Assembly (NCBI GenBank): GCA_903873905.1
Contig: CAIQQJ010000131.1
Span: 22,729-86,728 of the forward strand
DNA length: 64,000 nucleotides
Source: an uncultured Flavobacteriales bacterium
Lineage (GTDB): Bacteria > Bacteroidota > Bacteroidia > Palsa-965
Reading direction: 5' to 3'
This document shows, piece by piece, positions 1-64,000 of the stretch (positions within the stretch are counted from its first letter, which is position 1; each line of letters opens with the position of its first letter). The notes under the pieces are model-generated. The model saw only the letters and a list, made by a program, of their open reading frames with translations, was not told the origin of the DNA and ran no database searches. Position numbers and translations under genes: made by a program.

Positions 1-185
1 CTACGGTAACAGAATTTGCAGTTGTATCCGTATTGGTAATATAGGTGTCACCAAGGCGTGGAAGATCAGCAGAAGTAATTGTGATTTGCGCTTCCAATGC
101 GGAAGCAAAAAAAACGGCGCAGAAAAGAAAAAATATATTTCTCATTATTTTTTTACTTAAATCACAATTTAAATCTTCTATTCTA

Positions 186-1025
186 TCAAACAGCAACAGC
201 TTTTTTCTCTTGGAGTTTCAAATGTCTAAAACCACCCCATAAAGCAGCTCCAATTGCTCCAGAATAAATTGCATCAGGATGAGTTTTTATTACAAAAGTT
301 TTTCCTGTTTCATCAAGTTGTTCTTGGATTGCCTGCATCATTCCTTTGTTCAAAGCCATTCCACCTGTAAGAATAATTGGTGACTCTGCTTTCAATGAAC
401 TTAGAAGTTTGATAATCCTTCCAGCAATTGACAAGTGAATTCCTTTGATAATATTTGGAGTAGAAATTCCACGCGATACCATGTTGATTACATCCGTTTC
501 AGCAAGTACAGCACAAATTCCAGAAGATATTTCTGGTTCGGCAGCTTGCAAAGAAACTTCACCAACTTCCTCAATAGATAAACCAAGATATCTGGAAATA
601 TTTTCAACAAATTGTCCAGAACCAGATGCACATTGTCCTGTCATTTTATAATCCTGAACACGCGCACCTTCTGCAATTTTGATGGCACGCACATAAAGTG
701 CTCCCATATCTACAACACTTTTTGCATCTGGGAAAAAGTAATTTGCGCCTTTTGCATGCGTGGTCATTCCATAAAAATGTCCGCGTTTGCGTCTTACAAG
801 ATCGCCTTCACCAGTAGAGGCAAGATACGCTACGTCCTCATACTTCAAATTATGTTTAGCAAGCATAGCCACAATCAAATCATCGGCAAGCGTTGTCGGA
901 TTTCTTTTGCGGATTTTTTCCGTTTGCTTATCAATAATTTTTGGATTTGATGAATAGTCAACAAGGACTAACTTGATGAAATTACTTCCAACATCAATTC
1001 CCATTGTAAAAAAAGAATTTTCCAT
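186..1025 (-). CDS. BadF/BadG/BcrA/BcrD-family ASKHA ATPase (small ATP-binding/activator subunit, BcrD/HgdC-like)
   Basis: 279-aa ORF. N-terminal GIDVGS phosphate-1 motif. Paired cluster-bridging Cys motifs (QCASGSGQF and ICAVLAETD) equivalent to HgdC Cys127/Cys166. Size matches BcrD (about 280 aa). Confidence 0.8.
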   Translation of the reverse strand: MENSFFTMGIDVGSNFIKLVLVDYSSNPKIIDKQTEKIRKRNPTTLADDLIVAMLAKHNLKYEDVAYLASTGEGDLVRRKRGHFYGMTTHAKGANYFFPDAKSVVDMGALYVRAIKIAEGARVQDYKMTGQCASGSGQFVENISRYLGLSIEEVGEVSLQAAEPEISSGICAVLAETDVINMVSRGISTPNIIKGIHLSIAGRIIKLLSSLKAESPIILTGGMALNKGMMQAIQEQLDETGKTFVIKTHPDAIYSGAIGAALWGGFRHLKLQEKKAVAV

Positions 1026-1029
1026 AGTT

Positions 1030-2175
1030 TTATTTATTTGTCAGCTCAGGTTTATTTATTGATACAATTTCCTTTTTATAAATTACATTTTTTTTCGCCA
1101 GATAATTCACAACAAACTCAAAACACTTCTCCTCCTCACCAATGAATTCAGGAGGACAAATACCTTTCCTCCAAAACATTCCATCCAAAACCAAATGGGC
1201 GGCGGCAGTGCATGTATAACCAGTGGTGCGCGCCATTGAAGAGGTTTGCGTTTCATCATCAAAACTATCATACAGTGTGTAGGTGATTTTCTGTTCGTTG
1301 TCTTCTACTACAACTCGCATGATGGTAAAATCCTTTTCACCGGGTTTCATTTTCCACTTCGGAAAAAGCAATTTGCTGGTAAGTTCGAGTGGAGTAACAT
1401 TCTGTCCATTTATGACAATTGGTTCTTTACTGAAAAGTCCAGTTTCGCGAAAAATTTTCATCAATTCCACATGACCTGGAAAACGCAAAGTTTTTTCCTT
1501 CATGTTTTTCACATCAGGCATGGTGTGTGCCAATGATCGCAGTCCGTCTGAATTGAAAGACTCCAATTCTCCAGTTTCTGGGAATGAAATTTTCACACAA
1601 TCAGATAAAGCTTCTTTGGTAACTAGTTTTCCATCTTCCACATATCGTGCAGGACGAACATATTCCTCAATGACATCTGCAGGAGAAAAAACCGCTTTGT
1701 ATTCGAAAGGCCATTCACGAACAACAGGAAGTCCTCCTACGAGACATTCGTAACCTGTCAATTTCATTTGTTTGTTATGATATCCTGCAATGATATTACA
1801 CATTCCAGGTGCCACACCACAATCAACAACAACAGTTACATTATTTTTTATCGCAAGTTCATTGAGTAAAAAAGGATCTTCAGGAAAAAAAGAAATGTCG
1901 ACGACATTTTTTCCACATGAAATAATATTTTTCAAAACTTCGAATCCCATAAATCCAGGCACTGCACCAATTACCAAATCAAAGGGTGCAACAAGTTTTT
2001 CCAATTCAACTTTATCAAGAAAATTAATTGGAACAACCTTGATTGGAAATCGTGAAGACAGTTCAGAAAGTGAACTCAAATTCATATCCGCACAAGTAAC
2101 TTCAAACGCTTTGCTTAAATCAATTGCAATAGTTTTTCCAATCAAGCCCGCACCCAAGACAAGCACCTTTTTCAT
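1030..2175 (-). CDS. saccharopine dehydrogenase-family NAD(P)-dependent oxidoreductase
   Basis: 381-aa ORF. N-terminal Rossmann motif VLVLGAGLIGK. Overall saccharopine/carboxynorspermidine-dehydrogenase-like length and layout. A 4-nt gap to the downstream BcrD-like gene implies an operon. Confidence 0.6.
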   Translation of the reverse strand: MKKVLVLGAGLIGKTIAIDLSKAFEVTCADMNLSSLSELSSRFPIKVVPINFLDKVELEKLVAPFDLVIGAVPGFMGFEVLKNIISCGKNVVDISFFPEDPFLLNELAIKNNVTVVVDCGVAPGMCNIIAGYHNKQMKLTGYECLVGGLPVVREWPFEYKAVFSPADVIEEYVRPARYVEDGKLVTKEALSDCVKISFPETGELESFNSDGLRSLAHTMPDVKNMKEKTLRFPGHVELMKIFRETGLFSKEPIVINGQNVTPLELTSKLLFPKWKMKPGEKDFTIMRVVVEDNEQKITYTLYDSFDDETQTSSMARTTGYTCTAAAHLVLDGMFWRKGICPPEFIGEEEKCFEFVVNYLAKKNVIYKKEIVSINKPELTNK

Positions 2176-2358
2176 CTTTTGTCATGTTTTTTCCTGTACC
2201 AAAGTAACACTCAAAGACACTCTCTTCTTATGATCACCGTCATATTTCACATTGAAAAATTTAGAATTCCAGATTAATTTTTAATCGATAAAAAATCCAG
2301 CTTTTCATGGGAGATTTTTTGGAAAAATTCATAAAATAGGCTGATTTTTCGATTGGAA

Positions 2359-3105
2359 TTATTGCTTTTCAACCAAGGGGCCATTTATTGCCAATCTGAC
2401 TTCTTCTTCAAGTTGAGTATGGTCTTCCTTTTTCAAGCCAATTGTCATGATTGGTTTGTGAATAATCACTTCGCTGAAGCCAGGACCCGCTTTTCCTTTG
2501 AACATTCCACCAATTCCAAGACGTTTCCAATTACTCACAAACGTAATGGGAAGAATCGGGATTTGTTTTTGAATGGCAATTGCAAATGCGCCAGGCTTGA
2601 ATGGTCCAAGATTCGGTGGATCTTTTGGTCGGGTGCCTTCTGCAAATATCATGAGTGGAATTCCATTATCAATTTCCTGCGACATTCTTTTGATTGCTTT
2701 GAAAGAACCCGCTGTGCTACTTCTATCGACCATGATATTCATTCCAGATGTATAAAAAATATGGAAGAGTGGCCATTTTTCAATTTCCTTTTTTCCCACA
2801 AAAACAAAATATCTGTTGAACAATCGGTAGAGGCAAAATGCATCCATGAAAGAAGTGTGGTTCGGGCAAATGATAAATGATCCTGTTGCGGGAATATTTT
2901 CTTTTCCTTTTACTTTCATGATTATTCCAGCAAAAGCCACCAACAAAAATGCATGGAATTTCATCACGCTAAAGGCTGTCGGAAAACGTTTTGGATTTCG
3001 GAATAAATAAAAGTAGAGCGGAAACATTACCAGCATTACGATTGAAAAAAACAGCAGGTAATAAATTTTGAATATTATCCGAAATGGCGCAAGTAAATAA
3101 TCCAT
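2359..3105 (-). CDS. lysophospholipid (1-acyl-sn-glycerol-3-phosphate) acyltransferase, PlsC family
   Basis: 248-aa ORF. N-terminal TM segment. HX4D block PNHTSFMDAF and FAEGTR block are the diagnostic PlsC motifs. Confidence 0.8.
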   Translation of the reverse strand: MDYLLAPFRIIFKIYYLLFFSIVMLVMFPLYFYLFRNPKRFPTAFSVMKFHAFLLVAFAGIIMKVKGKENIPATGSFIICPNHTSFMDAFCLYRLFNRYFVFVGKKEIEKWPLFHIFYTSGMNIMVDRSSTAGSFKAIKRMSQEIDNGIPLMIFAEGTRPKDPPNLGPFKPGAFAIAIQKQIPILPITFVSNWKRLGIGGMFKGKAGPGFSEVIIHKPIMTIGLKKEDHTQLEEEVRLAINGPLVEKQ

Positions 3106-3160
3106 GACAATCAGGTTCCCTCAATTTTTGACAGCAAAAAAAATGGCAAATAAATAATTA

Positions 3161-4024
3161 TTAAAAAACACTTTTACCATTTTTCATTCCATAAACATGC
3201 TCTTTCACTTTTTGTGCCCACTGCTGGTCGGTATTTTCCTTCGTGAATTTCTCGTATGAAATTGGTGATCCAACAGTTATTTTTATTGCTTTACCTTTTT
3301 GTTTGTACGTTTCATTCACGAGGTAAAACATTTCAATGTTTGCTTTAATCCCCATTGTTTTCCTGAATCGCGCCAGGTTATAAAAAAAGCCACTGTTCTG
3401 CGCATCGATATATACTGGAATTACATCGTGTTTATATTTTATTGCTTTGGTCACAAAACTTTTCTTCCATTCAAGATCTTCGATTTTTCCATTTTGCTTT
3501 CTTGAAACCAAACCTGCTGGAAAAACAATTGTGCAACCTTCAGAAGCATACGATTGGTCTATTTGCGCAATACTCACAGCTGCATTCTTTCCATGCTTGT
3601 TCACAGGAATCATCAGGCTCGCCATGTTTTCAAGATTCATCAAAATGTCATTGACGATTGCCTTCTGATCTGTTCTCCTCTTCCCTACTTCACACATCAG
3701 TGCAATTCCATCGATACCACCAAGAGGATGATTTGCAACAATGATCAGTCCACCTTCTTTCGGAATATTTTCTAAGCCTTCGCTGATCAACACTACTCCA
3801 AAATCTAGAATAGCTGCATCAATGAATTTGTGGTCCATTACATCCTTTGTACGTAACAGAAAATCATTGAATTCATCTTGATGAACAATGCGCTTCATGT
3901 ATGACAATAGGAAACGCGGTAGCCATTTCAGAAGACGCGGATTTTTTCCTCTGATTACTTTTTCAAGATCAATTTGTATTACTTCCCTCGATTTGCTCAC
4001 TTGAAGAATATCATTTTTTTGCAA
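3161..4024 (-). CDS. acyltransferase, divergent PlsC-like lysophospholipid acyltransferase family
   Basis: 287-aa ORF. VANHPLGGIDG block resembles the HX4-5D acyltransferase motif. Later FPAG block. Sits directly upstream of, and co-oriented with, the PlsC gene, like olsB-olsA / glsB-glsA aminolipid pairs. Confidence 0.55.
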   Translation of the reverse strand: MQKNDILQVSKSREVIQIDLEKVIRGKNPRLLKWLPRFLLSYMKRIVHQDEFNDFLLRTKDVMDHKFIDAAILDFGVVLISEGLENIPKEGGLIIVANHPLGGIDGIALMCEVGKRRTDQKAIVNDILMNLENMASLMIPVNKHGKNAAVSIAQIDQSYASEGCTIVFPAGLVSRKQNGKIEDLEWKKSFVTKAIKYKHDVIPVYIDAQNSGFFYNLARFRKTMGIKANIEMFYLVNETYKQKGKAIKITVGSPISYEKFTKENTDQQWAQKVKEHVYGMKNGKSVF

Positions 4025-4098
4025 AAATATTATATCTCCAATAGTAATTGAAGTCTATTGAAAAAACTATGAGGAAATGGAGTGCCTGGATTTTAAGT

Positions 4099-5517
4099 TC
4101 AGGCTACTTCCTTATTCTTCTTCGCCGAAGGTAGATCAACTTTGATATTTCTTCTGGCAAACATTGCTCCACCTAAAGCGCCCATGAAAATGGAATCGGT
4201 ATGGATATTGATTTTTATTCCGTCTCCATAATTTTCCTTCACAAGTTGTCCGAGGTATTTGATAACTGCTGGATTACGAGCAACACCACCTGTGAAAGTA
4301 AATTCGTTGAACACACCACCTGAACGAGCGATTAATGACATAGCCCGCATGATGATCGCTTTGTGCAAACCACCTAAAATATCTTCTCTCTTTTCTCCAA
4401 GGTTTGTCAATTCGCGCAATTCGGCACCAGCAAAAACTGTACAAGTAGAACAGATTGTAACCTCTTTTTCTGCTTGCATCGCCATTGGTCCAAGTTCATT
4501 GAGTGAAATACTCATTTCATCAGCGATGTAACCAAGATATCTTCCGCAACCGGCAGCACAACGATCATTCATTTGGAAACTGGTAACAAGACCATATTTA
4601 TCCACTTGAATTGCTTTGGTGTCTTGTCCGCCAATGTCAAGAACAGTTCTTGTATCAGGGAAAACAGCGTGTGCACCGAAAGCGTGACACAGAATTTCGG
4701 AACGAATGCAATCTTCAGGGAAAGGAAGAAGAGCGCGACCATATCCTGTTCCAGTCATGTTGGTAATATTGAAATCCATCATTGCAACATCATCAATGTG
4801 TTGACGAAGTGAATCTGAAATATTTTCAACTTTTCCTTTCAATAAATTTATTTCTGCATCAAAGTTTACGCTAACATTTTCTGCTGCGGTCTCTGTAAGC
4901 GTATTGTATTTTTCTTTCAAACGATCCATTGATTTATGAATCAATTCAATGAAATCAAAATCAACAGAAATGTTTTCAGCAGGGGTGATACTTTTATCCC
5001 ACACGGTCATCAACGACTCGAATAATTCAGGCCCCAATTTCGCAACTTCTTCATTGTATTTTTCAGAAACAATATCGCGGAAGAATTGATTTTTGCTTCC
5101 AAGATTACCAAACAGATATTCATTCTTAATCCTTGGCTTCATTGATTTACGAATGGCGCGCAAAGCTTCCAAAATAGTATCCTGCATTTCAGGTTTGATA
5201 TAACTCTTGGTAGTTTTTAAAAGCTCCTCACCAAGTTTGTCAATACGAATTCTGAATTGCTCGTATTGAAAAGCATTTTCCAAATCAGAAATATATTTTC
5301 TGTATTCAGGATTAGCTTCCATTTCCTTTTCAAGATTCCTCTTTAGAATGGAAAAGCGTGCATTGTAAACGGCTTCAGCACGAGCAATATCAGCAGCGAC
5401 AGCGTAATTCGCTCTGGTATTTGTAATTCCACGGCCGATGATTTCATCATTCTCATTGATGATTACCGCCTTCGAAGTTGTTGATCCAAGGTCAACACCT
5501 AAATAATATTTATGCAT
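4099..5517 (-). CDS. BadF/BadG/BcrA/BcrD-family ASKHA ATPase (large ATP-binding subunit, BcrA/BadF-like)
   Basis: 472-aa ORF. LGVDLGSTTSK phosphate-1 motif, DIGGQDTK phosphate-2 motif. Cluster-bridging Cys motifs RCAAGCGRYLG and CSTCTVFAGAE. Long inserted helical domain as in BcrA. Confidence 0.8.
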   Translation of the reverse strand: MHKYYLGVDLGSTTSKAVIINENDEIIGRGITNTRANYAVAADIARAEAVYNARFSILKRNLEKEMEANPEYRKYISDLENAFQYEQFRIRIDKLGEELLKTTKSYIKPEMQDTILEALRAIRKSMKPRIKNEYLFGNLGSKNQFFRDIVSEKYNEEVAKLGPELFESLMTVWDKSITPAENISVDFDFIELIHKSMDRLKEKYNTLTETAAENVSVNFDAEINLLKGKVENISDSLRQHIDDVAMMDFNITNMTGTGYGRALLPFPEDCIRSEILCHAFGAHAVFPDTRTVLDIGGQDTKAIQVDKYGLVTSFQMNDRCAAGCGRYLGYIADEMSISLNELGPMAMQAEKEVTICSTCTVFAGAELRELTNLGEKREDILGGLHKAIIMRAMSLIARSGGVFNEFTFTGGVARNPAVIKYLGQLVKENYGDGIKINIHTDSIFMGALGGAMFARRNIKVDLPSAKKNKEVA

Positions 5518-5536
5518 GTTGTTTACTTTTCAAATA

Positions 5537-6841
5537 TTAAACTGTAGCACCTTCTTCTTGTGACATGATGATTTTTCTTTGTTCCAACATTTGGAAATAA
5601 GACTCCAAACGATTCTTGATATTCGCATAGGAGAAATAACGCGGATCAACAAGATCAGATTCTACGAATCCAACTGGCACACCTGAACGCTGTTCAATTT
5701 CTCGCATGATCATCAATTGACCTGCCGAGAATGAATTGCAACTCTTGATTGAATTGATCAAAAAACCATCTGCTTTATATTCTTTTACATAATCAGCCAA
5801 AAGATTTACACGTTGTGGAAGATTCAAATTCGTGTAACAGCCCATGCAATATTTTGCAAGACTCTCCAATGGTTGTTTTGGATCGTGACGGAATCCCATA
5901 TCATAAACTCCACCCACTTTTGTGTAAGATGATGCCACAATTACGGCGCCCATGTCATAAAATATTTTCCAGAATTCGCGGAAGTTGGTCCAGTTTGGAG
6001 GTCCTTCAACTACCAAACGGAATTTTTCTTCTTTGATTTCCCCTTCTGGCGTTACAGGGCCAAGACCGAGTCGCATTCTTTCCTGTACCTCTTTCCAAAG
6101 CTCTTCATAATAATCAACCGCTTCTTGTGTACCACGGAATGCGGTGAAAATTGGTCCGATATAATATACACCAGCGAAATAAGCATCGATTGGTGAAGGA
6201 ACATGTTTCGCACTTTCAAGAATTTTCACAAGAAGATCTTCAGCCTTCGCTGAATTTTCCATCATTTTGGAAAGACGAACCTGGTCATATTTTTTACCAG
6301 ATACCATTTCCATTTTCGGAATAACATCCTCGTTCATTTGCTTCACCATGTATTCTATTTGATCCGTTGTAATTTGTCCATCTTCCTGATAAGGAGTATG
6401 AAGCATTGCAACAGGAACACCTGGATACAACCGTTCAAGATTTTCAAACCATTTCAAGAATGTAAAACATCCTGTGTAACTCAACAGCAACAAATCTGGA
6501 GCTGGAAGTTTTTCACCTGTAGGTCCGACGTTGCCATTCAACATCATTCCGATATCACACTTTACATAAGTGCAAACATCTTCAGAGAATCCAATTTTTT
6601 CAGCATCCTTGATATAGGCCGCTGATTTTTTTCTCATACCTGATTGTAGTGCATTGATTTCTGGATATACGGGAAGCATATCGAATGAAAGAATCAATTC
6701 GGTAAGATTACCTGGTACAAAAGTATAAACCACTTTTTTTCCAAGTTCTTTCGCTTTACCTAAATCTTGAAATTGTTTTGCAAGCATGTCCTTCTGAAGG
6801 ACCATACTTTTTTCTTTTATTGCATCTTGCGGATTAGCCAT
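5537..6841 (-). CDS. benzoyl-CoA reductase / 2-hydroxyacyl-CoA dehydratase family subunit (BcrB/HgdA-B-like)
   Basis: 434-aa ORF with the overall profile of the HgdA/HgdB/BcrB/BcrC superfamily (conserved Cys-containing segments). A 20-nt gap to flanking genes implies an operon. Confidence 0.7.
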   Translation of the reverse strand: MANPQDAIKEKSMVLQKDMLAKQFQDLGKAKELGKKVVYTFVPGNLTELILSFDMLPVYPEINALQSGMRKKSAAYIKDAEKIGFSEDVCTYVKCDIGMMLNGNVGPTGEKLPAPDLLLLSYTGCFTFLKWFENLERLYPGVPVAMLHTPYQEDGQITTDQIEYMVKQMNEDVIPKMEMVSGKKYDQVRLSKMMENSAKAEDLLVKILESAKHVPSPIDAYFAGVYYIGPIFTAFRGTQEAVDYYEELWKEVQERMRLGLGPVTPEGEIKEEKFRLVVEGPPNWTNFREFWKIFYDMGAVIVASSYTKVGGVYDMGFRHDPKQPLESLAKYCMGCYTNLNLPQRVNLLADYVKEYKADGFLINSIKSCNSFSAGQLMIMREIEQRSGVPVGFVESDLVDPRYFSYANIKNRLESYFQMLEQRKIIMSQEEGATV

Positions 6842-6861
6842 TGTAAACTATTTTTTTTGGT

Positions 6862-8025
6862 TTAGGCCCAGAGTTTAATTGAATCAGAAAAAGTTCCGGC
6901 TTGTTCCTTGATGACTTTGAATTGTCCGGTATTTTCGTGGAATTGAAAATTGATGTGAGCAAGTCCTGCTGCATCACATTCTTTTTGCATTTCTGGACGA
7001 TCCAACAATGCTGGATCACAGAAACTAGCTGCGCAGAAAATCACTCCGTCGGCATTACACGCTTCTGCAAGTTTCACCAAACGTTTTCCTTTTGGATTGC
7101 CTACATCATAATAAGCCGATGAAAAAGTACTTTGATTAATGTAAGCCAAAGCCAATGTTTCAAGAGGATTAGCAGTTGTATCGTCAATATCGCCTTGAAT
7201 CCAACGTGAGCCAAGCATCAAGTCATCTTCAACGATATAGCAACCTGCCATTTCAATTGATTTTATCATTCCAATTGGCGGTTGTTCACAGAAAGAACCA
7301 GAAATCACAACACGGATATTATCCATCGGTTCTCCACGCTCTATACTGATTACATCAATAACTTGTTGTAGAATTTTATTGTGCTGCTCTACAGGAATTG
7401 CAAGTCCTGCACGAAGAACATAATACGTATCAACTGCAGATAATCTCCAAGGGAATTCCTGTCTGATTTTATAAATCGCTTCGATCAAACGACGGTTAAT
7501 ATTATAAAGTCCGATTGCTTTATTAATTGCATCAACCGTTACTTTCACACCATTGACTTTGAACATATCGTCAATGATTTTTTCCATTTCCTGTTTGTAA
7601 AAAGTTCCGCCAATTTTTGGATCAAAATTTTGCGGATAATCGAAATAGCGTTGGAAGTTCCCTTTTTTAGAAAGTTTGAACATGCCAGAAAGATTTCTAA
7701 CACAATCGCAAATTGCAGGGAAAAGAAAACCATCAAAATCATTCAGGTTTTTATCCAAAGCCATTTCTATGATGCCACGTGGGAGATGGCATATGTAGGA
7801 TTGATAATAGGCATCACCCTTAATGATTTGTTTTCGATCACCGGCTCCCATAATTCCAACCGGTAATGCCTTGGCGGCGTGCATAATTTCCCGTGGTACA
7901 TAGATTGGCAAATAACCAACAATCATACGATCAGGAGAATCAGCTTTCCATTTTTTTGCTACTTCAAAGTTCAGGTCAAAAGCAAGTGCTTCACATTCTT
8001 TCAGCAGCTGATCAAGCTTATCCAT
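6862..8025 (-). CDS. benzoyl-CoA reductase / 2-hydroxyacyl-CoA dehydratase family subunit (BcrC/BadD-like)
   Basis: 387-aa ORF, HgdB/BcrC-like. It is the first gene of the minus-strand operon; the length matches BcrC (about 386 aa). Confidence 0.7.
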   Translation of the reverse strand: MDKLDQLLKECEALAFDLNFEVAKKWKADSPDRMIVGYLPIYVPREIMHAAKALPVGIMGAGDRKQIIKGDAYYQSYICHLPRGIIEMALDKNLNDFDGFLFPAICDCVRNLSGMFKLSKKGNFQRYFDYPQNFDPKIGGTFYKQEMEKIIDDMFKVNGVKVTVDAINKAIGLYNINRRLIEAIYKIRQEFPWRLSAVDTYYVLRAGLAIPVEQHNKILQQVIDVISIERGEPMDNIRVVISGSFCEQPPIGMIKSIEMAGCYIVEDDLMLGSRWIQGDIDDTTANPLETLALAYINQSTFSSAYYDVGNPKGKRLVKLAEACNADGVIFCAASFCDPALLDRPEMQKECDAAGLAHINFQFHENTGQFKVIKEQAGTFSDSIKLWA

Positions 8026-8187
8026 TTTTCAGAGATATTAATTCCTTTTTATCCTTTTATGGTATCTTAAAATACCAAATTCCACTTTTTTGTGTAACAA
8101 AGTAATCTCCAAATGTCATGATCCACTATGACCTACATCATATTTTAATCATTTCGCTGAAATTAGGTTTACCACAGAAAAATTCAA

Positions 8188-8793
8188 ATGAAACAAGCTA
8201 CTAGTGCTGTGGTTCTTGCGGGTGGAAAATCGGAAAGAATGGGATGCCCAAAACCCTATTTGGACTTTCAGGGCAAGACCTTTATCGAAAAAATCATTGA
8301 AACCTATAAATTGGCGGATGTTGAAAATATTACTGTCGTTTTCAACAAAAACTACATACTTCCAATTTGGAAAAAGCTGTTGAACCATCTAAAATCTGAA
8401 GCAAGGATAATTGTCAACGATAATTCAACTGCTGGCAGATTTCATTCGCTCAAACTCGGATTGGACAACATCACTGAAACAGATTATTGTTTCATACAAA
8501 ATGTCGATAATCCGTTTGTCAGTCCGAGTTTAATAAATACCTTATATGAAAATAAAATCCCAGATGCCTACACTGTTCCTGTTCATGAAAATCATGGTGG
8601 GCATCCGATTCTTATTTCCAAATCAATCATCGATCATATTCGTAAAATTGAAAAATCAGAACTTACATTAAGGGAAATCCTTTCAAATTTCAAACGCAAT
8701 GAAGTGGTTGTAAACGATCCGTCTATTTTGTTCAATATTAATACACCAGAAGATTACAAAAAGTATTCTCTTAACAGCGGATTTTTTCTTTGA
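8188..8793 (+). CDS. molybdenum cofactor nucleotidyltransferase (MobA/MocA family; probably a cytidylyltransferase, given the XdhC and MOP-type enzyme nearby)
   Basis: 201-aa ORF. N-terminal LAGGKSERMG NTP-transferase motif typical of MobA/MocA. Confidence 0.7.
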   Translation: MKQATSAVVLAGGKSERMGCPKPYLDFQGKTFIEKIIETYKLADVENITVVFNKNYILPIWKKLLNHLKSEARIIVNDNSTAGRFHSLKLGLDNITETDYCFIQNVDNPFVSPSLINTLYENKIPDAYTVPVHENHGGHPILISKSIIDHIRKIEKSELTLREILSNFKRNEVVVNDPSILFNINTPEDYKKYSLNSGFFL

Positions 8794-8797
8794 AGCC

Positions 8798-9571
8798 ATG
8801 GAAAATATTTATGACGTGTTGTTGGAAATTCAAAAAGGCAGACGAAAGGCTGCTGTGTGCACCATAGTTCAAACAAAAGGATCTGCTCCCGCAAAAACTG
8901 GAAGCAAAATGATTGTTTATGAGGACAGCAAAATCTGGGGGACAATTGGTGGCGGAAGTCTTGAAAAAAAAGTAATTGAAAATGCAATTGCCGTGATGAC
9001 AAGTGGAAAACCAAATCTGTTTCGTCATGATTTATTGCATCAACATAACATGTGCTGTGGTGGCACCGTTGATATTTTTATTGAGCCAATTATGAAAAAA
9101 AACAAACTCTACATTTTTGGCGCGGGTCATACGGGAGTTGCGCTTGCTAAATTTGCACAACATTTCGGTTTTGAAATTGTCATTATTGATGATCGAAAAG
9201 AATATCTGGATGAAATAAAAATTCCAGAAGTAAATAAAATGAATCTTTCGCACCAAGAAGCCTTACGTGTTTTGCCTTTCGATGAACAGACTTATATCTG
9301 TATCATGACTTACAGTCATCCAATTGACAGGGAAATTTTGGCCTATTGTGTCAACAAGCCCTTCGCTTACCTTGGAATGATCGGAAGCGAACGGAAAGTT
9401 GAAATGACAAAAAAAATGTTCAGTGAAGGACTGAATATTTCCGAAGAAAAACTTTTTGCAATTGATATGCCAATGGGAATTGATATTCTTGCAGAAACTC
9501 CAGATGAAATTGCCATTAGCATTCTTTCAAAATTAATTTCAGTCAAAAATAAAGTCACACATGAAAAATAA
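8798..9571 (+). CDS. xdhC: XdhC/CoxI-family molybdenum cofactor insertion chaperone
   Basis: 257-aa ORF. XdhC_CoxI N-domain and a C-terminal Rossmann-like domain (IFGAGHTGVALAKFA). A 5-nt gap from the mocA-like gene. Confidence 0.75.
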   Translation: MENIYDVLLEIQKGRRKAAVCTIVQTKGSAPAKTGSKMIVYEDSKIWGTIGGGSLEKKVIENAIAVMTSGKPNLFRHDLLHQHNMCCGGTVDIFIEPIMKKNKLYIFGAGHTGVALAKFAQHFGFEIVIIDDRKEYLDEIKIPEVNKMNLSHQEALRVLPFDEQTYICIMTYSHPIDREILAYCVNKPFAYLGMIGSERKVEMTKKMFSEGLNISEEKLFAIDMPMGIDILAETPDEIAISILSKLISVKNKVTHEK

Positions 9572-10298
9572 AATCGCATTAGTAACAGGAGCATCAAAGG
9601 GAATTGGAAAAGCCATTGTAGAAAGATTGGTGAATGAAAATTATTTTGTGCTCGCCATTGATATTGACAAGGAAAATGGAGAACGTCTGCAAAATGAAAT
9701 GGGCAATGATAAAATCCGTTTTATTTCAGTTGACATTTGCGACGAAAATAAAACAACCGAATTATTCAAAACCATTTCTTCAGAATATGGACAGCTTGAT
9801 GTTCTTGTCAATAATGCAGGAATCATAAAAGACAACATGATCTGGAAAATGCCTGTGGAAGATTTTGATGCTGTGATCAATGTAAATCTCAAAGGAACTT
9901 GGTTGATGTGCAGAGAAGCTGCGAAAATGATGAAAAATCAGAATAGCGGAAGAATTGTAAACATTGCATCACGCGCGTGGTTGGGCAATCGCGGGCAAAG
10001 TAATTATTCCGCATCCAAAGCTGGCGTAATTGGTCTTACACGTGTGCTTGCGCTTGAATTGGGGAAATATAATGTTTGCGTAAACGCAGTCGCACCAGGA
10101 TTAATTGACACGCCACTTTCGCAAAAATTGGAAAAGGATGTTTTACAAAAACTGATTGACGCACAACCAACAAGAACAATGGGAAAACCTGAGGATGTTG
10201 CCAACGCAGTCGCATTTCTCGCATCAGAAAAAACCCAATTCATTACCGGCCAAACCATTTATGTTGATGGCGGTAAAAGTATAGGTGCGGGGAATTAA
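9561..10298 (+). CDS. short-chain dehydrogenase/reductase, 3-oxoacyl-ACP reductase (FabG)-like
   Basis: 245-aa ORF. TGASKGIGKAI cofactor motif, NNAG, YSASKAG catalytic motif. Overlaps the xdhC stop by 11 nt. Confidence 0.85.
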   Translation: MKNKIALVTGASKGIGKAIVERLVNENYFVLAIDIDKENGERLQNEMGNDKIRFISVDICDENKTTELFKTISSEYGQLDVLVNNAGIIKDNMIWKMPVEDFDAVINVNLKGTWLMCREAAKMMKNQNSGRIVNIASRAWLGNRGQSNYSASKAGVIGLTRVLALELGKYNVCVNAVAPGLIDTPLSQKLEKDVLQKLIDAQPTRTMGKPEDVANAVAFLASEKTQFITGQTIYVDGGKSIGAGN

Positions 10299-12142
10299 TC
10301 TATTACAATTGGAATAGGAACCTGAATATTGCGGATCATATCCTCCAGTCGTTCCAAATCTTTTCCAAATGAGCCAAGTGCATTTTCAGAAAACAATTTC
10401 ATTTCTGGAATAATATTTTTGTAATACTCTACGCCTTTCAAGAGATTCTCCTTGAACGAATCGAAATACCTCGTTTGTTTCGCTGAAATATTTTCGATGT
10501 GCATATTGATTTCTGCCAGAAAATAATCCACATAAAGAACAAGCTCATTCACAAATAAATTTGGCCTGTTCAATTGGTTTAGAATATTCACTTTTCCATA
10601 AATATGATCCACCATTTCCTTCAGTGAAAAAACACCCGAGAAATATGCCAGATTTGGACCAGGACAAATGCTCACAGCAGTTAGGCTATGGGAGAGTGGA
10701 AGATTGTCTTTTATCAATGTAGAAGCGCCAAGACCTTCGCACAAACATTCCTTCTCTGTAATGAAGTTAAATTGTTTTTCAAATTCCTCTTCAGAAAGTT
10801 TTTGCTCTTTTAGCTGATTGATTTTTTTTGCTTGATATTCTCTTGATGCGGTGCAAATAGGATCAGTGGTGAATTCCGTATTGAACCCAAGAAACTTCTT
10901 GTAACACGGGCTTCCTGGTCTTCCTGCATCTATTCTTGCATTGCGTTGAAGAATGGAAGTGCTTCCTGCAAAATTATTGATTGGAATTCCAAGTGGCGAC
11001 GCATGACTAAGAAAATAATCCTCTTTTTTTGCTTTCACCAATTGATCGAGCGTTCCTTCATCCACATTCGTAGCTTCAGGCACGAGCAAAAATGGACTTC
11101 CCCAACCGCAACCATCTAATTCAAAATATTCGCGTAGGAAACAATCTTCAATTGCCGTTCCAATTCCACCTTGCACCGTGATTTTTGTTTTCAACGGCGA
11201 GCCAAAATTATTTTTGGATTTTTGTTTCAATGCTTCATTACACATCATCCACAATTCCTTCTCCAATTCACTTTTTCTGGATTTGAATTCATCCAAAATC
11301 GGACCAAGCAAAAGTCCTTCTGTGGCAAATGCATGCCCACCACAATTCAATCCTGATTCAATTCTATATTCTGAAATCCACAATCCTTTTTTCGCAAGAA
11401 TTTTCCCTTGAATAAAAGCAGATCTGAAATCACTTACTTTAAGAATTATTTTCTTCTTCAAGTTTCCATTTGCATCAGGCAAAAAATCATCAAATGATTC
11501 GCAATAGGCATAAAGCCTAGGATTCATTCCCGCTGAGAAAACAACAGAAGACGACAAGGTGCTTTGCGCAAATCCACGCAAGGCTGCCATTGCATCCGCA
11601 TATTCAGGTGGAAGAACTTCACCATCATCATCATAATTATTGCGGTCGCATTTTGTCATGATATTAACATCAATATCACCGGCTTTAATCTCTTTCCGCA
11701 ATTGCTGTTGCATAGCAGTTTTCTCGACCCCTTCAGTCAACAACATTTTCTCGTACAACATTTTTACACGAGAACTGCTTGGCAACATTTCAAAATATTT
11801 AACAATGTCTGTTCCTGCTTCAAATTTTTCCAATCTGAGCGCCTCAATTTGTCTCGATAAGATCCTGTCCAATAAATTCAGGTAAGAAGTAATTCGTTTA
11901 GCACGGTGATCAACATCGCTGGTTTCAATTGGGATAAAAGCATCTACTTCTTTTTCATAATAATACTTCCGCACCTTCTCCACCAAATGATCTTCAATGA
12001 TCGAAACAACAGATGAAATTCCATATTTCCCGACTTTAACCGGCGTGTCAATGGTATATCCCAAACCCATCACTGGAATATGGAACGTATGTAGTCCTGA
12101 ATTTGACATTATAGTTTCTTTTTTAGGGGAATGAAACAGCAC
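10295..12142 (-). CDS. hypothetical protein, possibly a large TIM-barrel flavin-type oxidoreductase (family not resolved)
   Basis: 615-aa uninterrupted ORF. Motifs GLNCGGHAF and QGGIGTAIED are reminiscent of FMN TIM-barrel enzymes (NPD/enoyl-reductase/glutamate-synthase-like), but no confident family match. An alternative start at MSNSGL (12109) is possible. Confidence 0.5.
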   Translation of the reverse strand: MLFHSPKKETIMSNSGLHTFHIPVMGLGYTIDTPVKVGKYGISSVVSIIEDHLVEKVRKYYYEKEVDAFIPIETSDVDHRAKRITSYLNLLDRILSRQIEALRLEKFEAGTDIVKYFEMLPSSSRVKMLYEKMLLTEGVEKTAMQQQLRKEIKAGDIDVNIMTKCDRNNYDDDGEVLPPEYADAMAALRGFAQSTLSSSVVFSAGMNPRLYAYCESFDDFLPDANGNLKKKIILKVSDFRSAFIQGKILAKKGLWISEYRIESGLNCGGHAFATEGLLLGPILDEFKSRKSELEKELWMMCNEALKQKSKNNFGSPLKTKITVQGGIGTAIEDCFLREYFELDGCGWGSPFLLVPEATNVDEGTLDQLVKAKKEDYFLSHASPLGIPINNFAGSTSILQRNARIDAGRPGSPCYKKFLGFNTEFTTDPICTASREYQAKKINQLKEQKLSEEEFEKQFNFITEKECLCEGLGASTLIKDNLPLSHSLTAVSICPGPNLAYFSGVFSLKEMVDHIYGKVNILNQLNRPNLFVNELVLYVDYFLAEINMHIENISAKQTRYFDSFKENLLKGVEYYKNIIPEMKLFSENALGSFGKDLERLEDMIRNIQVPIPIVID

Positions 12143-12294
12143 AAAATACCATCCACTCCAATGTCAGCTAAGGTCGTTATATATGTTAGCGAGAGATATG
12201 ATATAAATCATGTTTGCTGCTCCTAAATATTGTGAAATTTGAGAAAAAGATACCTCTAAAATTTGAATTTTTGAAGCGGTTCGAAAAAAAATAA

Positions 12295-13539
12295 GTGAAA
12301 GAAAAAACCAAAGTAGAATTACTTGCCCCATGTGGATCATTTGAATCGCTTTCAGCAGCTGTGAAAGTCGGGGCGAATGCTGTTTATTTTGGAATTGAAC
12401 AGTTGAATATGCGCACCCGTTCATCGAACAATTTTGAGATGAAAGATCTTGCAGCGATCAGTAAAATTTGCAAAGAACATCAGGTAAAATCATATCTCAC
12501 ACTCAACACCATTCTCTACAATCACGACATCAATCTGATGAAAAGAATTGTGGATGAAGCAAAGGCAAATAATATTGATGCGATCATCGCTTCAGATCAT
12601 GCGGTTTTCAACTATGCGAAGAAAGTTGGAATTCCATTGCACATTTCCACTCAGGCAAACATTACGAATATCGATACGGTTGAATTTTATTCTACGTATG
12701 CAGATGTAATGGTCATGTCGCGTGAACTGACACTTGATCAGGTTTCGGAAATCACAGAAGAAATAAAAAAGAGAAATGTTCGCGGGCCTTCTGGAGAATT
12801 GGTTCGTGTTGAAATTTTTGCACATGGAGCTTTGTGCATGGCCGTTTCCGGAAAATGCTACATGAGTTTGCATTCCGATTTTGCTTCTGCCAATCGTGGT
12901 GCTTGTGTTCAAAATTGCAGAAGAAGTTATATCGTTACCGACAAAGAATCGGGAACTGAATTTGAAATTCAGAACGAATATATCATGTCAGCGAAAGATC
13001 TTTGTACGATCAGTTTCATTGACAAAATTGTCAATGCAGGAGTTTCTGTTTTGAAAATTGAAGGACGAGCACGTGGTGAAGAATATGTTCACACCGTTAC
13101 CAAATGTTATCACGAAGCAATTGATTCGCTTTCTGATGGAACTTATTCTCCAGCAAAAATTGAAGGTTGGACAAAAGAACTTTCCACTGTATTTAATCGC
13201 GGATTCTGGGATGGTTATTACCTCGGAAGAAAAATGGGAGAATGGAATGATGAATATGGTTCCAAGGCAACAAAAAAGAAAATCTATATTGGAAAAGGCA
13301 TAAAATATTTTGAGAAAATTGGAATTGGTGAATTCAAAATTGAAAGTCAATCCTTGGAAGTTGGCGATGAAATAATGATTTCAGGACCTACAACAGGAAT
13401 CATTCAGACAGCCATAACAGAAATGAGAATCAATGATGTGAAAAGTGAAATTGCAAAACGTGGTGAAACCATTTCCATTCCTATCAACGTTAAAATTCGT
13501 GCTTCCGATAAATTATACAAGATGAAAAGTACAGTATGA
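12295..13539 (+). CDS. peptidase U32-family protein (PrtC/RlhA/TrhP/UbiU-like; probably an Fe-S, O2-independent hydroxylase-type enzyme)
   Basis: 414-aa ORF. U32 N-terminal TIM-barrel region (ELLAPCGSFESLSAAVKVGANAVYFG) and conserved Cys (CMAVSGKCYMS...CVQNCRRSY). Confidence 0.8.
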   Translation: MKEKTKVELLAPCGSFESLSAAVKVGANAVYFGIEQLNMRTRSSNNFEMKDLAAISKICKEHQVKSYLTLNTILYNHDINLMKRIVDEAKANNIDAIIASDHAVFNYAKKVGIPLHISTQANITNIDTVEFYSTYADVMVMSRELTLDQVSEITEEIKKRNVRGPSGELVRVEIFAHGALCMAVSGKCYMSLHSDFASANRGACVQNCRRSYIVTDKESGTEFEIQNEYIMSAKDLCTISFIDKIVNAGVSVLKIEGRARGEEYVHTVTKCYHEAIDSLSDGTYSPAKIEGWTKELSTVFNRGFWDGYYLGRKMGEWNDEYGSKATKKKIYIGKGIKYFEKIGIGEFKIESQSLEVGDEIMISGPTTGIIQTAITEMRINDVKSEIAKRGETISIPINVKIRASDKLYKMKSTV

Positions 13540-13766
13540 TTCGGATTTTTCATCAGCGCAAAAAATGCATTGGTTGTAATGCATGTGTGGAAGTAAATAA
13601 ATCAAGATGGAGAATATCACGTTTGGATGGGAAATCAACTTTGATTGAAGGAATAGAAAAAAAAGGAATTTACATGGCAACTGTTTTTGATGATGAATGG
13701 GAAGCCAATGAACTCGCAGCGAAAAATTGTCCAGTAAAAATCATCCGATTGGAAAAAATAGTATGA
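13536..13766 (+). CDS. small ferredoxin (single-cluster Fe-S protein)
   Basis: 76-aa ORF. CIGCNACVE ... NCP motif (CxxCxxC...CP). Start overlaps the U32 stop (ATGA). Stop overlaps the likely start of the downstream Mo enzyme. Confidence 0.6.
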   Translation: MIRIFHQRKKCIGCNACVEVNKSRWRISRLDGKSTLIEGIEKKGIYMATVFDDEWEANELAAKNCPVKIIRLEKIV

Positions 13767-16561
13767 AACAAATCAACATTAAAATCAACGGAAAAAATTT
13801 CGACCTTCTCGTTGAGGAACACGAAATGCTTTCAAATGTCATTCGTGAAAAGGTTGGCCTTACAGGTACAAAAGTCGGTTGTGAGCAAGGAAGTTGTGGA
13901 GCTTGTACTGTTCTCGTTAACAAGGAACCTGTGCTCAGTTGCATCACTCCTGCTTTGCGTTATGATGGTGCTGAAATTACAACTATCGAAGGCGTTTCCA
14001 AAAATGGAGAACTGCATCGCTTGCAGGAAAAATTTGTGGAGAAAGGTGCGATTCAGTGTGGATTTTGTACTCCAGGAATGATCATCACTTCATTGGATTT
14101 TTTAAGCAAGAATCCGAATCCTACAAAACATGAAATAAAGGAAGCGTTATCAGGAAATGTTTGTCGTTGCACTGGATATAAAAAGATTGTGGAAGCGGTT
14201 GCTGAATACGCCGAAGAAAAGAATTCAGGCAAAATCATCAAAAGAAAAAAAGAAAAAGAAACAGGAACTGTTGGAGTTGGCCGACCATACATTGAGGCAA
14301 CAAAAAAAGTTCAGGGAATTGCTGATTATGCAGACGACTATCAATTCAAAGATGTTTTGCATGTAAAATTTGTAAAAAGTATTTATCCACATGCTCGCAT
14401 TGTAAGTATTGACACTTCTGAAGCTTTGGCAATGGAAGGCGTTCGATATATTGCCACAGGAAAAGAATTGCCAATCACTTTTGGAGTATTGCCTCTTTCA
14501 CAAGATGAAACGGCAATGGCCATTGAAAAAACAAGATATGCTGGAGAAATTGTTGCGGCTGTTGCAGCAGATTCAGAAGAAATTGCAGCACATGCATGCA
14601 AACACATCAAGGTTGTTTACGAACCGCTTAAAGCATTCCTTACCATTGACGATTCCTTGAATGACATTGGTACAGCAGAAAAAATTCACGACACAACAAA
14701 ATTCAATAACAACATTCACAAGAAAGCGGAATTACGCTTTGGTGATCAGCAACAAGGATTGAAAGAAGCTGAAGTTGCATTAAAAATGGATTTTGAAATG
14801 ATTGGCATCAATCATGGTTTTACAGAGCCGCACGCGTCCACAGCATTTTGGGATGAGAATGGTTTGACCATGATTTCTGCAACACAAGTAACACACTACC
14901 TCCATCGCGCACTTGCAAAAACAATGGAAGTTCCATTGAGCAGAGTACGCGTAATCAAACCTGTTCTCGGTGGTGGTTTCGGTGGAAAAAGCGATCCTTT
15001 CGCGCATGAAATTATTGTCGCGCACATTGCAAGAAAAACTGGAAAACCAGTGAAAGTTCGATTGACGCGGGAAGAAGTATTCTTGAACAACCATGGTCGT
15101 CACCCAACAAAAATGACTATCCAATTAGGCGCAAGTAAAGATGGATTTTTGAAAGTGCTTGATGCCGATGTTGCAATTGATGGTGGTGCATACGGAAGTT
15201 TTGGAGTGGTTACATCCTATTACAATGGCGTATTGCTTCAAGCTCCCTACAAGCTGAATAATTTCGGTTTTAAAACCTATCGTGTTTATACCAACAAACC
15301 ACAATGTGGTGCCATGCGCGGACATGGTGCAGTGAATACAAGATTTGCAGTTGAATCGATGATCGATGAAATTGCACATCAAATAAAAATTGATCCTGTC
15401 GAGATGCGAATGAAAAATTTTCTCGATCCGAATTCATTGACAGTTGGTCATTACCGCATCACTTCGAATGGAAGCAGAGAAGCAATTCAAAGAGTGGCAG
15501 AACAATCCGATTGGAAAAACAAACATGGTAAAATGCCGCAAGGTCATGGCTATGGAGTTGCTTGCGGATTTTTCATTAGTGGAAGTGCATTGCCGATCGT
15601 ATGGAATGAATTGCCGCAATCAGTAGTGCATTTGAAAGTTGATTTTGATGGAAGAGTTTTAATTGCTTCTGGCGCGAATGATATTGGACAAGGCAGCGAT
15701 ACCATGCTTGCCATTATTGTTGCAGAGGTACTTGGAATTAGCATGGACAAAACATTTGTAATCGCTGCAGATACATTGATCACACCTGTTGATTTGGGAA
15801 GCTATTCCAGTCGCGTAACATTTATGGCTGGTAATGCAGCAAAAGATGCAGCTGAAAATCTCAAAAAAGAAATTGCAAACTCCATTTCTGTAAAGAAAAA
15901 TATTCCTGTAGAAGAATTGATTTTTTCTGAGAATAGAATTTTCAGCAATGATAAATCGGTCGATCTAAGTTGGGATCAAGCCATTGAAATTTTGACAGCA
16001 AATCGTGGTGCAGTGAATGTGAGTGGAAAATATATTTCTCCAAAATTGGGTGGTGATTTCAAAGGAGCTGGAGCAGGATTAAGTCCATCTTATTCTTTCA
16101 GTTCTTGTGTCGCAGAAGTGAAAGTGGATACAGAAACAGGACATGTGAAAATCATCAATGTTTGGGGTGCTCACGATTGTGGAAAAGCACTAAATCCATT
16201 GGCAGTTGAAGGACAATTGGAAGGCTCTTGGCACATGGGAATCGGGCAAGTGATGACGGAAGAAATGTCATATTACAATGGATTATTGATCAACAATAAT
16301 TTCTTGGATTATAAAATTCCGACAAGTTTGGATACTCCTCCCATTCACACCAACATCATCGAGACGATTGATCCGGAAGGTCCTTTTGGTGCGAAAGAAA
16401 CAGGAGAAGGTGCCATTCATGCAGTATTGCCAGCCATCGCAAATGCAGTCTATGATGCAGTTGGAATTCGAATCACAAAACTTCCAATCAAATCAGAGGA
16501 TGTTTTGAGATTATTGAAAGAAAAAGAAAAAATAAATTCCACTTCAAAAGCTAGTTTATAA
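13763..16561 (+). CDS. xanthine dehydrogenase-family molybdoenzyme with fused N-terminal 2x[2Fe-2S] domain (aldehyde oxidoreductase MOP-like; probably a molybdopterin cytosine dinucleotide (MCD) enzyme)
   Basis: About 930-aa ORF. The ORF track start is 13727; the likely start is MKQINIKINGKNF at 13763. 2Fe-2S motifs CEQGSCGACTV, QCGFCTPGM, CRCTGY. Long aldehyde-oxidase/XDH a/b hammerhead and Mo-binding domains (GGGFGGK, etc.). Architecture as in D. gigas MOP. Confidence 0.85.
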   Translation: MKQINIKINGKNFDLLVEEHEMLSNVIREKVGLTGTKVGCEQGSCGACTVLVNKEPVLSCITPALRYDGAEITTIEGVSKNGELHRLQEKFVEKGAIQCGFCTPGMIITSLDFLSKNPNPTKHEIKEALSGNVCRCTGYKKIVEAVAEYAEEKNSGKIIKRKKEKETGTVGVGRPYIEATKKVQGIADYADDYQFKDVLHVKFVKSIYPHARIVSIDTSEALAMEGVRYIATGKELPITFGVLPLSQDETAMAIEKTRYAGEIVAAVAADSEEIAAHACKHIKVVYEPLKAFLTIDDSLNDIGTAEKIHDTTKFNNNIHKKAELRFGDQQQGLKEAEVALKMDFEMIGINHGFTEPHASTAFWDENGLTMISATQVTHYLHRALAKTMEVPLSRVRVIKPVLGGGFGGKSDPFAHEIIVAHIARKTGKPVKVRLTREEVFLNNHGRHPTKMTIQLGASKDGFLKVLDADVAIDGGAYGSFGVVTSYYNGVLLQAPYKLNNFGFKTYRVYTNKPQCGAMRGHGAVNTRFAVESMIDEIAHQIKIDPVEMRMKNFLDPNSLTVGHYRITSNGSREAIQRVAEQSDWKNKHGKMPQGHGYGVACGFFISGSALPIVWNELPQSVVHLKVDFDGRVLIASGANDIGQGSDTMLAIIVAEVLGISMDKTFVIAADTLITPVDLGSYSSRVTFMAGNAAKDAAENLKKEIANSISVKKNIPVEELIFSENRIFSNDKSVDLSWDQAIEILTANRGAVNVSGKYISPKLGGDFKGAGAGLSPSYSFSSCVAEVKVDTETGHVKIINVWGAHDCGKALNPLAVEGQLEGSWHMGIGQVMTEEMSYYNGLLINNNFLDYKIPTSLDTPPIHTNIIETIDPEGPFGAKETGEGAIHAVLPAIANAVYDAVGIRITKLPIKSEDVLRLLKEKEKINSTSKASL

Positions 16562-17496
16562 TGGTTTCCGAAAAAATTTATGTAAAACCAAAATCTGTTG
16601 AGCAAGCTATAAAAATAGCGAGTCAATACCTTGGTTCATTTCGATACCTCGCAGGTGGAACCGATGTGATCGTGAATAAATATCAGGGAAATGAAGAAGC
16701 GAATTGTTTGATCGATATCACGGAGATCGAAGAATTGAAAAAAGTTTCCATCGATGGTGATTATTTGAAAATTGGATCATTGATAAAATTAGACGATCTG
16801 AAAAAACACGAATCCATTGTCAAATACATTCCCACATTAATTCAAGCGGCTCACGAAGTGGCTTCACCCATATTACGCAAAACGGCTACTATCGGTGGAA
16901 ATATTTTGTGTGAAAACAGATGTTCCTTTTACAATCAAAGTGAATGGTGGAGAGAAGCTGTAGGATATTGTTTGAAATGTGATGGGGAAATCTGCATTGC
17001 AACTGGCGGTAAGAAAAATTGTTTTTCAAAATTTGTTTCCGACACAGCACCTGTGCTCATCGCTTTGAATGCAAGGCTCGAAATTATCGATACCAATGGG
17101 GAATCTACCATTGCGCTTGAAGATATTTATTCAGGCGACGGGATGAATCCAAGAAAGCTAAGTGCAACAGCGTTGATCCGAAATATTCAGATTCCCATTG
17201 GTGAAAAACAGATTTGCATTTTCAAAAAACTCCGTCCACGTGAAGCGGTTGATTTTACATCGCTCACGACAGCTGTTTCACAAAGTGAAATTGGAAGAGT
17301 AAGAATTGTTCTCGGCGGAGTGGATCCTAAACCAATTGTTGTAGAGGGAAAAACAACAGATGATAAAAATGCATTGATCACTTCTGCTGTAAAAAAAGCT
17401 AGAATTGTCGACAATGATGTTTATTCACGTCAATACAGAAAAGAAATGATTTCGGTTTACCTACAAAGAAGTTTCGATGAATTGAAATGGGAATAG
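16561..17496 (+). CDS. FAD-binding subunit of a xanthine dehydrogenase-family enzyme (CoxM/HcrB-like) with a Cys-rich insertion
   Basis: 311-aa ORF. YLAGGTDV and TIGGN FAD-domain motifs. Start overlaps the Mo-subunit stop (ATGG/TAATGG). Six-Cys insert at residues 117-154. Confidence 0.8.
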   Translation: MVSEKIYVKPKSVEQAIKIASQYLGSFRYLAGGTDVIVNKYQGNEEANCLIDITEIEELKKVSIDGDYLKIGSLIKLDDLKKHESIVKYIPTLIQAAHEVASPILRKTATIGGNILCENRCSFYNQSEWWREAVGYCLKCDGEICIATGGKKNCFSKFVSDTAPVLIALNARLEIIDTNGESTIALEDIYSGDGMNPRKLSATALIRNIQIPIGEKQICIFKKLRPREAVDFTSLTTAVSQSEIGRVRIVLGGVDPKPIVVEGKTTDDKNALITSAVKKARIVDNDVYSRQYRKEMISVYLQRSFDELKWE

Positions 17497-17600
17497 TGGT
17501 ATTCCAAATCATAAGACAAGATTGCCTTTGACACAGGTTGCTATTTAACACAACTATATAAATTAATAATAACCATTATATTTTTCTCACACCAATTATC

Positions 17601-18134
17601 ATGAATGACTCAATCAAACTTTTGACCGATGAACATGTTGTAATTTCTACAGCTTGTGAAATTTCAGACCGAATTGCCAAGCTAATTGGGAAAAAGGACA
17701 GTGAATATGAAGATGTTGCTCGCCAATTACTTTCCTTTTTCAGGGAATATGGAGATGCCTACCACCATTTTAAGGAGGAGAAAATATTGTTCCCCGAAAT
17801 GAACAAGAAAAACGAAATGATTGCTGACGGAATCATCAAGGAAATGTTGGAAAATCATGAGGATTTTCGGGAGTTGCTAAGAGGAGTTGAAGATTTCCTG
17901 AATAAAAAAGATTATTTAAGAGCACAACAGCAATTCCACATTTACAAGGAAGTCCTCTTGGATCACATTGCAGTTGAAAATGATGAAGTGTTTCACGTTG
18001 CAGATGCACTCTTTTCTCCAACTGAAAATGAAAATATAAATTTCAGATTTGCCGATTGTGACAATGAACTCGGATTGGAAAAGAAAAAAAATCTTGCTTT
18101 ATTAATTCAAAATTTGGACAATTCGGTGAAATAG
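17601..18134 (+). CDS. hemerythrin-like (HHE cation-binding) domain protein
   Basis: 177-aa ORF. H/E residues spaced as hemerythrin motifs (LTDEHVVI, HHFKEEKILFPEM, HIAVENDEVF). Confidence 0.65.
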   Translation: MNDSIKLLTDEHVVISTACEISDRIAKLIGKKDSEYEDVARQLLSFFREYGDAYHHFKEEKILFPEMNKKNEMIADGIIKEMLENHEDFRELLRGVEDFLNKKDYLRAQQQFHIYKEVLLDHIAVENDEVFHVADALFSPTENENINFRFADCDNELGLEKKKNLALLIQNLDNSVK

Positions 18135-18157
18135 ACTTTTGGGGATATTTTGAAAAT

Positions 18158-18589
18158 ATGGAATCGGCAATTTCTTCGTTTATTAATTCACAAACCAATC
18201 TCACGTATTGCACGTGCATTGGAGATGTTCCACATTGTGCAAATTGTTTTTTTGCTTGGAATGAAGAATTGAATGCACTTATTTTTAAGTCTGACAACAC
18301 CACAAGACACATTCAAGAAGCACTGAAAAACAACCATGTCGCAGGAACCATTCTTCCTGATAAATTGGAAAAAGGAAAAATAAAGGGAATTCAATTTTCG
18401 GGAACCTTCCTAATTCCTACAGCTGAAAACCTAAACATCGCTAAAGAAAGTTATTACAATAAATACCCCTTTGCAAGAGTAATCCCAGGAGAAATCTGGG
18501 CAATTCTCCTCGAAGAAATAAAAATGACAGACAACACACTTGGGTTTGGGAAAAAACTTTTGTGGGAACGAAAAAAAGAAAAATTATGA
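18158..18589 (+). CDS. hypothetical protein, possibly of the pyridoxamine 5'-phosphate oxidase-like FMN-binding family
   Basis: 143-aa ORF. Weak resemblance to the PNPOx split-barrel fold. Stop overlaps the start of the downstream lyase (ATGA). Confidence 0.35.
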   Translation: MESAISSFINSQTNLTYCTCIGDVPHCANCFFAWNEELNALIFKSDNTTRHIQEALKNNHVAGTILPDKLEKGKIKGIQFSGTFLIPTAENLNIAKESYYNKYPFARVIPGEIWAILLEEIKMTDNTLGFGKKLLWERKKEKL

Positions 18590-19968
18590 AAGACTTCAAA
18601 ACAATCATCGAACCATTCAGAATTAAAATGGTTGAACCTTTCCGTTTAACGACAGAAAAAGAAAGAACAAATTATATTAAGGATGCGCACTTCAATCCAT
18701 TCCTGCTTCATTCCGAAACGGTAATGATTGACTTCCTAACGGACAGTGGAACCTCAGCAATGAGCTCTGATCAATGGGCTGGAATTATGTTGGGCGATGA
18801 ATCTTACGCCGGCTCAAAAAGTTGGTTGAAAATGGAAAAAGTAATTCGCAATCTCACCGGATTGCAATACGTTTTTCCAACACACCAAGGAAGAGCGGCC
18901 GAAAGTATTTTATATACTTACCTCGGTGGAAAAGGAAAAGTATTTATCAGCAATACACATTTTGACACCACACGTGCGAACATTGAATTTTCAGGAGCAA
19001 CAGCAATTGATATTCCATCGCCTGATGCAAAAAATCCAGAAGATTATTTTCCTTTCAAAGGGAATATGGATGTGGAGAAACTGGAACAGTTGCTAAAGAA
19101 ATATCCTGCGGAAAAAATCGGCGGTGTAATTCTTACTGTTACCAATAATAGTGGCGGAGGACAACCGGTAAGCATGAAAAATGCGCGTGACGTAAGTAGA
19201 ATTTGCAAAAAACACAAAGTGAATTTCTTTCTTGATTGTTGCAGGATTGCTGAGAATGCCTACTTCATTCAACAGCGTGAAAAGGGATATGAAAAAGTAT
19301 CCTACAAAAAAATTGCACAAGAAATGTTTGCCTTGACAGATGGCGCAGTCATGAGTGCAAAAAAAGATGCGTTGGTAAATATGGGAGGATTCCTTGCATT
19401 GAAAAACAAAGAACTCGCTGAAGCTTGCAAAAATCTTTTGATCATCACAGAAGGTTTCACAACTTACGGTGGACTTTCTGGAAGAGACATGGAAGCAATT
19501 GCCATTGGCCTTGAAGAAGTTTTTGATGCAGATTATTTGGAATACAGAATTAGCAGCACCACTTTTCTCGGAGAGCATTTAAGAAAAATTGGAGTTCCTC
19601 TCATTTGGCCAATTGGTGGTCACGCCGTTTATATTGATGCCAAAGAATTTTACAAACATATTCCTGTCCACGAATATCCAGGACAAGCACTTGCCGTTGA
19701 ACTCTACATCAAGGGAGGAATTCGCACAGTGGAAATTGGTTCGGTTATGTTCGGGAAATATGACAAAAAAGGCAAGCTCATTCCAGCGCCGAAAGAATTA
19801 GTTAGGTTGGCTATTCCAAGAAGAGCTTATACACAAAGTCATATTGAATATGTCATTGAGGTTTTTGAAAAACTAATTGCAAATAAGGAAAATGTAAAAG
19901 GATTTAAAATAACAGAAGAACCCAAATTCCTACGACATTTCACCAGCAAATTTGCGCGTGTGAAATAA
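18586..19968 (+). CDS. beta-eliminating lyase, tyrosine phenol-lyase / tryptophanase family (PLP-dependent)
   Basis: About 461 aa from MKDFKTIIEPFRIKMVEPF (the ORF track starts 8 codons earlier). End-to-end similarity to TnaA/TPL. Several blocks (DSGTSAMSSDQWAG, GGLSGRDMEAIAIGL, GGHAVYIDA) look closer to tyrosine phenol-lyase than to E. coli tryptophanase. Confidence 0.85.
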   Translation: MKDFKTIIEPFRIKMVEPFRLTTEKERTNYIKDAHFNPFLLHSETVMIDFLTDSGTSAMSSDQWAGIMLGDESYAGSKSWLKMEKVIRNLTGLQYVFPTHQGRAAESILYTYLGGKGKVFISNTHFDTTRANIEFSGATAIDIPSPDAKNPEDYFPFKGNMDVEKLEQLLKKYPAEKIGGVILTVTNNSGGGQPVSMKNARDVSRICKKHKVNFFLDCCRIAENAYFIQQREKGYEKVSYKKIAQEMFALTDGAVMSAKKDALVNMGGFLALKNKELAEACKNLLIITEGFTTYGGLSGRDMEAIAIGLEEVFDADYLEYRISSTTFLGEHLRKIGVPLIWPIGGHAVYIDAKEFYKHIPVHEYPGQALAVELYIKGGIRTVEIGSVMFGKYDKKGKLIPAPKELVRLAIPRRAYTQSHIEYVIEVFEKLIANKENVKGFKITEEPKFLRHFTSKFARVK

Positions 19969-19987
19969 AAATAAGTGGCATATTAAT

Positions 19988-20034
19988 AAGAAACCCGAAG
20001 ATTTTTTTCTTCGGGTTTCTTATTATTTTTTTTC
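19988..20034. terminator. bidirectional rho-independent terminator between the convergent lyase and cytochrome c genes
   Basis: AAGAAACCCGAAG-loop-CTTCGGGTTTCTT stem, followed by a T-run (and an A-run on the other side). Confidence 0.75.
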
Positions 20035-20038
20035 TCAA

Positions 20039-20731
20039 TTAAATCCCTTTGGGACATAAACCCAACACTTCCTTTTTATTCCAAGAAGAACACCCAGGGA
20101 ACTTGCTGCATGTTGCGTAAATATCGCAGCTACTTTTTACGCGACTTACTTTCTTGTAGGTAGCTGCAGGAGTAAGATCAAATTTTATCCCTTGCTGTTT
20201 CAAAATGCGTTTCGCATTCCAAACTGAATACGCCACCACTACAATGAAAACAGAAAAAAATATGTACAAGTACAGCAATGGATTTTCAAAAAGCATTGCG
20301 TGTGTTTTGGGCGTGTTTGATTGGGCAATTACAGGAGGAACAGCAAGTTTTGCTTTTTCCTTTTCTGCTGCCACGGCAAGACCTGTATTGGTAATGTAGC
20401 TAAACACTGCTTTCATTTCAGGTTCCGTAAGTTTCTGATCCGGCATTGGAATTTTGAATTGATCAAACAATGCTTTTGCATCTGCATCCCCGCTTGCAAT
20501 GAAAGTGGTAGAACTTTTCACCCATTTCAAAAGCCATGCTTCAGGTCGTTTTGTTGTTACTCCTGAAAGATCTGGCCCGACCAAGCGACCTTTTCCTATT
20601 GTGTGGCAGGATCCACAATTATTTTTGAAAGTGGCTTCACCATCCTGAGCAATACCTGAAAACGGAAAAAGAAACAATAAAGCGATCACAAATGCAACAA
20701 CGTTTTTAGTCAACTTTTTTGAAAAACTCAT
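20039..20731 (-). CDS. membrane-anchored mono-heme c-type cytochrome
   Basis: 230-aa ORF. Signal peptide. CGSCH heme-binding motif. A C-terminal TM helix and a Cys-rich tail. Confidence 0.7.
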   Translation of the reverse strand: MSFSKKLTKNVVAFVIALLFLFPFSGIAQDGEATFKNNCGSCHTIGKGRLVGPDLSGVTTKRPEAWLLKWVKSSTTFIASGDADAKALFDQFKIPMPDQKLTEPEMKAVFSYITNTGLAVAAEKEKAKLAVPPVIAQSNTPKTHAMLFENPLLYLYIFFSVFIVVVAYSVWNAKRILKQQGIKFDLTPAATYKKVSRVKSSCDIYATCSKFPGCSSWNKKEVLGLCPKGI

Positions 20732-20851
20732 TTTGTTTTTTTTTGAATTGTTTTTGGAAAAACTTGAATTTATTTTTTGTGAATCTTAATTATCACCCTA
20801 ACAAATTTCAAAATATGATTTATATCAAACAATGATTCGCCTCATGCTTTT

Positions 20852-20865
20852 ATGATTTAAATCAT
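20852..20865. promoter_or_regulatory. FNR/Crp-type box ATGATTTAAATCAT (TGAT-N4-ATCA core)
   Basis: Perfect 14-bp palindrome, 127 bp upstream of the minus-strand cytochrome c start and 320 bp upstream of the narK-like gene. Confidence 0.6.
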
Positions 20866-21186
20866 TTTCTAAGCTTTACTTGCCCTTGTAAGCCCTACTA
20901 ACGTTAGCATTTCCGTTTCACAGGAAAATCAAAAAAACATTCGAATTCATTTTTTCATATTTGACAAAATAAAAATGTCCCGTTTGGTATAATTGTTTCA
21001 TCCTATCTGATGTTTTTTTCCAAAAAATGGAATTGAAAAAATCTTTGAATTGGATATCAAAACAAAAACAAATTCACAAATTTCATTTTGTTCAAAATTC
21101 CTTTTCGTTTAAAAACACAACATGCCTTCTGTCATACTTTTTCTAGCTTAGGCTTATAGCTTTGTCCTATCATTCAACTCAGCACT

Positions 21187-22671
21187 ATGGAAGTTATTGT
21201 AAGTGGTAAGTCACATCGGATGCTTTTTCTGAATACACTTGCATTTACAGTTTGTTTTGCTGTTTGGTTGTTCAATGGTGTAATGGTTACTTTCCTCGTT
21301 GACAAAGGAGTTTTTAATTGGGGACCAGTTGAAATTGGTTGGCTACTCGGAATTCCCATTCTTACAGGTTCCATTTTTCGTTTGCCGATGGGAATGCTCA
21401 CGGATAAATTTGGCGGAAAATGGGTGTTCGGAATTCTGCTTTTATTTTGTTCGATACCAATGTATTTCTTAGGAAGTGCAAATAGTTTTTGGCAATTCGC
21501 ATTGTTGAGTTTTGGTTATGGAATGGCGGGCACTGCATTTGCCGTTGGAATCGCTTTCACTTCCGTTTGGTATCCAAGAAAATGGCAAGGAACTGCGCTT
21601 GGAATTTTCGGTGCTGGAAATGCAGGAGCTGCCATTACCACTTTGCTTGCTCCAACAATTTTAGCCAAGCTTACGCATAACGGAATTGATATTGACCAAT
21701 GGCGAACACTTCCCAAAATTTACGCCGTGGCATTGCTAAGCATGGCAATTATTTTTCTCCTTTTCGCTGTAAATAAAAAGCCTGAAAATCAGGGGAAAAA
21801 TTTCAAGCAAATGCTCTTGCCTTTAAAAAGCGTTCGCGTTTGGAGATTTGGCTTAGACTACTTTTTAGTGTTCGGATGTTTCGTCGCATTTTCACAATGG
21901 CTCGTTCCTTATTTTGTAAATGTTTATGAAGCCTCACTTGTAACTGCCGGACTCTTCGCCTCCATTTTCAGTTTACCTTCTGGCTTGATTCGTGCCCTGG
22001 GAGGATTTCTGTCCGACAAAATGGGCGCAAGAAGAGTGATGCGAATTGTTTTTATTACGACAATAGCAATCAGCGCACTATTGATAATTCCAAAAATGGA
22101 AATTCAATCGCCAGGAAAAGGAATTCAGGCTGCCAAGAGTGGAACAATAACTTTTTCTTCCGACTCTTTAATCAGGGTCGGCACAAAAGATTATCAGCTT
22201 GAACAAATAAAAACAACTTCAGATAATTTTGAAAAAACATTTTCGATACTTCCTGCAAAGGATAGTTGGCAAACACCCGTGGTAAAAGTTGGTGATAGCG
22301 TAATTAAAAAACAACTTCTTGCTGAAGGCACAACAAGAATTCATTTCCAGGCTAACATGTGGGTTTATGCAATTCTTGTAATGTTCATTGGGATTGCATG
22401 GGGAATTGGAAAAGCTGGAGTTTATAAATTCATTCCTGATTATTTTCCAAATGATATTGGTGTGGTGGGTGGAATGGTTGGTGTTATTGGAGGATTGGGT
22501 GGATTCTTCTGCCCTATCATATTCGGATATTTATTGGAATGGACTGGATTATGGACAAGCTGCTGGATGTTCATTCTATTTCTCGCTCTAATTTGTTTCA
22601 TTTGGAAGAAGCGCGTGGTAAGATCAATTGATCAGGATATTGATCCAATTGTGGTGGATGACATCGATTAG
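21187..22671 (+). CDS. MFS transporter, nitrate/nitrite porter (NarK/NasA)-like
   Basis: 494-aa ORF with 12 predicted TMs and a central hydrophilic insert. GIFGAGNAGAA resembles the NNP-family signature. Confidence 0.55.
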   Translation: MEVIVSGKSHRMLFLNTLAFTVCFAVWLFNGVMVTFLVDKGVFNWGPVEIGWLLGIPILTGSIFRLPMGMLTDKFGGKWVFGILLLFCSIPMYFLGSANSFWQFALLSFGYGMAGTAFAVGIAFTSVWYPRKWQGTALGIFGAGNAGAAITTLLAPTILAKLTHNGIDIDQWRTLPKIYAVALLSMAIIFLLFAVNKKPENQGKNFKQMLLPLKSVRVWRFGLDYFLVFGCFVAFSQWLVPYFVNVYEASLVTAGLFASIFSLPSGLIRALGGFLSDKMGARRVMRIVFITTIAISALLIIPKMEIQSPGKGIQAAKSGTITFSSDSLIRVGTKDYQLEQIKTTSDNFEKTFSILPAKDSWQTPVVKVGDSVIKKQLLAEGTTRIHFQANMWVYAILVMFIGIAWGIGKAGVYKFIPDYFPNDIGVVGGMVGVIGGLGGFFCPIIFGYLLEWTGLWTSCWMFILFLALICFIWKKRVVRSIDQDIDPIVVDDID

Positions 22672-22759
22672 AATAATGGATTTTTTACCTGCAATTTTCA
22701 AGTAGAAAATCTAAAAACCCAAAACAATTTTCGAATTTTCAAAACATGACCATGGTCAC

Positions 22760-22771
22760 TGATTTAAATCA
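22760..22771. promoter_or_regulatory. FNR/Crp-type box TGATTTAAATCA
   Basis: Same palindrome as at 20852 and 33222. Lies in the intergenic region between the narK-like gene and the FeS-subunit gene. Confidence 0.55.
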
Positions 22772-23000
22772 TATTTATGGATAATTCGCGTCATTTATTA
22801 AAAACCCAAAGTGTGTCATTTTTGAATTGACATAAACGTTGATTACGTCAATAAAAAAGCCAATTCTAGTCCGTTTTTCAAAACTTGTCATTGATTATAA
22901 TTTTTACACAGTTTGACAATCTTTGAGTTTTCTGGCCTCCGTTCTTTCAATCCATCATCCTATAAGTAAATTCACCTTTTCCACTCCAAAAGCTTTCCAC

Positions 23001-23090
23001 AAAAATGATTTACATCACTGAGTAAAATCATAATCCCGTCTGATTCGAGTCATAGTTTGAAAATAATAATGTAGGGAAATTTGGTCCGTT
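23001..23090 (+). promoter_or_regulatory. conserved about 90-nt promoter/leader element, copy A
   Basis: Roughly 75-80% identical to 29987-30076: ATGAT.TA.ATCACTGAG.A.AATCAT.ATC.CGTCTG...GAaTCATAGTTTGAAAAT.AT.AT..GT.GGAAATTTG.T.CGGTT. Confidence 0.6.
23006..23017. promoter_or_regulatory. FNR/Crp-type box TGATTTACATCA at the head of conserved leader element A
   Basis: TGAT-N4-ATCA, followed about 35 nt later by CATAGTTTG (Bacteroidota -7-like TAnnTTTG motif). 213 bp upstream of the FeS-subunit gene. Confidence 0.55.
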
Positions 23091-23229
23091 GATGCCGCTC
23101 AAGTGAAAATCCAATCAAAACTCTACAGTCTTTAACAAATCGAATTCAATATTTACGCTCATTAATTATCGCAATTCCATCACCGCATAAAATCAATAAC
23201 GTTTCTACCGAAAAGTAATATTTCTAATT

Positions 23230-24204
23230 ATGGAAGATCAAAACAAAAACAATGAAGACAACAAAACTCCTGAATCGAATGAGTCAGGCAGACGCGACTT
23301 CCTGAAATTTGGAGTGCTTGCGGCTGGGCTAACTGTAGCAGGTGTTGGTCTTCAGAAAGTTTTTTCTGGCGAAAAGAATTCCGACGAAAAAGCTTCTGGT
23401 GAGAAAGTGAAAGTCCTCACCACAGATGGAAAACTCATTGAAGTATATGCTGCGGATGTCAAAAAAGCCGATGCATGTTGTGTTCCTTCAGCGGAAGCGC
23501 GTCAAGGAATACCAGGGAAGAAATTTGTAATGGTGATCGATTTATCACGTTGCAAAGACGCTTTGAAATGTCAAAAATCTTGTGAAAAACATCACCAACT
23601 TCCTGAACAGGATAAATGGTTGAAGGTTTTCAAAATGCAAGAATCAGAAGAAACAGCTCCTTACTGGATGCCAAAACCATGTTTCCATTGTGACCACCCA
23701 CCTTGTGTTAAAGTTTGTCCTGTTGATGCAACTTTTAAAAGAACAGATGGAATAGTTTTAGTTGACAATGAACGTTGCATCGGTTGCAGATTCTGCATGG
23801 CAGCTTGTCCATATTCTGCCCGTGTATTTAACTGGTCAGAACCTGTAACTCCAGCTAGACATGAAAATGACACCTATTCTCCAGAAACAAGCACCCCAAG
23901 AAAAAAAGGTACTGTTGAGAAATGTGACTTCTGTCCAGATGTAATTAGACAAGGTAAACTTCCACATTGCGTTACTGCTTGTCCAAATGGTGTTTATTAT
24001 TTCGGTGATCAAAATGAGGACACCGTTACCAATGGAGACACAACAGTTCGCTTAAGCCAATTGCTAAGAGACAAAGCTGGTTACAGATATTTGGAATCTC
24101 TTGGAACCGAACCTAGCGTTTATTATCTCCCTGCTGCCAATCGAATATTCCCATTCAAAGACAGGGAAATTAAAGATGAAAAGAAGGAAGAATCCAAAAG
24201 CTAA
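23230..24204 (+). CDS. Tat-exported 4x[4Fe-4S] ferredoxin-type subunit (NrfC/PsrB/NosG-like)
   Basis: 324-aa ORF. RRDFLKFG twin-arginine signal. Four Cys clusters (CFHCDHPPCVKVCP, CIGCRFCMAACPY, CDFC...CVTACP, plus one atypical first cluster). Confidence 0.8.
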   Translation: MEDQNKNNEDNKTPESNESGRRDFLKFGVLAAGLTVAGVGLQKVFSGEKNSDEKASGEKVKVLTTDGKLIEVYAADVKKADACCVPSAEARQGIPGKKFVMVIDLSRCKDALKCQKSCEKHHQLPEQDKWLKVFKMQESEETAPYWMPKPCFHCDHPPCVKVCPVDATFKRTDGIVLVDNERCIGCRFCMAACPYSARVFNWSEPVTPARHENDTYSPETSTPRKKGTVEKCDFCPDVIRQGKLPHCVTACPNGVYYFGDQNEDTVTNGDTTVRLSQLLRDKAGYRYLESLGTEPSVYYLPAANRIFPFKDREIKDEKKEESKS

Positions 24205-24259
24205 GGGATTAAGCTGAAGAAAAATTAATTGTCAATTAATAAATGAATAGCTCACAAAT

Positions 24260-25639
24260 ATGAAAGACATAATAAAACCAAAAGATGACGCTGAAGCAAT
24301 ACAAATGTTGCATCAGTTTAACGAGGACTTGCTGCCAAAGAAATTTGGTAAGATTGGTGTGACTTGGACCATATTTCTTTGCCTTGTAATTGCAAATGGA
24401 CTTTTTTGTTATTACAAACAATTAAAATTTGGATTGAGTGTAACTGGTTTGGGAGATCAAGTTTCCTGGGGTATTTACATTTCCAATTTCGTTTTTTTCG
24501 TAGCGGTAAGTTTAGTTGGTTCCTTGATCACAGCTGTACTTTATTTGCTTAATGTAAATTGGCGATCACCATTAACGAGGATTGCAGAAGTAATTGCAGT
24601 GGCTTGTATCGTTTTCGCTGGCCTCATTATCATTGTTGATATGGGTCGTCCTGATCGAATTCTAAATATGTTTATTTATGGTAGAATTCAGTCGCCAATT
24701 GTTTGGGATGTAATAGTTGTAATGACTTATATGACAATAAGCGTTTTACTTCTTTATTTTCCTTTACTTCCTGGAATTGCTTTTTGCAGAGACCATCTCA
24801 AAAATATTCCTAAATGGCAAAAGTGGATGTATAAGTTTCTATCGTTTGGATGGAAATGGAATCCTGAACAATTCAAAATTGTAAAAAGGGCAATTACAAT
24901 TTTATCCGTTCTTATTATTCCTGTTGCGCTTAGTATTCACACCGTTACTTCCTGGTTGTTTGCTACAACATTCCGTCCGGGTTGGGATAGTACAAATTTT
25001 GGAGCCTACTTTGTTGCAGGTGCGTTTATGGTAGGAGCAGGTGCGGTAATTGCAGCCATGTATGTCCTCATAAAATTCTACCCACGTTACGATCAGTATA
25101 TCACAGATAAACATTTTGATCGTATGGGGAAACTTCTTGTACTTCTATCCTTGGTCTATATGTATTTTACCGTTAATGAATACATGATTCCCGGTTATAA
25201 AATGAAGGGTGAAGAAGCTGCCCATCTTACAGAATTATTTGTTGGAAAATATGCGCTAATGTTTTGGTCAGTTCAAATTTTCGGAATGATCATTCCTATT
25301 ATTCTTCTTATGTTCAAAAAATTCAGACGCCCTTTCCCAATGTTTGTCATTGCGATTTGTGTAATTGTTGGAGCGTGGTTTAAACGATTCCTTATTGTTA
25401 TTCCAACATTGCTTCACCCTTTCCTACCAATGCAGGAAATATCTGAATCAGCGAAATCTTATTCTCCAACCTATCCAGAGTGGTCCATCACCTTTGCTTC
25501 ATTGGCTGGCGCATTATTGATAATCACTGTCTTTATCCGCTATTTCCCTATTATTTCAATTTGGGAAGTTGCTGAAGAAAGAGGAATTGAACACGATGTT
25601 ATTTATAAACACTTAAACGAATTAAACGAAAAAGAATGA
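24260..25639 (+). CDS. NrfD/PsrC-family polytopic membrane quinol-interacting subunit
   Basis: 459-aa ORF with about 10 TM helices and an NrfD-like profile. Directly downstream of the FeS subunit. Confidence 0.8.
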   Translation: MKDIIKPKDDAEAIQMLHQFNEDLLPKKFGKIGVTWTIFLCLVIANGLFCYYKQLKFGLSVTGLGDQVSWGIYISNFVFFVAVSLVGSLITAVLYLLNVNWRSPLTRIAEVIAVACIVFAGLIIIVDMGRPDRILNMFIYGRIQSPIVWDVIVVMTYMTISVLLLYFPLLPGIAFCRDHLKNIPKWQKWMYKFLSFGWKWNPEQFKIVKRAITILSVLIIPVALSIHTVTSWLFATTFRPGWDSTNFGAYFVAGAFMVGAGAVIAAMYVLIKFYPRYDQYITDKHFDRMGKLLVLLSLVYMYFTVNEYMIPGYKMKGEEAAHLTELFVGKYALMFWSVQIFGMIIPIILLMFKKFRRPFPMFVIAICVIVGAWFKRFLIVIPTLLHPFLPMQEISESAKSYSPTYPEWSITFASLAGALLIITVFIRYFPIISIWEVAEERGIEHDVIYKHLNELNEKE

Positions 25640-26580
25640 AAAACTATCTAACATTTCAGATGCGGATATCTTCCCTTTTTTATTCGGCATTATCTTTGTT
25701 ATTCATTGGTGTATTCGTGCTAATGAGTAATAATGTAATGGCTCAAGACAAAAAGGATACGACCAAAATGTCTATTTCCATGAACGTGAGTTATAAAATT
25801 TCAGATGGAATAAAACACGTGAAAGTTCAAGCTACGCGAAAAGAAAATAAAAAAAATGTTTCCGTAGATAATGCAACTTCCCCTGTGTCTTTATACCTGA
25901 ATGAAGTAAAAGCTACAGATCCTTCAACTGGAGACGGACTTATCAGCAAACTTTTTCTTAATGAAGAAGGAGAAGTAACCTTTGATCTCCCTGCTAATTT
26001 TAATTCGCTCACATCTGGGTTACATGAATACACTTTCATTGCCCGTATGGAAGCAGATCCAATTTATCAAGAAGCAGAAGAACAAATTACCATTGCAGAT
26101 GCAAAAATCACTGTTGAATATTCCGGCAAGGATTCCATTAAAACGGCTACTGCTACACTAATGGAATGGAAAGACAGTGCGTACGTGCCTGTTCGTGATG
26201 CTGAATTGAAACTTTTCATTAAAAGAACATTCAGTTTATATCCTATTGGCGAAGAAGGAATTACTTCTGATTCACTCGGGCAAATAACATCGGAACTTCC
26301 TTTGGATATTCCTGGTGAGGCTGATGGCACAATAATTATTGTCGGCAGTGTGATCGATCATGAAACCTACGGAACTGTTGAAACAACAAATAAAGTGAAA
26401 TGGGCTGTTCTTCCAAAAGTCAATGCTGACATGGGTCGTACGCTTTGGTCTACAGGAAAAAATGCTCCTGTTCCATTAATTATTGCTTCTTGCACGATTA
26501 TTGCAATCATTTGGGGAACGATTATTTATCTAATTTTACAGCTGTTTAAAATCAGAAAAATCGGAAAACAAAAAGTGTAG
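25636..26580 (+). CDS. hypothetical periplasmic protein with N-terminal signal/anchor and C-terminal TM helix
   Basis: 314-aa ORF. Start overlaps the NrfD stop (ATGA), so translationally coupled. No cofactor motif recognised. Confidence 0.5.
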   Translation: MKNYLTFQMRISSLFYSALSLLFIGVFVLMSNNVMAQDKKDTTKMSISMNVSYKISDGIKHVKVQATRKENKKNVSVDNATSPVSLYLNEVKATDPSTGDGLISKLFLNEEGEVTFDLPANFNSLTSGLHEYTFIARMEADPIYQEAEEQITIADAKITVEYSGKDSIKTATATLMEWKDSAYVPVRDAELKLFIKRTFSLYPIGEEGITSDSLGQITSELPLDIPGEADGTIIIVGSVIDHETYGTVETTNKVKWAVLPKVNADMGRTLWSTGKNAPVPLIIASCTIIAIIWGTIIYLILQLFKIRKIGKQKV

Positions 26581-26617
26581 TAAACAATTTAACCATCAAA
26601 CTAAAAAAAACAAAATC

Positions 26618-27058
26618 ATGAAATCAAATCAAAAATCCGCAAATTTCGCCGCAATTACATCAGTTATTATTCTGTTTGCATTTGTTGGAATGTTAAGCAT
26701 GTCATTCGTTACCATTTCTACTACTGGTGATAAAAAACCATGGGTAGTTCCTGATAAAGATAAGGCAGTGAAAAACCCTGTTGCTTCCGATGCAACATCT
26801 ATTGCAGCTGGAAAAACTTTGTACACAAAACTTTGCAAATCATGTCATGGTGCTACTGGAAAAGGTGATGGTCCAAAATCAAAAGAATTGGAAACACCAA
26901 CAGGAAGCTTTCTGGATGCAACTTTTACTGCACAAACAGATGGAGAAGTTTTCTTCAAAGTAAGAAAAGGCAGAGATGATATGCCTGGTTTCTCTAAAGA
27001 AACAGAAGCTAATGATGTTTGGAATATCATTAACTATGTTCGCTCATTGAAAAAATAA
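26618..27058 (+). CDS. membrane-anchored class I c-type cytochrome (c6/c553-like)
   Basis: 146-aa ORF. N-terminal TM. CKSCHG heme motif. Distal Met region (DDMPGF). Confidence 0.75.
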   Translation: MKSNQKSANFAAITSVIILFAFVGMLSMSFVTISTTGDKKPWVVPDKDKAVKNPVASDATSIAAGKTLYTKLCKSCHGATGKGDGPKSKELETPTGSFLDATFTAQTDGEVFFKVRKGRDDMPGFSKETEANDVWNIINYVRSLKK

Positions 27059-27130
27059 TATTCTTGACTATTTTCCGAAGTGGAAAAATTAGGGAATAAT
27101 TAATTAAAGATTTTTTAACAAACGCTATAT

Positions 27131-28051
27131 ATGAAACTATCATTCTTTAATAGCACATTTAATGCAGCAAAAACATTTTTTGTTTTTGCTGCATTTGTGG
27201 CTACAACCGGTGTCGTACGTGCACAGGACGATTCAACCGCAACAGGCCCAGAACCTGTAACAAGAACTTTTCGCGGTCCTCAATTAATCAATATGCCTAC
27301 GAATGAAATCGTAGATGGTCTGACATTCGGAATTCAACACCGTTTCGGTCAGGTAATTGATAAGGACATTGCGTATGAGTTTTTGGGAATGGATCTTACA
27401 GCAAACATGCGTTTTTCACTTGGCTACCCTATCATTAAGGAAAGATTGATGGTCGAGCTAGGAAGAACCAAATTTGGAAAGAATATGGATCTAGAGGTAA
27501 AATGGCTTGCATTGAGACAGACAACAAAAAATGAAATGCCTATTTCCCTTACGATTTATGTGGATCCATCTTTATCGATGACAAGATTCCCAAAAGTTCC
27601 GAATTATGCATATTTTGGTGATAGCACCACAGTATTTAAATATACTGCTGCTTCTCGAATGGCATATAATTCTCAAATCATTATTTCAAGGAAGTTCAGC
27701 AAGAAATTCTCCTGCGAATTAGCTCCAACTTTTATTTACAGAAATTTGGTAGAGTCTTCAACTATTGATCATTATACAATGGCTTTGCAAGCTGGTGCAC
27801 GTTACAAGTTTTCAAGAGCTGGTTCTATTATGGTAGAATATGGTCATGCATTCAACAACAGAGACACCGCGACCGCCACTAAAACGGTTGATCCTCTTTC
27901 AATAGGAGTTGAATTCGGAACTGTAGCGCACGTATTTCAGATTGTAATGAGCTCTTCCAACAATCTTCTTGCTAGAGACATTTATACAACGAATGGTGTT
28001 GCTTATACCAAAGGACTTTTTGTAGGCTTCAATTTGAAACGTTTCTTTTAA
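27131..28051 (+). CDS. hypothetical outer-membrane beta-barrel protein
   Basis: 306-aa ORF. Signal peptide ending VRAQDD. Alternating amphipathic strands. C-terminal ...LKRFF, typical of OMP barrels. Confidence 0.45.
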   Translation: MKLSFFNSTFNAAKTFFVFAAFVATTGVVRAQDDSTATGPEPVTRTFRGPQLINMPTNEIVDGLTFGIQHRFGQVIDKDIAYEFLGMDLTANMRFSLGYPIIKERLMVELGRTKFGKNMDLEVKWLALRQTTKNEMPISLTIYVDPSLSMTRFPKVPNYAYFGDSTTVFKYTAASRMAYNSQIIISRKFSKKFSCELAPTFIYRNLVESSTIDHYTMALQAGARYKFSRAGSIMVEYGHAFNNRDTATATKTVDPLSIGVEFGTVAHVFQIVMSSSNNLLARDIYTTNGVAYTKGLFVGFNLKRFF

Positions 28052-28114
28052 CCACTAATAAATTCGAATCAATTCGAATTTGTCAATGAAAAAGAACCAA
28101 CTGAATAATGACTA

Positions 28115-28576
28115 ATGAAAATGAATCTCACTATGAAAAAATTAACTTTTAGCCCTATAAAGCTCATTTCTGGAATGACCGTGATCCTTGGATTATTGTT
28201 TGTTAGCTCCTGTAAAAAAGATGTTGGGCCAATTATCATACCTCCTGCAAATGCTCCTCCAGTGAGTTTTGCCTCTGAAATTCAACCAATCTTTACCACA
28301 AATTGTGCTGTAGGTGGTTGTCACGATGGTTCTGCATATGACCCAAATCTATCAGCTGGAGTAGCTTATGTTAATACTGTGAATGTTCCTGCTCCTTCTT
28401 ACGCTCCTTATTTTTTGATAAGACCAAGCAAGGCTGACAGCTCCGTTATTTATCATAAAATGTTGAACGATGATGCAGGTACTTATGGTGGCAAAATGCC
28501 TCCTGCTGGTGTTTTACCAGCAACTCAACTTGATCTATTGAAAACCTGGATCAACCAAGGTGCATTGAATAATTAA
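28115..28576 (+). CDS. lipoprotein with a Cys-X4-Cys-His motif (putative cytochrome-c-like / metal-binding domain)
   Basis: 153-aa ORF. Lipobox LFVSSC. IQPIFTTNCAVGGCHDG resembles planctomycete-cytochrome-C-type domains but with CX4CH spacing. Confidence 0.5.
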   Translation: MKMNLTMKKLTFSPIKLISGMTVILGLLFVSSCKKDVGPIIIPPANAPPVSFASEIQPIFTTNCAVGGCHDGSAYDPNLSAGVAYVNTVNVPAPSYAPYFLIRPSKADSSVIYHKMLNDDAGTYGGKMPPAGVLPATQLDLLKTWINQGALNN

Positions 28577-28584
28577 TTGCCTTC

Positions 28585-28626
28585 ACTACAACATTGATTT
28601 TTTTAATTAAAAATCAATGTTGTAGT
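28585..28626 (+). terminator. long perfect hairpin downstream of the CX4CH lipoprotein gene
   Basis: ACTACAACATTGATTTTT-TTAATT-AAAAATCAATGTTGTAGT: 18-bp perfect arms and no clear U-tract. Could be a terminator or an RNA-processing / regulatory structure. Confidence 0.5.
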
Positions 28627-28713
28627 ATAACACAACTATTTTTGTACCGTTCAGTGATAAATCAAAGTTTGTTTCAAAATTGAAAAAATAAATAAAAACT
28701 AAAAACTAAAAAC

Positions 28714-29490
28714 ATGAGAAAAATTACACTCTTTGCTATTTCGAGTATTATTTTGGTTGTGGCTATGTCCAGTAGCGCTGGAAAAGCTGGTAAGACAGGT
28801 TCTCCAGGTGAAAGCACCTGTATGGGATGCCATGGTGACTTTCCAATAAATACAGGTGGAGGAACTATTGCGATTACCTCTAATATCCCTGGCTCTTATA
28901 TTGCTGGAACCACCTATACAGTCAGCGTTACAGTAAGCCAAACTGCAATGCCTTTGTTTGGTTTCGATTTCGAGGCACTCAATTCGGCAAATGCCAATGC
29001 TGGTACCCTTGCTGCTGGTAGCGACTCGCATATTATGATATCAGGCGGAAAAAATAACATGGTCCATTTGACAGATGGTGGTCTAACCACCGGTACTCAT
29101 ACTTTCACCTTCAACTGGACAGCTCCAAGTGCAGGTGCTGGAACAGTTACATTCTATGCTTCCGGAATTTGTGCAGATAATAGTGGAGATGAAACGGGTG
29201 ACTATGTGCATACTACATCAGTGGCTATTCCTGAAAACCCATTGAGTGTTGCTCAAAATTCTTCTGAGCCAACGCTTAATGTTTACCCAACTGTTTCTAA
29301 CGGAACTTTCACAATTCAGAATAATGTAAATTATGATTTGTCAATTTACAACGTTACTGGAGAAGAAGTTTTCGCAAAAACTGTTGATGCTAATCTTGAA
29401 ACAGTGAATCTGAATGTACCAACAGGAATGTATTTTGTGTACATCAAATCAGAAAACAAAACAACATTGAAGAAAATCATTGTTCAGTAA
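28714..29490 (+). CDS. T9SS-secreted surface protein with N-terminal CxxCH-containing domain and Por_Secre_tail C-terminal sorting domain
   Basis: 258-aa ORF. Signal peptide. CMGCHG motif. C-terminal roughly 75 aa (LNVYPTVSNGTFTI...MYFVYIKSENKTTLKKIIVQ) match the T9SS CTD pattern. Confidence 0.75.
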   Translation: MRKITLFAISSIILVVAMSSSAGKAGKTGSPGESTCMGCHGDFPINTGGGTIAITSNIPGSYIAGTTYTVSVTVSQTAMPLFGFDFEALNSANANAGTLAAGSDSHIMISGGKNNMVHLTDGGLTTGTHTFTFNWTAPSAGAGTVTFYASGICADNSGDETGDYVHTTSVAIPENPLSVAQNSSEPTLNVYPTVSNGTFTIQNNVNYDLSIYNVTGEEVFAKTVDANLETVNLNVPTGMYFVYIKSENKTTLKKIIVQ

Positions 29491-29626
29491 TTCTAAATCT
29501 TCGGTAGGATTAATAAACTATTAAATTATTAAGCAGCCGAGTGCAAAATAAATTCATTAGCATTTAGCGCAAAAAGCTTCTTGCCAAATGAAAACTTAAG
29601 AAGTGCTGATTTAAAAATCAAAAAAA

Positions 29627-29658
29627 AGATTCCGGGGTTTCCGGAATCTTTTTTTTTG
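29627..29658. terminator. rho-independent terminator
   Basis: AGATTCCGG-GGTTT-CCGGAATCT stem plus TTTTTTTTT, with an upstream A-run (bidirectional potential). Confidence 0.7.
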
Positions 29659-29986
29659 TAAGTTTTATCATTAAAAAAATGCCCAAAACAATCGTGGTTC
29701 ATTGGCAAATCGGAGTTGGAAAACGAAAAATGAAAGTCGTTTTAATTTTCGGTTCTTGACAATCAAAATCTAAAAAATCTCTATGTTCCCTTTTTGATTT
29801 TTTTAGCCATTTCCACAAAGAACGTTTAATCAATAAAACACTGGTTTTCCAAGGCGGTTATTCTTCTTGTATAAATCCTATTGCTGTGGAATGCAATTCT
29901 GCAGAACCAAATTCCCCTTGTGGATTTACTCCGCAAAAAAATCATCTGAAAAAGTTCACCCATATTGGGCTCCATTGACCTTTTTG

Positions 29987-30076
29987 CAGTATGATCTATA
30001 TCACTGAGAACAATCATGATCTCGTCTGTACTGAATCATAGTTTGAAAATGATTATCAGTGGAAATTTGTTTCGGT
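29987..30076 (+). promoter_or_regulatory. conserved about 90-nt promoter/leader element, copy B
   Basis: Paralogue of 23001-23090. Directly upstream of the 940-aa T9SS/SprB-repeat protein gene. Confidence 0.6.
29992..30003. promoter_or_regulatory. FNR/Crp-type box TGATCTATATCA at the head of conserved leader element B
   Basis: TGAT-N4-ATCA, followed about 36 nt later by CATAGTTTG. 134 bp upstream of the 940-aa T9SS protein gene. Confidence 0.55.
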
Positions 30077-30136
30077 TATTAATTCAAAAGTCAATCAAAA
30101 TAAATCAAAAATCAATCTGTTTAAACTCTACCAATT

Positions 30137-32959
30137 ATGAAAAAATTAATCGTTGCATCTACAGCTTTTGCAGCTCTTCTGCTGATAGCTTTCGGCTCAA
30201 TGACTCAACAAGCTGATGCGAGAAGTAAAAAAACACCTCCCTCTGGCTATTCTGGCGGTCCTGGAGATGGCCCTGGTGGCAGAACATGTTGGACCGGCTG
30301 TCACAACAACTACAGTCAAGCCTTCAACAAACCTGGTTGGATCACTTCTGATATTCCCGTTACAGGATATGTACCAGGAGCAACTTACAACATCACCATT
30401 CACAGCAATTCTAAAGGATACAGACACGGTTTTGAGGCAAGTTGCCAAACCAATGCTGGTGTATTCCAAGGAACATTAATTGGCAACGATTCCACTCAGG
30501 TAATTGTTGACCCTACTGTTACTAGCAAACAATGGATTGCACAAATGGATTCCATGCGCGCTTTGTCTATGGTACCTCCAGTTTCAACCAGTCTTGGTTA
30601 TCATGGTAATGGAAATGCTTCAGTTACTTTCAACACCAAAGCATGGACATTTAAGTGGGTTGCTCCATCAGCAGGAACAGGCGATGTTACTTTCTACATG
30701 GCGACTGTAGCAACCAACAACAATAATGACGACCATGCAGCTCCTTACCAACAAACATCTTGGGCTGGTGATTCCGTGTTTAGTTCAACTCTTCCTCTCT
30801 TTGAAAATACAACATTAAGCATCGGAAGTGTTACAAAACCATGTAATGGAAATAACGGTTCTGCAACTGTAAATGCTACTTATGGAACTGCACCATATAC
30901 CTATTCTTGGAATTCATCACCTGTGCAAACAACACAAACAGCAACCAACCTTGGAGCTGGAACTTATACAGTTGTTGTAACAGACGCATTGTCATCCGTT
31001 AAAACATTGACTTTTACATTACAAAACAAGATAAAAGCAATTATCAACGACCAAAACATTCCAGTATGTAATAATGGAACAATCACCCATACAGTAGTTC
31101 CAATTGGAACAGGTCCTTTCACTTATTTGTGGGCACCTTCTGGTGGAACAGCTGCTATTTCAACAGCTTTGGCTGCTGGTACATATTCAGTAACAGTAAC
31201 AGATGCGGCTACTTGCGCAACTACATTAACAGTTACCACAACAAACAACCCTCCAATGCACATTTGGTTTTTCGATTGGCAGGACAGTGCTGTAACACGC
31301 AATGGTGGTGCAAATGGTTATGCTAAAATACAACGTGAGTTTGCTCCAAGTGGATCAGTTTACACTTATGCATGGAATCCAGCAATTGGTATTCAAGGAC
31401 AATTCCAAGATAGTTTGACTGCACAAACCTACACTTGCACAGTAACAAACACCCATTCTGTTTGTCCAACACAGGTTGTTGCAGCTACAGTTACAATTAC
31501 ACAACCAACTGTACTTACTGCATCTGTTACTGCTTCAAACAATGGATGCAATAGCGCGAATAGCGGTTCTGCAACAGTCACTGCTGCTGGAGGAACTCCA
31601 CCTTACACTTATCTATGGAGTAATGGTCAAACTTCAGCTACAGCAACAGGTTTAGCTCCTGGAACGTATACTTGTACCATTACACACAGAGGTGTTTATG
31701 CAACATCACAAGATGTACCTGCACTACAACGTGCGGTTTCTGCTGTCGGTTCTTGGTCTATTACTAAAACTGTAACTATTTCTGCTCTTTCTGCAAGTAT
31801 TGCTCCTCCAACAAATCCAACATGTTTTGGTGGAACAGGAAGCGCTACTGTAACTCCAGTAGGCGGAACAGCACCATACACTTACTTGTGGAGTCCTTCA
31901 GGCGGAACAGCTGCAACAGCAACTGGTCTAGCTGCAGGTTCTTACACTTGTACAATCACTGATGCAAATGGATGTGTTGTTTCTGCAAACAGAACTTTGG
32001 TTCAACCAGGAGCACTTCTTGGATCTGCATCAACAGTTAGTCCTTTATGCAATGGAGACAACAACGGATCTGCAACAGTTGTTGCAGGTGGCGGAACTCC
32101 AACATACACTTACCTATGGGCACCTTCAGGAGCAACAACCGCAACTTCAAGCGGACTTGTAGCAGGTTCTTACACTTGCACAATCACTGATGCTTACGGA
32201 TGTACAACAGCTGTAAATACAACTGTGGCTGAACCAGGAGTTCTTGTTGGATCAGGATCAACTGTTAGTCCTTTATGTAATGGTGGAAATGGAACTGCAA
32301 CAGTTTATGCTGGTGGCGGAAATCCTTTGTACACTTACCTATGGGCACCTTCAGGCGGAACAGCTGCAACAACAACTGCAGTTCCTGCAGCAACATACAC
32401 TTGCACAATCACTGATGCAAACGGCTGTACAACTACTGTAAGCAATACAATCAATGAGCCTGCAGCTTTGACAACATTAATGGGAACTACAAGTGAGTAT
32501 TTCGCAGCTAATGGAACTGCAACAGCATATCCTTCAGGTGGAACAGCTCCATATTCATTCTTATGGGCTCCAACAGGTGGAACTGCACAAGTTGCATCAG
32601 GTCTTGTTGCCGGAACATACTCTGTAACAGTTACAGACGTAAATGGTTGCACAGTTACTAATTCAGTAGTTGTTACTTCTGTTGTTGGTGTATCTTCAAT
32701 TGATGCAGACAACTCTATCAATGTATTCCCAAATCCAAACTCTGGTGAATTTGATATGGTTTTGAATGCTACTGAAAATACCAATTACACAATTGTACTT
32801 ACAAACGTACTTGGACAAGTTGTTTACACTGAAACGCTTGAAAACTTCAGCGGAAACTACACCAAACACTTTGATGTAAATTCAAATGGTAAAGGTGTTT
32901 ATCTGATGAGCGTACGCAGTGCAAATCATCAAGTTGTTCGCAAGATTGTTGTTTACTAG
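30137..32959 (+). CDS. large T9SS-secreted adhesin-like protein: N-terminal CX3CH domain, about 8 SprB-type repeats, and Por_Secre_tail CTD
   Basis: 940-aa ORF. Signal peptide. CWTGCH motif. The N-domain is homologous to that of the 28714..29490 product (shared ...W(T/V)APSAG(A/T)G(T/D)VTFY...). Repeats GGT.PYTYLW.PSGGT...GL.AG.YTCTITDANGC. CTD ...VFPNPNSGEF...KIVVY. Confidence 0.85.
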   Translation: MKKLIVASTAFAALLLIAFGSMTQQADARSKKTPPSGYSGGPGDGPGGRTCWTGCHNNYSQAFNKPGWITSDIPVTGYVPGATYNITIHSNSKGYRHGFEASCQTNAGVFQGTLIGNDSTQVIVDPTVTSKQWIAQMDSMRALSMVPPVSTSLGYHGNGNASVTFNTKAWTFKWVAPSAGTGDVTFYMATVATNNNNDDHAAPYQQTSWAGDSVFSSTLPLFENTTLSIGSVTKPCNGNNGSATVNATYGTAPYTYSWNSSPVQTTQTATNLGAGTYTVVVTDALSSVKTLTFTLQNKIKAIINDQNIPVCNNGTITHTVVPIGTGPFTYLWAPSGGTAAISTALAAGTYSVTVTDAATCATTLTVTTTNNPPMHIWFFDWQDSAVTRNGGANGYAKIQREFAPSGSVYTYAWNPAIGIQGQFQDSLTAQTYTCTVTNTHSVCPTQVVAATVTITQPTVLTASVTASNNGCNSANSGSATVTAAGGTPPYTYLWSNGQTSATATGLAPGTYTCTITHRGVYATSQDVPALQRAVSAVGSWSITKTVTISALSASIAPPTNPTCFGGTGSATVTPVGGTAPYTYLWSPSGGTAATATGLAAGSYTCTITDANGCVVSANRTLVQPGALLGSASTVSPLCNGDNNGSATVVAGGGTPTYTYLWAPSGATTATSSGLVAGSYTCTITDAYGCTTAVNTTVAEPGVLVGSGSTVSPLCNGGNGTATVYAGGGNPLYTYLWAPSGGTAATTTAVPAATYTCTITDANGCTTTVSNTINEPAALTTLMGTTSEYFAANGTATAYPSGGTAPYSFLWAPTGGTAQVASGLVAGTYSVTVTDVNGCTVTNSVVVTSVVGVSSIDADNSINVFPNPNSGEFDMVLNATENTNYTIVLTNVLGQVVYTETLENFSGNYTKHFDVNSNGKGVYLMSVRSANHQVVRKIVVY
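30842..32702 (+). repeat. in-frame array of about 8 SprB-type repeats (roughly 80-90 aa each) inside the 940-aa T9SS protein gene
   Basis: Recurring NG.NGSATV.A.GGT.PYTYLW.PSGGT.A...GL.AG.YTCTITDANGC at the protein level, with matching nucleotide periodicity. Confidence 0.75.
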
Positions 32960-33012
32960 AATCATTTTCTGAATACAGAAAAATGAATTTAGATTGAGTT
33001 AGTCAAATTTTA

Positions 33013-33053
33013 AAAGAGGGATGGTTTCAAAATGAAGCCATCCCTCTTTTTTT
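33013..33053 (+). terminator. rho-independent terminator of the 940-aa T9SS protein gene
   Basis: AAGAGGGATGG-loop-CCATCCCTCTT followed by TTTTTTTG. Confidence 0.8.
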
Positions 33054-33221
33054 GTGCTCAATTGTTTTGCAAACCGGCAAAGCGTTTTTCCCTTTCCTCT
33101 TTTTCGGCAATAAAAATTGATTTGCTAAGTTTTGCATCATTACGAATACAAGCAAACACCATCTCAAAGTCATTTCCACCATGAAAAGTCAAAAAATGGG
33201 TGATATTCTGTTGCCCATTGT

Positions 33222-33235
33222 ATGATTTAAATCAT
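33222..33235. promoter_or_regulatory. FNR/Crp-type box ATGATTTAAATCAT
   Basis: Third copy of the identical 14-bp palindrome. Lies between the T9SS gene terminator and the small minus-strand ORF / RIC gene. Confidence 0.5.
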
Positions 33236-33368
33236 TTTTAACGGCTCTATTACAACTGACCTTTATGCGACAAAAGGATGGGAATGTAGCGCATGAAGCA
33301 TTTGGTGAAAATTCTATACAAGAAGATTTATTGAAAATGATTTAGGAAGGAAGAAGAACAGTATGAAA

Positions 33369-33554
33369 TTAATTCATTGATGAAATAATCATACCCAACA
33401 TTGCAATTCCACAGGCAAATGAAACAAGAATAAGAATTAAACCTTTTCGAGTGTTTTCTCGCTCACCTCTCAAACCACGACGAATGAGCAATCCCATTAT
33501 TAGGGCAGCAAATAACCAACCGATACCGAATAACACACATTGAAAAGTATTCAT
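33369..33554 (-). CDS. small two-TM membrane protein (hypothetical)
   Basis: 61-aa ORF from the internal Met of the 83-aa ORF-track ORF. Two hydrophobic helices. Existence uncertain. Confidence 0.3.
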   Translation of the reverse strand: MNTFQCVLFGIGWLFAALIMGLLIRRGLRGERENTRKGLILILVSFACGIAMLGMIISSMN

Positions 33555-33667
33555 AACATCAAATTTGAAAAACAAAAATAATTTTCTCCATTGTCGAAAA
33601 CTATGAGATAAAACACACAATCGATTTTAAACAAAACATTAAAACCAATCACTAATAATTTTACCAC

Positions 33668-34618
33668 ATGAAAACTTTAGATATTCTTGACGTTACAATT
33701 CTTGAACCGAAGCTCAAACACCCAACCATTTTCAAAAAATTCGACACACTTGCAGCAGGTGAATTTTTTGTCATTCATAATGACCATGATCCTAAGCCAC
33801 TCTATTATCAATTGCTGGCAGAGCGTGGAAATATTTTCAATTGGGAATATCTTGAAGCAGGTCCAGAATGGTGGAATGTGAGAATTGGAAAATTGGAGGC
33901 TGGTGCAATAGAACCAACCATCGGTGATTTGGTTACAAAAGATTTTCGCAAGGCGCAAGTCTTCAAAAAATTCGGTCTTGACTTTTGTTGTGGCGGTAAA
34001 AAAACATTGGGAAAAGCATGTGCTGAAAAAGGAATTGACATTGTCCAACTTGAAAAGGAATTGAATGAAGTTGAAAACACAGCTAAATCCTCATCGCAAG
34101 ATTACGCTTCTTGGGATCTTGATTTTCTAGTCGATTACATAGTGAATACACATCACAAATATGTTGTCCGTTCTATGCCTGCGATTGTAGAATACACACA
34201 AAAAGTTGCGCGTGTTCATGGCATGAACCATCCTGAAGCAGTGGTAATCGCAAATGAATTTTTAAAAGTGCAAAGTGATTTAGACAGTCATATGGCGAAG
34301 GAAGAAAACATTCTTTTCCCTTATATCAAACAATTGGTAGAAACACAAAAAAGCAAATCGACATTAGGTGGGTCTGCTTTCGGGTCTATTCAAAGTCCGA
34401 TCAACATGATGGAAATGGAACATGAATTAGTTGGAGGAATCATGGCACACATTCGTGAACTCACAAATAATTTCACTCCACCTGCTGATGCCTGCACCAC
34501 TTACAGATTATCCTATGCATCGCTAAATGAATTTGAAGAAGATCTTCATCAACACATTCATTTGGAAAACAATATTCTTTTCCCAAAAGCAATAAAATTG
34601 GAACAGGAATTACGCTAA
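33668..34618 (+). CDS. iron-sulfur cluster repair di-iron protein (RIC/ScdA/YtfE family) with N-terminal DUF2249-like domain
   Basis: 316-aa ORF. ScdA_N motif FGLDFCCGGKKTLGKAC. Hemerythrin-like His/Glu repeats (HHKYV..., HELVGG..., HQHIHLENNILFP). Confidence 0.75.
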   Translation: MKTLDILDVTILEPKLKHPTIFKKFDTLAAGEFFVIHNDHDPKPLYYQLLAERGNIFNWEYLEAGPEWWNVRIGKLEAGAIEPTIGDLVTKDFRKAQVFKKFGLDFCCGGKKTLGKACAEKGIDIVQLEKELNEVENTAKSSSQDYASWDLDFLVDYIVNTHHKYVVRSMPAIVEYTQKVARVHGMNHPEAVVIANEFLKVQSDLDSHMAKEENILFPYIKQLVETQKSKSTLGGSAFGSIQSPINMMEMEHELVGGIMAHIRELTNNFTPPADACTTYRLSYASLNEFEEDLHQHIHLENNILFPKAIKLEQELR

Positions 34619-34624
34619 GCATAA

Positions 34625-35431
34625 ATGAAAATTTCCGCGTCGACAAAAATATCGGCACTGCTAAAATTCAATCCAGCTTCCCTGGAAGCAATTGTTTCCA
34701 TTAACAAACATTTCGAAAAGCTGAGAAATCCTGTTTTACGAAAAGTTCTTGCGTCGCGCGTCACAATTGCTGAGGCTGCAAAAATTGGAAAATGCAGTAT
34801 TGATATTTTTTTCGATAAACTAAAAGCGATTGGATTTGAAATAGAAAACAATCGTGATAAAATAAATATGAAAATGAATCCTATTCCTGAATTTGTAAAT
34901 ACATCCACTGAATCCAACACAACAGAACTTGATGTTCGAGAGGAAATTCGTAATGGACGCGATCCTTTTCAGATCATCATGAAAGCCATTGATGAGCTTC
35001 CGGAAAATTTTACGTTGTTGCTTATCAATTCCTTCGAGCCTGTTCCGCTGATCAAGATTTTAAACAACAAAGGTTTTTTGCATTTTGTAAAATACCAGGA
35101 GGATGGAGCTGTTTATACTTACCTGAAAAAGCAGGACGCAAATTCTCCTATGAAAATTGAAATTCCCGTAAATGATTCTTCGTCCGAATTCATTTCATTG
35201 TTCAAACAGTATTGCGGTAAACTAAAAACGATTGACGTAAGGAATCTGGAAATGCCATTACCCATGACAACGATTCTTGGAGAACTTGAAAGCCTGCCAA
35301 ATGACATGGCGCTGTTTGTTCATCACAAAAAAGTTCCTCAGTTTTTATTTCCAGAATTACAGGAAAGAAATTTCAAATGGTCAATAGAAGAAAAAACTGC
35401 GGATGAAGTTGATTTATTAATTTACAAATAA
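34625..35431 (+). CDS. DUF1858/DUF2249-type domain protein (NO-response-associated, function unknown)
   Basis: 268-aa ORF. N-terminal ISALLKFNPASLEAIVSINKHFEKLRNPVLRKVL resembles DUF1858. Central VREEIRNGRDPFQIIMKAIDELP resembles DUF2249. Confidence 0.5.
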   Translation: MKISASTKISALLKFNPASLEAIVSINKHFEKLRNPVLRKVLASRVTIAEAAKIGKCSIDIFFDKLKAIGFEIENNRDKINMKMNPIPEFVNTSTESNTTELDVREEIRNGRDPFQIIMKAIDELPENFTLLLINSFEPVPLIKILNNKGFLHFVKYQEDGAVYTYLKKQDANSPMKIEIPVNDSSSEFISLFKQYCGKLKTIDVRNLEMPLPMTTILGELESLPNDMALFVHHKKVPQFLFPELQERNFKWSIEEKTADEVDLLIYK

Positions 35432-36720
35432 TGCAAGGCAAGGGAACAACGAAAGGGCCATCACCGAGTGTTGTTCTCCCCCACTTTATTTTCGGGGCGC
35501 TTTCATTTTTCATTGTGACACTTCTGCTTGTACTTTCACCAGAGATTTTTTCCGGGCATTATTTCCAGCCAAAACTTTTAACAATCACACACATCAGCAT
35601 TTTGGGTTGGGGCGTAATGATCATTTTCGGTTCCATCTATCAGCTGTTGCCTGTGTTGTTGGAAACACCATTGTATAGTGAAGCACTGGCGAAAATCACA
35701 TTCCTCGCGCTAGCAACAGGAATACTATTGATTGCCTATTCCTTTTGGAATTTTTATGTGGGAATTCAACTTGAAATTGCTTCTGGATTTCTCTTGACAT
35801 CCTTCATACTTTTTTCGATCAACATTTTCACTACTGTTCGCAGATCAAAAAAGAATTCCAACGAAAGTGATTTTATTTCCACTGCGGTGATTTGGCTTTT
35901 ATTTACGGGAAGTCTTGGTTTATTAATGGCTTGTAATTTTACACATCCTTTTCTCACCAAATCTCATTTGTTGTTTTTGAAAATCCACGCGCACATGGGA
36001 ATTGCGGGTTGGTTTATTTTATTGATCATGGGAGTGGCTTCAAAATTAATTCCCATGTTTTTACTTTCGCAAAACCTAAATCAGAAAAAACTTACTGCTG
36101 CTTATTATTTTGTCAATGCAGGCCTGATTGGATTTATCGTTGACCAATTCTTTTTTGAAGGAAGTATTATTTCACCGCTATTTGCACTACTAATCATTAG
36201 TGGTGTTTTATGTTTCATTTCATTCACCTTCGAAGCTTACAAAAAAAGAGTTCGAAAGATTCTGGACATTGGATTGAAACACTCCTTCACAGCGATTCTT
36301 GTTTTATTCCTACCCCTTATTCTGGGTGGCATTCTAAGTTTCATTCATTCACCTGACAGCCCATTTCTATTAAGAATTTATCTGATTTACGGAACCTCCA
36401 TTTTTCTTGGATTTATTTCTTCCTTGATTTTGGGACAATCCTTTAAGACGCTTCCCTTTATTGTGTGGTTGCACAAACATGGAAATAATGCGGGAGGTGG
36501 AAAAGCTCCTTTACCGAAAGATTTTTATTCTGAAAAATTAGCACAAGCCCAATTCGTAATTTACCTTGTGGCACTTACAACGCTACTTACCGGAATATTA
36601 TTTGCAATTCCTACAGTGATAAGAATAGGTTCAATACTTTTGCTTGTAACTGCAATGCTCTATAATCTCAATATCTTTAAGATTATTTTCATAAACGCCA
36701 AATCATCAAAATTAATTTAG
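35431..36720 (+). CDS. nnrS: polytopic membrane protein, NnrS-like (NO-responsive heme-copper membrane protein family)
   Basis: 429-aa ORF with about 12 TM helices and conserved His in TMs. Sits among NO-stress genes (RIC, DUF1858, norCB), the usual context for NnrS. The family call rests mainly on topology and context. Confidence 0.45.
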   Translation: MQGKGTTKGPSPSVVLPHFIFGALSFFIVTLLLVLSPEIFSGHYFQPKLLTITHISILGWGVMIIFGSIYQLLPVLLETPLYSEALAKITFLALATGILLIAYSFWNFYVGIQLEIASGFLLTSFILFSINIFTTVRRSKKNSNESDFISTAVIWLLFTGSLGLLMACNFTHPFLTKSHLLFLKIHAHMGIAGWFILLIMGVASKLIPMFLLSQNLNQKKLTAAYYFVNAGLIGFIVDQFFFEGSIISPLFALLIISGVLCFISFTFEAYKKRVRKILDIGLKHSFTAILVLFLPLILGGILSFIHSPDSPFLLRIYLIYGTSIFLGFISSLILGQSFKTLPFIVWLHKHGNNAGGGKAPLPKDFYSEKLAQAQFVIYLVALTTLLTGILFAIPTVIRIGSILLLVTAMLYNLNIFKIIFINAKSSKLI

Positions 36721-37041
36721 ATGGGAATTTTCAACGAAGAGAATGAAATAGAATCAAAAACTTACGATGCTTTGAAAAAAGTTATTGATCCTGAAATTGG
36801 AATCAACATTGTTGACCTCGGACTCGTTTATAAAATCGAATACAAAGTTGAAAGTGGAATAAGCGTTGAGATGACACTTTCCACTCCTGGTTGTCCAATG
36901 GGTGATGCCATAATAGGAAATGCAGAAAGTGAAATAAAAAATGTTTTTCCTGATGAAAAAATAACGGTTGAACTTGTTTGGGAACCTGCTTGGAAAACTG
37001 ACTTTGTATCTGAGGCAGGAAAGAAAGCTTTGGGAATGTAA
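36721..37041 (+). CDS. DUF59/MIP18-family Fe-S cluster assembly protein (SufT-like)
   Basis: 106-aa ORF. ...IVDLGLVY... and conserved Cys in TPGCPMG, typical of DUF59. Confidence 0.7.
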   Translation: MGIFNEENEIESKTYDALKKVIDPEIGINIVDLGLVYKIEYKVESGISVEMTLSTPGCPMGDAIIGNAESEIKNVFPDEKITVELVWEPAWKTDFVSEAGKKALGM

Positions 37042-37049
37042 TCTTAATA

Positions 37050-37529
37050 ATGCACGGAAAAATCATGAAACCAAAATCTAAATCGCCTTCCTTTTCAGAA
37101 ACCATCATGACGGAAGTTGTTTTCCCAAATGACACCAACCCACTTGGATTTCTTCGTGGCGGAAACATGATGCATTGGATGGATATTGCTTCTGCTGTGT
37201 GCGCGCAAACCCATGCGAACATGGATTCCGTAACTGTTGCGGTGGATAAACTTATTTTCAAAAACCCTGTGACGCTCGGAAGCATTGTAACCATCACCGC
37301 GAAAATTACAAGATCATTCAAATCGTCAATGGAAATTTATGTTGAAGTATGGGCAAAAAAAATCCCCGGAAAAGGATCTTATTTGACGAACACTGCTTAT
37401 TACACTTTTGTCGCATTGGATAAAAATGCTCACCCTGCTGAAGTTCCTATTGTCACACCAAAAACCGCTGAAGAAAAAAGACAATACGTGGCAGCATTGA
37501 AACGCAGAAAAGAACGCGTTGTGGCCTGA
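37050..37529 (+). CDS. acyl-CoA thioesterase, hotdog fold (YciA-like)
   Basis: 159-aa ORF. VFPNDTNPLGFLRGGNMMHWMD matches the YciA/acyl-CoA thioester hydrolase N-terminus. Confidence 0.7.
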   Translation: MHGKIMKPKSKSPSFSETIMTEVVFPNDTNPLGFLRGGNMMHWMDIASAVCAQTHANMDSVTVAVDKLIFKNPVTLGSIVTITAKITRSFKSSMEIYVEVWAKKIPGKGSYLTNTAYYTFVALDKNAHPAEVPIVTPKTAEEKRQYVAALKRRKERVVA

Positions 37530-37695
37530 TTAAATTAAATCAATTTAGATTGGCGCTACTCTTGAAAGGAAAATGGGTTAGGTTGAAACAAAACGATTCA
37601 CCAATAACCAAATGCAAAAACGCATGATCATCAATGAGGATCATGCGTTTTTATTGAACTATTTTTGAAATACAAAAAAATCGGATTTTAATCGA

Positions 37696-38415
37696 CTAAC
37701 TTTTTTGACTTGCCAACTCTCTCAATTCAGCTTCTTTCTTGACAAGAATTGTTTTTTTATCTAATTCGATCAGATTCATTTCTTGAAGTTGGAACAAACT
37801 GCGAATAGCTGTTTCATACGTTGTGCCTGCAATATTCGCAATATCTTTTCTACACAAGGTAAAACTCAATTTGGTTTTTTCCGTTTCATGATAACCAAAA
37901 GCATCTACCAACATAATGATGATGTCTGCCACTCTCAATTTCACATCATGGTGAATCATGTTCTTCATCCGCTCTTCTGATTCATGCAACTCCGTAGCGA
38001 AAAAATTAATCATGAACATTCCAAATTCAGGATTTGCTTTTATTAATTTCAGGAAAATCTCAATCGGAATAAATATGGTTGTACATTCCGTCAAAGCCAC
38101 AGCCGAAACCGTAAAGTTGGGATGTGCCATTGCACGATGACCAAGAATTTTGCCCTCTGCCGCCAACCTTAAAATACGTTCATTGTTTTTGTCATACCGT
38201 GAAACAACTTTTGCCTTTCCACTGATCAAAAGGTAAACTCCGTCCATCACATCCCCCTCATTAAAAATTCGCTCACCAACCTTAAAAGACTGATTACGCT
38301 TATATAAATTAATTAACGGAATCCATTCCGATGAACAATATTTTGGAAAAAACAATTCCCAAAAAACAGATTTCTTGCTATTAATGTTTTTCACTCGTTC
38401 GTCTTTAGTATTCAT
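37696..38415 (-). CDS. Crp/Fnr-family transcriptional regulator
   Basis: About 239 aa from the ATG at 38413-38415 (the ORF-track start at 38427 is a TTG). cNMP-binding-like beta-roll (GDVMDGVYLLISGKAKV). C-terminal HTH (RKDIANIAGTTYETAIRSL). Confidence 0.75.
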   Translation of the reverse strand: MNTKDERVKNINSKKSVFWELFFPKYCSSEWIPLINLYKRNQSFKVGERIFNEGDVMDGVYLLISGKAKVVSRYDKNNERILRLAAEGKILGHRAMAHPNFTVSAVALTECTTIFIPIEIFLKLIKANPEFGMFMINFFATELHESEERMKNMIHHDVKLRVADIIIMLVDAFGYHETEKTKLSFTLCRKDIANIAGTTYETAIRSLFQLQEMNLIELDKKTILVKKEAELRELASQKS

Positions 38416-38419
38416 CCTG

Positions 38420-38438
38420 TGTGACAAATTAATTCACA
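38420..38438. promoter_or_regulatory. Crp-like inverted repeat TGTGA-N9-TCACA
   Basis: TGTGACAAATTAATTCACA immediately upstream of (overlapping the TTG alternative start of) the minus-strand Crp-family regulator gene. Candidate autoregulatory operator. Confidence 0.4.
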
Positions 38439-38477
38439 AGATCAAATTTATCGATTCCCGTAAACATAAAAACTGAC

Positions 38478-38504
38478 CTAGATCACACTTTTTGTGCGAT
38501 CTAG
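38478..38504. promoter_or_regulatory. imperfect 11-bp-arm palindrome CTAGATCACAC-N5-GTGCGATCTAG
   Basis: One mismatch between the arms. Located in the divergent intergenic region between two Crp/FNR-family regulator genes. Confidence 0.4.
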
Positions 38505-38905
38505 CTTAGTTAATCGATATTATGATTTTCAAACACCCCCCAATAAATTGAAAAAAACCGAGCTTTATGAAGGACCTAAGATTAGGAATTGGGCATGTTT
38601 TACATAGCTCTAATTGTGCCTTCCTAATTGTCCACTTATTGCCTCGTTTGAAAATTCCGCATTGCTAATTCAGTAATAATTTTGGTAATATAAACGCATA
38701 AGCAACCGACTTAAACATACTGCCTATTCCTGTTTTTCAACTCTCAATTCTAGAAAGGTTTTTTCAATCTTCCAATAGTTTTTTCCAATACATGTGTTGG
38801 CAAAAAACACGTGTCAAATTCATTGTGCCACTCACCCTAAACATGACACAGGTCATACGTAAGTATGATTATTGACCATATTTTTGAAATACCAAAAAAA
38901 TAGCC

Positions 38906-39655
38906 ATGCACAGCAAACTGAAGAAACACGAGGCCCCAAACTGCGAAAATTGTACAGAACGAGGAAGTTCAATTTTTTGCGATTTGCACGCCACGGATTT
39001 GAATAAGCTCTCTGAACACAAGGCTTATAACACTTACAAAAAAGGGCAATCTATTTTTCTTGAAGGAAATCAACCACAAGGCTTATTCTGTATTTATTCG
39101 GGAAAAGTTAAAATTCACAAGTTTGGTGATGATGGAAAAGAGCAGATCGTACGATTTGCCAGAAAAGGAAATGTACTTGGATACCGCGCATTATTGAGTG
39201 GTGGTGCCTATTTCGCAACTGCAACAGCCTTAGAAGAAACAACAGTTTGCTTTTTTCCGAAAGCAATTTATATGCAGGTCCTTTTGGCCAATCCAGACTT
39301 ATGCTTGCAAACTATCAAACTTCTTGCTTCAGATTTGAAAATGGCGGAACATTTGATGACCAACATGGCACAGAAACATGTGAGAGAACGAATTGCAGAA
39401 GCATTGATTTTATTAATAGAATATTACGGTCTAGAAGATGACAATGTGACGATCAATACTATTCTTACTCGGGAAGATATCGGAAATATGGTTGGAACAA
39501 CAACGGAAACTTCCATCCGAGTATTATCGGATTTCAATAAAGAAAAAATTATTCGACTTGCAGGGAAGAGAATTGGAATTCTTAATCTCGAACAACTTGA
39601 AAAGGTTGCGAATGTTTCTTTGAAACCAAATTCTGATCAAAAACCCAATAAATAA
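38906..39655 (+). CDS. FNR-like Crp/Fnr-family regulator with N-terminal Cys cluster
   Basis: 249-aa ORF. N-terminal CENCTERGSSIFC (C-x2-C-x8-C, as in the FNR [4Fe-4S] ligands). cNMP-like domain. HTH (REDIGNMVGTTTETSIRVL). Confidence 0.75.
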   Translation: MHSKLKKHEAPNCENCTERGSSIFCDLHATDLNKLSEHKAYNTYKKGQSIFLEGNQPQGLFCIYSGKVKIHKFGDDGKEQIVRFARKGNVLGYRALLSGGAYFATATALEETTVCFFPKAIYMQVLLANPDLCLQTIKLLASDLKMAEHLMTNMAQKHVRERIAEALILLIEYYGLEDDNVTINTILTREDIGNMVGTTTETSIRVLSDFNKEKIIRLAGKRIGILNLEQLEKVANVSLKPNSDQKPNK

Positions 39656-39671
39656 TTCGAATCACTATTGC

Positions 39672-39683
39672 TGATTCGGATCA
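39672..39683. promoter_or_regulatory. FNR/Crp-type box TGATTCGGATCA
   Basis: TGAT-N4-ATCA centred about 65 bp upstream of the third Crp/FNR regulator gene start (39743). Confidence 0.5.
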
Positions 39684-39742
39684 TTGTTTCCATTTAACAT
39701 CCAATCTATTTTTGGTTTAGTATTAAAAGTATTTGAAATAAA

Positions 39743-40450
39743 ATGGAGAGAAACAATTTACCAAAACTGGGTTGTTCCAATTGTAAAATCCGGAATATTT
39801 CTCTCTTCGCAAACGGATTGTCAGACTCTCATTTTGAATTATTTGCTGAAAAGAAAGAATTGGTTTTCAAAAAAGGAGAAAAACTAATTTCTGATGGAGA
39901 TGAATTCAAAGGCTTTTTTTGCATCCAAAGCGGAACAATAAAAATTTACAAGCCAATCAATAACAAGAATGATTTTATTCTCTGGTTTGCCAAACCTGGT
40001 GAGTCCATTGGTATAGATTCTTTTTTCAATAATGAAAATTATCAATACTCCGCTTCGGCAACAGGTATTGTGAAGGCCTGTTTTTTCAGTGCCCCAAAAA
40101 TAAATGAGCTGATGCAAAATGGATCAGTTACATACATGCGGCTGATGGAATATTTTTGTGAGCGAATTGACTTCATAGAAAAAAGAATTACAAGCATTGC
40201 CCAAAAAAAAACAAAGTCACATTTGGCAGAACTTCTTATTGCCCTACGAAATGATGAAACGGCGGATGAAAAAGAAACAAATATTGATTACAGCATAAAG
40301 GATTTAGCAAACATTATCGGTACAACCCAAAACTATTTATACAAAATTTCCTCTGAACTCATAAAGGAAAAAATCATTTCATTCGAAAGGAAGAAGCTGA
40401 AAATTCTGGATTTGGAAAAATTGTCGATTCTTGCAAAAGGAGCAAAATAA
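39743..40450 (+). CDS. FNR-like Crp/Fnr-family regulator with N-terminal Cys pair
   Basis: 235-aa ORF. N-terminal GCSNCKIRNISLF. cNMP-like domain. HTH (IKDLANIIGTTQNYLYKIS). Confidence 0.7.
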   Translation: MERNNLPKLGCSNCKIRNISLFANGLSDSHFELFAEKKELVFKKGEKLISDGDEFKGFFCIQSGTIKIYKPINNKNDFILWFAKPGESIGIDSFFNNENYQYSASATGIVKACFFSAPKINELMQNGSVTYMRLMEYFCERIDFIEKRITSIAQKKTKSHLAELLIALRNDETADEKETNIDYSIKDLANIIGTTQNYLYKISSELIKEKIISFERKKLKILDLEKLSILAKGAK

Positions 40451-40541
40451 TACTCCTATTTTTGTAATAGACGAAACTGTCACTTTTTATGAAATCATTT
40501 ATTCCATATCTCGTTTTTTAAACCCGACAAATAGGATTTTT

Positions 40542-40964
40542 ATGAGTTTAAAAACGAAGCGTCTTATTTTTGGAATTCTTTTTTCCTTTTTCTTCCTGTA
40601 CACAATTGCAGTAGATACAATCGGAACATCCAAAGACGATGGTGAGCGTTGGCTTACTGAAAAAGCAAAAAAAGGAAAACTGGTTTTTCAGGAATACAAT
40701 TGCACTGCATGTCACCAGATTTATGGACTTGGCGGCTATATGGGGCCTGATCTGACCAACGTAATTTCTACGCCTGGAAAAGGACCGATTTACGCGAAAG
40801 CATTCTTGCAAGCGGGCTCACAACGAATGCCTAATTTCCAATTGTCAGAAGAAAAAATGGAAGAATTGATAGAATTCCTAACTTACATTGACAAAACTGG
40901 CATTTCACCAGTAAAAAAATTCAAGACTAATTTTGACGGAACGATAAGTGAAGCAACAAAATGA
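40542..40964 (+). CDS. norC: nitric oxide reductase subunit C (membrane-anchored mono-heme cytochrome c)
   Basis: About 140 aa from MSLKTKRL (the ORF-track start at 40431 would overlap the upstream regulator). N-terminal TM. CTACH heme motif. Stop overlaps the norB start. Confidence 0.75.
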   Translation: MSLKTKRLIFGILFSFFFLYTIAVDTIGTSKDDGERWLTEKAKKGKLVFQEYNCTACHQIYGLGGYMGPDLTNVISTPGKGPIYAKAFLQAGSQRMPNFQLSEEKMEELIEFLTYIDKTGISPVKKFKTNFDGTISEATK

Positions 40965-42292
40965 AAAAAGAAATAGGAATAGTTTTTATCGGGCTTGCAT
41001 TCATTTCACTTTTGGGCGGACTTTTTTTCGGAAGCCTAAGTTCATTTCAATTTGTCATTCCCGGTTTTCTTGATTCATTCCCATTTGTAAAAAGCAGGCC
41101 ACTTCACGTATCACTTGTTGTGGCGTGGATTTTTCTCAGCGCCATAGGTGGTATTTATTATTTTCTCCCAAAGCATGTCAAACTGGAATTATACTCAGAT
41201 AAACTTGCACGAATTCATTTCTGGATTTTTCTAATTACAGGAGTGCTGATTCTCACTTGTTATTTCATTGGTAAATTTGGTGGAAGAGAATATTGGGAAT
41301 TCCCTCCGATACTTTCCATTCCCATTTTTATTTCATGGATTCTTTTTGGAATAAATTATTTCAAAACCATTGTTGGAAAAATTTACCATTGGCCCATTTA
41401 TTTGTGGATGTGGGCAACTGGAATTTTCTTTTTCTTCTTCACATTTACAGAAGCCTACCTTTGGGTATTCCCATTTTTCAGAGACCATATTGTGCGTGAC
41501 ATTACCACACAATGGAAAGCCTACGGAGCATTAGTCGGTTCATGGAATATGCTTGTTTATGGAACGGCTTTCTTTATCATGGAGCGAATCAGTGGAGATA
41601 AAACAGTTGCAAAATCAAAATTGTCATTTGCAATGTATTTTCTTGGACTAACCAATTTGCTTTTTGGTTGGGCGCACCATATTTACATTGTTCCTTCTGC
41701 AGCATGGATTAGGAACGTTGCTTATTTAGTGAGCATGACCGAATTAATCATTCTTTCAAAAATAATCTGGAACTGGAGAAAATCATTGACAGAATCGGTT
41801 AAAAAATTCCATATCCTACCTTTCCGTTTTCTGGTAGCCTCCGACATTTGGATTTTCATTAACCTCGTTCTCGCACTTGCCATTTCCATTCCTGCTGTAA
41901 ATATTTTCACACATGGAACGCACATAACCGTTGCGCATGCGATGGGAAGTACGATTGGAATCAATACTATGGTTTTGCTCGCATCCTGTTTTTATATTGT
42001 GCAGGACATTACCAAAACCCAGTTCAATTCACTGCAACAAAAAATAGTGAAAGCAGGTTTTTGGATTACCAATGTTTCCCTCCTAACATTCTTCATCAGT
42101 CTGATTTTTGCCGGTGCTGAAAAAGGGCAGATGGTCATCGAGGATAAATTGACCTTTCAGGAAATCATGCAACATATTTCGCCCTACCTCACGGTCTTTG
42201 CGTTTGCAGGAATTGGGATTTTTATTGGACTCCTGATGGTCATCTTTCCTGCATTAAGAGCAATATTCCGATATCTAAGGGGAAATGCATGA
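40961..42292 (+). CDS. norB: nitric oxide reductase large subunit, heme-copper oxidase superfamily (cNOR NorB)
   Basis: 443-aa ORF with 12 TMs. Conserved His ligands (WAHHIY, HGTHITVAHAMG) as in NorB. Confidence 0.8.
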   Translation: MKKEIGIVFIGLAFISLLGGLFFGSLSSFQFVIPGFLDSFPFVKSRPLHVSLVVAWIFLSAIGGIYYFLPKHVKLELYSDKLARIHFWIFLITGVLILTCYFIGKFGGREYWEFPPILSIPIFISWILFGINYFKTIVGKIYHWPIYLWMWATGIFFFFFTFTEAYLWVFPFFRDHIVRDITTQWKAYGALVGSWNMLVYGTAFFIMERISGDKTVAKSKLSFAMYFLGLTNLLFGWAHHIYIVPSAAWIRNVAYLVSMTELIILSKIIWNWRKSLTESVKKFHILPFRFLVASDIWIFINLVLALAISIPAVNIFTHGTHITVAHAMGSTIGINTMVLLASCFYIVQDITKTQFNSLQQKIVKAGFWITNVSLLTFFISLIFAGAEKGQMVIEDKLTFQEIMQHISPYLTVFAFAGIGIFIGLLMVIFPALRAIFRYLRGNA

Positions 42293-42301
42293 TTACGATC
42301 A
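42290..42301. promoter_or_regulatory. FNR/Crp-type box TGATTACGATCA
   Basis: TGAT-N4-ATCA overlapping the norB stop, 164 bp upstream of the proline dehydrogenase gene. Confidence 0.35.
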
Positions 42302-42464
42302 CTTTTAATCAGTGCTTCTTTTTCTAAAGATCTCCAAACAGTTTTTCGCTGAAATTTATTCGCCTTTTTATCTTAGTATCATCCATTTCCATATTACTTT
42401 TGACGTGCTCGGTAATGAGGAAAAATCTCAAAACCAAAAATAAATTGAATTAAAAAAACAGCAA

Positions 42465-43664
42465 ATGCCATTTAAAGAAGTTTCCTTTAGCGACACTGAA
42501 AAAGCATTCTCAGCAAAAGATGACAAGGCTTTAAAAAAATCTACTTGGTTATTTAAGTTGATGGGAAAACCATTACTGGTAAAGATATTTTCAAAACTTA
42601 CTTTATTTTCATTTAAGATTGGATTGCCTATCAAGGGAGCAATCAAAGCAACCATTTTCAATCAATTTTGCGGGGGCGAATCGCTTGATGAAACTCAGAT
42701 TGCAATTAAGAAACTGAAACATTCGCGCGTTGGATCCATTCTTGATTATTCTGTTGAAGGGAAAGATACCGCAGAGGATTTCGACAAAACAAAAAACGAA
42801 ATATTAAAAATCATCGGTCTTGCCAAGGGAAATCCTGCTATTCCTTATACGTGTTTAAAATTGACAGGAATTTTGGCTCATTCCATTCTGGAAAAGATAA
42901 ATGCCAAAGAAAAACTTTCACCGGAAGAACAAACGCAATATGATGCTTCCATAAAAAGGTTGGATGAGATTTTCCAACAAGCTTCCATCTGTAAAATCCC
43001 AGTTTATATTGATGCCGAAGAAACCTGGATTCAAGAAGCCATTGATGGAATTGCGGAGCAGATGATGAAGAAATACAATCATGAAGCCGCAGTGGTGTTG
43101 ACCACCTTACAAATGTATCGTTGGGATCGCTTGGAATATTTGAACCGCTTGATTGAAAATGCACGAAAGGAAAAATATTTCATCGGAATAAAATTGGTAC
43201 GCGGAGCCTATCTTGAAAGGGAAAATTTACGAGCAAAAGAAATGGGCTACAAATCGCCAATGCAAACGTCAAAGGAGAATACCGACATTGATTTTGACAA
43301 AGCCGTTGCCGTTTGTCTGGAAAATGTTGACCTCATTACACTTTGCGCAGGTACACACAATGAAGCCAGTACAATGTATCTCATTGGAAAAATGGAAGAA
43401 CTGAAAATAGACAAGGATAATCCTCACGTCTATTTTTCCCAACTATATGGAATGAGTGATCATATCACTTTTAATCTCGCTGACGCAGGATATAATGTCA
43501 CAAAATACTTACCATACGGTCCTGTGAAATCCGTGGTGCCTTACCTTATACGTAGAGCGCAAGAGAACACTGCCATCTCAGGACAAATGGGACGCGAATT
43601 GAAATTGATCATTGAAGAAAAAAACAGAAGACAACACTCCATGCTTCTCAAAGCTGGCAATTAA
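42465..43664 (+). CDS. proline dehydrogenase (monofunctional PutA-type PRODH)
   Basis: 399-aa ORF. PRODH barrel motifs (LVRGAY, DxxxxYLxRRxxEN-like C-terminus YLIRRAQENT). Confidence 0.75.
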   Translation: MPFKEVSFSDTEKAFSAKDDKALKKSTWLFKLMGKPLLVKIFSKLTLFSFKIGLPIKGAIKATIFNQFCGGESLDETQIAIKKLKHSRVGSILDYSVEGKDTAEDFDKTKNEILKIIGLAKGNPAIPYTCLKLTGILAHSILEKINAKEKLSPEEQTQYDASIKRLDEIFQQASICKIPVYIDAEETWIQEAIDGIAEQMMKKYNHEAAVVLTTLQMYRWDRLEYLNRLIENARKEKYFIGIKLVRGAYLERENLRAKEMGYKSPMQTSKENTDIDFDKAVAVCLENVDLITLCAGTHNEASTMYLIGKMEELKIDKDNPHVYFSQLYGMSDHITFNLADAGYNVTKYLPYGPVKSVVPYLIRRAQENTAISGQMGRELKLIIEEKNRRQHSMLLKAGN

Positions 43665-43680
43665 TTATTTTTTTCCCTGT

Positions 43681-43719
43681 GGGCTAATCTGAAATCTCAG
43701 ATTAGCCCATTTTTTTTTA
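43681..43719 (+). terminator. rho-independent terminator of the proline dehydrogenase gene
   Basis: GGGCTAATCTGA-AATC-TCAGATTAGCCC followed by ATTTTTTTTT. Confidence 0.8.
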
Positions 43720-44073
43720 TAAGAACCGACCCGTTCAATCACCGAAAATTTGCCAAGTTTTTTCGCATTTCATTCTTTCTTTCGCCAATTTGATTTTTCC
43801 TCAAATTTCCCAGCATTTACATAAATAATTTTTTTTCAAGACAGCAAACATTGTTTTGAGTTTTTTTTTGAACATTTTTTTTCAATAAGGTCTGATAAAG
43901 TCGTCAGAAACATGACAAATCGTACTTAGTCAAAAAAGTGTTAACACAGCGTGTTAATAATTCCAAGCAATTGTTCGAAAAGCCTTTCTATGTTTTTTTG
44001 TCCAATTTATACCTTGCATCCACAAAATCGGAAATTTCATACCCCCATATAAAACATATTAATCCATCAACTA

Positions 44074-46659
44074 ATGCTATCAATTGAAATGTCAAAAAAA
44101 ACAGCAAAAGGAAAGGACGCTGTCACTGCCGGATTCTCCTATGAGGAAGTGTTCAAAGCGTGTGTCGAATATTTTAACGGTGATGAAATGGCGGCATCCA
44201 CTTGGATGAATAAGTATGCCATGAAAGATAAGTCTGGTAATTTTCTGGAAACCACTCCTAACGATATGTTCGTGAGAATGGCAAAGGAATTTGCTTCCAA
44301 AGAAAAAGAATATAAAGTCAAATCAAGATTGGACGGAAACAGACGTAACCTATCTAAGTATGGACAAGAACGTGAATTCCTTTCCGAAGAAAAGATTTAT
44401 GAATTATTCAAAGGATTCAAATATGTAATTCCACAAGGAAGTGTCATGTCATCGCTTGGAAATCCAAACGTCATTGCATCACTTTCCAATTGTATCGTAC
44501 TGCCGGAAATTTATGATTCCTATGGCGGAATTTTCTATACCGATCAACAAATGGCGCAACTCTTTAAAAGAAGATGCGGTGTAGGAGTTGATCTTTCTAC
44601 TGTTCGTCCACAAGGCATGAGTGTTTCAAATGCTGCAGGAACAACTACAGGAGCCGTTTCCTTCATGGAACGTTTCTCCAACACTACACGTGAAGTGGCG
44701 CAGAACGGAAGAAGAGGCGCACTCATGATCACATTAGACATCGCGCATCCCGACATTCAAAAATTCATTACCGTTAAACAGGATTTGGCAAAAGTAACTG
44801 GAGCAAATATCTCCGTAAGACTTTCCGATGAATTCATGGAAGCTGTAGTGAAAAATGAAGATTACAACTTGAGATTCCCTATCGACAGCGAAACACCAGA
44901 GTTCACTAAAACGATAAAAGCAAAAGAACTTTGGGATGTCATCATTAAATGTGCACACAACACTGCTGAACCTGGTTTGATTTTCTGGGATCGTCAACAT
45001 AAATATTCCACCTCATCAGTTTATCCTGGATTTAAAAACGTTTCTACCAATCCTTGTTCTGAAATTGCAATGCAAGGTGGTGACAGTTGCCGTTTGATTG
45101 CCTTGAATCTTTACAATTTTGTTGAAGAGCCTTTCTCGGAAAATGCAAAATTCAATTATGAAAAATTCTCTGAAGTAACTTATGAAGCGCAACGCTTGAT
45201 GGATGATTTGGTTGATTTGGAATTGGACGCCATCACTCGCATTCTCGCAAAAGTTGCAAAAGACAAAGAGCCTGATTACATCAAGCAAGTTGAAATTGAC
45301 ACTTGGAAATTACTTTACGATTCCGGAAAAAAAGGAAGACGTACAGGTTTGGGATTCACTGCACTTGCAGATGCAATGGCTGCACTCAATCTGAAATTCG
45401 ATTCTAATGAAGCCATTGAAGAAGTGGAGAAAATCATGCGTGCAAAATGTGCCGCTGAATTCGACAGCTCTATTGACATGGCAATTGAACGCGGAAAATT
45501 CAACAACTTCAATCCAGTTATTGAAAACACGTCTGAATTCATTGGAATGATGCAACATGAATTTCCTGCGATCTACCAACGCATGATGAAATTCGGAAGA
45601 AGAAATATTTCCATCAGCACTGTTGCTCCAACAGGAACATTAAGCATGCTCGCACAATCCTCTTCAGGAATTGAACCTGTTTTCATGCTTTCTTATACAA
45701 GAAGAAGAAAAGTAAATCCACAGGACAAAACAGTCAAAGTTGATTTCGTTGATCCTATGGGCGATTCTTGGCAGGAATTCACAGTTTACCATCATGCCTT
45801 GAAAAATTGGATGAAAGTTACTGGTGAAACGGATATTGCAAAAAGTCCTTATGCCGGTTCTACAGCGCAGGAAATTGATTGGAAACAAAGAGTTGAAATG
45901 CAAGCGGTCGTTCAGAAATATACCACGCACTCCATTTCCAGCACCATCAATTTGTCAAATGATGTAACAGAACAAACAGTAAGTGATATTTATCTTGAAT
46001 CTTGGAAAAAAGGTTTGAAAGGAATTACCGTTTACAGAGATGGTTCTAGAGCTGGCGTTTTGGTTTCTAATGATAAGAAAGAAGTTAAACCAACAAATAA
46101 TATCATTGAATCACAACCACCGAAACGTCCGAAAAAATTGGATGCGGAAGTAATGCGTTTCATGAATGGAAATGAAAAGTGGATTGCTGTTGTTGGTTTG
46201 TTGAATGGTCAACCTTACGAAGTGTTCACAGGAAAAGCGGAAGATTCTATTATGATTCCTTCTTGGGTGGAAAAAGGTTGGGTTATGAAAAACCTCAACG
46301 ACGAAGGAAAAAAACAATACGATTTCCAATTCAAGGATAAAGAAGGTTATCGTGTTACCATTGAAGGATTGTCGAGATCGTTCAATAAGGAATATTGGAA
46401 TTACGCAAAATTAATTTCTGGCGTATTGCGTCACGGAATGCCAATCATTCATGTTGTGGATTTAATTGAGAACATGAATTTGGATAACGTCACCATCAAC
46501 ACATGGAAAACCGGCGTGGAGAGAGCATTGAAAAAATATATTCCAGACGGAACAAAAGCATTGGATCACAAATGTGGTGAGTGCGGAGATCCTGAAGGAT
46601 TAGTGTTTGAGGAAGGCTGTTTGAAATGCAAGAGCTGCGGACATTCCAAGTGCGGGTAA
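44074..46659 (+). CDS. nrdJ: adenosylcobalamin-dependent ribonucleotide reductase (class II, NrdJ)
   Basis: 861-aa ORF. RNR barrel motifs (NPCSEI active-site Cys, GxGxxL...). C-terminal Cys-rich tail CGECGD...CLKCKSCGHSKCG. No beta-subunit gene adjacent. Confidence 0.85.
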   Translation: MLSIEMSKKTAKGKDAVTAGFSYEEVFKACVEYFNGDEMAASTWMNKYAMKDKSGNFLETTPNDMFVRMAKEFASKEKEYKVKSRLDGNRRNLSKYGQEREFLSEEKIYELFKGFKYVIPQGSVMSSLGNPNVIASLSNCIVLPEIYDSYGGIFYTDQQMAQLFKRRCGVGVDLSTVRPQGMSVSNAAGTTTGAVSFMERFSNTTREVAQNGRRGALMITLDIAHPDIQKFITVKQDLAKVTGANISVRLSDEFMEAVVKNEDYNLRFPIDSETPEFTKTIKAKELWDVIIKCAHNTAEPGLIFWDRQHKYSTSSVYPGFKNVSTNPCSEIAMQGGDSCRLIALNLYNFVEEPFSENAKFNYEKFSEVTYEAQRLMDDLVDLELDAITRILAKVAKDKEPDYIKQVEIDTWKLLYDSGKKGRRTGLGFTALADAMAALNLKFDSNEAIEEVEKIMRAKCAAEFDSSIDMAIERGKFNNFNPVIENTSEFIGMMQHEFPAIYQRMMKFGRRNISISTVAPTGTLSMLAQSSSGIEPVFMLSYTRRRKVNPQDKTVKVDFVDPMGDSWQEFTVYHHALKNWMKVTGETDIAKSPYAGSTAQEIDWKQRVEMQAVVQKYTTHSISSTINLSNDVTEQTVSDIYLESWKKGLKGITVYRDGSRAGVLVSNDKKEVKPTNNIIESQPPKRPKKLDAEVMRFMNGNEKWIAVVGLLNGQPYEVFTGKAEDSIMIPSWVEKGWVMKNLNDEGKKQYDFQFKDKEGYRVTIEGLSRSFNKEYWNYAKLISGVLRHGMPIIHVVDLIENMNLDNVTINTWKTGVERALKKYIPDGTKALDHKCGECGDPEGLVFEEGCLKCKSCGHSKCG

Positions 46660-46687
46660 TTTGTAAATGATTTTGGAATTTATTTTG

Positions 46688-46718
46688 AAGGCTGTTCTTA
46701 ATTGGACAGCCTTTTTTT
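46688..46718 (+). terminator. rho-independent terminator of nrdJ
   Basis: AAGGCTGTTC-TTAATT-GGACAGCCTT followed by TTTTTTT. Confidence 0.8.
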
Positions 46719-46791
46719 GATTGCACTAAATCCCACGATGCTAAGTGAAACGTCGGGGCTTTTGGGAATTTTTATCAATTAATTTAAAAAC

Positions 46792-46826
46792 AAAAAAAGC
46801 ATCCCATTTCTGAGATGCTTTTCTTA
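46792..46826. terminator. bidirectional hairpin terminator adjacent to the tRNA-Phe 3' end
   Basis: AAAAAAAGCATC-CCATTTCTGA-GATGCTTTTCTT: GCATC/GATGC stem flanked by an A-run and a T-run. Confidence 0.6.
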
Positions 46827-46830
46827 ATGA

Positions 46831-46906
46831 TGGTGGTTCGGGGCGGAATTGAACCGTCGACACATAGATTTTCAGTCTATTGCTCTACCAACTGAGCTAC
46901 CGAACC
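46831..46906 (-). tRNA. tRNA-Phe (anticodon GAA)
   Basis: Reverse complement reads GGTTCGGTAGCTCAGTTGGTAGAGC-A-ATAGA-CTGAAAA-TCTAT-GTGTC-GACGG-TTCAATT-CCGCC-CCGAACC-A-CCA. Cloverleaf with a 7-bp acceptor stem, GAA anticodon and encoded CCA. Confidence 0.9.
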
Positions 46907-47052
46907 AACATTTTGTAGAACCAAACTTTCTTGGCTCTTCCCGAAAAAACGTCCTCTGAAAAATTTGAATCAGCTCAATCGGGCGGCAAATCTACTGATT
47001 AATTTAAAAAGGAGAAATATTTCCTCATCATTCTCCCTAGCTTTGCTGTCAA

Positions 47053-47793
47053 ATGGAATATCGACTCGTCCTCGATTTTGGCAATACGGCCCTGAAAGCC
47101 ACTATTTACCGCGATGGTGAAGTATTTGCACAAACAAATTTGGATGCACCAACTACCGAAGAAATTCTTGCATTTTCCACCAGCAAGCCCATAAAGTGTG
47201 CAATTCTCGGTTCTGTGGTCAACCATTCTCCCAATATTATTGCAGAATTGGCTCCTTTATTCCCCTTAATTATTCTCGGACCTACCACACCTCTTCCCAT
47301 TACCAATAAATATTCCACTGAAGATACCCTCGGTTATGACCGAATTGCGGCTGCGGTTCAGGCTTGGCAACTTTTTCCCAATACACCCGTCTTGGCCATA
47401 GTGGCTGGAACTTGCATTACTTATAACGTTGTGGATGGAAATGGAAATTTCCTTGGAGGTGCCATTTCTCCTGGCCTTCACATGCGTATTGAGGCAATGC
47501 ATGAGAAAACCCAAAAACTCCCTCTTATTAAGCTCAAGGGCGAACATCCATTGACAGGAACCACAACTGAGACTTCATTGCGCTCAGGCGTTTACAATGG
47601 AACTGTGGCCGAATTGGAAGGAATGATTTACCATTATCTCAAACAATATCCCGGACTGAATACAGTTATTGGCGGTGGAGATGCCACACTTTTGGCAGAA
47701 GCCCTGAAAAATGTCATCTTTGCACGCCCAAATCTTGTAGCTCAAGGGCTTTATAGCATTCTAGAATACCATGTCGCAAACCACCTGCTTTAA
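47053..47793 (+). CDS. coaX: type III pantothenate kinase
   Basis: 246-aa ORF. N-terminal LVLDFGNTALK motif. Internal GGGDA. Confidence 0.85.
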   Translation: MEYRLVLDFGNTALKATIYRDGEVFAQTNLDAPTTEEILAFSTSKPIKCAILGSVVNHSPNIIAELAPLFPLIILGPTTPLPITNKYSTEDTLGYDRIAAAVQAWQLFPNTPVLAIVAGTCITYNVVDGNGNFLGGAISPGLHMRIEAMHEKTQKLPLIKLKGEHPLTGTTTETSLRSGVYNGTVAELEGMIYHYLKQYPGLNTVIGGGDATLLAEALKNVIFARPNLVAQGLYSILEYHVANHLL

Positions 47794-49333
47794 ATCTGTT
47801 TTGAAATTTGTGTTGATCGGTGGATGTTGTCTGAATTTATTTTCAGATTTACATGCGCAGAATCCCGCTGTTCTTCAAACTGTTTCTCCTTATTCTCGAT
47901 TTGGAATCGGGGAATTTCAAATGAACGGTGCGATGATAAATTCCGGAATGGGCGGAGGTGGAATTGGAATTCGAAATGATTCATTGATTCCACAATATTT
48001 CAATTTCTCAAATCCTTCTTCACTGACTTCAAATAGTTTTGTGTCGTATGAGATTTCCCTTTTGAGTAATACAGTTCAACTTAGCAATACAACTCAAAAA
48101 GGAACATTCAACAGAACCACACTTGGTAATTTTTCACTTGCATTTCCCGTAACAAAATGGTGGGGCGCTGGATTCGGACTTGTTCCTTATTCTTCCGTTG
48201 GATATAATGTTTCAACTCCTGACACTGTTGCTGGCGTTGGACCTGTTACTTACAAATACGAAGGATCAGGTGGTGTGAATGAGGTTTTTTTATCAAATGG
48301 ATTTCGTCCTTTTGCAGGAGCTCCACGTCATTATTTGCTTTCTACCAAATATGAAAACTTGAGAGCGGCAGGTGATACTTCAAGAATAAAAAAACAAACT
48401 CGTTGCAGAAATAATCTTGCAAATATTTCCATTGGTGTTCAAACTTCTTATTTATTCGGAACACTGAATAATGTTCGAAGAGATGTTTTCCCAACCGATT
48501 CACTTTTGTTCAATACAAAAATCACCAAGCGCACTGTTTTCCACGATGCATATTTGAATTATGGAATTCAGTATTCTTTTCGTTTCCGCAAATCATTAAA
48601 TCCGCTTTATGTGAATATGGCAGATTCAAGTGTTACAAGCAGAAAGTTTTTCCACAATCAATTTACTTATCTGCAAAATCACAAATCAGACACTGCAAAA
48701 ATATTTATTCATTATCCTGGCATTCGTGTTTCTTTTGGAATGGTATTTTCCTTGCCAACACAAATCAGTGTTGCAAATGATTGGTTGGGACAAACCTATA
48801 AGCAGATTGGAACAATCGAGCAATTCCGAGATACTGTTTTGAACAAAAGTGAAATTCCTTCTCAAGTTACAATACCTGCCATGTATGGTTTGGGATTTGC
48901 ACTTAAGAAAGATTACAAATGGATGTTCCAAGCGGACTACATGACACAAATGTGGAGTCAAGCAAGTGCTGGAAATGTAAATTACGGATTGAAAAATTCA
49001 CAACGCATTACCGCAGGATTCCAATTGCAGCCAAAACAAAATGGACGTGGTAAATACATGAGTGCAGTACAATATCGTTTGGGAGTGCGTTATTACCAAA
49101 CTTCATTGGAATTACACAACACACGCCTCACTGAAAACTCTGTGAATTTCGGAATGTCTTTCCCTGTTCCATACCGCACAAAATTGAGTGAACCTGTTTC
49201 GCGCGCAACTGTCAATTTTGAATACGGATTTCGCGGAACAACACAACAAGACCTTATTCGTGAAGATTTTTTCCGTGTGACTGTCGGCTTTACAATTAAT
49301 GACCGCTGGTTCTCACATTACAAGTACGACTAA
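47771..49333 (+). CDS. hypothetical secreted/outer-membrane protein
   Basis: 520-aa ORF with a signal peptide. Beta-rich, ends ...RWFSHYKYD. No family recognised. Overlaps the coaX stop by 23 nt. Confidence 0.5.
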   Translation: MSQTTCFKSVLKFVLIGGCCLNLFSDLHAQNPAVLQTVSPYSRFGIGEFQMNGAMINSGMGGGGIGIRNDSLIPQYFNFSNPSSLTSNSFVSYEISLLSNTVQLSNTTQKGTFNRTTLGNFSLAFPVTKWWGAGFGLVPYSSVGYNVSTPDTVAGVGPVTYKYEGSGGVNEVFLSNGFRPFAGAPRHYLLSTKYENLRAAGDTSRIKKQTRCRNNLANISIGVQTSYLFGTLNNVRRDVFPTDSLLFNTKITKRTVFHDAYLNYGIQYSFRFRKSLNPLYVNMADSSVTSRKFFHNQFTYLQNHKSDTAKIFIHYPGIRVSFGMVFSLPTQISVANDWLGQTYKQIGTIEQFRDTVLNKSEIPSQVTIPAMYGLGFALKKDYKWMFQADYMTQMWSQASAGNVNYGLKNSQRITAGFQLQPKQNGRGKYMSAVQYRLGVRYYQTSLELHNTRLTENSVNFGMSFPVPYRTKLSEPVSRATVNFEYGFRGTTQQDLIREDFFRVTVGFTINDRWFSHYKYD

Positions 49334-49346
49334 GCGCAAAGGCGCA

Positions 49347-49904
49347 ATGCTTCATACAAAACATTTTCTTTTTTTCGCTTCAGTTTTATTGCTGATGAGT
49401 GCTGCTTGTGTAAACGATCCGGCCAAGGTGAATTCTATTACCAAAAAAGAAAATCTCCCGCTGCTCACAGAGCACAATGTGGATGCGATCTATTCCGATT
49501 CCGCCAAAATAAAATTTCACATTACCGCTCCCGAATTGAATGAATTCGAGGGCCCGAGTCCATACGAGGAAATGCCGAAAGGAATTAAGGTGGAATTTTA
49601 TAACGACTCTGGAAAAATCGATGGATATCTTTCTTCCAATTATGCCGTCTACAAAAAAACTGAGCAGATTATGGAGGCAAAAGGCAAGGTCGTTTTTGTC
49701 AATACAAAAGGTGAAAAGCTGGAAACAGAACATCTCATTTGGGAACAAGCCAAAAAAAGAATTCATACCGATGCTTATGTTACAATAACGACTGGCAGCC
49801 AGATCATTTATGGCGATGGTCTTGAATCGGATGAGCTATTTGAAGATTATACAATTACCCACCCAAGGGGCATCATTGCCTTACCCGATGTGGATAAAAA
49901 ATAA
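49347..49904 (+). CDS. lptC: LPS export system protein LptC-like lipoprotein
   Basis: About 185 aa from MLHTKHF. Signal/lipobox (LMSAAC). LptC-like beta-jellyroll profile. Position after coaX is conserved in many Bacteroidota. Confidence 0.55.
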   Translation: MLHTKHFLFFASVLLLMSAACVNDPAKVNSITKKENLPLLTEHNVDAIYSDSAKIKFHITAPELNEFEGPSPYEEMPKGIKVEFYNDSGKIDGYLSSNYAVYKKTEQIMEAKGKVVFVNTKGEKLETEHLIWEQAKKRIHTDAYVTITTGSQIIYGDGLESDELFEDYTITHPRGIIALPDVDKK

Positions 49905-49910
49905 GGAAAA

Positions 49911-50135
49911 ATGAAACGTTATCTGCGATTAACCGAATACATCTGGATGATTCTTGCCATTCTTTGTGCAGGGGTGACAGCCTATTTCTTCATAATGAAA
50001 AACGAGGATAATGGCACTTTTGCAATGATGGTAACCTTATTTGCAGGCATCATGTACAGCCTTCGCCGCCGTTTCAATCGCCATGTGGAAAGAAAGCTTC
50101 AAGAGCAGGAAAAAATGGATGGGAATGGAAAGTGA
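49911..50135 (+). CDS. small membrane protein (hypothetical)
   Basis: 74-aa ORF with one or two TM helices. A 7-nt gap from the lptC-like gene. Confidence 0.35.
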   Translation: MKRYLRLTEYIWMILAILCAGVTAYFFIMKNEDNGTFAMMVTLFAGIMYSLRRRFNRHVERKLQEQEKMDGNGK

Positions 50136-50159
50136 TTAGGTTAATTGAGGTTATTTAGG

Positions 50160-50265
50160 GTGGATGGTTCGAAAATGAATTTTCCCAAATTACCCCAGTT
50201 CCCCCAGTTAGCCCAATTACCCAATCACCTAATTACCCAATTACCTAATTTCCTCAATCAAATAT
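50160..50265. repeat. short tandem repeat array of the CCCAAT(T/C)AC / GTGATTGGG family
   Basis: TTACCCCAGTTCCCCCAGTTAGCCCAATTACCCAATCACCTAATTACCCAATTACCTAATTTCC, upstream of the ppiD-like gene. It is the reverse complement of the units at 57281-57380. Confidence 0.7.
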
Positions 50266-50322
50266 TCCCTGTTTTCCCCATAAATCGTATCTTCGCCACC
50301 CTATTCTATTAAATATACAATC

Positions 50323-52482
50323 ATGACCATTCTTTCATCAATTCGGAGTCGCGTCGGCCTTTTGGTCGGAATTATTTTTCTTGCGCTCCTTTCATTCGTT
50401 TTAACTGATTTGTTCAATTCGCAACGTGGCCTTTTCGGCGGCAGTGGCGGTGACAATAGTGTCGGAGTCATTAACGGCCACACTATAACTATCAATGAAT
50501 ACCGCGCAAAACTGGATGAATACAGTGCCGGAAAAACATTGACTGAACAAGAGCAAAGTCAATTGTCAGATGGTATTTGGCAAGAGATGATTGACAAATA
50601 TATTTTTGAGCCGCAATACTCAACACTTGGCATCACTGTTACTGATGATGAACTTGCTGAACAGATGTACGGTGATCATCCTTCTTCCTACATGAATCAG
50701 TTTTTTCAGGATCGTCAAACAGGACAAGTGAATCCACAATTTGCGGGAGCGGATGGAACACTCAGCGGACAAAAAATTCGTGATTTTGTAAAAAAGATGC
50801 CAGCGGAAACAGAAGTTCAGTGGGCACAAATTGAGCGTGACATGCGCAAATATCTTTTGCATGAAAAATACAACACACTTCTACGCAAAGGATTTTACGT
50901 TACCTCTTCAGAAGCAAAACATGAATATGCTGATGAAAACACAAAATACAATTTCAAGTTCATCGTAAAAAAATTCAGTGAAATTGGCGATTCAACCATT
51001 AAATGTACAGATGCTGAATTGACTGATTATTACAATGCAAATCAAGTGAAATTCAAGCAAGCCGATAACATGCGCAGCATGGAGTATGTGGCATTTGATG
51101 TTTTCCCTTCCGCAGATGACATCGCAAGTCAACGCAAGGACATGGAAAATCTTGTTACTGAATTCAAATCCAAAAAAGCTGTTGAAGATTCTGCTTATGT
51201 TGTTGCAATGAATGAATCGGGAACTTATGCAAAAACATATTTACATCCTGGTCAATTCCCTGCAGGTTCTGATAGCTCTTTTCTTAAAGCATCCATTGGA
51301 GATGTACTAGGACCATTTAGCACAGGAGAAAATATTTCCTTGTACAAAGTACTTGGACAAAAAACATCCGTTGATTCTTGTAAAGTTCGTCACATCTTAA
51401 TTACCTATAAAGGAGGTGAACGCGCAGCACCAGAAATCACACGTTCTAAAATACAAGCGAAAGCTAAAGCAGATAGTATTCTTCGTGTTGTAAAATCTGG
51501 TAGAACCAAAATGGAAGACATCGTTGAAAAACTGACTGATGATCCAGGTTCCAAATCAGGCAACAAAGGAGATTATGGATGGTTCACTCCAGAAAGCGGA
51601 TTCGTAAAAGAATTCAAAGATGCTGGTTTCAATAATGCAAAAGGAGCAACAGTTGTAGTTGAAACTTCTTTTGGTTATCACGTTATTCAAGTCATTGACA
51701 AATCTGAAGCAAGTGCGAAAGTGCAGGTTGTTGCCATTGACAAAAAAGTAGAACCTTCCGAATCAACAATCAGATCGGTCTATAATAAAGCATCAGAATT
51801 TGCCGGTAGAAATATTACTGGAGAAGCTTTTGACGCTGCTGTCAAAAAAGATAACATGCAAGTTTTGAAAGCTGATCAGGTTTTGGAAAACACAAAATCA
51901 ATTAGTGGAATTGATAATCCAAAAGAAATTACGCGTTGGATGTACGATAATAAAACTATAGTTGGAACGGTTTCTCAACCCTTCCAAAGCACCAATCGTT
52001 ATTTGGTTTGTAACCTTACAAAAATTCTCAATAAAGGATTCAAACCTTTCAATGATGAATCGGTACAGGAAATTTGTTTGCTTGAAGTTCGCAAACAGAA
52101 AAAAGCGCAACAATTTATTGATGAACTCAACAAACAAAAAGGAACTTCTATTGATCAGTGGGGTGCCAATGCAAAAATCCCAGTTCAACCTGGCGCTAAC
52201 GTAACATTTGCTGCACCATACATGCAAGGAGCAGGTTATGAAGGAGCTGTTGTTGGAACACTTGCAACACTTGCACCTGGAAAACTTTCTGCACCAATTA
52301 AAGGCACAATGGGAGTTTATGTAGTTCAATTGGAAAGCGTTCAAAAACCTGCTCCAATAACGGATTTGAAATCCAAACAAATTCAATTGATTCAAGGCAT
52401 GGCCTCTAGAGCCGATCAAACTGCCGCTGATATTTTGAAAGACAAAGCAGACGTAACAGATAATCGCGCTAAACATTTTTAG
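50323..52482 (+). CDS. periplasmic chaperone / peptidyl-prolyl cis-trans isomerase, PpiD/SurA family (membrane-anchored)
   Basis: 719-aa ORF. N-terminal TM. Parvulin PPIase domain (VRHILITY...GDYGWFTPESGFVKEF...GYHVIQV). Confidence 0.8.
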   Translation: MTILSSIRSRVGLLVGIIFLALLSFVLTDLFNSQRGLFGGSGGDNSVGVINGHTITINEYRAKLDEYSAGKTLTEQEQSQLSDGIWQEMIDKYIFEPQYSTLGITVTDDELAEQMYGDHPSSYMNQFFQDRQTGQVNPQFAGADGTLSGQKIRDFVKKMPAETEVQWAQIERDMRKYLLHEKYNTLLRKGFYVTSSEAKHEYADENTKYNFKFIVKKFSEIGDSTIKCTDAELTDYYNANQVKFKQADNMRSMEYVAFDVFPSADDIASQRKDMENLVTEFKSKKAVEDSAYVVAMNESGTYAKTYLHPGQFPAGSDSSFLKASIGDVLGPFSTGENISLYKVLGQKTSVDSCKVRHILITYKGGERAAPEITRSKIQAKAKADSILRVVKSGRTKMEDIVEKLTDDPGSKSGNKGDYGWFTPESGFVKEFKDAGFNNAKGATVVVETSFGYHVIQVIDKSEASAKVQVVAIDKKVEPSESTIRSVYNKASEFAGRNITGEAFDAAVKKDNMQVLKADQVLENTKSISGIDNPKEITRWMYDNKTIVGTVSQPFQSTNRYLVCNLTKILNKGFKPFNDESVQEICLLEVRKQKKAQQFIDELNKQKGTSIDQWGANAKIPVQPGANVTFAAPYMQGAGYEGAVVGTLATLAPGKLSAPIKGTMGVYVVQLESVQKPAPITDLKSKQIQLIQGMASRADQTAADILKDKADVTDNRAKHF

Positions 52483-52492
52483 GCACCTCACC

Positions 52493-52525
52493 CAAAGTCC
52501 CTCTCCGAAAAGGAGAGGGACTTTG
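52493..52525 (+). terminator. hairpin terminator of the ppiD-like gene
   Basis: CAAAGTCCCTCTCC-GAAA-AGGAGAGGGACTTTG with a 14-bp perfect stem. A second weaker hairpin with a T-run at 52551-52581. Confidence 0.7.
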
Positions 52526-52664
52526 AAAATTTCAATCTTACTTTTTTTGAAAAGTCTCCTCCGAAATGGGGAGATTTTTTTGTCAGCTTCGATACATTTT
52601 CCCTTTTTGTCAGACAAGATTTCTATTGCAGATGAAAACATTTCTGTTGACAAAAATGAAAAAC

Positions 52665-52772
52665 ACTCAGTCTGACAAATAATATCAGACTGGGCACCTC
52701 AACCGATAGCCATCAGTCGGACAAAACAACCTTGTCAGACTGAGTGCCTCAACCGATAGCCATCGGTTGAGG
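52665..52772. repeat. composite direct and inverted repeat between the convergent ppiD-like and rodA genes
   Basis: Two roughly 30-bp direct copies of CAGACTG(G/A)G(C/T)GCCTCAACCGATAGCCATC. The second forms the perfect hairpin CCTCAACCGAT-AGCC-ATCGGTTGAGG. Flanking CACTCAGTCTGACA / TGTCAGACTGAGTG inverted arms. Confidence 0.65.
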
Positions 52773-52782
52773 TGTATCGAAG

Positions 52783-54069
52783 TCATCTCAGCACCAACAA
52801 TCTTTGAGAATCAAGTTTTACAAAAATGAAAAGTAAAATTGTAAAACTGATTAACGAAGATCCTCCATAACTGAAAAATGGAAGTGGAATTCCGATTACA
52901 GGGAGTAAGCCTATTGTCATTCCAATATTCACAACAAGGTGAATAAAAAAAACAGCCGCTACACCATAGCCATATATCCGCGTGAAGTCGGAACGTTGTC
53001 GCTCCGACATTATTATGAGCCTCATGATAAGTACGAGGTAGAGAATGATCACAACAGAAGTTCCTACAAAGCCCCACTCCTCTCCTACTGTGCAAAAAAT
53101 AAAATCAGTTTCCTGTTCTGGTACAAAACGAAATTTGGTTTGTGTTCCCTGTAAATATCCTTTTCCAGACCATCCACCTGAGCCAATTGCAATCATTGAC
53201 TGTTTTGTATTGTACCCAAAACGATCTTCCATTTGACGTGACACAGGAAGCCCCAACCACGATTTGATTCTACCTGTTTGATGTTCCGGCAATTTTTCCA
53301 TCACTTTTCCTGAGACGAGATACATGCTGGAAAAAACCGCAACAATTCCAAAAGTGAATAATATTTGTTTTGTCGTTCTACGCACCAACAATAACCTAAT
53401 TCCACCAATGACGAGTAAGATCAATGAAAAGATGGCAAGATGATTGGGATACTTCAATCCAACGACAACAGCAATAGCAACTAGAATACCGAACACCAAG
53501 ATTATTCCAGGAATAATTCCTTCACGATACATGACAACAATGAAAGCTGCAAAAACCAAAGCACAACCAGTTTCATTCTGCAACACGACAATAACAAAAA
53601 CCGGTAATGCAATGAACCCAAGAGTTACTGCTAATTTTGTAAGCCAATCCTGTTTTCCTACACCGCTCAAATATTTAGCAATTGCGAGACCTGTGGCCCA
53701 TTTGGCGAATTCAGCAGGTTGTAAACTAAGAGAACCGAATTTGAACCAAGAATGTGAGCCTCTAATATCAGTCCCTAAAAATCTGACAGCAATATTGAGA
53801 AGTATAATTCCTGAAAATAATATATATGCTGTTGCCGTAAAAAATGATGCATCGATTACAAGAATTGAAAATGCCAAAGCCATGGAAACAAAAATGAAAA
53901 TCATCTGTTTGCTTTCCAGTCGACTGAGATCAAAAATATTACTCTTGACATCATCATAAACGGCGGAATAAATATTCATCCATCCCATGATGATCAGCAC
54001 AAGATATATCCCAACTGTGAACCAGTCGACATTATAAAATATGCTGTCGCTTTTTTCTCTCATTCCCAA
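52783..54069 (-). CDS. rodA: rod shape-determining protein RodA (SEDS family peptidoglycan glycosyltransferase)
   Basis: 428-aa ORF with about 10 TMs and the FtsW/RodA/SpoVE profile. In the mreBCD-mrdA-rodA order. Confidence 0.85.
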   Translation of the reverse strand: MGMREKSDSIFYNVDWFTVGIYLVLIIMGWMNIYSAVYDDVKSNIFDLSRLESKQMIFIFVSMALAFSILVIDASFFTATAYILFSGIILLNIAVRFLGTDIRGSHSWFKFGSLSLQPAEFAKWATGLAIAKYLSGVGKQDWLTKLAVTLGFIALPVFVIVVLQNETGCALVFAAFIVVMYREGIIPGIILVFGILVAIAVVVGLKYPNHLAIFSLILLVIGGIRLLLVRRTTKQILFTFGIVAVFSSMYLVSGKVMEKLPEHQTGRIKSWLGLPVSRQMEDRFGYNTKQSMIAIGSGGWSGKGYLQGTQTKFRFVPEQETDFIFCTVGEEWGFVGTSVVIILYLVLIMRLIIMSERQRSDFTRIYGYGVAAVFFIHLVVNIGMTIGLLPVIGIPLPFFSYGGSSLISFTILLFIFVKLDSQRLLVLR

Positions 54070-55934
54070 AAAGCAGGATTAGTCTTTTTTATTTTAGGAT
54101 CCATGTGGATCAAATCACTTTCCTCCATTCGTTTTTCAATTATCAAACGAGAAGGATCGGTAATCTTTCCTTTCAAATATTGTTCGACCAACAAGGTTGC
54201 AATTGGGGCACCCCACCAAGCACCCTGCCCCGCATTTTCAACAAGCACCGCAACGCAAATTTTTGGATTAACACGAGGAGCAAAACATACGAATACAGAG
54301 TGATTGTCGCCATGCGGATTTTGGGCTGTCCCTGTTTTTCCACAAATATCAATTCCTTGAACCGCCGAAGCACGCGCTGTTCCCGTAATCAAAACATTTG
54401 CCATACCCGAAATTACACTTTCATAATATTCGCGATTGGTAACAAGTGTATAATGCTTCAAATCCCATTTTTCCAAAGGATTTCCATTTCCTACTTTTCG
54501 AATAACATGTGGCGTATAAAAATATCCTCGATTGGCAATTGAACACACTACGTTGCACATTTGCAAAGGAGTCAAGCCTAGTTCAGCTTGACCTATTCCA
54601 AGTGAAATAACGTTCATTGTGTGCCAGCCTTTTCCGAAAATTCCATTATAGGTTTCTACAGTTGGAATATTTCCCTTCATTTCAAAGGGAAGATCAGATC
54701 CCAATTTTTGTCCTGCACCAAAACTCAAAATATATTTTCTCCAATTTTCGAAAGCAGCTTGTGTATTGCCATGAAACTTTGGATTGTCCATAATGGTTTT
54801 GAACACCCACGAAAAATAGGAATTGCAGGATTGAGAAATTGCACCATCAAGATTCAATGGACTGCCATGCGCGTGACAACCGGGCATTCCCTTATTCAAA
54901 GTAAAACCTGAATGACAAGGATATAAAGTGGTAGGTGTAAGAACGCCTTCTTGCTGCCCGATTAAAGCATCCATCAATTTAAATGTTGACCCGGGAGGAT
55001 AATAGGATTGTGATGCGCGATTAAGCAATGGAATTCCAATCGAATCATCATGAAGAATTGTATAGTTTTTCGAAAAATCACGTCCAACAAATAAATTCGG
55101 ATCATATGTAGGACTTGTAATGAGTGCTAAAATTTCTCCAGTAGAAGGATCGATTGCTGCAATGCCCCCTTTTTTATTTTGCATTAATTTTTCTCCCAAC
55201 AATTGCAATTCGGCATCAAGCGTACACACTAAATCCGATCCACGAACAGAAGCTGTATCATACAAGCCATTTTTATAACTGCCCTTGATGTTGTTGTGAA
55301 CATCGCGCATTTTTATTTGTACACCTTTTTTTCCTCGCAAGGCTTCTTCATAACTCTTTTCAATTCCACTTTTGCCAATATAATCGCCCGATTTGTAATA
55401 GGAGGAAGTATCTACAATTCCCTGACTCACCTCACCAACATAACCCAATAAATGCGCGGCAACTGGATAATTATATTTTCTAACCGTACGCGCTTGAACA
55501 TAAAATCCCGTGAACTTATAAAGTCGTTCCTGTATTCGCGCATTTAGTTCCGGCAACATTTGTCCTTCGAAAATATACGTACGATAATCTTTTGAAGCTT
55601 CTTTTAAACTTCCTGAGAATTTAATAAGCTTGGCATCAAAATCAGCTCTGGTAATATTCAGAATCTTGCACAAACCAACCGTATCGCAACCCTTCATGTC
55701 GCGCGGCACCACCATCAAATCATAAGCAACCTGATTGATAACAAGCAGTTTTCCATTGCGATCAAAAACATTTCCACGCGGAGGATAATCGGTTACGTAA
55801 AGGAAGGCCTGATTTTGTGCGGAGAGTTTGTATTGATCATCAACAACTTGTACATAAAAAAGTCGGAGGATGTATAATAAGGCAACTATCCCGGCAAAGG
55901 CAATAAGGATGTAACGACGTGCTCCCGGATTCAT
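54060..55934 (-). CDS. mrdA: penicillin-binding protein 2 (peptidoglycan D,D-transpeptidase MrdA)
   Basis: 624-aa ORF. N-terminal TM. Transpeptidase motifs (STFK, SxN, KTGT). Confidence 0.85.
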   Translation of the reverse strand: MNPGARRYILIAFAGIVALLYILRLFYVQVVDDQYKLSAQNQAFLYVTDYPPRGNVFDRNGKLLVINQVAYDLMVVPRDMKGCDTVGLCKILNITRADFDAKLIKFSGSLKEASKDYRTYIFEGQMLPELNARIQERLYKFTGFYVQARTVRKYNYPVAAHLLGYVGEVSQGIVDTSSYYKSGDYIGKSGIEKSYEEALRGKKGVQIKMRDVHNNIKGSYKNGLYDTASVRGSDLVCTLDAELQLLGEKLMQNKKGGIAAIDPSTGEILALITSPTYDPNLFVGRDFSKNYTILHDDSIGIPLLNRASQSYYPPGSTFKLMDALIGQQEGVLTPTTLYPCHSGFTLNKGMPGCHAHGSPLNLDGAISQSCNSYFSWVFKTIMDNPKFHGNTQAAFENWRKYILSFGAGQKLGSDLPFEMKGNIPTVETYNGIFGKGWHTMNVISLGIGQAELGLTPLQMCNVVCSIANRGYFYTPHVIRKVGNGNPLEKWDLKHYTLVTNREYYESVISGMANVLITGTARASAVQGIDICGKTGTAQNPHGDNHSVFVCFAPRVNPKICVAVLVENAGQGAWWGAPIATLLVEQYLKGKITDPSRLIIEKRMEESDLIHMDPKIKKTNPAFWE

Positions 55935-56449
55935 GTTGTTTGTTTGGTACGATAAAAAAGGAATTGCGTTACAAAAACAAGCAGCAAAGTAGCCGCGGAA
56001 CTTATTATTACGCGGAGTAAGGTGGAAAAGAAATCACGGAAACTGAACATTTCAAGATAGAACAAAATGAAATGATGAATCACAATAATAATTATGGCAT
56101 ACGTGAGAAACCATGCACGTCCCATATCCTGCATCGTGGGTTGTGATCCGAATTCATAACCATCGCGCGGCGCCATGAAACTCAAAATTTTCGGTCGCAA
56201 AAATCCAATTAGCGTACATGTTGCCATGTGCATTCCTAGAGTTCCATAAAAAAGATCAACAAAAAATCCGAGAAGAAAAGAAATTACTAATGTTACCCAA
56301 GGTGGTGTTTCGAATGGTAATTGAATTAAAAATAAAATATACAAGAACGGATTGATGAAAAGCCCAGGCTCCACATTTTTTAGAATAAGCCCCTGCGCTC
56401 CCACAAGAAGAATGAAACGCATGATATGTCTTACAAGATCATTTACCAT
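55931..56449 (-). CDS. mreD: rod shape-determining protein MreD
   Basis: 172-aa hydrophobic ORF between mreC and mrdA, overlapping both by 4-11 nt. Confidence 0.75.
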   Translation of the reverse strand: MVNDLVRHIMRFILLVGAQGLILKNVEPGLFINPFLYILFLIQLPFETPPWVTLVISFLLGFFVDLFYGTLGMHMATCTLIGFLRPKILSFMAPRDGYEFGSQPTMQDMGRAWFLTYAIIIIVIHHFILFYLEMFSFRDFFSTLLRVIISSAATLLLVFVTQFLFYRTKQTT

Positions 56450-57278
56450 TTTCCACCCCCGCTTTTTTGCGCAACTCGTCTAGTTCCACTCGCATCAAAC
56501 TTTTTACAATAAAGGCATGTCGCAATTTCCTGAAATCAGTTCCTAATTTTACTTCTACAGAATATGTTTTTTCACCTGGCTTGAATTCAAAAGATTTTAC
56601 AACTCCAACTGGAACTCCTTCCGGAAATGCATCCCCAAGTCCGCTGGAAATCAAAGTATCTCCTTTTGCTATTTTCGAAAAATCTGGAAGGTCCGCAAGT
56701 GTTGCATATTGGTAACTTCCACCATCCCAGGTTAATTTTCCAAAACTTCCATCCTTTTTCAGACTAGCAGAAATTTTTGTGTCGCTGTGTAAAATTGACA
56801 TGACCACACAATAATTATCGGAAACCTCACGCACAATTCCAACCACTCCTTGCCCGCACACAACACCCATATCAGGCAAAACACCTTGCAATTTTCCGCG
56901 ATTTAAAATGATGTAGTTGTTTCTCAATGTGACCGTGTTGTCAATTACTTCAGCAGGCAAATATTCATAACGCTGTTTGTAGATCGTGTCGTTATAAATA
57001 GTTCCATGAGCGGAATAAAACATCCAAGAAGAATTTTGTTTTGACAATTGATCAGCCAATTTCGTTGATAGAATTTTATTTTGTTCTTTCAAATCGAGAT
57101 ATTCTGAAAAATCTGTTCTTGCTTGATAAATCGAACCTGTAAACCAATTTGCCGCGGAAACAGCACTAGTGTGTTGGAAATAATTCCTTTGAACAATAAA
57201 ATAGACTGAAAGGATTTCCAGAAAAAGGAAAAGCAGAAAGAAATAATTACGTATTACAAAAACCGCAAGATTGCGCAT
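56439..57278 (-). CDS. mreC: rod shape-determining protein MreC
   Basis: 279-aa ORF. N-terminal TM, coiled-coil, then beta domain. Position downstream of mreB. Confidence 0.8.
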   Translation of the reverse strand: MRNLAVFVIRNYFFLLFLFLEILSVYFIVQRNYFQHTSAVSAANWFTGSIYQARTDFSEYLDLKEQNKILSTKLADQLSKQNSSWMFYSAHGTIYNDTIYKQRYEYLPAEVIDNTVTLRNNYIILNRGKLQGVLPDMGVVCGQGVVGIVREVSDNYCVVMSILHSDTKISASLKKDGSFGKLTWDGGSYQYATLADLPDFSKIAKGDTLISSGLGDAFPEGVPVGVVKSFEFKPGEKTYSVEVKLGTDFRKLRHAFIVKSLMRVELDELRKKAGVENGK

Positions 57279-57280
57279 TT

Positions 57281-57470
57281 ACTTTGGGTGATTGGGTGAT
57301 TGGGTAATTAAGTGATTGGGTGATGAAGTGATTGGGTGATGAAGTGACTGGGTGATGAAGTAATTAAGTGATTAGGTTTGTTTTTGATGTTTAATGATTC
57401 TGCTAAATACTTTTCTTAACAAATTTCAAAACCCCCAATCACATCATCACTTAATTACTTCATCACTTTT
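57281..57470. repeat. tandem 8/16-mer repeat array (GTGATTGG / GTGATTGGGTGATGAA) plus an inverted copy forming a long imperfect hairpin
   Basis: GGGTGATTGGGTGATTGGGTAATTAAGTGATTGGGTGATGAAGTGATTGGGTGATGAAGTGACTGGGTGATGAAGTAATTAAGTGATTAGG, then about 50 nt later CCCCCAATCACATCATCACTTAATTACTTCATCAC (reverse complement of the units). Lies between mreB and mreC. Confidence 0.75.
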
Positions 57471-57473
57471 CCG

Positions 57474-58496
57474 CTATTTAATAAGGAAAGGAAACTTGTC
57501 GATATTTTTCAGCGCAATGCCTGTACCACGAGCAACTGCGCGCAATGGATCTTCCGCGACGTGAACCGGCAATTTCGTTTTAAGTGAAATCCGTTTGTCG
57601 AGACCGCGAAGCAGTGAACCTCCACCAGCAAGATAAATTCCGGTGCGGTAGATGTCGGCCGAAAGTTCCGGCGGTGTCATCTCGAGTGCGTTGAGGATAG
57701 CTTCCTCAATTTTTGAAATTGATTTATCAAGAGCATGAGCGATTTCCACATAAGAAACGTAAATCTCTTTTGGAATACCTGTCATCAAATCTCTTCCATG
57801 TACTGGATAATCCGGTGGTGGATTTTCAATCTCCGCCATTGCAGCACCCACTTCAATTTTAATTCGCTCTGCTGTTCTTTCTCCAATGAGAATGTTGTGT
57901 TGACGACGCATGTATTCTTCAATGCTTCCTGTGAATTCATCACCTGCAATACGAATGGATTTATCACAAACAATTCCACCCAAAGCAATGACCGCAATTT
58001 CAGAAGTACCACCTCCAATATCGATGATCATGTTTCCCATTGGCTCTTCAACGTCAATGCCAATACCAATTGCAGCAGCCATTGGTTCATGAATCAGATA
58101 AACTTCTTTTGCTCCTGCGTGTTCTGCAGAATCTCTTACCGCTCGTTTTTCAACTTCGGTAATTCCAGAAGGAATACAAATTACCATTCGCAGAGAAGGC
58201 GAAAATAATTTTCTTCCTGGATTAATCATTTTTATCATGCCGCGAATCATGTGTTCTGCGGCATGAAAATCTGCAATTACTCCATCTTTTAATGGGCGAA
58301 TTGTTTTTATGTTTTCGTGCGTTTTACCATGCATCAACATCGCTTGCTTTCCAACCGCGATAATTCTTCCTGAAGCGCGATCAATTGCAACAATTGAAGG
58401 TTCATCCACAACAACTTTGTCATTGTGAATGATGATGGTATTAGCAGTTCCTAAATCGATTGCTATTTCCTGCGTGAAGAGACTAAATATTCCCAT
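57474..58496 (-). CDS. mreB: rod shape-determining protein MreB (actin homologue)
   Basis: About 340 aa from MGIFSLFTQEIAIDLGTANT (the ORF track starts 15 codons earlier). Actin-fold phosphate motifs (DLGTANT, DIGGGTSE). Confidence 0.9.
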   Translation of the reverse strand: MGIFSLFTQEIAIDLGTANTIIIHNDKVVVDEPSIVAIDRASGRIIAVGKQAMLMHGKTHENIKTIRPLKDGVIADFHAAEHMIRGMIKMINPGRKLFSPSLRMVICIPSGITEVEKRAVRDSAEHAGAKEVYLIHEPMAAAIGIGIDVEEPMGNMIIDIGGGTSEIAVIALGGIVCDKSIRIAGDEFTGSIEEYMRRQHNILIGERTAERIKIEVGAAMAEIENPPPDYPVHGRDLMTGIPKEIYVSYVEIAHALDKSISKIEEAILNALEMTPPELSADIYRTGIYLAGGGSLLRGLDKRISLKTKLPVHVAEDPLRAVARGTGIALKNIDKFPFLIK

Positions 58497-58540
58497 AATA
58501 TTAAAAAAGTCAAAAAAATAAATCACAAATTCCAAATTCA

Positions 58541-58681
58541 AAAAACAAATTCCAAAATTGTGATTCGGAGTTTGTGATTCATAAACTACTTGCTATTTGG
58601 ATGATGTCATTTGTATTTTGAATTCTGTTTTTTGTGATTTGTGATTTATATTTATTGGAATTTGAAATTTGAAATTTTTTA
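58541..58681. repeat. intergenic element with AAATTC(C/A)AA heptamer repeats as inverted arms
   Basis: Left: AAATCACAAATTCCAAATTCAAAAAACAAATTCCAAAATTGTGATT. Right: TTGTGATTTGTGATTT...GGAATTTGAAATTTGAAATTT. The arms are reverse-complementary. Lies between mreB and purH. Confidence 0.65.
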
Positions 58682-60208
58682 TTAATGTTTGAAATGTCTG
58701 TTTCCTGTGAAAACCATTGCCATATTGTGTGCGTCACAATACGCGATGGAATCTTTGTCTTTGATTGATCCGCCTGGTTGAATGACTGCGTGTATTCCAA
58801 CTTTATCCGCAATTTCCACACAATCTGGAAAAGGAAAAAACGCGTCGGAAGCCATTACTGCACCATGAAGATCAAAACCAAAAGCTTTCGTTTTATCAAT
58901 GGCTTGTCGCAATGCATCAACACGTGATGTTTGTCCAGTGCCACTTGCGAGAAGCTGGCGATTTTTTGCAAAGACAATTGTATTTGATTTTGTATGCTTG
59001 ACAAGTTTATTTGCGAAAACCAAATCATCATATTCAGCAGCAGTAGGAACAGCTTTTGTAGCTGGCTTCATATCGGCAGTTGATTCTGTTCGCAGATCTT
59101 TGTCTTGAGTAATTACGCCATTGAGTAAAGAGCGAAATTGCGTTTTCGGAAGACTCACTTGTTTTTGTACAAGTATGATTCTGTTTTGTTTTTGCTTAAG
59201 GATTTCCAATGCAGCTGGATCGAATGAAGGAGCGATAATCACTTCGAAGAAAATTTTTGTGATCTCCAAGGCGGCAACGGAATCAATATTTCTGTTGCAA
59301 ACTAAAATTCCTCCGAAGGCAGAAACAGGATCGGCAGCTAATGCGGCGTTCCAAGCATCTACTACCGAATCGCGAGAAGCCAAACCGCAGGCATTATTGT
59401 GCTTGATAATTGCAAATGTGCATTCGTTGAAATCGGCAATAAGATTTACGGCAGCATCAACATCAAGCAAATTATTGTAGGAAAGTTCCTTTCCTGAAAT
59501 CTGTTCGAACATGCCATTCAGATCGCCGAAAAATTTTGCTTGTTGATGCGGATTTTCTCCGTAGCGCAATGCTTTTCCACCATTCTCAGCTTGACGGAAA
59601 ACCAATTCACTTTCATCGGCATTGAACCAATTGAAAATGGCGGTATCGTAATTGGAAGAAATAGCGAAAGCTTTTGTTGCGAATTTTTTTCTGTCGGATA
59701 AATCTGAATTTCCGTTTTTGTCGTTGAGTAATTCCAACAAGGAAGGATAATCATCGCGGGAAGAAACAATGATAACATCTGCGAAATTTTTTGCTGCAGC
59801 GCGGATCAATGAAATTCCACCGATGTCAATTTTTTCGATGATGTCCTGTTCGGCAGCACCTGAGGAAACGGTTTGTTCGAAAGGATACAAATCAACAATC
59901 ACCAAATCGATTTCAGGAATTTTATATTCTTCCAGTTGATCAATATCAGATTGTAATTCGCGACGACTTAAGATTCCACCGAAAATTTTTGGATGAAGTG
60001 TTTTTACTCTTCCACCGAGAATGGAAGGATAGGAGGTGAGCGTTTCAACAGGTGTAACAGGAATTCCAAGCTTCTCAATAAAAGCTTGTGTGCCTCCTGT
60101 GCTATAAAGTCCAACACCCAGTTCATTCAGTTTACGAATGACGGGTTCAAGATTATCCTTGTAAAAGACAGAAATCAGTGCGTTTTTTATTTTCTTTTGG
60201 CCGCTCAT
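58682..60208 (-). CDS. purH: bifunctional AICAR transformylase / IMP cyclohydrolase
   Basis: About 509 aa from MSGQKKIKNALISVFYK (the ORF track starts 26 codons earlier). MGS-like and AICARFT domains (KTLHPKI..., GGT.A). Confidence 0.9.
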   Translation of the reverse strand: MSGQKKIKNALISVFYKDNLEPVIRKLNELGVGLYSTGGTQAFIEKLGIPVTPVETLTSYPSILGGRVKTLHPKIFGGILSRRELQSDIDQLEEYKIPEIDLVIVDLYPFEQTVSSGAAEQDIIEKIDIGGISLIRAAAKNFADVIIVSSRDDYPSLLELLNDKNGNSDLSDRKKFATKAFAISSNYDTAIFNWFNADESELVFRQAENGGKALRYGENPHQQAKFFGDLNGMFEQISGKELSYNNLLDVDAAVNLIADFNECTFAIIKHNNACGLASRDSVVDAWNAALAADPVSAFGGILVCNRNIDSVAALEITKIFFEVIIAPSFDPAALEILKQKQNRIILVQKQVSLPKTQFRSLLNGVITQDKDLRTESTADMKPATKAVPTAAEYDDLVFANKLVKHTKSNTIVFAKNRQLLASGTGQTSRVDALRQAIDKTKAFGFDLHGAVMASDAFFPFPDCVEIADKVGIHAVIQPGGSIKDKDSIAYCDAHNMAMVFTGNRHFKH

Positions 60209-60680
60209 AATATTTATCGGGAAATAGTAGCCAAAGCTAAGAGTTTTAGCGGGGTGAAAAACGATGAAATCCCCAATTTTCCCCAATGTTAAAAAAAACT
60301 TTTCTTGTTGATAAACTTCGATTTTCGGAGTTTAATTTCCTTCACCAAAAATCGTTTTTCAATGCGAATTAAAATTTGAAAACGGACAAGTGTTCGAGGA
60401 TTTCTATTTCATCAATACAATTCCCCTATATGTGTTTTTGAGAAGAGAATTTACTGTGCCGAATGCGTTGATTTCATAGCCCCGGCTGTAGCGGCACCCC
60501 GCAGTTGCGCTGGATTGCGCATGGAACGAGGAGTATAGCGGAAGACGGGACCAAACGGAAATTTGATGCCGCAGGTGGTGCGCTCCCAAATTACCCCCAA
60601 TGGCGCAATGTTCGCAAAGATTTATTAGAATATTTTGATCTCCCAACTCCTAACTCCCTACTCCTAGCTAACTTTACCGC

Positions 60681-61931
60681 ATGTTATTCCTAACACTACT
60701 CAAAGAAAGTGTGCTATTTGCATTTCATGCCTTGCGGGTAAACCGTTTGCGGACCATGTTGTCGCTTTTGGGAATTACGATTGGCATTTTTGCAATTATC
60801 GCTGTGTTTACGGCGGTTGATTCGATGGCCAATAAGATCAGAAGCAGTGTGAAATCGCTTGGCGATAATGTGGTTTTTGTTCAGAAATGGCCTTGGGTTC
60901 CAGAAGGCGGTGGTGAATATGCTTGGTGGAAATACTTGAATCGGCCAGTTCCAAAAATTGCAGAAAGTGATGAAGTTCGAAGAAGGTTGTTGACTGCTGA
61001 GGCGGTTGTTTACAATGCCAATTCGAGAGCGACTGTTTATTACAAAACCTCCTTTATCGAAAATGCTTCATTGGTAGGAACAACCTTTGAGTACAATAAA
61101 GTAAAGACTTTTGATCTTTCAGCAGGCCGATATTTTACACAGCAGGAATGTGGTGTTGGAAGTTCTGTTGCCATCATAGGAAGCAGTATTGCTGCCGGAG
61201 TTTTTCATGATGAAGATCCGATTGGCAAACAAATAAAAATACTTGGAAGAAAGGTTACTGTCATTGGCGTTTTCAAAGAGGAAGGCGAAAGCATGATGGG
61301 AAACAGCAACGACAATAATGTTTTGATTCCGCTGAATTTCGCACGCACAGTAATGGAAGTTGAAAAGGATGAAGTGGATCCTTTCATTATGGTGAAGGTG
61401 AAAGAAAATGTGAGTACAGCGGATTTGAAAGATGAATTGACTGGCGTGATGCGTAGTTTGCGACGATTAAAACCAGGAGAAGAAAATAATTTTTCATTGA
61501 ATGAAGTGAGTGTTTTGTCGGGACCGATGGAATCTGTGTTTGGTGTGATTGGAACGGTGGGTTGGATCATTGGAGCATTCTCCATTCTAGTTGGAGGATT
61601 TGGAATTGCGAATATCATGTTTGTCTCGGTGCGTGAACGGACTAGTCAGATTGGAATTCAGAAATCGCTTGGAGCGAAAAGTTGGTTTATTCTGATGCAA
61701 TTTTTGGCGGAATCAGTTGTTTTATGTTTGTTCGGAGGAATAATTGGATTGTTGTTGGATTGGGTATTGGTATTAATTGCGAATAGATTCATTGATTTCG
61801 GATTTGTTCTTTCCTTCAACAACATTTCATTGGGATTAACGATTTCAATTTTGATTGGGATAATTTCTGGATTTATTCCTGCCTATTCCGCAGCACAATT
61901 GGATCCGGTAGAAGCGATTCGAAGCAACTAA
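60681..61931 (+). CDS. ABC transporter permease, FtsX/MacB-type
   Basis: 416-aa ORF. N-terminal TM. Large periplasmic MacB_PCD-like domain. Three to four C-terminal TMs (FtsX-like). Confidence 0.8.
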   Translation: MLFLTLLKESVLFAFHALRVNRLRTMLSLLGITIGIFAIIAVFTAVDSMANKIRSSVKSLGDNVVFVQKWPWVPEGGGEYAWWKYLNRPVPKIAESDEVRRRLLTAEAVVYNANSRATVYYKTSFIENASLVGTTFEYNKVKTFDLSAGRYFTQQECGVGSSVAIIGSSIAAGVFHDEDPIGKQIKILGRKVTVIGVFKEEGESMMGNSNDNNVLIPLNFARTVMEVEKDEVDPFIMVKVKENVSTADLKDELTGVMRSLRRLKPGEENNFSLNEVSVLSGPMESVFGVIGTVGWIIGAFSILVGGFGIANIMFVSVRERTSQIGIQKSLGAKSWFILMQFLAESVVLCLFGGIIGLLLDWVLVLIANRFIDFGFVLSFNNISLGLTISILIGIISGFIPAYSAAQLDPVEAIRSN

Positions 61932-61988
61932 AATAAAAAGCCAAATTCCAAAAAACAAAATTCAAAATTCAAAATTCAAAATTTTTCA
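61926..61988. repeat. AAATTCA heptamer tandem repeat (same family as 58541-58681)
   Basis: CCAAATTCCAAAAAACAAAATTCAAAATTCAAAATTCAAAATTT, downstream of the ABC permease gene. Confidence 0.65.
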
Positions 61989-62342
61989 ATGGCCCACGTA
62001 ATCAGAAAACGTCCTCGAATCATTTCAATACTTGGTGTTGTTGGATTTATTGTTTCCGCAGGACAGATCATTGCCATTTCCGCTCCCAGCATTCGTGACG
62101 TGGCGAGTTGGTATCCGATTGTTTATGGGATGATCATTTCACTTCGTTTCATTTCGATTGTTGGTGTGTGGCACATGAAAAAATGGGGGGCAGAATTATT
62201 TACATATGTCACCATTATAAAAATCTTGGCGCAAACACTACTGAATGATTTTGGAATGGTTTCCAGAGGAGATGCAATCATTTCCATCGTCTTCTCCATT
62301 GTGTTGATGAGTTTTTATAAGCGGATGGATAGAGGATTGTGA
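61989..62342 (+). CDS. small membrane protein (hypothetical)
   Basis: 117-aa ORF with 3-4 hydrophobic helices. Confidence 0.35.
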   Translation: MAHVIRKRPRIISILGVVGFIVSAGQIIAISAPSIRDVASWYPIVYGMIISLRFISIVGVWHMKKWGAELFTYVTIIKILAQTLLNDFGMVSRGDAIISIVFSIVLMSFYKRMDRGL

Positions 62343-62523
62343 AAGAATTTTTGATTGTAGTTGTGGATTGTTGATTGAAATTTTTTCCATAATAAAATAA
62401 TTCTTTCACAGCGAATCTCAGCGCCACAGTGCCTCCGCGTTGGAAGATTTGAAATGATGGCCTTTCTTTGAATTGATTTTTTAACGCGGAGAGGCAAAAT
62501 GGCGCGGAGAAACGCGGAGATTA

Positions 62524-64000
62524 TTAAATTACAATAGGATTTAATTTTCCAATTGCATCTTTCACTGATTTCACATTCTCAAAGCTCAAGGTCAATTTAT
62601 TATTTACCTCTTTCATTTTCGATGCGCGTGGATTGGATTGTATGAACTTCAACACTTTTGTAAATGCTTCTGATTGGTAATAAGAAGAATTTTTATTCTG
62701 AATAAAATATCCCGTCATCTTTCCATTTTTCAAAACCAACCGTTCCAAACCGATATCCATTCCCAACCAACGCAAGCGAATGGTGTCAATCAATTCGATT
62801 ACCTGTTCTGGAATTGGACCAAAACGATCACGCAAATTCGATTCGAATCTTCCGAGATCATCTTCTGTTTCTGTATCATCAAGTTGACGGTACAGCGAAA
62901 GCCGCTCTGTGATGTTGTCAATGTATCCGTCAGGAATTAATATTTCAAGATCCGTGTCGATTTGTGTGTCGCGAACATATACACCAATGTGTTTAGCAGA
63001 TTTGTCATCTTTGCGTAATTCGCGCAACTCCTCTTCTTCCTTGAATAATTCCTTGAATTCCGTTTCTTTCAATTCACGAATCGCCTCATCCAAAATCTTC
63101 TGGTACATATCGTAACCGATGTCGGAAATAAATCCGCTTTGTTCTCCACCCAACAAATTTCCTGCGCCACGAATATCCAAATCGCGTAAAGCAATGTGAA
63201 ATCCGCTTCCGAGATCGGAAAACTCCTCGATGGCCTTCAATCTCCGCTGCGCTTCGGAAGTGAGCAAATACATTGGTTGTGTTAAAAGATAACAGAAGGC
63301 TTTTTTGTTTGAACGCCCAACCCTTCCACGCATTTGATGCAAATCGCTCAAACCAAACAAATGCGCATCGTTGATGATGATGGTATTTGCATTACTGATA
63401 TCCAAACCTGATTCAATAATTGTTGTGGAAACCAACACATCAAGATTTCCCTCAATAAAATCTACCATCACATTTTCCAATTTGTGCGCATCCATTTGTC
63501 CATGTCCCACACCCACGCGCACATCTGGACAAAGACGTTGAATCATTCCTGCCACTTCAAGAATATTCGCAACACGATTGTGTACATAAAATACCTGTCC
63601 GCCCCTTTGAATTTCAAACATCACCGCATCACGAACCAATTCTTCGCTCATGGTGTGTAACTCCGTTTGAACAGGAAAACGATTGGGTGGTGGTGTATTG
63701 ATAATACTGAGATCACGCGCGCTCATAAGGGAAAACTGCAATGTTCTTGGAATTGGTGTGGCGGTTAGTGTGAGTGTGTCGACATTTGTTTTGAGTAATT
63801 TTAATTTGTCCTTCACTCCTACTCCGAATTTTTGTTCTTCATCCACCACGAGTAAACCAAGATCCTTGAACTTCACTTCTTTCCCTACAATTCCATGTGT
63901 CCCAATGAGAATATCAATTTCTCCTCTTCCTAATTTTGCGAGAATTTCTTTTTTCTCTTTTGCAGAACGAAAACGATTGATGTAATCGATTTTCACTGGA
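62524..64000 (-). CDS. mfd: transcription-repair coupling factor Mfd, C-terminal part (the gene runs past the window end)
   Basis: ORF open to the window edge. Helicase C-terminal motifs and the TRCF C-terminal domain (…LVVDEEQKFGV…, QMRGRVGR…). Confidence 0.85.
   Translation of the reverse strand, partial: PVKIDYINRFRSAKEKKEILAKLGRGEIDILIGTHGIVGKEVKFKDLGLLVVDEEQKFGVGVKDKLKLLKTNVDTLTLTATPIPRTLQFSLMSARDLSIINTPPPNRFPVQTELHTMSEELVRDAVMFEIQRGGQVFYVHNRVANILEVAGMIQRLCPDVRVGVGHGQMDAHKLENVMVDFIEGNLDVLVSTTIIESGLDISNANTIIINDAHLFGLSDLHQMRGRVGRSNKKAFCYLLTQPMYLLTSEAQRRLKAIEEFSDLGSGFHIALRDLDIRGAGNLLGGEQSGFISDIGYDMYQKILDEAIRELKETEFKELFKEEEELRELRKDDKSAKHIGVYVRDTQIDTDLEILIPDGYIDNITERLSLYRQLDDTETEDDLGRFESNLRDRFGPIPEQVIELIDTIRLRWLGMDIGLERLVLKNGKMTGYFIQNKNSSYYQSEAFTKVLKFIQSNPRASKMKEVNNKLTLSFENVKSVKDAIGKLNPIVI

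Follow-up and report, generated by a model that had tools for sequence, protein, structure and literature searches.

The FeS/NrfD module that a sequence-only reading of this DNA had described as an orphan forms the inner-membrane part of an operon of seven genes that is conserved across Bacteroidota. The operon (23230-29490, + strand) runs from the FeS gene through the gene of a T9SS-exported heme protein (Table 1), with short gaps or overlapping genes, and holds no terminator comparable to the strong one that closes it. Its products probably carry electrons to or from the quinone pool, with the other end of the path at the cell surface or beyond it, and the redox partners there are probably extracellular ones such as iron. 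The more specific reading, which we give about an even chance, is that the operon encodes a Bacteroidota-specific, envelope-spanning electron-transfer chain that leads from menaquinol to an acceptor outside the cell or at its surface, serving anaerobic respiration. We found no description of such a chain in the literature. All six genes of the sequence-only reading are real and lie where it placed them, but its interval (20039-27058) was misdrawn: it omitted the conserved partners at 27131-29490 and included two upstream genes that are not conserved.

Table 1. Features of the operon and its upstream region in the window, i.e., the whole 64,000-nucleotide stretch analysed
Feature	Position	Strand	Remarks
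Cytochrome c	20039-20731	-	Upstream of module
NarK-like MFS	21187-22671		Upstream of module
CRP/FNR-type box TGATTTAAATCA	22760-22771	+	In 560-bp gap 5' of FeS gene
CRP/FNR-type box TGATTTACATCA	23006-23017	+	In 560-bp gap 5' of FeS gene
Tat-signal FeS subunit, 324 aa	23230-24204	+	Pfam Fer4_11
NrfD-family membrane subunit, 459 aa	24260-25639	+	Pfam NrfD, 1.5e-34
Anchored beta-sandwich protein, 314 aa	25636-26580	+	Bacteroidota-only homologues
Periplasmic class-I monoheme cytochrome c, 146 aa, CKSCH	26618-27058	+	Pfam Cytochrom_C, 2.4e-11
DUF5777 outer-membrane beta-barrel, ~12 strands	27131-28051	+	
Lipoprotein monoheme cytochrome c, 153 aa	28115-28576	+	FoxE/PccH/PSCyt1 type
T9SS-exported Reeler-like ("choice-of-anchor V") protein, 258 aa, CMGCH	28714-29490	+	
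Strong bidirectional intrinsic terminator	29620-29656	.	17-pair stem, then T-run; closes operon

Conservation of the operon and search for a catalytic partner

We compared 64 non-redundant Bacteroidota loci, including Chitinophagales, Sphingobacteriales, Lutibacter, Algibacter, Gaetbulibacter and Yeosuana, of which 30 are well flanked (at least 3 kb on both sides). Many of the carriers are groundwater or aquifer MAGs. The 314-aa gene comes after the NrfD gene in all 64 loci. In the well-flanked set the periplasmic cytochrome c is always present (30/30), the barrel gene adjoins the FeS-NrfD-314-aa genes in 27/30 and is missing in three, and the lipoprotein cytochrome adjoins them in 23/30. The 258-aa T9SS gene is found in the five closest loci. 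The NarK-like MFS and the upstream cytochrome c, which had been counted as parts of the module, gave no phmmer matches in the 64 loci when searched with the window genes, and this rules them out as members. The same search returned no norC or norB, leaving norCB, one of the acceptors suggested earlier, without synteny support.

Catalytic partners were sought using precomputed Pfam annotation for ~10 loci, Pfam matches of the recurrent neighbor clusters, and phmmer with the window genes across all 64 loci. Within the window, a Pfam scan of nearly all the larger ORFs (61989-62342 and 62524-63996 being unscanned) revealed no Mo-bisPGD, multiheme, Cu or cd1 reductase, and among the scanned ORFs a single respiratory enzyme is encoded, the NorB-like one (40961-42292). 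The related loci likewise had no nosZ, nrfA, nir or molybdoenzyme gene wherever Pfam was applied. The view that the FeS/NrfD pair stands without a catalytic partner of a classical kind therefore holds within this scope, and a simple split of an operon that adjoins nosZ or nrfA in relatives does not apply. Among the acceptors proposed at the outset, it is the outer-membrane barrel with the T9SS-exported CxnCH proteins that is backed by synteny and gene fusion.

The inner-membrane module

Tat export of the FeS protein is borne out by the signal RRDFLKF (aa 21-27), with RRxF present in 78 of 86 homologues. It had been credited with four [4Fe-4S] clusters, but its invariant cysteines number 15 rather than 16 (conserved 85/85 in the homologue alignment) and motif I reads C-x2-A-x2-C-x3-C, a pattern from which we predict that it probably carries three [4Fe-4S] clusters and one [3Fe-4S] cluster, the latter in motif I. 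Its top PDB matches are PsrB, ArrB and the ActB C-terminus. Its best NCBIfam score is to DsrO (196.5 bits, under the cut-off of 200); QrcC (144), DsrP (134), TtrB and NrfC were also matched by the module, all below their curated cut-offs.

The NrfD-family protein is a cofactor-less, quinone-interacting membrane subunit. The 10-helix ActC of alternative complex III (ACIII) can be aligned with it over the entire length, and ActC chains are its top PDB matches (6e-55 for 6lod_C, 6e-51 for 6btm_C, ranging to 7e-43). It retains 14 of the 23 signature residues of ActC, among them Arg395 of the gate. Three replacements (H139 to D, D253 to L and E394 to K, in ActC numbering) are invariant across the family, and two of them fall on His139 and Asp253, near-invariant quinol-site residues of ActC. 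The quinone-site residues are spaced D-x17-S-x4-D, as in DsrP1 (D106, S124, D129) and QrcD (D120, S138, E142; Table 2, PMC8076601), an equivalence that rests on spacing rather than direct alignment. Among solved structures the closest relative is ActC, but the site spacing is DsrP/QrcD-like instead.

The comparison with ACIII (ActABCDEF) is accordingly split. The full-length alignment holds for ActC of four solved complexes, the periplasmic four-cluster FeS partner is also predicted to have one [3Fe-4S] cluster, and a monoheme cytochrome c is encoded downstream. But the module lacks the pentaheme ActA, the molybdopterin-like ActB1 domain, ActD and ActF; the missing cysteine lies in motif I here and in motif III in ACIII; and the 314-aa subunit has no ACIII counterpart. 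The possibility that the proteins group with ActB/ActC is thus half borne out, by the NrfD matches, and half contradicted by the lost quinol-site residues and absent domains and subunits. With QrcCD/DsrOP of sulfate reducers the module shares its best NCBIfam scores, the quinone-site spacing and menaquinone-dependent hosts, but QrcA/B and DsrM/K/J are absent, and the taxon and partners differ. SirCD of Shewanella and CbcSTU/Cbc4 of Geobacter are quinol dehydrogenases built of FeS and NrfD subunits that supply electrons for extracellular transfer (PMC11434368), and a similar one has been proposed for Melioribacter (PMC9386147). The likeness is one of architecture, a two-subunit inner-membrane entry handing electrons to periplasmic cytochromes; SirCD and CbcSTU work with multiheme cytochromes and with porin complexes of the MtrAB or Omb/Omc type, whereas the module here is accompanied by monoheme cytochromes, a barrel of 12 strands and a cargo protein of the T9SS.

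The 314-aa gene overlaps the NrfD gene by 4 bp (ATGA) and is translationally coupled to it. All 96 homologues of its product are unnamed Bacteroidota proteins; the protein has no Pfam or PDB match, no cysteine and no cofactor motif, and its AF2 model (pLDDT 83) has only generic Ig-like fold matches. It was correctly described as coupled, anchored and free of cofactor motifs, but the helix at its N-terminus has the look of a signal peptide that can be cleaved (..VMA/QD). If this helix is cleaved, the C-terminal one is the sole anchor, and the mature protein would, according to the model, consist of two periplasmic beta-sandwiches on that anchor.

The outer-membrane unit and surface components

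Relatives of the 146-aa cytochrome c have Sec signal peptides and no lipobox. In 11 related proteins (P0116-P0125, P0128) this cytochrome is fused to the DUF5777 barrel; against the window proteins, the cytochrome part shows 34% identity (3e-26) and the barrel part 38% (2e-49). The lipoprotein cytochrome gene lies directly 3' of the fusion gene in both contexts examined (in L072 with 39% identity, 4e-26), reproducing the gene order of the window. Fused units also occur alone, without the quinone module, and in L075 the outer-membrane trio is paired with another inner-membrane redox protein, a NapH-like Fer4_5-TPR protein. The barrel is FapF/KdgM-like, its closest folds are 12-strand solute channels, and its lumen register is polar with mixed charge. 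Unlike MtrB or Cyc2, a barrel of 12 strands leaves too little room inside for a cytochrome domain, and it is not obvious how two monohemes could bridge the outer membrane; both points count against the proposed chain, as do the three well-flanked loci without the barrel. Cyc2 resembles the unit by architecture, an N-terminal monoheme cytochrome c being fused to an outer-membrane barrel in relatives and encoded next to it in the window. The Cyc2 barrel is predicted to have 16 strands; the DUF5777 barrel differs in its fold and in its obligatory partner, the lipoprotein cytochrome. Logic and gene order (periplasmic cytochrome, barrel, lipoprotein cytochrome) are also those of MtrCAB, but with monohemes instead of decahemes and 12 strands instead of 26; the only sequence similarity to MtrCAB found was a weak MtrC-domain match in hexaheme neighbors of Flavobacteriales.

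The 153-aa lipoprotein has its lipobox at Cys33 and a CX4CH heme motif (C64-AVGG-C69-H70), and C33, C64, C69 and H70 are invariant in the family alignment; 18 members have CX4CH and 15 have CX2CH. Members match PSCyt1 (1.4e-7), PccH and Cytochrome_CBB3 in Pfam, and the family profile matches FoxE (8e-9), the C-terminus of hydrazine synthase alpha (5e-7) and PccH (1.5e-4) in the PDB. FoxE is an Fe(II) oxidase (PMC10654088). The family shares F-x2-D-I-x-P-I-F ... C-x2-C-H ... M-P-P ... W-I-x-x-G-A with FoxE (Rhodobacter ferrooxidans) and PccH (Geobacter), but has one heme domain rather than the two of FoxE, is lipid-anchored and barrel-paired, and in about half its members carries CX4CH instead of CX2CH. 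Its exposure at the surface is uncertain because acidic residues resembling the lipoprotein export signal are weak in the window lineage.

The 258-aa protein matches choice_anch_V (8e-29) and the T9SS CTD (4.5e-11) in NCBIfam and Por_Secre_tail in Pfam, and has an N-terminal CMGCH heme-c motif with C36, C39 and H40 invariant in the family; distant members carry Reeler (PF02014). Lineages differ in their outer components, all of which are exported and most of which are redox proteins. Besides the T9SS Reeler-like heme protein, they are EB_dh lipoproteins in 17 loci (with CX3CH in 17/18) and hexaheme lipoproteins in 10 loci. A mixed lipoprotein cluster without heme motifs is another recurrent neighbor; one member is Pfam YceI, itself found in L005, L007 and L074. 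Heme binding at the CX4CH, CX3CH and one CXCH variant is assumed here. In Flavobacteriales, heme biosynthesis genes flank the cluster.

Regulation

In line with the FNR-box control suggested for the module, two boxes lie 5' of the FeS gene and TGAT-N4-ATCA is enriched across the window (12 boxes versus 3.7 expected, a number reached in 0 of 100 shuffles). In related loci too, the box is more frequent in the gaps 5' of cluster genes (0.43 versus 0.097 per kb, 4.5-fold), and Crp/Fnr regulator genes adjoin the module in 10 of the 30 well-flanked loci. However, just 15 of 60 related loci have such a box, which counts against our preferred explanation.

Proposed electron flow and alternatives

Taking gene content, synteny, fusion, family signatures and sorting signals together, we infer how the proteins may form complexes and bind heme, and the route, direction and partners of electron flow. 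At the inner membrane, the ActC/DsrP-like NrfD subunit would exchange electrons with menaquinone at a periplasm-side site and pass them to the Tat-exported four-cluster FeS subunit, with the 314-aa protein as a structural or docking subunit. The soluble monoheme cytochrome c would shuttle electrons across the periplasm to an outer-membrane unit made of the DUF5777 barrel and the FoxE/PccH-like lipoprotein. The outermost carrier would be the T9SS-secreted Reeler-like monoheme protein in the window lineage, and DOMON/EB_dh heme, hexaheme or YceI-like lipoproteins in others. Electrons would flow from menaquinol to Fe(III), Mn(IV) or humic quinones, a direction we favor because the quinone module is operon-coupled to the outer-membrane unit in heterotrophs.

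The same hardware could run inward, which we regard as possible but doubtful: the outer-membrane unit would oxidize a donor outside the cell (Fe(II), reduced humics or some other), and the periplasmic cytochrome c would deliver the electrons to N-oxide reductases, the nearby cNor for example, and through FeS/NrfD also to menaquinone, in a Qrc-like manner if the donor is of low potential and driven by pmf if not. The best solved relatives of the lipoprotein profile (FoxE and PccH) and the Cyc2-style fusion point to electron uptake or Fe(II) oxidation, opposite to the direction chosen here; the quinone-site spacing resembles that of QrcD, a quinone reductase, and also counts against outward flow. 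Fused units without a quinone module, the groundwater and aquifer origin of many carriers, and the FNR-box island of the window, which the operon shares with norCB-like genes and a NarK-like porter, are consistent with inward flow too. Yet reverse electron flow meets no evident need in the carriers, which are heterotrophs, the step from Fe(II) to menaquinone is uphill, and nor, nir and nos are never adjacent in the other loci searched, whereas the outer-membrane unit is coupled to the quinone module in 27/30 loci.

It is unlikely that the FeS, NrfD, 314-aa and cytochrome c proteins are instead a stripped-down ACIII that oxidizes menaquinol with cytochrome c in anaerobic metabolism and so supplies reductases of the periplasm (cNor in the window, Nir or Nos elsewhere), beside an unrelated barrel and lipoprotein. 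ActC as the closest solved structure, the retained gate Arg and most channel residues, a monoheme cytochrome c next in order like ActE, and norCB-like genes 11 kb away fit this idea, and to our knowledge Bacteroidota are without bc1. But the barrel (27/30) and lipoprotein cytochrome (23/30) are regular neighbors, relatives encode the cytochrome and the barrel as one protein, other residues stand in place of His139 and Asp253, and there is no nor in the 64 loci and no nir or nos wherever Pfam was applied.

We think it equally improbable that DUF5777 serves as a channel for small solutes like those of the KdgM/NanC/COG4313 type, with the heme proteins acting on an imported or exported solute, for example in reductive iron assimilation like that of eukaryotic Reeler-DOMON-b561 ferric reductases, or in turnover of a diffusible shuttle or a quinone carried by YceI-like proteins. 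The closest folds and lumen of the barrel, the recurrent YceI-containing cluster, Reeler and DOMON-type domains among the outer components, and a VIT1 iron transporter near one locus agree with such a role. However, a dedicated, often duplicated respiratory-type quinone module under FNR-type control suggests high flux rather than assimilation, no inner-membrane transporter for the solute is conserved, and the hexaheme lipoproteins of Flavobacteriales suit electron conduction better. Finally, a split remnant of NrfABCD, NosGH-NosZ, PsrABC or DsrMKJOP with its catalytic partner encoded elsewhere is hardly credible, as the NCBIfam matches that suggest it (DsrO, QrcC, TtrB, NrfC and DsrP) are all under their curated cut-offs, no catalytic subunit was seen beside the module in 64 loci of several orders, and the module has conserved, family-specific partners of its own.

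Organization of the operon

All genes named in the sequence-only reading were confirmed by the ORF listing combined with Pfam and NCBIfam scans, and they are listed together with neighbouring features in the table below. From the FeS gene through the gene of the 258-aa protein, intergenic distances range from -4 to 137 bp, and the first strong intrinsic terminator past position 23230 lies beyond the last of these genes. Based on these short gaps and the location of the terminator, we read 23230-29490 as a single transcription unit. A scan for sigma-70 promoters was uninformative (33 sites versus 41 expected; Bacteroidota promoter motifs differ), and the Rfam scan of the window returned a tRNA and nothing else.

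Features of the window and their positions (window coordinates)
Feature	Position	Strand	Remarks
Anaerobic amino-acid-type metabolism and molybdoenzyme genes	186-17496
Cytochrome c	20039-20731	-
NarK-like MFS protein	21187-22671		TIGR00886 195.9 bits, cut-off 311.7
Tat-signal ferredoxin-like (FeS) protein	23230-24204		324 aa
NrfD protein	24260-25639
314-aa protein	25636-26580		no family match; 4-bp overlap with NrfD
Monoheme cytochrome c	26618-27058
DUF5777 beta-barrel	27131-28051		directly 3' of monoheme cytochrome c
153-aa protein	28115-28576
258-aa 'choice-of-anchor V' protein	28714-29490		T9SS sorting domain
Intrinsic terminator	29620-29656		17-pair stem
TGAT-N4-ATCA box	29992-30003		145 bp upstream of SprB-repeat gene
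SprB-repeat T9SS surface protein	30137-32959		940 aa; follows the operon
NO-stress-like cluster	33668-37529
Three successive Crp/Fnr-family genes	37696-40450	one -, two +	directly 5' of norC/norB-like genes
TGAT-N4-ATCA box	39672		within the three-regulator stretch
norC/norB-like genes	40431-42292

The absence of a catalytic subunit stands: with almost all of the larger ORFs scanned, the window has no nosZ, nir, nrfA, nap, nar or psr gene, and DsrMKJ-like genes were not found in it either. Its remaining content includes NO-stress genes, three Crp/Fnr regulators, norCB-like genes, a xanthine-dehydrogenase-type enzyme and a 2-hydroxyacyl-CoA dehydratase. The upstream cytochrome c and the NarK-like MFS protein had been counted as part of the module, with norCB as a possible partner. 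We exclude them, as the cytochrome and the MFS protein have no homologue in any related locus and no nor genes lie near any homologous cluster. The norC, norB and NO-stress genes of the window likewise have no homologue in any related locus. The MFS protein, which scores below the NarK cut-off, carries what we take by eye to be NarK-like glycine-rich signature motifs, along with an insertion of ~80 aa (roughly residues 305-385) that is missing from the TIGR00886 match. Besides its signal peptide and single heme domain, the upstream cytochrome shows a predicted membrane helix (~150-172), and its C-terminal tail is rich in Cys (CDIYATC...GC...C).

FNR-box control of the module, as had been proposed, is plausible but unproven. 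TGAT-N4-ATCA boxes occur 12 times in the window versus 3.7 expected, a number reached by no shuffle. Eight of the 12 are intergenic, with two in the 560-bp gap 5' of the FeS gene and two between the divergent cytochrome c and MFS genes. Upstream palindromes of the TTGAT-N4-ATCAA type, predicted FNR/CRP sites, exceed chance. In related loci, box density 5' of cluster genes is 4.5-fold that of the loci overall, and Crp/Fnr genes adjoin the cluster in 10 of the 30 loci with long flanks; however, a box was found in only 15 of 60 related loci.

Conservation of the cluster in Bacteroidota

The 314-aa protein belongs to a family of ~96 clusters, unnamed throughout and from Bacteroidota wherever labelled; the window copy has an identical counterpart among the hypothetical proteins of a 'Bacteroidetes bacterium' MAG (locus tag NT084_06140). 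A genome scan with one genome per species gave 61 loci spanning Chitinophagales, Sphingobacteriales and Flavobacteriales, with Algibacter agarivorans, Gaetbulibacter aquiaggeris, Gaetbulibacter sp. M235 and Yeosuana aromativorans as cultured carriers. Mapping the window proteins onto all loci with phmmer revealed a near-universal gene order: small lipoprotein, DUF5777, FeS, NrfD, 314-aa homologue and cytochrome c. Among the 30 of 64 non-redundant loci that have at least 3 kb on each flank (well-flanked loci), the module is adjoined by the periplasmic cytochrome c in all 30, by the DUF5777 barrel in 27 and by the lipoprotein cytochrome in 23, with a median barrel-to-module distance of 692 bp. 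The unit of FeS, NrfD and 314-aa homologue, with or without the cytochrome, is frequently duplicated in tandem (16 of the 30 well-flanked relatives).

Other conserved neighbours are EB_dh (DOMON-like) lipoproteins in 17 loci, with a CX3CH motif in 17 of 18; a mixed lipoprotein cluster without heme motifs in 16 loci, one member of which is a Pfam YceI protein; hexaheme lipoprotein cytochromes in 10 Flavobacteriales loci, with a weak MtrC-domain match; and heme biosynthesis genes. No catalytic reductase recurred among the conserved neighbours of the 64 loci (singleton large ORFs being covered in part), and none was present in the precomputed Pfam tables of ~10 related loci. In particular, no NrfA, NosZ or PsrA was seen beside the module in the window, in the ~10 Pfam-annotated loci or among the recurrent neighbour clusters, as would be the case in NrfABCD, NosZ-NosGH or PsrABC systems; a nosZ or nrfA next to the module in close relatives was what the sequence-only reading had named as evidence for a simple operon split.

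In Gaetbulibacter, Yeosuana and related genomes (L051 11181-13590, and also L052, L066, L068 and L047), a third module lies on the opposite strand beside the cluster, encoding a c3/c7-like multiheme cytochrome (150 aa), an FeS protein (258 aa) and an NrfD protein (398 aa), followed by hemA. The heme biosynthesis genes, found in Flavobacteriales (L048 16696-18060, L061 12435-13529, L064 11799-13115 and L043 11303-12523), code for a radical-SAM protein (possibly HemN-like), uroporphyrinogen decarboxylase, a class-III aminotransferase (possibly HemL) and glutamyl-tRNA reductase.

The quinone module

Among solved structures, the sole strong matches to NrfD were four ActC chains of ACIII (6lod_C, 6btm_C, 8k9e_C and 6f0k_C), all aligned end to end over the full length; PsrC was absent from these matches. 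NrfD was placed on the Rhodothermus ActC numbering, which was validated at 23 of 23 positions. The ActC quinol-site residues His139, Asp169 and Asp253 are >95% conserved in 521 ActC sequences (PMC8076601). NrfD has the ActC-type 10-helix fold and keeps 14 of the 23 residues that are >95% conserved in ActC, including the gate Arg395 (R376). From the quinol site it retains Asp169 alone (D150), as His139 is replaced by D127 and Asp253 by L233, both invariant in 62 close homologues. Glu394 of ActC is a Lys, invariant in the family, and the second NrfD copy of the tandem loci carries Cys at the His139 position and Ile at the Asp253 position. PMC8076601 gives DsrP1 the Asp-x17-Ser-x4-Asp spacing that results here, and QrcD a similar one, suggesting that the quinone sites may be equivalent; this fits the NCBIfam ranking, in which DsrO/DsrP come first and QrcC/QrcD second, all below cut-off.

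The FeS protein has 15 Cys residues conserved in 85 of 85 homologues. When it is aligned with PsrB, the second Cys of motif I is an Ala. An incomplete Cys motif goes with a [3Fe-4S] cluster in NarH-type subunits, and by this analogy we predict that the FeS protein would carry such a cluster at its membrane-distal end. In ActB, by contrast, the incomplete motif is motif III. In four related loci (L001 4013-4225, L003 3865-4086, L005 4132-4383 and L070 7397-7666), a separate 70-89-aa ORF lies 5' of the first FeS gene, and its product combines a Tat signal with an 'LTxDGKLVEV' segment, the sequence of the N-terminal extension of the window FeS protein. This ORF may result from a gene split or encode a Tat hitch-hiking partner.

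The structural model of the 314-aa protein (pLDDT 83) shows two beta-sandwiches between a signal peptide and a C-terminal helix. Nothing was found in the PDB by sequence, and Foldseek against the PDB returned generic Ig-like, macroglobulin and transglutaminase beta-sandwiches at TM <0.3, which are functionally uninformative. We take the protein to be a probable structural or docking subunit.

The module differs from each complex to which it shows similarity. It lacks the ActB N-terminal molybdopterin-like domain fused to the FeS domain of ACIII, as only residues 99-299 of the FeS protein align, to the C-terminal part of the ActB chains (949-1039 aa). The window operon has just one NrfD gene and no multiheme protein, and hence neither the second NrfD subunit ActF nor the pentaheme ActA. 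Scores fall below the NCBIfam cut-offs for DsrMKJOP (DsrO 196.5 versus 200 bits, DsrP 134.2 versus 350), QrcABCD (QrcC 144 versus 400, QrcD 59 versus 570, with QrcA and QrcB absent) and NrfC (126 versus 378). Taken together, the features of the NrfD, FeS and 314-aa proteins indicate, at the sequence level, that the module is a distinct clade within the ActC/DsrP/QrcD group and not an ACIII, Qrc or Dsr complex. We found no description of the cluster in the literature, and it is missing from the NrfD-family review (PMC8076601).

The outer unit and the terminal heme-motif proteins

A search with the barrel identified 107 relatives, from Bacteroidota wherever labelled, of which 11 (P0116-P0125 and P0128; 403-414 aa) combine Cytochrom_C and DUF5777 in one protein. 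Like Cyc2-type proteins, these have an N-terminal monoheme cytochrome c fused to an outer-membrane barrel, whereas the window encodes them in separate, neighbouring genes. In P0116, one of the fused relatives, the N-terminal part matches the periplasmic cytochrome of the window (34% identity, E 3e-26) and the C-terminal part its barrel (38% identity, E 2e-49). In both genomic contexts examined, a ~132-aa gene follows the fusion gene, and its product in the related locus L072 is 39% identical to the 153-aa protein (E 4e-26). The order of cytochrome, barrel and small protein is that of window positions 26618-28576, and by a Rosetta-stone argument the three would act together. Since the termini of outer-membrane barrels are periplasmic, the fused cytochrome should sit at the periplasmic face; unfused relatives of the cytochrome carry no lipobox, only an ordinary Sec signal peptide. 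The trio also occurs with YceI and without any quinone module in a Flavobacterium. In L075 (5505-9360), the outer unit has another type of inner-membrane partner: a 661-aa NapH-like Fer4_5 polyferredoxin-TPR fusion is encoded directly 5' of a trio of cytochrome c, DUF5777 and a 141-aa protein.

Two features are invariant in the 153-aa family: the lipobox Cys and a C...CH motif, the latter spaced as CX4CH in 18 members (including CAVGGCH in the window copy) and as CX2CH in 15. The window copy itself has no Pfam match; eight of 35 members match PSCyt1 (1.4e-7), and individual members also match the PccH and class-I cytochrome Pfam models. The family profile matched FoxE (8e-9), the C-terminal heme domain of hydrazine synthase alpha (5e-7) and PccH (1.5e-4) in the PDB, with an alignment that covers the heme motif (C-x2-CH in FoxE), the MPP methionine and the WI..GA tail. 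The family thus shows the heme motif, flanking signature and significant profile match of FoxE/PSCyt1-type cytochromes. FoxE is the cytochrome that accepts Fe(II) electrons in photoferrotrophs (PMC10654088).

Among the 39 relatives of the 258-aa protein, a T9SS domain is almost universal, and a Reeler domain appears in distant members. The window protein carries a type A sorting domain at residues 190-258 (PF18962 9e-10, TIGR04183 4.5e-11), and 'GSPGE..C..CH' is invariant at the mature N-terminus of the family, so that the operon ends here in a predicted secreted or surface-attached monoheme protein. In other lineages its role is filled by DOMON-like or multiheme lipoproteins, several of which have K-D-D-type residues past the lipid Cys, presumably akin to the Bacteroidota surface-export signal. 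One T9SS heme-protein family member (L027 4351-5163) reads 'GCTCH', with one residue between the Cys instead of the CX2-4CH found elsewhere; either this site is degenerate or the motif is not always a heme site.

Passage across the outer membrane leaves a serious gap in an electron-chain reading, as a 12-strand barrel cannot house a cytochrome. The two invariant His residues of DUF5777 ('IQHRFG' and 'GHVFQI'; H182 and H374 in P0116) lie in strands 1 and 11, in the hydrophobic register that faces outward. We rejected a bis-His heme within the barrel, as both face outward, and also an anion-selective lumen, as lumen-register charges are balanced (7.3 basic versus 6.5 acidic). The two His might form a cofactor or partner-binding site. 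Given that the barrel cannot house a cytochrome and that the invariant His are unexplained, it may instead be a solute channel.

Proposed electron route and its direction

The reading that best fits the evidence is a chain in which electrons would pass from menaquinone through the NrfD/FeS/314-aa complex, the periplasmic cytochrome c and the unit of barrel and lipoprotein cytochrome to a surface heme protein. As precedents, SirCD and CbcSTU are quinol dehydrogenases of the FeS/NrfD type that supply extracellular electron transfer, and such a feed has been proposed for Melioribacter. Flow might run in either direction. Inward flow through the same chain would agree with the similarity to FoxE and PccH, the Cyc2-like fusion, the QrcD-like quinone-site spacing and the N-oxide gene island of the window. 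But the quinone module is tightly coupled to the outer unit in one operon, the carriers are heterotrophs and the predicted control is of FNR type, and for these reasons we favour outward flow.

We class the cluster with known kinds of systems, namely NrfD-type quinone modules and porin-cytochrome conduits, with a reasonable chance that its outer-membrane part works in a new way. Only tentatively do we propose an undescribed route, Bacteroidota's own, for respiratory electron exchange with the outside. In this route, a menaquinone-linked complex of ActC/DsrP type would include the 314-aa protein as a new subunit; a minimal outer unit, made up of a monoheme cytochrome, the 12-strand barrel and the FoxE-like lipoprotein cytochrome, would cross the membrane in a manner unlike that of MtrCAB or Cyc2; and the type IX secretion system would deliver heme proteins to the surface.

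Sediments, aquifers, soils and marine particles all harbour abundant Bacteroidota, which are usually regarded as fermenters or as oxygen or nitrate respirers; to our knowledge, no extracellular electron-transfer pathway has been assigned to them. If the proposal is true, many sediment, groundwater and marine Bacteroidota would be unrecognised iron- or humic-respiring (or iron-oxidising) organisms, and the conserved cassette from the menaquinone pool to outer-membrane and secreted cytochromes would be a genetic marker for iron and humic redox cycling in this phylum. The NrfD family would also gain a new complex, distinguished by its own quinone-site signature and an additional subunit, and c-type cytochromes would join the cargo known for the type IX secretion system. 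The cassette would further pose the mechanistic puzzle of electron passage across the outer membrane through a 12-strand barrel. The presence of the cassette in cultured A. agarivorans, G. aquiaggeris and Y. aromativorans makes it directly testable.

Genes surrounding the operon

The SprB-repeat protein encoded after the operon has its own TGAT-N4-ATCA box and could be a co-regulated adhesin; SprB-like proteins also lie beside the cluster in L012, L013 and L027. The NO-stress-like cluster that follows codes for a DUF2249-ScdA_N-hemerythrin protein, a DUF1858-DUF2249 protein, an FeS-assembly protein, a thioesterase and an unassigned 429-aa membrane protein whose only match, to COX1, is weak (2e-07, below cut-off). 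At the other end of the window, the anaerobic amino-acid-type metabolism genes include two HGD-D dehydratase subunits and BcrAD/BadFG activators, and they are accompanied by a xanthine-dehydrogenase-family molybdoenzyme (944-aa Fer2-MoCoBD protein and FAD subunit) with MobA-like and XdhC maturation genes.

Follow-up and report, generated by a model that had tools for sequence, protein, structure and literature searches.

Genes and boxes of the island

The window, i.e. the whole 64,000-nt stretch of DNA analysed here from an uncultured Bacteroidota bacterium, carries an uncharacterised respiratory module under the predicted control of short palindromic boxes (Table 1). The FeS/NrfD operon starts with genes for a TAT-signal DsrO-like 4Fe-4S protein, an NrfD/DsrP-like membrane protein and a 314-aa membrane-anchored beta-sandwich protein, followed by those for a cytochrome c, a DUF5777 barrel, a 153-aa protein and a choice-of-anchor-V CxxCH protein with a T9SS tail. 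The N-terminal domain of the SprB-repeat surface protein contains a CxxxCH motif and is similar to that of the 28714 protein. The last gene of the Reg3 operon encodes a haem-copper-oxidase subunit I annotated in the source as nitric oxide reductase (NOR) subunit B. Three Crp/Fnr genes (Reg1, Reg2 and Reg3) reside in the same island, as the first-pass annotation had proposed, and each has a box in its promoter.

Table 1. Predicted box-bearing promoters, their putative target genes and the regulator genes in the window.
Feature	Position	Strand	Boxes	-7 element and remarks
Promoter region, saccharopine-dehydrogenase-like gene (1030-2175)	2200..2242	-	TGACGGTGATCA 2231-2242	-7-like TTACTTTG 2200-2207; offset 35
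Promoter region, 2-hydroxyacyl-CoA-dehydratase-like operon (6862-8025 and downstream genes)	8098..8140	-	TGATGTAGGTCA 8129-8140	TTACTTTG 8098-8105; offset 35
Promoter, peptidase-U32 gene (12295-13539)	12199..12241	+	TGATATAAATCA 12199-12210 (perfect)	GAAATTTG 12234-12241
Promoter, cytochrome c (20039-20731)	20802..20864	-	20853-20864 (perfect, ~-61.5); TGAGGCGAATCA 20833-20844 (~-41.5); 20816-20827 (perfect, ~-24.5)	GAAATTTG 20802-20809
Distal promoter, FeS/NrfD operon	22747..22824	+	A TGACCATGGTCA 22747-22758; B TGATTTAAATCA 22760-22771 (~-63.5); C TAATTCGCGTCA 22782-22793 (~-41.5)	CATTTTTG 22817-22824
Proximal promoter, FeS/NrfD operon	23005..23093	+	A TGATTTACATCA 23006-23017 (~-76.5); B TGAGTAAAATCA 23019-23030 (~-63.5); C TGATTCGAGTCA 23041-23052 (~-41.5)	GAAATTTG 23076-23083
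FeS/NrfD operon	23230..29490	+		Seven genes
Second copy of the duplicated promoter	29991..30079	+	A 29992-30003 (perfect); B 30005-30016; C 30027-30038	GAAATTTG 30062-30069
SprB-repeat surface protein gene	30137..32959	+		T9SS tail
Orphan box	33223..33234		Perfect; 14-mer 33222-33235	
Reg1	37696..38415	-		Crp/Fnr family; likely start ATG 38413-38415
Reg1 promoter	38443..38485	-	TGATCTAGGTCA 38474-38485	TAAATTTG 38443-38450
Reg2 promoter	38844..38886	+	TGACACAGGTCA 38844-38855	TATTTTTG 38879-38886
Reg2	38906..39655	+		FNR-like; C13, C16, C25, C62, C115; recognition helix TETSIR
Promoter, Reg3-cyt c-NOR operon	39672..39714	+	TGATTCGGATCA 39672-39683	TATTTTTG 39707-39714
Reg3-cyt c-NOR operon	39743..42292	+		Reg3, cytochrome c, haem-copper-oxidase subunit I
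Orphan box	42290..42301		TGATTACGATCA	Overlaps NOR stop codon

The first-pass annotation had listed seven exact TGAT-N4-ATCA boxes. All of them are present, two of the coordinates (20852 and 33222) denoting the start of a 14-mer and the other five that of a 12-mer, but the list was incomplete. The window contains 12 matches, nine intergenic and three coding (14799, 16709 and 59937), and those at 12199 and 20816 had been overlooked. The description of all seven as intergenic needs correction for a single box, at 42290, whose TGA is the stop codon of gene 40961-42292. Moreover, the 14-mer ATGATTTAAATCAT, previously counted in three identical copies, occurs exactly only at 20852 and 33222; the copy at 22759 reads CTGATTTAAATCAT and shares the 12-mer core with the other two. 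Boxes do precede the cytochrome c, FeS/NrfD, T9SS surface protein and regulator genes as had been claimed, whereas a search for a box-promoter of the NarK-like gene found none.

The proximal FeS/NrfD promoter belongs to a duplicated pair of 89 nt, the two copies of which are 76% identical. An inverted repeat with 18-nt arms (38471-38511) overlaps the Reg1 promoter. Neither strand offered a -7 partner for the box at 33223, which is located 445 nt upstream of a RIC/ScdA-type gene (33668-34618) and is separated from it by a small convergent membrane ORF. For the box at 42290 there is likewise no promoter partner; the conserved -7 element of proline dehydrogenase, TACTTTTG (~42395-42402), places it at about -111.5.

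Motif, phasing and conservation of the boxes

Intergenic DNA accounts for 11.5% of the window (7.4 kb). Dinucleotide shuffles of the intergenic segments yielded an expectation of 0.39 matches to TGAT-N4-ATCA as compared to the nine observed (Poisson P ~4e-10). The excess over chance is thus stronger than had been claimed, even though the chance expectation for the whole window, previously given as about one per 64 kb, amounts to 3.7 in this AT-rich sequence. Enrichment was restricted to a 4-nt spacer, and among non-homopolymer 4-N4-4 palindromes TGAT alone was enriched in intergenic DNA. Zero intergenic box matches occur in the 17.7 kb that flank the window in this genome. Most matches lie outside genes: 9 of the 12 window matches, 15 of the 18 window matches to the relaxed form TGAY-N4-RTCA (the other three being coding) and 62 of the 89 boxes in related loci are intergenic, the last count being approximate owing to the crude ORF caller used for these loci.

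The boxes are inverted repeats with a TGA-N6-TCA core in which the TGA and TCA positions are invariant. In 46 phased promoters, an A precedes TGA in 29 and a T follows TCA in 43. Judged by sequence, the wider motif A-TGA-Y-N4-R-TCA-T with its half-sites TGAY and RTCA is the predicted functional motif. The earlier designation as FNR-type boxes applies to the core but not to the flanks, where the outer T...A of the 14-bp FNR consensus is replaced by A...T, giving the variant ATGAY-N4-RTCAT. The G at the third position of the CRP box (TGTGA-N6-TCACA) is missing as well, the boxes reading (A)TGAY.

Promoters recognized by the Bacteroidetes sigma factor sigma-ABfr have a -7 element, TAnnTTTG, approx. 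4-5 nt upstream of the transcription start with its T at -12 (PMC6847099). Either TAnnTTTG or nAnnTTTG occurs at a fixed distance from the boxes, exactly 35 bp from their first base. As the T is at -12, the box centre lies at -41.5 and that of the second box, often found 22 bp further upstream, at -63.5, all starts being predicted from the -7 element. When the window and the related loci (911 kb) were taken together, the box-to-TA distance peaked sharply at 35 and 57; with at most one mismatch, these offsets scored 15 each versus a mean of 1.3 per offset. Box-to-box spacing peaked at exactly 22 bp (69 pairs versus about 2.2 per distance), and TGAY-N4-RTCA followed by N23 and nAnnTTTG was found in the related loci at 30 intergenic sites versus one coding site. 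Many -7 elements of the window read GAAATTTG or TTACTTTG, not TAnnTTTG. The box at -41.5 is imperfect in several promoters, and perfect palindromes are positioned further upstream (23006 and 29992, ~-76.5) or at about -24.5 (20816).

The proposed comparison with related genomes was positive, since the same boxes were found upstream of orthologous genes in more than 60 related loci. Box-bearing orthologues comprise the FeS/NrfD module, T9SS haem-motif proteins, cyt c-NOR, nos, RIC and nirK, and hemA is also among the box-bearing genes of relatives; the boxes lie upstream of the FeS operon (11 cases), T9SS haem-motif proteins, Crp/Fnr genes and cytochrome c. Relatives as a rule have a second site, at a distance of exactly 22 bp. 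In a close relative (L062), the half-sites are kept and the spacers changed: the Reg2-promoter box reads TGATATTAGTCA, the counterpart of the 42290 box TGATTCCTGTCA, and the 39672 box and its -7 element retain their spacing. The linkage of the nor genes suggested earlier is borne out by the Reg3-cyt c-NOR promoter at 39672, which is conserved in L062, L066 and L067. In the latter two, boxes precede cyt c-NOR, nos, Trx-RIC and Crp genes, and in the cultured Solitalea lacus they are located between nirK and a Reg2 homologue. At the one NOR locus checked that has Rrf2 in place of the Crp/Fnr genes (L063), no box was found upstream of NOR.

The regulators and their predicted mode of action

Reg2 is composed of cNMP-binding-like and Crp-type HTH domains (Pfam PF00027, PF13545 and PF00325). 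Its best NCBIfam match is Fnr, with 106 bits under the 228-bit cutoff, and it aligns with Aliivibrio FNR (5cvr) from the N-terminal Cys region onward. Two regulators with FNR-like Cys clusters had been postulated. Only Reg2 has the full set of three N-terminal and one central cysteine (C13, C16, C25 and C115), whereas Reg3 has a CxxC and one central Cys (C113) and Reg1, although of Crp/Fnr fold, has no N-terminal cluster. Across 48 Reg2 homologues, C13, C16, C62 and C115 never vary and C25 shows a conservation of at least 90%, making Reg2 a candidate O2 sensor. The best PDB match of all three regulators is 2gau, presumably a structure from P. gingivalis.

The recognition helices of Reg1 (YETAIR) and Reg2 have retained Glu and Arg at the positions corresponding to CRP-181 and CRP-185. 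The Arg of CRP at position 180 is absent, being replaced by Y in Reg1, T in Reg2 and Q in Reg3. Glu and Arg in combination with a non-Arg residue at 180 predict an FNR-type TGA half-site. The E--SR motif of FNR is altered in Reg2 (T-E-T-S-I-R), where Ser212 is exchanged for Ile, in keeping with a box that has lost its outer T. Reg1 also lacks this Ser; regulators adjoining the module in relatives do carry E-x-x-S-R. The divergent Reg3 helix QNYLYK is unlikely to read the same box.

Judging from these features, the boxes are probably operators at which CRP/FNR-family transcription factors, encoded by genes of the island itself, would bind as dimers. They combine the TGA-N6-TCA repeat with centring at -41.5 of predicted starts, an intergenic position and conservation upstream of orthologues, as FNR-type operators do, and the earlier proposal of a CRP/FNR regulon gains support from enrichment, phasing to the -7 element, conservation and the boxes at the three Crp/Fnr promoters. 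They appear to be sites of an anaerobic regulator that turn on a 40-kb stretch of genes for anaerobic respiration; switches of this type are familiar but had not been reported from this group. Besides the three regulators, the regulon predicted for the window comprises the cytochrome c and the FeS/NrfD/cytochrome c module, together with the T9SS haem-motif surface proteins that belong to it; the Reg3-cyt c-NOR operon, the U32-family gene and the 2-hydroxyacyl-CoA-dehydratase-type operon complete it.

From the observed enrichment, phasing and conservation of the boxes and the features of the regulators, we infer binding, activation and the nature of the signal as follows. Reg2, as the most likely primary regulator, would bind the box sequence ATGAYNNNNRTCAT. 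A regulator on the -41.5 box, which at most target promoters would take the place of the -33 element, may recruit RNA polymerase as a class-II-type activator, and a further dimer abutting on the first would occupy the box at -63.5. The conserved FNR-like cysteines imply that Reg2 would bind DNA only with an intact Fe-S cluster, i.e. at low oxygen. Reg1 and Reg3, each with a box-bearing promoter, may form a cascade adding a second signal, probably NO. Gene content and cysteines are thus what lets us infer O2/NO responsiveness of the regulon.

It is conceivable, if rather unlikely, that the boxes are bound mainly by Reg1 as an NO- or haem-sensing DNR/NnrR-like paralogue, or by Reg3, instead of Reg2, and convey nitrosative signals, not oxygen; half-site variants (ATCA or GTCA) and overlapping A and B sites would then partition the promoters between paralogues. 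The targets are in line with this, as NOR is among them and RIC, nos and nirK are in relatives, and so are the Glu and Arg retained by the cluster-less Reg1 and the distribution of half-sites, GTCA occurring mostly at -41.5 and ATCA at distal sites. Multi-paralogue FnrL/Dnr cascades provide a precedent (PMC5398030). However, the regulon contains genes without a link to NO (the 2-hydroxyacyl-CoA dehydratase operon and the U32 gene, and hemA in relatives), cysteine-conserving Reg2-type regulators accompany the boxes in L062, L067 and Solitalea, and in PDB matches Reg1 appears no nearer to DNR (3dkw, E = 2.4e-6) than to other family members, the NtcA, CRP and FNR chains matching better. Control by an NO-sensing paralogue and by Reg2 are mutually compatible.

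Repressor operators that block RNA polymerase under one condition, as opposed to recruiting it, are improbable. Within the best cytochrome c promoter, box 20816 does fall in the interval from -33 to -7, and at its position of -24.5 repression is expected; the A and B sites are 13 bp apart, making joint filling by activating dimers impossible. The dominant -41.5/-63.5 arrangement, however, is upstream of the core promoter and in place of the -33 element, the classic geometry of an activator, and -7 elements frequently fall short of the consensus, as promoters that depend on an activator would be expected to do. Virtually no credence is left for palindromes arising by chance from AT-rich intergenic composition or as remnants of repeats or mobile elements, even though the spacers too are A/T-rich and two sites fall within the 89-nt duplicated segment. 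Such an origin is refuted by the spacer-specific enrichment, the shuffles, the phasing and the intergenic box-promoter counts in the related loci; in addition, the three identical 12-mers have no similarity in their flanks, the phased motif is conserved in distant genomes and zero Rfam matches were obtained.

Comparison with known Crp/Fnr systems

The E. coli FNR box, TTGAT-N4-ATCAA, is centred at -41.5 at class II promoters. The boxes described here, if operators of Reg2, would resemble it in the TGA-N6-TCA inverted repeat with a 4-nt variable centre, in the -41.5 position relative to the predicted start, in a regulator with a cNMP-like domain, a Crp HTH, an N-terminal Cys cluster and one central Cys, and in anaerobic respiration genes as targets. 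In contrast to FNR, the outer bases are A...T instead of T...A, position 4/9 is Y/R, the helix reads E-T-S-I-R instead of E-T-I-S-R, the Cys spacing is CX2CX8C and the Bacteroidetes -7 element TAnnTTTG takes the place of -10/-35. The strict 22-bp phasing of dimer sites that is the rule in relatives is a further difference.

The HcpR1-type motif TTGAC-N4-GTCAA (Rodionov et al. 2005, PMC1274295) is similar to the boxes in the GTCA half-site predominating at -41.5, with TGAC-N4-GTCA at 22747 and 38844, but differs in its outer bases, and the FNR cysteines of Reg2 are absent from HcpR proteins. A scan of window genes yielded no hcp gene. HcpR, PgRsp and CrpPg of Porphyromonas gingivalis (PMC12750200, PMC12040651) are CRP/FNR-superfamily regulators from the same phylum. 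Unlike the system proposed here, HcpR is a haem/NO sensor with hcp as its sole target, and these reports describe no denitrification regulon, tandem boxes or Fe-S cysteines for the three proteins.

The arrangement of the island resembles the denitrification cascades Anr/Dnr of Pseudomonas, FnrP/NNR of Paracoccus and FnrL with three Dnr proteins of Dinoroseobacter shibae (PMC5398030). These belong to another phylum; the likeness seen is one of arrangement, and the nor-adjoining paralogue Reg3 departs from them in its divergent helix. Shared with the island are several Crp/Fnr paralogues in or near denitrification genes, an FNR-type box before each of them, the combination of an O2 sensor, for which Reg2 is the candidate here, with Cys-less paralogues, and nor, nos and nir as targets, here predicted ones.

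Abundance and intergenic location of the boxes

The exact pattern TGAT-N4-ATCA occurs 12 times in the window, compared with 3.7 matches expected from dinucleotide shuffles. The first-pass annotation had listed seven boxes and anticipated about one per 64 kb. All seven were recovered in our pattern search, but the intergenic boxes at 12199 and 20816 had been overlooked and the expectation was too low. Nine of the 12 boxes are intergenic, located in the 11.5% of the window that lies between genes according to a map compiled from ORFs, Pfam and NCBIfam. Shuffling of the intergenic segments alone yielded 0.39 expected boxes against these nine (P ~4e-10). An equal frequency in coding sequence genome-wide had been named as an argument against a regulon; in the window, the boxes are concentrated in intergenic DNA. 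Box 42290 is not purely intergenic: its TGA doubles as the stop of gene 40961-42292. The 14-mer ATGATTTAAATCAT, which like TGATTCGAGTCA and TGACACAGGTCA represents a box sequence, was said to occur in three identical copies; there are two (20852 and 33222), and the copy at 22759 starts with C.

The excess is tied to the 4-nt spacer only, and TGAT is the sole non-homopolymer 4-N4-4 palindrome with intergenic enrichment in the window. The wider form TGAY-N4-RTCA matches 18 window sites, 15 of them intergenic and three coding, the latter identical to those of the TGAT form. A logo derived from 46 phased promoters of the window and its relatives reads A-TGA-Y-N4-R-TCA-T, with A before TGA in 29 and T after TCA in 43 cases. 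Compared with the FNR consensus TTGAT-N4-ATCAA, the outer bases are reversed.

The sites mark one island, from 2.2 to 42.3 kb of the window, in this uncultured Bacteroidota MAG. No intergenic matches were found in 17.7 kb of flanking DNA from the same genome (GCA_026391895.1, L068 and L069). The island comprises a 2-hydroxyacyl-CoA-dehydratase-type cluster, a molybdenum hydroxylase with a U32-family gene, a cytochrome c with a NarK-like transporter, the FeS operon, an SprB-repeat T9SS protein, a RIC/ScdA-type operon, three Crp/Fnr regulator genes (Reg1 to Reg3), and a cytochrome c with a haem-copper oxidase annotated as NorB by the sources (NOR). The FeS operon encodes a TAT-signal DsrO-like FeS protein, an NrfD/DsrP-like protein, a 314-aa protein, a cytochrome c, DUF5777, a 153-aa protein and a choice-of-anchor-V CxxCH protein with a T9SS tail. 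The N-terminal domain of the latter, named choice-of-anchor V by NCBIfam, is related to that of the SprB-repeat protein; in each protein the domain has one haem-type motif, and haem binding is putative. The strong hairpin 3′ of the SprB/T9SS gene is probably its intrinsic terminator. Between the orphan box 33223 and the RIC gene there is a small ORF, whose product (about 61 aa when counted from the ATG) is predicted to be a membrane protein with two helices. The ORF is convergent with any rightward transcript and has its own TATTTTTG element. The RIC/DUF2249 operon also encodes a 429-aa membrane protein with a weak COX1 match (E = 2e-7, below the Pfam cutoff), which may be a divergent haem-copper-oxidase-like protein. 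No riboswitches or sRNAs turned up in the long intergenic regions when the window was scanned with Rfam and for tRNAs; one tRNA-Phe was the sole Rfam/ARAGORN match.

Coordinates of boxes, promoters and further features in the window
Feature	Position	Strand	Gene or remark
Promoter with box 2231	2200-2242	-	Saccharopine-dehydrogenase-like gene
Promoter with box 8129	8098-8140	-	HGD-D/BcrAD 2-hydroxyacyl-CoA-dehydratase-type operon (oxygen-sensitive enzymes)
Phased box	12199		U32 gene
Phased box	20833	-	Cytochrome c; promoter boxes at about -61.5, -41.5 and -24.5
Distal FeS triple (A, B, C)	22747, 22760, 22782		C phased
Proximal FeS triple (A, B, C)	23006, 23019, 23041		C phased
SprB/T9SS triple (A, B, C)	29992, 30005, 30027		C phased
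Phased box	38474	-	Reg1
Phased box	38844		Reg2
Phased box	39672		Reg3-cytochrome c-NOR
TGAT-N4-ATCA in coding sequence	14799, 16709, 59937
Sites added by TGAY-N4-RTCA	2231, 8129, 22747, 23041, 38474, 38844
Duplicated segment	23005-23093; 29991-30079		FeS operon; SprB/T9SS gene
T9SS-tailed proteins	28714-29490; 30137-32959		CMGCH; CWTGCH
Hairpin	33012-33050		18-nt arms, 94% complementary, then T-run
Small ORF	33369-33554	-	Weak box-like sequence at 33604
429-aa membrane protein	35431-36720
Inverted repeat	38471-38511		18-nt arms, 83% complementary, 5-nt loop
Reg3	39743-40450		5029-5739 in L062
Proline dehydrogenase (ProDH)	42465-43664		3′ of cytochrome c-NOR
tRNA-Phe (GAA)	46831-46906	-

Promoter geometry and its conservation

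Bacteroidetes promoters are characterized by a -7 element, TAnnTTTG, with a T at -12 (PMC6847099). Ten intergenic window boxes (at most two mismatches) are followed by nAnnTTTG at an offset of 34-36, and in nine cases the offset, counted from the box's first base, is exactly 35 bp. Written as a search pattern, this layout would be ATGAYNNNNRTCAT followed by N22 and TAnnTTTG. When offsets from 12 to 79 were scanned, counts peaked at 35 and 57 in the window and in 911 kb of related loci, with 15 occurrences each against a mean of 1.3 per offset (at most one mismatch, TAnnTTTG). Thus, the box centres fall at -41.5 and -63.5 of the predicted start sites. Box-to-box distances in the related loci peak at exactly 22 bp (69 pairs versus about 2.2 per distance). 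In E. coli, the class II activators CRP and FNR sit at -41.5. By analogy, the geometry is that of a putative class II CRP/FNR-type activator in place of a weak -33 element, next to which a second dimer would directly adjoin the first.

Three window promoters share the triple layout A-13 bp-B-22 bp-C, in which A is near -76.5, B at -63.5 and C, an imperfect box, at -41.5. Several perfect palindromes on the first-pass list are not the -41.5 sites. The 13-bp overlap of A and B was absent from the relatives when box-to-box distances in the related loci were compared. The proximal FeS promoter and the SprB/T9SS promoter are the two copies of an 89-nt duplication (76% identical), with three boxes and the -7 element in register. 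The minus-strand promoters containing boxes 2231 and 8129 have a common unusual -7-like TTACTTTG at offset 35. The cytochrome c, FeS/NrfD, T9SS and regulator genes, which had been described as preceded by boxes, have phased promoters; for the NarK-like gene, also assigned a box, no box-dependent promoter was found within 300 nt of its start. No convincing -7 partner or second box accompanies box 42290 or, on either strand, box 33223. Between the divergently oriented Reg1 and Reg2 genes, the box of the Reg1 promoter overlaps with an inverted repeat.

In the related loci, 62 of 89 TGAT-N4-ATCA matches are intergenic, compared with an intergenic share of 13.7% (approximate counts from crude ORF calling), and TGAY-N4-RTCA followed by N23 and nAnnTTTG occurs in 30 intergenic versus one coding position. 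Of the TGAT-N4-ATCA boxes, 11 precede the FeS operon, and others are found in front of genes for T9SS CxxCH proteins, Crp/Fnr regulators, the cytochrome c, and EB_dh haem and YceI-like lipoproteins. Conservation upstream of orthologous genes, suggested as a check, was observed in loci including L062, L066 and L067. The close relative L062 (NOR 93% identical) retains boxes at Reg2 (TGATATTAGTCA), at Reg3 (TGATTCGTATCA, with its -7 element) and at the 42290 site (TGATTCCTGTCA); half-sites are unchanged compared with the window, whereas spacers have drifted. In L066, TGATATTAATCA and TACATTTG lie upstream of cytochrome c-NOR. L067 has phased boxes upstream of cytochrome c-NOR and Trx-RIC and more boxes before the nos cluster, Crp genes and 4HBT. 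The 20.7 kb examined from cultured Solitalea lacus contain three matches, two of which sit between nirK and the Reg2 homologue, and a hemA-like gene has a phased box in Gaetbulibacter and Yeosuana. In L063, L064 and L065 (NOR 75-76% identical), an Rrf2-family (NsrR-like) regulator precedes cytochrome c-NOR in place of the Crp/Fnr genes, which looks like a regulator swap; no box was found upstream of NOR in L063, the locus of this type that was scanned. A fused FeS-NrfD protein and a molybdopterin oxidoreductase follow cytochrome c-NOR in these three loci.

The proline dehydrogenase gene lies directly 3′ of cytochrome c-NOR in several lineages (L062, L066, L067 and two contigs). In L066 and L067 it is separated from them by just 17-32 nt, which suggests that ProDH and nitric oxide reductase are co-transcribed. 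These neighbourhoods also contain a beta-eliminating lyase, 4HBT and RNR.

Candidate regulators and competing explanations

Reg1, Reg2 and Reg3 each consist of a cNMP-binding-like domain and a Crp-type HTH. Three Crp/Fnr regulators, two with FNR-like cysteine clusters, had been reported; the complete set was confirmed for Reg2, Reg3 has only CxxC and C113, and Reg1 lacks a cluster. The Reg2 cysteines (C13-x2-C16-x8-C25 and C115) align with the cysteine region of Aliivibrio FNR. Among 48 homologues (51-88% identity), C13, C16, C62 and C115 never vary, conservation of C25 reaches at least 90%, and the helix T-E-T-x-I-R is retained. Orthologues are found in L062 (93% identical) and L067 (45%). 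The recognition helix of Reg1 is Y-E-T-A-I-R. That of Reg3, T-T-Q-N-Y-L-Y-K, lacks the Glu and Arg of the family, also in L062; judged from this sequence, Reg3 probably reads another DNA motif or none. CRP residues 180, 181 and 185 are specificity positions (Rodionov et al.). Reg1 and Reg2 have a residue other than Arg at the first of these, Glu at the second and Arg at the third, a combination that predicts an FNR-type TGA half-site for both. Both have Ile at the Ser position of E--SR; Reg2 has the cysteine set and departs from the exact E--SR signature. In E. coli FNR, this Ser contacts the outer T of the box, and its loss from the helix fits the loss of the outer T from the box. Regulators adjoining the module in relatives have CxxCx4C and E-x-x-S-R.

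A chance origin of the boxes is excluded by their intergenic enrichment over shuffles, the specificity for the 4-nt spacer, the phasing and the conserved phased pattern. Dispersal by a repeat or mobile element was likewise rejected, as flanks are common only to the 23005 and 29991 promoters and three identical 12-mers share none. The observation is real and significant, and the earlier interpretation is supported with the corrections described. That the boxes serve as operators for an activator is likely; that they act as repressor operators is very improbable, as the promoter geometry speaks against it. At low O2, Fe-S-loaded Reg2 dimers would bind ATGAY-N4-RTCAT at -41.5, often also at -63.5, and activate sigma-ABfr promoters with weak or absent -33 and often sub-consensus -7 elements. 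Reg1 and Reg3, themselves box-controlled, would add a second input such as NO, a scheme familiar from the FnrL/Dnr and Anr/Dnr cascades (PMC5398030). We regard the assignment of signals, low O2 with a second input such as NO, as moderately probable. A DNR-like paralogue as the main binder is unlikely, and it would be compatible with the activation scheme centred on Reg2. Helix sequences fit the boxes for both Reg1 and Reg2, not for Reg3, and resolve nothing finer.

The FeS/NrfD module and comparison with known systems

The 153-aa protein, DUF5777, FeS, NrfD, the 314-aa protein and cytochrome c form a conserved module, found in 61 loci via homologues of the 314-aa protein. Its carriers belong to Chitinophagales, Sphingobacteriales and Flavobacteriia, including Lutibacter, Yeosuana, Gaetbulibacter and Algibacter. 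In L001-L061, CxxCH choice-of-anchor-V/T9SS, EB_dh or YceI lipoproteins often accompany the module, and the FeS-NrfD-314aa-cytochrome c unit is often duplicated in tandem. The AlphaFold model of the 314-aa protein (pLDDT 80) predicts two Ig-like sandwiches between terminal TM helices. In a Foldseek search of the PDB, this model matched only Ig or transglutaminase C-domain folds of a generic kind, which gave no functional clue. Pfam and NCBIfam gave no match for the 615-aa, 314-aa and 153-aa proteins, and we found no papers on DUF5777 or on the FeS/NrfD/T9SS module.

A joint reading, which we offer as speculative and rather doubtful, is a Bacteroidota-wide anaerobic switch: two FNR-like dimers would sit side by side at -41.5 and -63.5, with a spacing of exactly 22 bp, and drive sigma-ABfr promoters without a -33 element. 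The main conserved target would be the module, as a new electron route that starts at quinol and leads to denitrification enzymes or to the cell surface. It would run through a TAT-exported FeS protein, an NrfD-type quinol-interacting membrane protein, a membrane-anchored double beta-sandwich, cytochrome c, a DUF5777 outer-membrane barrel and surface-exposed CxxCH/EB_dh/YceI lipoproteins or T9SS-secreted equivalents. If true, the module would be a new path for respiratory electrons in Bacteroidota. The novelty of the regulon is modest; the co-regulated module and the strict 22-bp tandem architecture are the most interesting thread.

Among the N2O and NO reducers of soils, sediments and groundwater, Bacteroidota are abundant. 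To our knowledge, their switch to anaerobic respiration is essentially uncharted. Our literature search found neither FNR-type control of denitrification nor FNR boxes described for denitrifiers of this phylum. A survey of CRP/FNR regulons at metagenome scale saw no evidence for such denitrification control in Flavobacteriales, Saprospiraceae and Ignavibacteria MAGs (PMC8510549). The analysis provides a concrete, testable operator, ATGAY-N4-RTCAT, which lies 35 bp ahead of TAnnTTTG and is often accompanied by a second copy at 22 bp; with it, anaerobic regulons can be predicted throughout the phylum. It points to a likely oxygen sensor, an FNR-like subfamily whose cysteines are well conserved, and flags a widespread respiratory module of uncharacterised function that shares its regulation with nor, nos and nirK. 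The prediction is open to experiment in cultured carriers (Solitalea lacus CP091740.1, Yeosuana aromativorans JCM 12862, Gaetbulibacter and Algibacter, including A. agarivorans).

The window system works like an FNR/DNR-type denitrification regulon. Its box shares repeat structure, position and conservation with the FNR operator but differs from it in the outer bases. The system is best placed within CRP/FNR control, as a new, Bacteroidota-specific member with variant features.

Follow-up and report, generated by a model that had tools for sequence, protein, structure and literature searches.

In Escherichia coli, FNR recognizes sites of the form TTGAT-N4-ATCAA, and in class II promoters the site is centred at -41.5 while the -10 hexamer starts at -12 (PMC3688515). 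Bacteroidota promoters of the sigma-A type carry a -7 element, TAnnTTTG, and a -33 TTTG (PMC7366714, PMC2483708), and the former has been described as centred at -7 (PMC7366714). In Dinoroseobacter shibae, FnrL and three Dnr proteins control denitrification (PMC5398030). Putative mobile promoters constitute a further related group: stretches of 50-100 nt with at least 80% identity, located before non-homologous genes (Matus-Garcia, Nijveen and van Passel 2012, PMC3488235).

The locus described here comes from an uncultured Bacteroidota MAG, and the window (the whole stretch of DNA analysed, 64,000 nt) contains an intergenic repeat whose two best-conserved copies are referred to as copies A and B. 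With a probability of roughly 0.8, both are paralogous versions of one composite promoter that requires an activator and acts as DNA and not as RNA. Oxygen- or nitric-oxide-sensing FNR-type regulators probably switch the module on.

Genomic setting

The window covers an anaerobic-respiration/denitrification island with anaerobic and NO-related genes (Table 1); identical loci are present in GCA_026391895.1, GCA_947469805.1, and several metagenome assemblies. Copy B heads its own transcription unit, because a strong terminator-like hairpin separates it from the FeS operon. The haem-copper oxidase-type gene might, as a guess, encode a nitric-oxide reductase. FNR is the best family match of all three Crp/Fnr regulators, and regulator 2 could be aligned with the solved Aliivibrio FNR (5cvr) from the N-terminal C-x2-C through the recognition helix (ETSIR vs ETISR). 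Each of the regulator genes also carries a box, spaced N23 from a TAnnTTTG. Judged from these features, the three proteins are candidate binders of the boxes described below.

Table 1. Positions of promoter elements and genes in the window; promoter starts and box centres are predicted
Feature	Position	Strand	Remarks
U32/UbiU-like protein	12295
Hemerythrin	17601
Cytochrome c	20039-20731	-
Fourth, diverged copy	20865-20793	-	Promoter of the cytochrome c gene 20731-20039; boxes 20853-20864, 20833-20844, 20816-20827; GAAATTTG at 20809-20802, N23 from the middle box
NarK-family transporter	21187
Third, diverged copy	22747..22836	+	Distal FeS-operon promoter; -7 motif 22817-22824
Copy A box 1, TGATTTACATCA	23006..23017	+	Exact TGATnnnnATCA; predicted centre ~-76.5
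Copy A box 2, TGAGTAAAATCA	23019..23030	+	One mismatch to box; predicted centre ~-63.5; 22 bp upstream of box 3
Copy A box 3, TGATTCGAGTCA	23041..23052	+	Box at class II position; predicted centre ~-41.5; GAAATTTG exactly 23 nt after
Copy A predicted -7 element, GAAATTTG	23076..23083	+	N23 from box 3; predicted start ~23088
Weakly conserved A-rich block, AAAATCCAATCAAAA	23106..23120	+	Copy A, predicted 5' UTR; from A/B alignment
Tat-signal 4Fe-4S (DsrO/NrfC-like) protein	23230..24204	+	First gene after copy A
FeS operon	23230-29490		Tat 4Fe-4S, NrfD-type, 314-aa, cytochrome c, DUF5777, 153-aa, T9SS 'choice-of-anchor V'
258-aa T9SS protein	28714-29490		Operon end
Intrinsic-terminator-like hairpin	29620..29656	+	17-bp stem, then T run
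Copy B box 1, TGATCTATATCA	29992..30003	+	Exact TGATnnnnATCA
Copy B box 2, TGAGAACAATCA	30005..30016	+	TGAG....ATCA, as in copy A
Copy B box 3, TGTACTGAATCA	30027..30038	+	Degenerate, 6/8 half-site positions; N23 then GAAATTTG
Copy B predicted -7 element, GAAATTTG	30062..30069	+	N23 from box 3; predicted start ~30074
940-aa SprB-repeat T9SS protein	30137..32959	+	Gene after copy B
RIC/YtfE di-iron protein	33668
Crp/Fnr regulator 1	37696-38427	-
Crp/Fnr regulator 2	38906-39655	+
Crp/Fnr regulator 3	39743-40450	+
Cytochrome c, then haem-copper oxidase subunit I family protein	40431-42292		Weak cbb3 CcoN match

Extent and identity of the repeat

A repeat search recovered an ungapped match between 23005-23093 and 29991-30079 with 76% identity. 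Under gapped local alignment of the two intergenic regions, the similarity widens to 22957-23120 and 29941-30100, with a score of 51; 300 composition-preserving shuffles of both regions scored 15.0 +/- 1.9 (maximum 20). The repeat of copies A and B is real and far above chance. The original prediction had placed two segments of about 75-80% identity here, each opening with an FNR-type box, the first before a Tat-FeS/NrfD operon and the second before a 940-aa protein. All of these elements were recovered: both segments start with TGAT-N4-ATCA, the Tat-signal 4Fe-4S gene is followed by that of a NrfD-type membrane protein, and the 940-aa protein has SprB repeats, a T9SS tail, and a CWTGCH motif.

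Identity is highest in the first 59 nt (23006-23064), where 48/59 positions (~81%) agree. Both copies carry TCATAGTTTGAAAAT and GGAAATTTG. The former, at 23050-23064 in copy A, is identical at 15/15 positions, overlaps a half-site of box 3, and contains a TTTG located 16 nt upstream of the -7 motif; an identical run of 15 nt lies within expectation at 76% identity. Its length of 15 nt exceeds that needed by any single known element. Weak similarity between the copies runs about 35 nt into the predicted 5' UTR (AAAAnnCAATCAAAA). Neither folding nor RNAalifold predicted a structure for the A-rich block AAAATCCAATCAAAA in this part.

Each copy contains three FNR-type palindromes (TGAn6TCA) followed by GAAATTTG. 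Box 1 has the same half-sites in A and B, with an N4 spacer that differs at 2/4 positions, and boxes 2 and 3 deviate from the box consensus by one to two mismatches. Box 3 is the least conserved; in copy B (TGTA....ATCA) it is in register with its counterpart in copy A. By contrast, conservation is perfect in boxes 1 and 2, which occupy non-canonical positions further upstream.

The window has 12 occurrences of the exact form TGATnnnnATCA, where 3.7 are expected; 0/100 shuffles reached this count. Nine of the 12 exact boxes are intergenic (intergenic DNA makes up 11.5% of the window), and these lie upstream of U32/UbiU-like, cytochrome c, FeS/NrfD, RIC, and Crp/Fnr genes. Such enrichment at a coherent regulon supports the FNR-type boxes as a real inverted-repeat motif and as predicted binding sites; the earlier reading of these boxes as FNR-type is borne out by this excess and by the three Crp/Fnr genes nearby. 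The view of both segments as a shared promoter is likewise supported.

Promoter geometry

The spacing between boxes and -7 elements was surveyed in 225 kb, comprising the FeS-operon loci of nine relatives (63-80% protein identity) and the present locus. For each box, in either orientation, the position of the following Bacteroidota -7-like nAnnTTTG was recorded; the background density of this motif is 0.0025 per position. With strict boxes, it was found at exactly 23 nt in 16/100 cases and at every other offset in at most 2. With loose, oriented boxes, offset 23 accounted for 21 of 254, and every other offset for at most 4. As the motif start sits N23 after the box, the distance from box centre to motif start amounts to 29.5 bp. 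This equals the distance from an FNR site at -41.5 to the start of a -10 hexamer at -12, and it also fits a TAnnTTTG centred at -7.

The conserved tail described in the original prediction is present in both copies, with GAAATTTG at N23 as the predicted -7. The tail (GGAAATTTG) is most likely the -7 element itself, since it lies exactly N23 from box 3, where the -7 motifs of the regulon occur; the assignment rests on this geometry. In two further promoters, the same GAAATTTG stands at N23: in that of U32, counted from the box at 12199, and in that of cytochrome c, counted from its middle box. Identical in A and B, it matches TAnnTTTG at 7/8 positions, the A and the TTTG among them; it deviates at the first base, a G where the consensus has T, and among the N23 promoters this base is T, G, or C. 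GCCCTTTG is the mutated counterpart of GAAATTTG in a -7 mutant design. The predicted transcription start, some 5 nt past GAAATTTG, probably marks the end of the conserved block; in copy B, 63 nt separate this start from the ATG at 30137. Measured from the -7 motif, box 3 is predicted to have exactly class II geometry, i.e., to be centred at -41.5 from the predicted start.

The original prediction had proposed CATAGTTTG (TAGTTTG) as the -7 element. The motif is indeed there, but its role was probably misassigned, as it is off the N23 distance; it lies most likely in the -33 region. It is possible that TAGTTTG serves as a -33 element, with a TTTG spacer of 16 nt. Among 64 candidate TAnnTTTG promoters of the surveyed genomes, no enrichment of a -33 TTTG was detected at any spacing. 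A scan for sigma-70-type promoters found nothing at the element; that promoter model is irrelevant for this phylum.

If TAGTTTG were nevertheless the -7 element, transcription would start near 23064 and 30050, and the GGAAATTTG...CGGTT tail would open a conserved 5' UTR containing an RNA attenuator, a thermosensor, or an sRNA target, or else a downstream operator bound by some other DNA-binding regulator. The 15/15 identity of TCATAGTTTGAAAAT is consistent with this layout, as is the reach of the similarity to 23120 and 30100; moreover, ATAGTTTG agrees with TAnnTTTG at 6/8 positions and would have box 2 placed 21 nt upstream, near class II spacing. That offset (N21), however, is used by at most 1/254 boxes, against 21 at offset 23, whereas the GAAATTTG of the tail is itself of the -7 type and stands at N23 from box 3, as in two other promoters of the window. 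The RNA side of the proposal fares no better. Folds of 23064-23125 and 30050-30105 gave z-scores of +0.20 and -0.09 with differing structures, and for four leader definitions plus the full element the z-scores ranged from -0.18 to +1.61, none being more stable than shuffles; the predicted folds differ between copies A and B. The RNAalifold consensus of three copies contained 0 pairs, a comparison in which two to four copies provide low covariation power. At gathering thresholds, Rfam matched only tRNA in the whole window; permissive E-value scans of both intergenic regions returned nothing overlapping the element, its tail included. The sRNA-like, attenuator, or thermosensor leader originally suggested finds no support in the Rfam, folding, and consensus-pair results, and the structure and covariation check proposed along with it came out negative within its low power. 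A conserved 5' UTR starting from TAGTTTG appears improbable.

Paired boxes in related genomes

Boxes of the surveyed loci recur in pairs. A box-to-box spacing of 22 bp was observed in seven instances from five genomes, against an expectation of about 0.07 per spacing, and in all seven a -7-like motif is located at N23 or N24 of the downstream box, facing the gene. Boxes 2 and 3 of copy A form one such pair. The orthologous FeS promoters of the relatives L072 and L076 contain others, in L072 as TGAGTATAATCA-N10-TGACGGAAATCA-N23-GACTTTTG, where TGAGTATAATCA occupies the same position as box 2 of copy A. Further 22-bp pairs belong to the promoters that drive a Crp gene and YceI operons (L072, L073, L074, and L076). 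Boxes 2 and 3 represent a putative two-dimer architecture (~-63.5 and ~-41.5) that is conserved across Bacteroidota genomes. No extended DNA similarity to the element was detected in relatives at 73-80% protein identity; the architecture alone is kept. By comparison, 13-bp pairs of the box 1 and box 2 type were seen in three cases, all in the window (22747, 23006, and 29992).

Further copies

Two more segments of the window share the arrangement. The third copy reads TGACCATGGTCA-c-TGATTTAAATCA-N10-TAATTCGCGTCA-N23-CATTTTTG and agrees with copy A in register at 47/90 positions, against a background of 24.9 +/- 4.3 (maximum 44) across 17,280 comparisons of intergenic DNA. As copy A follows 259 bp downstream, the FeS operon has tandem promoters, which also occur in the relatives L004 and L072. 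The fourth copy, in the promoter of the cytochrome c gene, was retrieved by nhmmer with a profile of A and B (E = 0.006). In 253 pairwise comparisons of box promoters, the A/B pair was a clear outlier, followed by the cytochrome c promoter. Of the further copies for which the original prediction had suggested a search, two diverged ones exist in the window, and what they keep in register are boxes and the -7 motif, not an RNA structure. The best explanation of these similarities is that the predicted module is present in at least four copies in the island: 20865-20793 (-), 22747, 23006, and 29992.

Scans of larger collections, both without the source species (the element itself is unmatched in them), are uninformative on copies elsewhere in the source genome: a genome collection searched with TGATNNNNATCACTGAGNNNAATCA gave 11 matches, all in unrelated contexts (Ekhidna coding sequence or other phyla), and a metagenome collection searched with GTTTGAAAATN10GGAAATTTG gave 47, none of them element-like outside the pattern. 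Strain-level contigs (L006-L011) have an identical copy A and a copy B one SNP apart, which makes them too close for footprinting.

Descent and selection

Motif positions are conserved preferentially between A and B, with 27/30 identical vs 34/48 elsewhere (one-sided p = 0.04); for boxes 1 and 2 together with the -7 motif the figures are 22/22 vs 39/56 (p = 0.0016, post hoc). Within boxes 1 and 2, differences affect 4 of the 8 positions of the N4 spacers but no half-site position. Functional positions are tightly packed, as only 78 bp lead from box 1 to the -7 motif; conservation well beyond a single binding site, which the original prediction had emphasized, agrees with three boxes and a -7 motif within this distance. 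Since non-motif positions are still ~70% identical and the less conserved flanks align, common descent is favoured over convergence. Common descent, together with purifying selection on the half-sites and the -7 motif, probably offers the best explanation of the 76% identity.

The same non-motif identity and alignable flanks would also be expected of a neutral remnant, left by a recent segmental duplication or a MITE-like element and functionless past the first FNR box, and homologous upstream regions before unrelated genes are common in prokaryotes (PMC3488235). Such an origin is very improbable, as the half-sites and the -7 motif are the parts preferentially conserved, all four copies face a gene, no copy away from a gene start was found by nhmmer within the 64 kb, and the box-N10-box-N23 architecture recurs in other genomes without DNA homology. 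The MITE variant was rejected: the ends of the two copies share no terminal inverted-repeat pair. A short leader peptide acting in translation-coupled attenuation (ATG ATT TAC ATC ACT GAG ... from 23005 and 29991) is scarcely credible and was rejected: both copies open with ATG and two substitutions in the first six codons are synonymous (MIYITE), but MIYITE is kept over these six codons only, the frame comprises 6 codons in copy A and 16 in copy B, the ATG is part of box 1 and precedes the predicted start by about 80 nt, the two intergenic regions have no small ORF in common, and no terminator/antiterminator structure is predicted.

The downstream genes provide a hint on the origin of the composite promoter copies. 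The 258-aa protein is paralogous to the N-terminal domain of the 940-aa protein, at 25% identity (E = 4e-11); the two carry the motifs CMGCH and CWTGCH, respectively. In relatives the T9SS gene precedes the FeS gene. Duplication of promoter plus gene, followed by rearrangement, is a plausible origin.

Proposed mechanism

In the proposed promoter, each copy would offer three Crp/Fnr-dimer sites, centred near -76.5, -63.5, and -41.5, followed by the Bacteroidota sigma-A -7 element GAAATTTG and a start about 5 nt further on, near 23088 or 30074. Low oxygen and/or nitric oxide would cause at least one of the three regulators, whose genes lie 8-10 kb downstream, to bind. The regulator bound at the class II position, aided by the upstream site two helical turns away, would then recruit RNA polymerase. 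The expected outcome is co-induction of the FeS/NrfD quinol-oxidoreductase operon and the secreted 940-aa protein. Points that count against this reading are the poor conservation of box 3 beside boxes 1 and 2, the G that opens GAAATTTG, the length of TCATAGTTTGAAAAT, the 16-nt spacing of the TTTG, and the weak similarity reaching into the predicted 5' UTR.

A bolder version, which is tentative and on balance unlikely, regards the box-c-box-N10-box array, with its overlapping sites 13 bp apart, as a species-specific signal-integrating module that was propagated four times and wires an uncharacterised respiratory system into a single switch. Here, different Crp/Fnr paralogues may compete or cooperate, for example one sensing O2, one sensing NO, and a third whose recognition helix is divergent. 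The wired system would combine a FeS/NrfD complex that oxidises quinol with 'choice-of-anchor V' proteins of the CxxCH/CX3CH type secreted through the T9SS, and it is possibly an extracellular electron-transfer pathway of Bacteroidota. In the same version, the short A-rich stretch conserved in the 5' UTR could act in addition as a signal for translation or for targeting by an sRNA.

Significance

The composite promoter provides a testable model, box-N10-box-N23-(-7 motif), for a denitrification island of uncultured Bacteroidota. It suggests that the unusual sigma-A promoter of Bacteroidota accommodates the class II geometry known from classical FNR promoters, with the TA of TAnnTTTG standing where TATAAT has its TA. 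Both the N23 and the 22-bp rule could aid the prediction of FNR-type regulons and starts in Bacteroidota genomes and MAGs. In particular, the N23 rule ties a widely conserved uncharacterised module (FeS, NrfD, a ~315-aa protein, cytochrome c, DUF5777, and T9SS haem-motif proteins) to putative anaerobic/NO control. The analysis does not reveal a new class of regulatory RNA; regulation appears to be of the ordinary DNA-level kind.

Comparison with known systems

The element resembles most closely the FNR/CRP class II and tandem-site (class III-like) promoters of Proteobacteria. Shared features are half-sites inverted around a 4-nt spacer, a distance of 29.5 bp from the box centre down to where the -10 equivalent begins, and, as in tandem-site promoters, a second site two helical turns upstream. 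Anaerobic-respiration targets are also in line with FNR systems, as is a regulator that has a Cys cluster at its N-terminus and a recognition helix of the E..R type. Unlike E. coli FNR promoters, it belongs to a Bacteroidota host, whose primary sigma factor reads TAnnTTTG and not TATAAT, and the half-sites, here putative, are TGAT, TGAC, or TGAG instead of strictly TTGAT. The extra box 13 bp upstream of box 2, where dimers would overlap, sets it apart from FNR/CRP promoters and is found in this species only.

The Fnr/Dnr cascade of Dinoroseobacter shibae is similar in having Crp/Fnr paralogues beside denitrification genes, palindromic boxes of a similar kind, and boxes at the regulator genes; phylum and promoter type are different. 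In common with putative mobile promoters, homologous upstream regions of 50-100 nt precede non-homologous genes of the same genome and IS/MITE features are lacking, but identity (76% over 89 nt, ~81% over 59 nt) is at or below the threshold of at least 80%, and the copies are not dispersed but sit together within a 10-kb stretch of a single regulon island. As in Bacteroidota sigma-A promoters, GAAATTTG has the invariant A and TTTG, with a TTTG upstream; the first base is G instead of T, the TTTG is 16 nt instead of ~20 nt away, and the promoter is apparently activator-dependent. Taken together, the element would work like a class II promoter of the FNR/CRP kind that is assisted by a helper site further upstream, built on a Bacteroidota sigma-A -7 and copied within one island much as putative mobile promoters are (PMC3488235), all of these being kinds already known.

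Boxes of the regulator genes and of the cytochrome c gene

All three Crp/Fnr regulator genes have their own FNR-type box, with a perfect TAnnTTTG, the Bacteroidota -7 motif, exactly 23 nt downstream of it (N23 spacing). As each gene carries this arrangement, auto-regulation or cascade regulation of the Crp/Fnr genes is suggested. The cytochrome c promoter, a diverged minus-strand copy of the repeated composite FNR-type promoter, contains a further, perfect box inside its N23 spacer, with a predicted centre near -24.5. Repression through this inner box is one possibility; another is that it serves a weaker second promoter, given that TAATTAAG is found at N23 from it.

Coordinates of the features in the window
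Feature	Position (nt)	Strand	Sequence
Regulator-gene box	38474	-	TAnnTTTG: TAAATTTG
Regulator-gene box	38844	+	TAnnTTTG: TATTTTTG
Regulator-gene box	39672	+	TAnnTTTG: TATTTTTG
Inner box, cytochrome c promoter	20816-20827		TGATATAAATCA
Fourth box-like sequence, copy A	23090-23101		TGATGCCGCTCA
Predicted 5' UTR repeats, 940-aa gene	30086-30115		(A)ATCAAAA
258-aa T9SS protein	28714-29490
N-terminal domain, 940-aa protein	30137-30900
Gene module	23230-29490, 30137-32959
429-aa protein	35431-36720
Tandem units	57280-57377		GTGATTGG / GTGATGAA / GTAATTAA
ORFs flanking the tandem units	56439-57278, 57474-58541

Variation within and next to the element copies

When the window is compared with six other contigs holding the locus, the sole difference within either element copy (copy A ahead of the FeS/NrfD operon, copy B ahead of the 940-aa gene) falls at 30024, where the window has G and all four contigs reaching copy B have T; the aligned base of copy A is G as well. 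A fourth box-like sequence occurs in copy A only, just 3' of the predicted start; at the matching place, 6 nt are deleted from copy B. In the 940-aa gene, the predicted 5' UTR carries (A)ATCAAAA three times, and copy A shares one of these repeats (CAATCAAAA); ATCAA is also the extended FNR half-site.

Other features

About 12 imperfect 8-nt tandem units lie between two ORFs. Elsewhere, a 429-aa protein has a weak, partial match only, to COX1 (haem-copper oxidase subunit I); its operon also holds RIC, DUF2249, DUF1858 and an Fe-S assembly protein, and the 429-aa product may represent a divergent NO-related membrane protein.

A possible respiratory gene module

The 258-aa T9SS protein is paralogous (E = 4e-11) to the N-terminal domain of the 940-aa SprB-repeat protein; where the former has the canonical haem c motif CxxCH (CMGCH), the latter has CX3CH (CWTGCH) instead. 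The gene module recurs across many Bacteroidota MAGs (FeS-operon loci L001, L004 and L070-L076), usually adjoining Crp/Fnr genes and downstream of FNR-type boxes. It is made up of a DsrO/NrfC-like FeS protein, an NrfD-like protein, a ~315-aa protein without a family match, a cytochrome c and DUF5777. Often it extends to a ~150-aa protein, to T9SS 'choice-of-anchor V' proteins and, among relatives, to YceI and EB_dh (PF09459) proteins. The module, whose gene content includes no obvious catalytic subunit, may be an as yet uncharacterised system for respiration or extracellular electron transfer.
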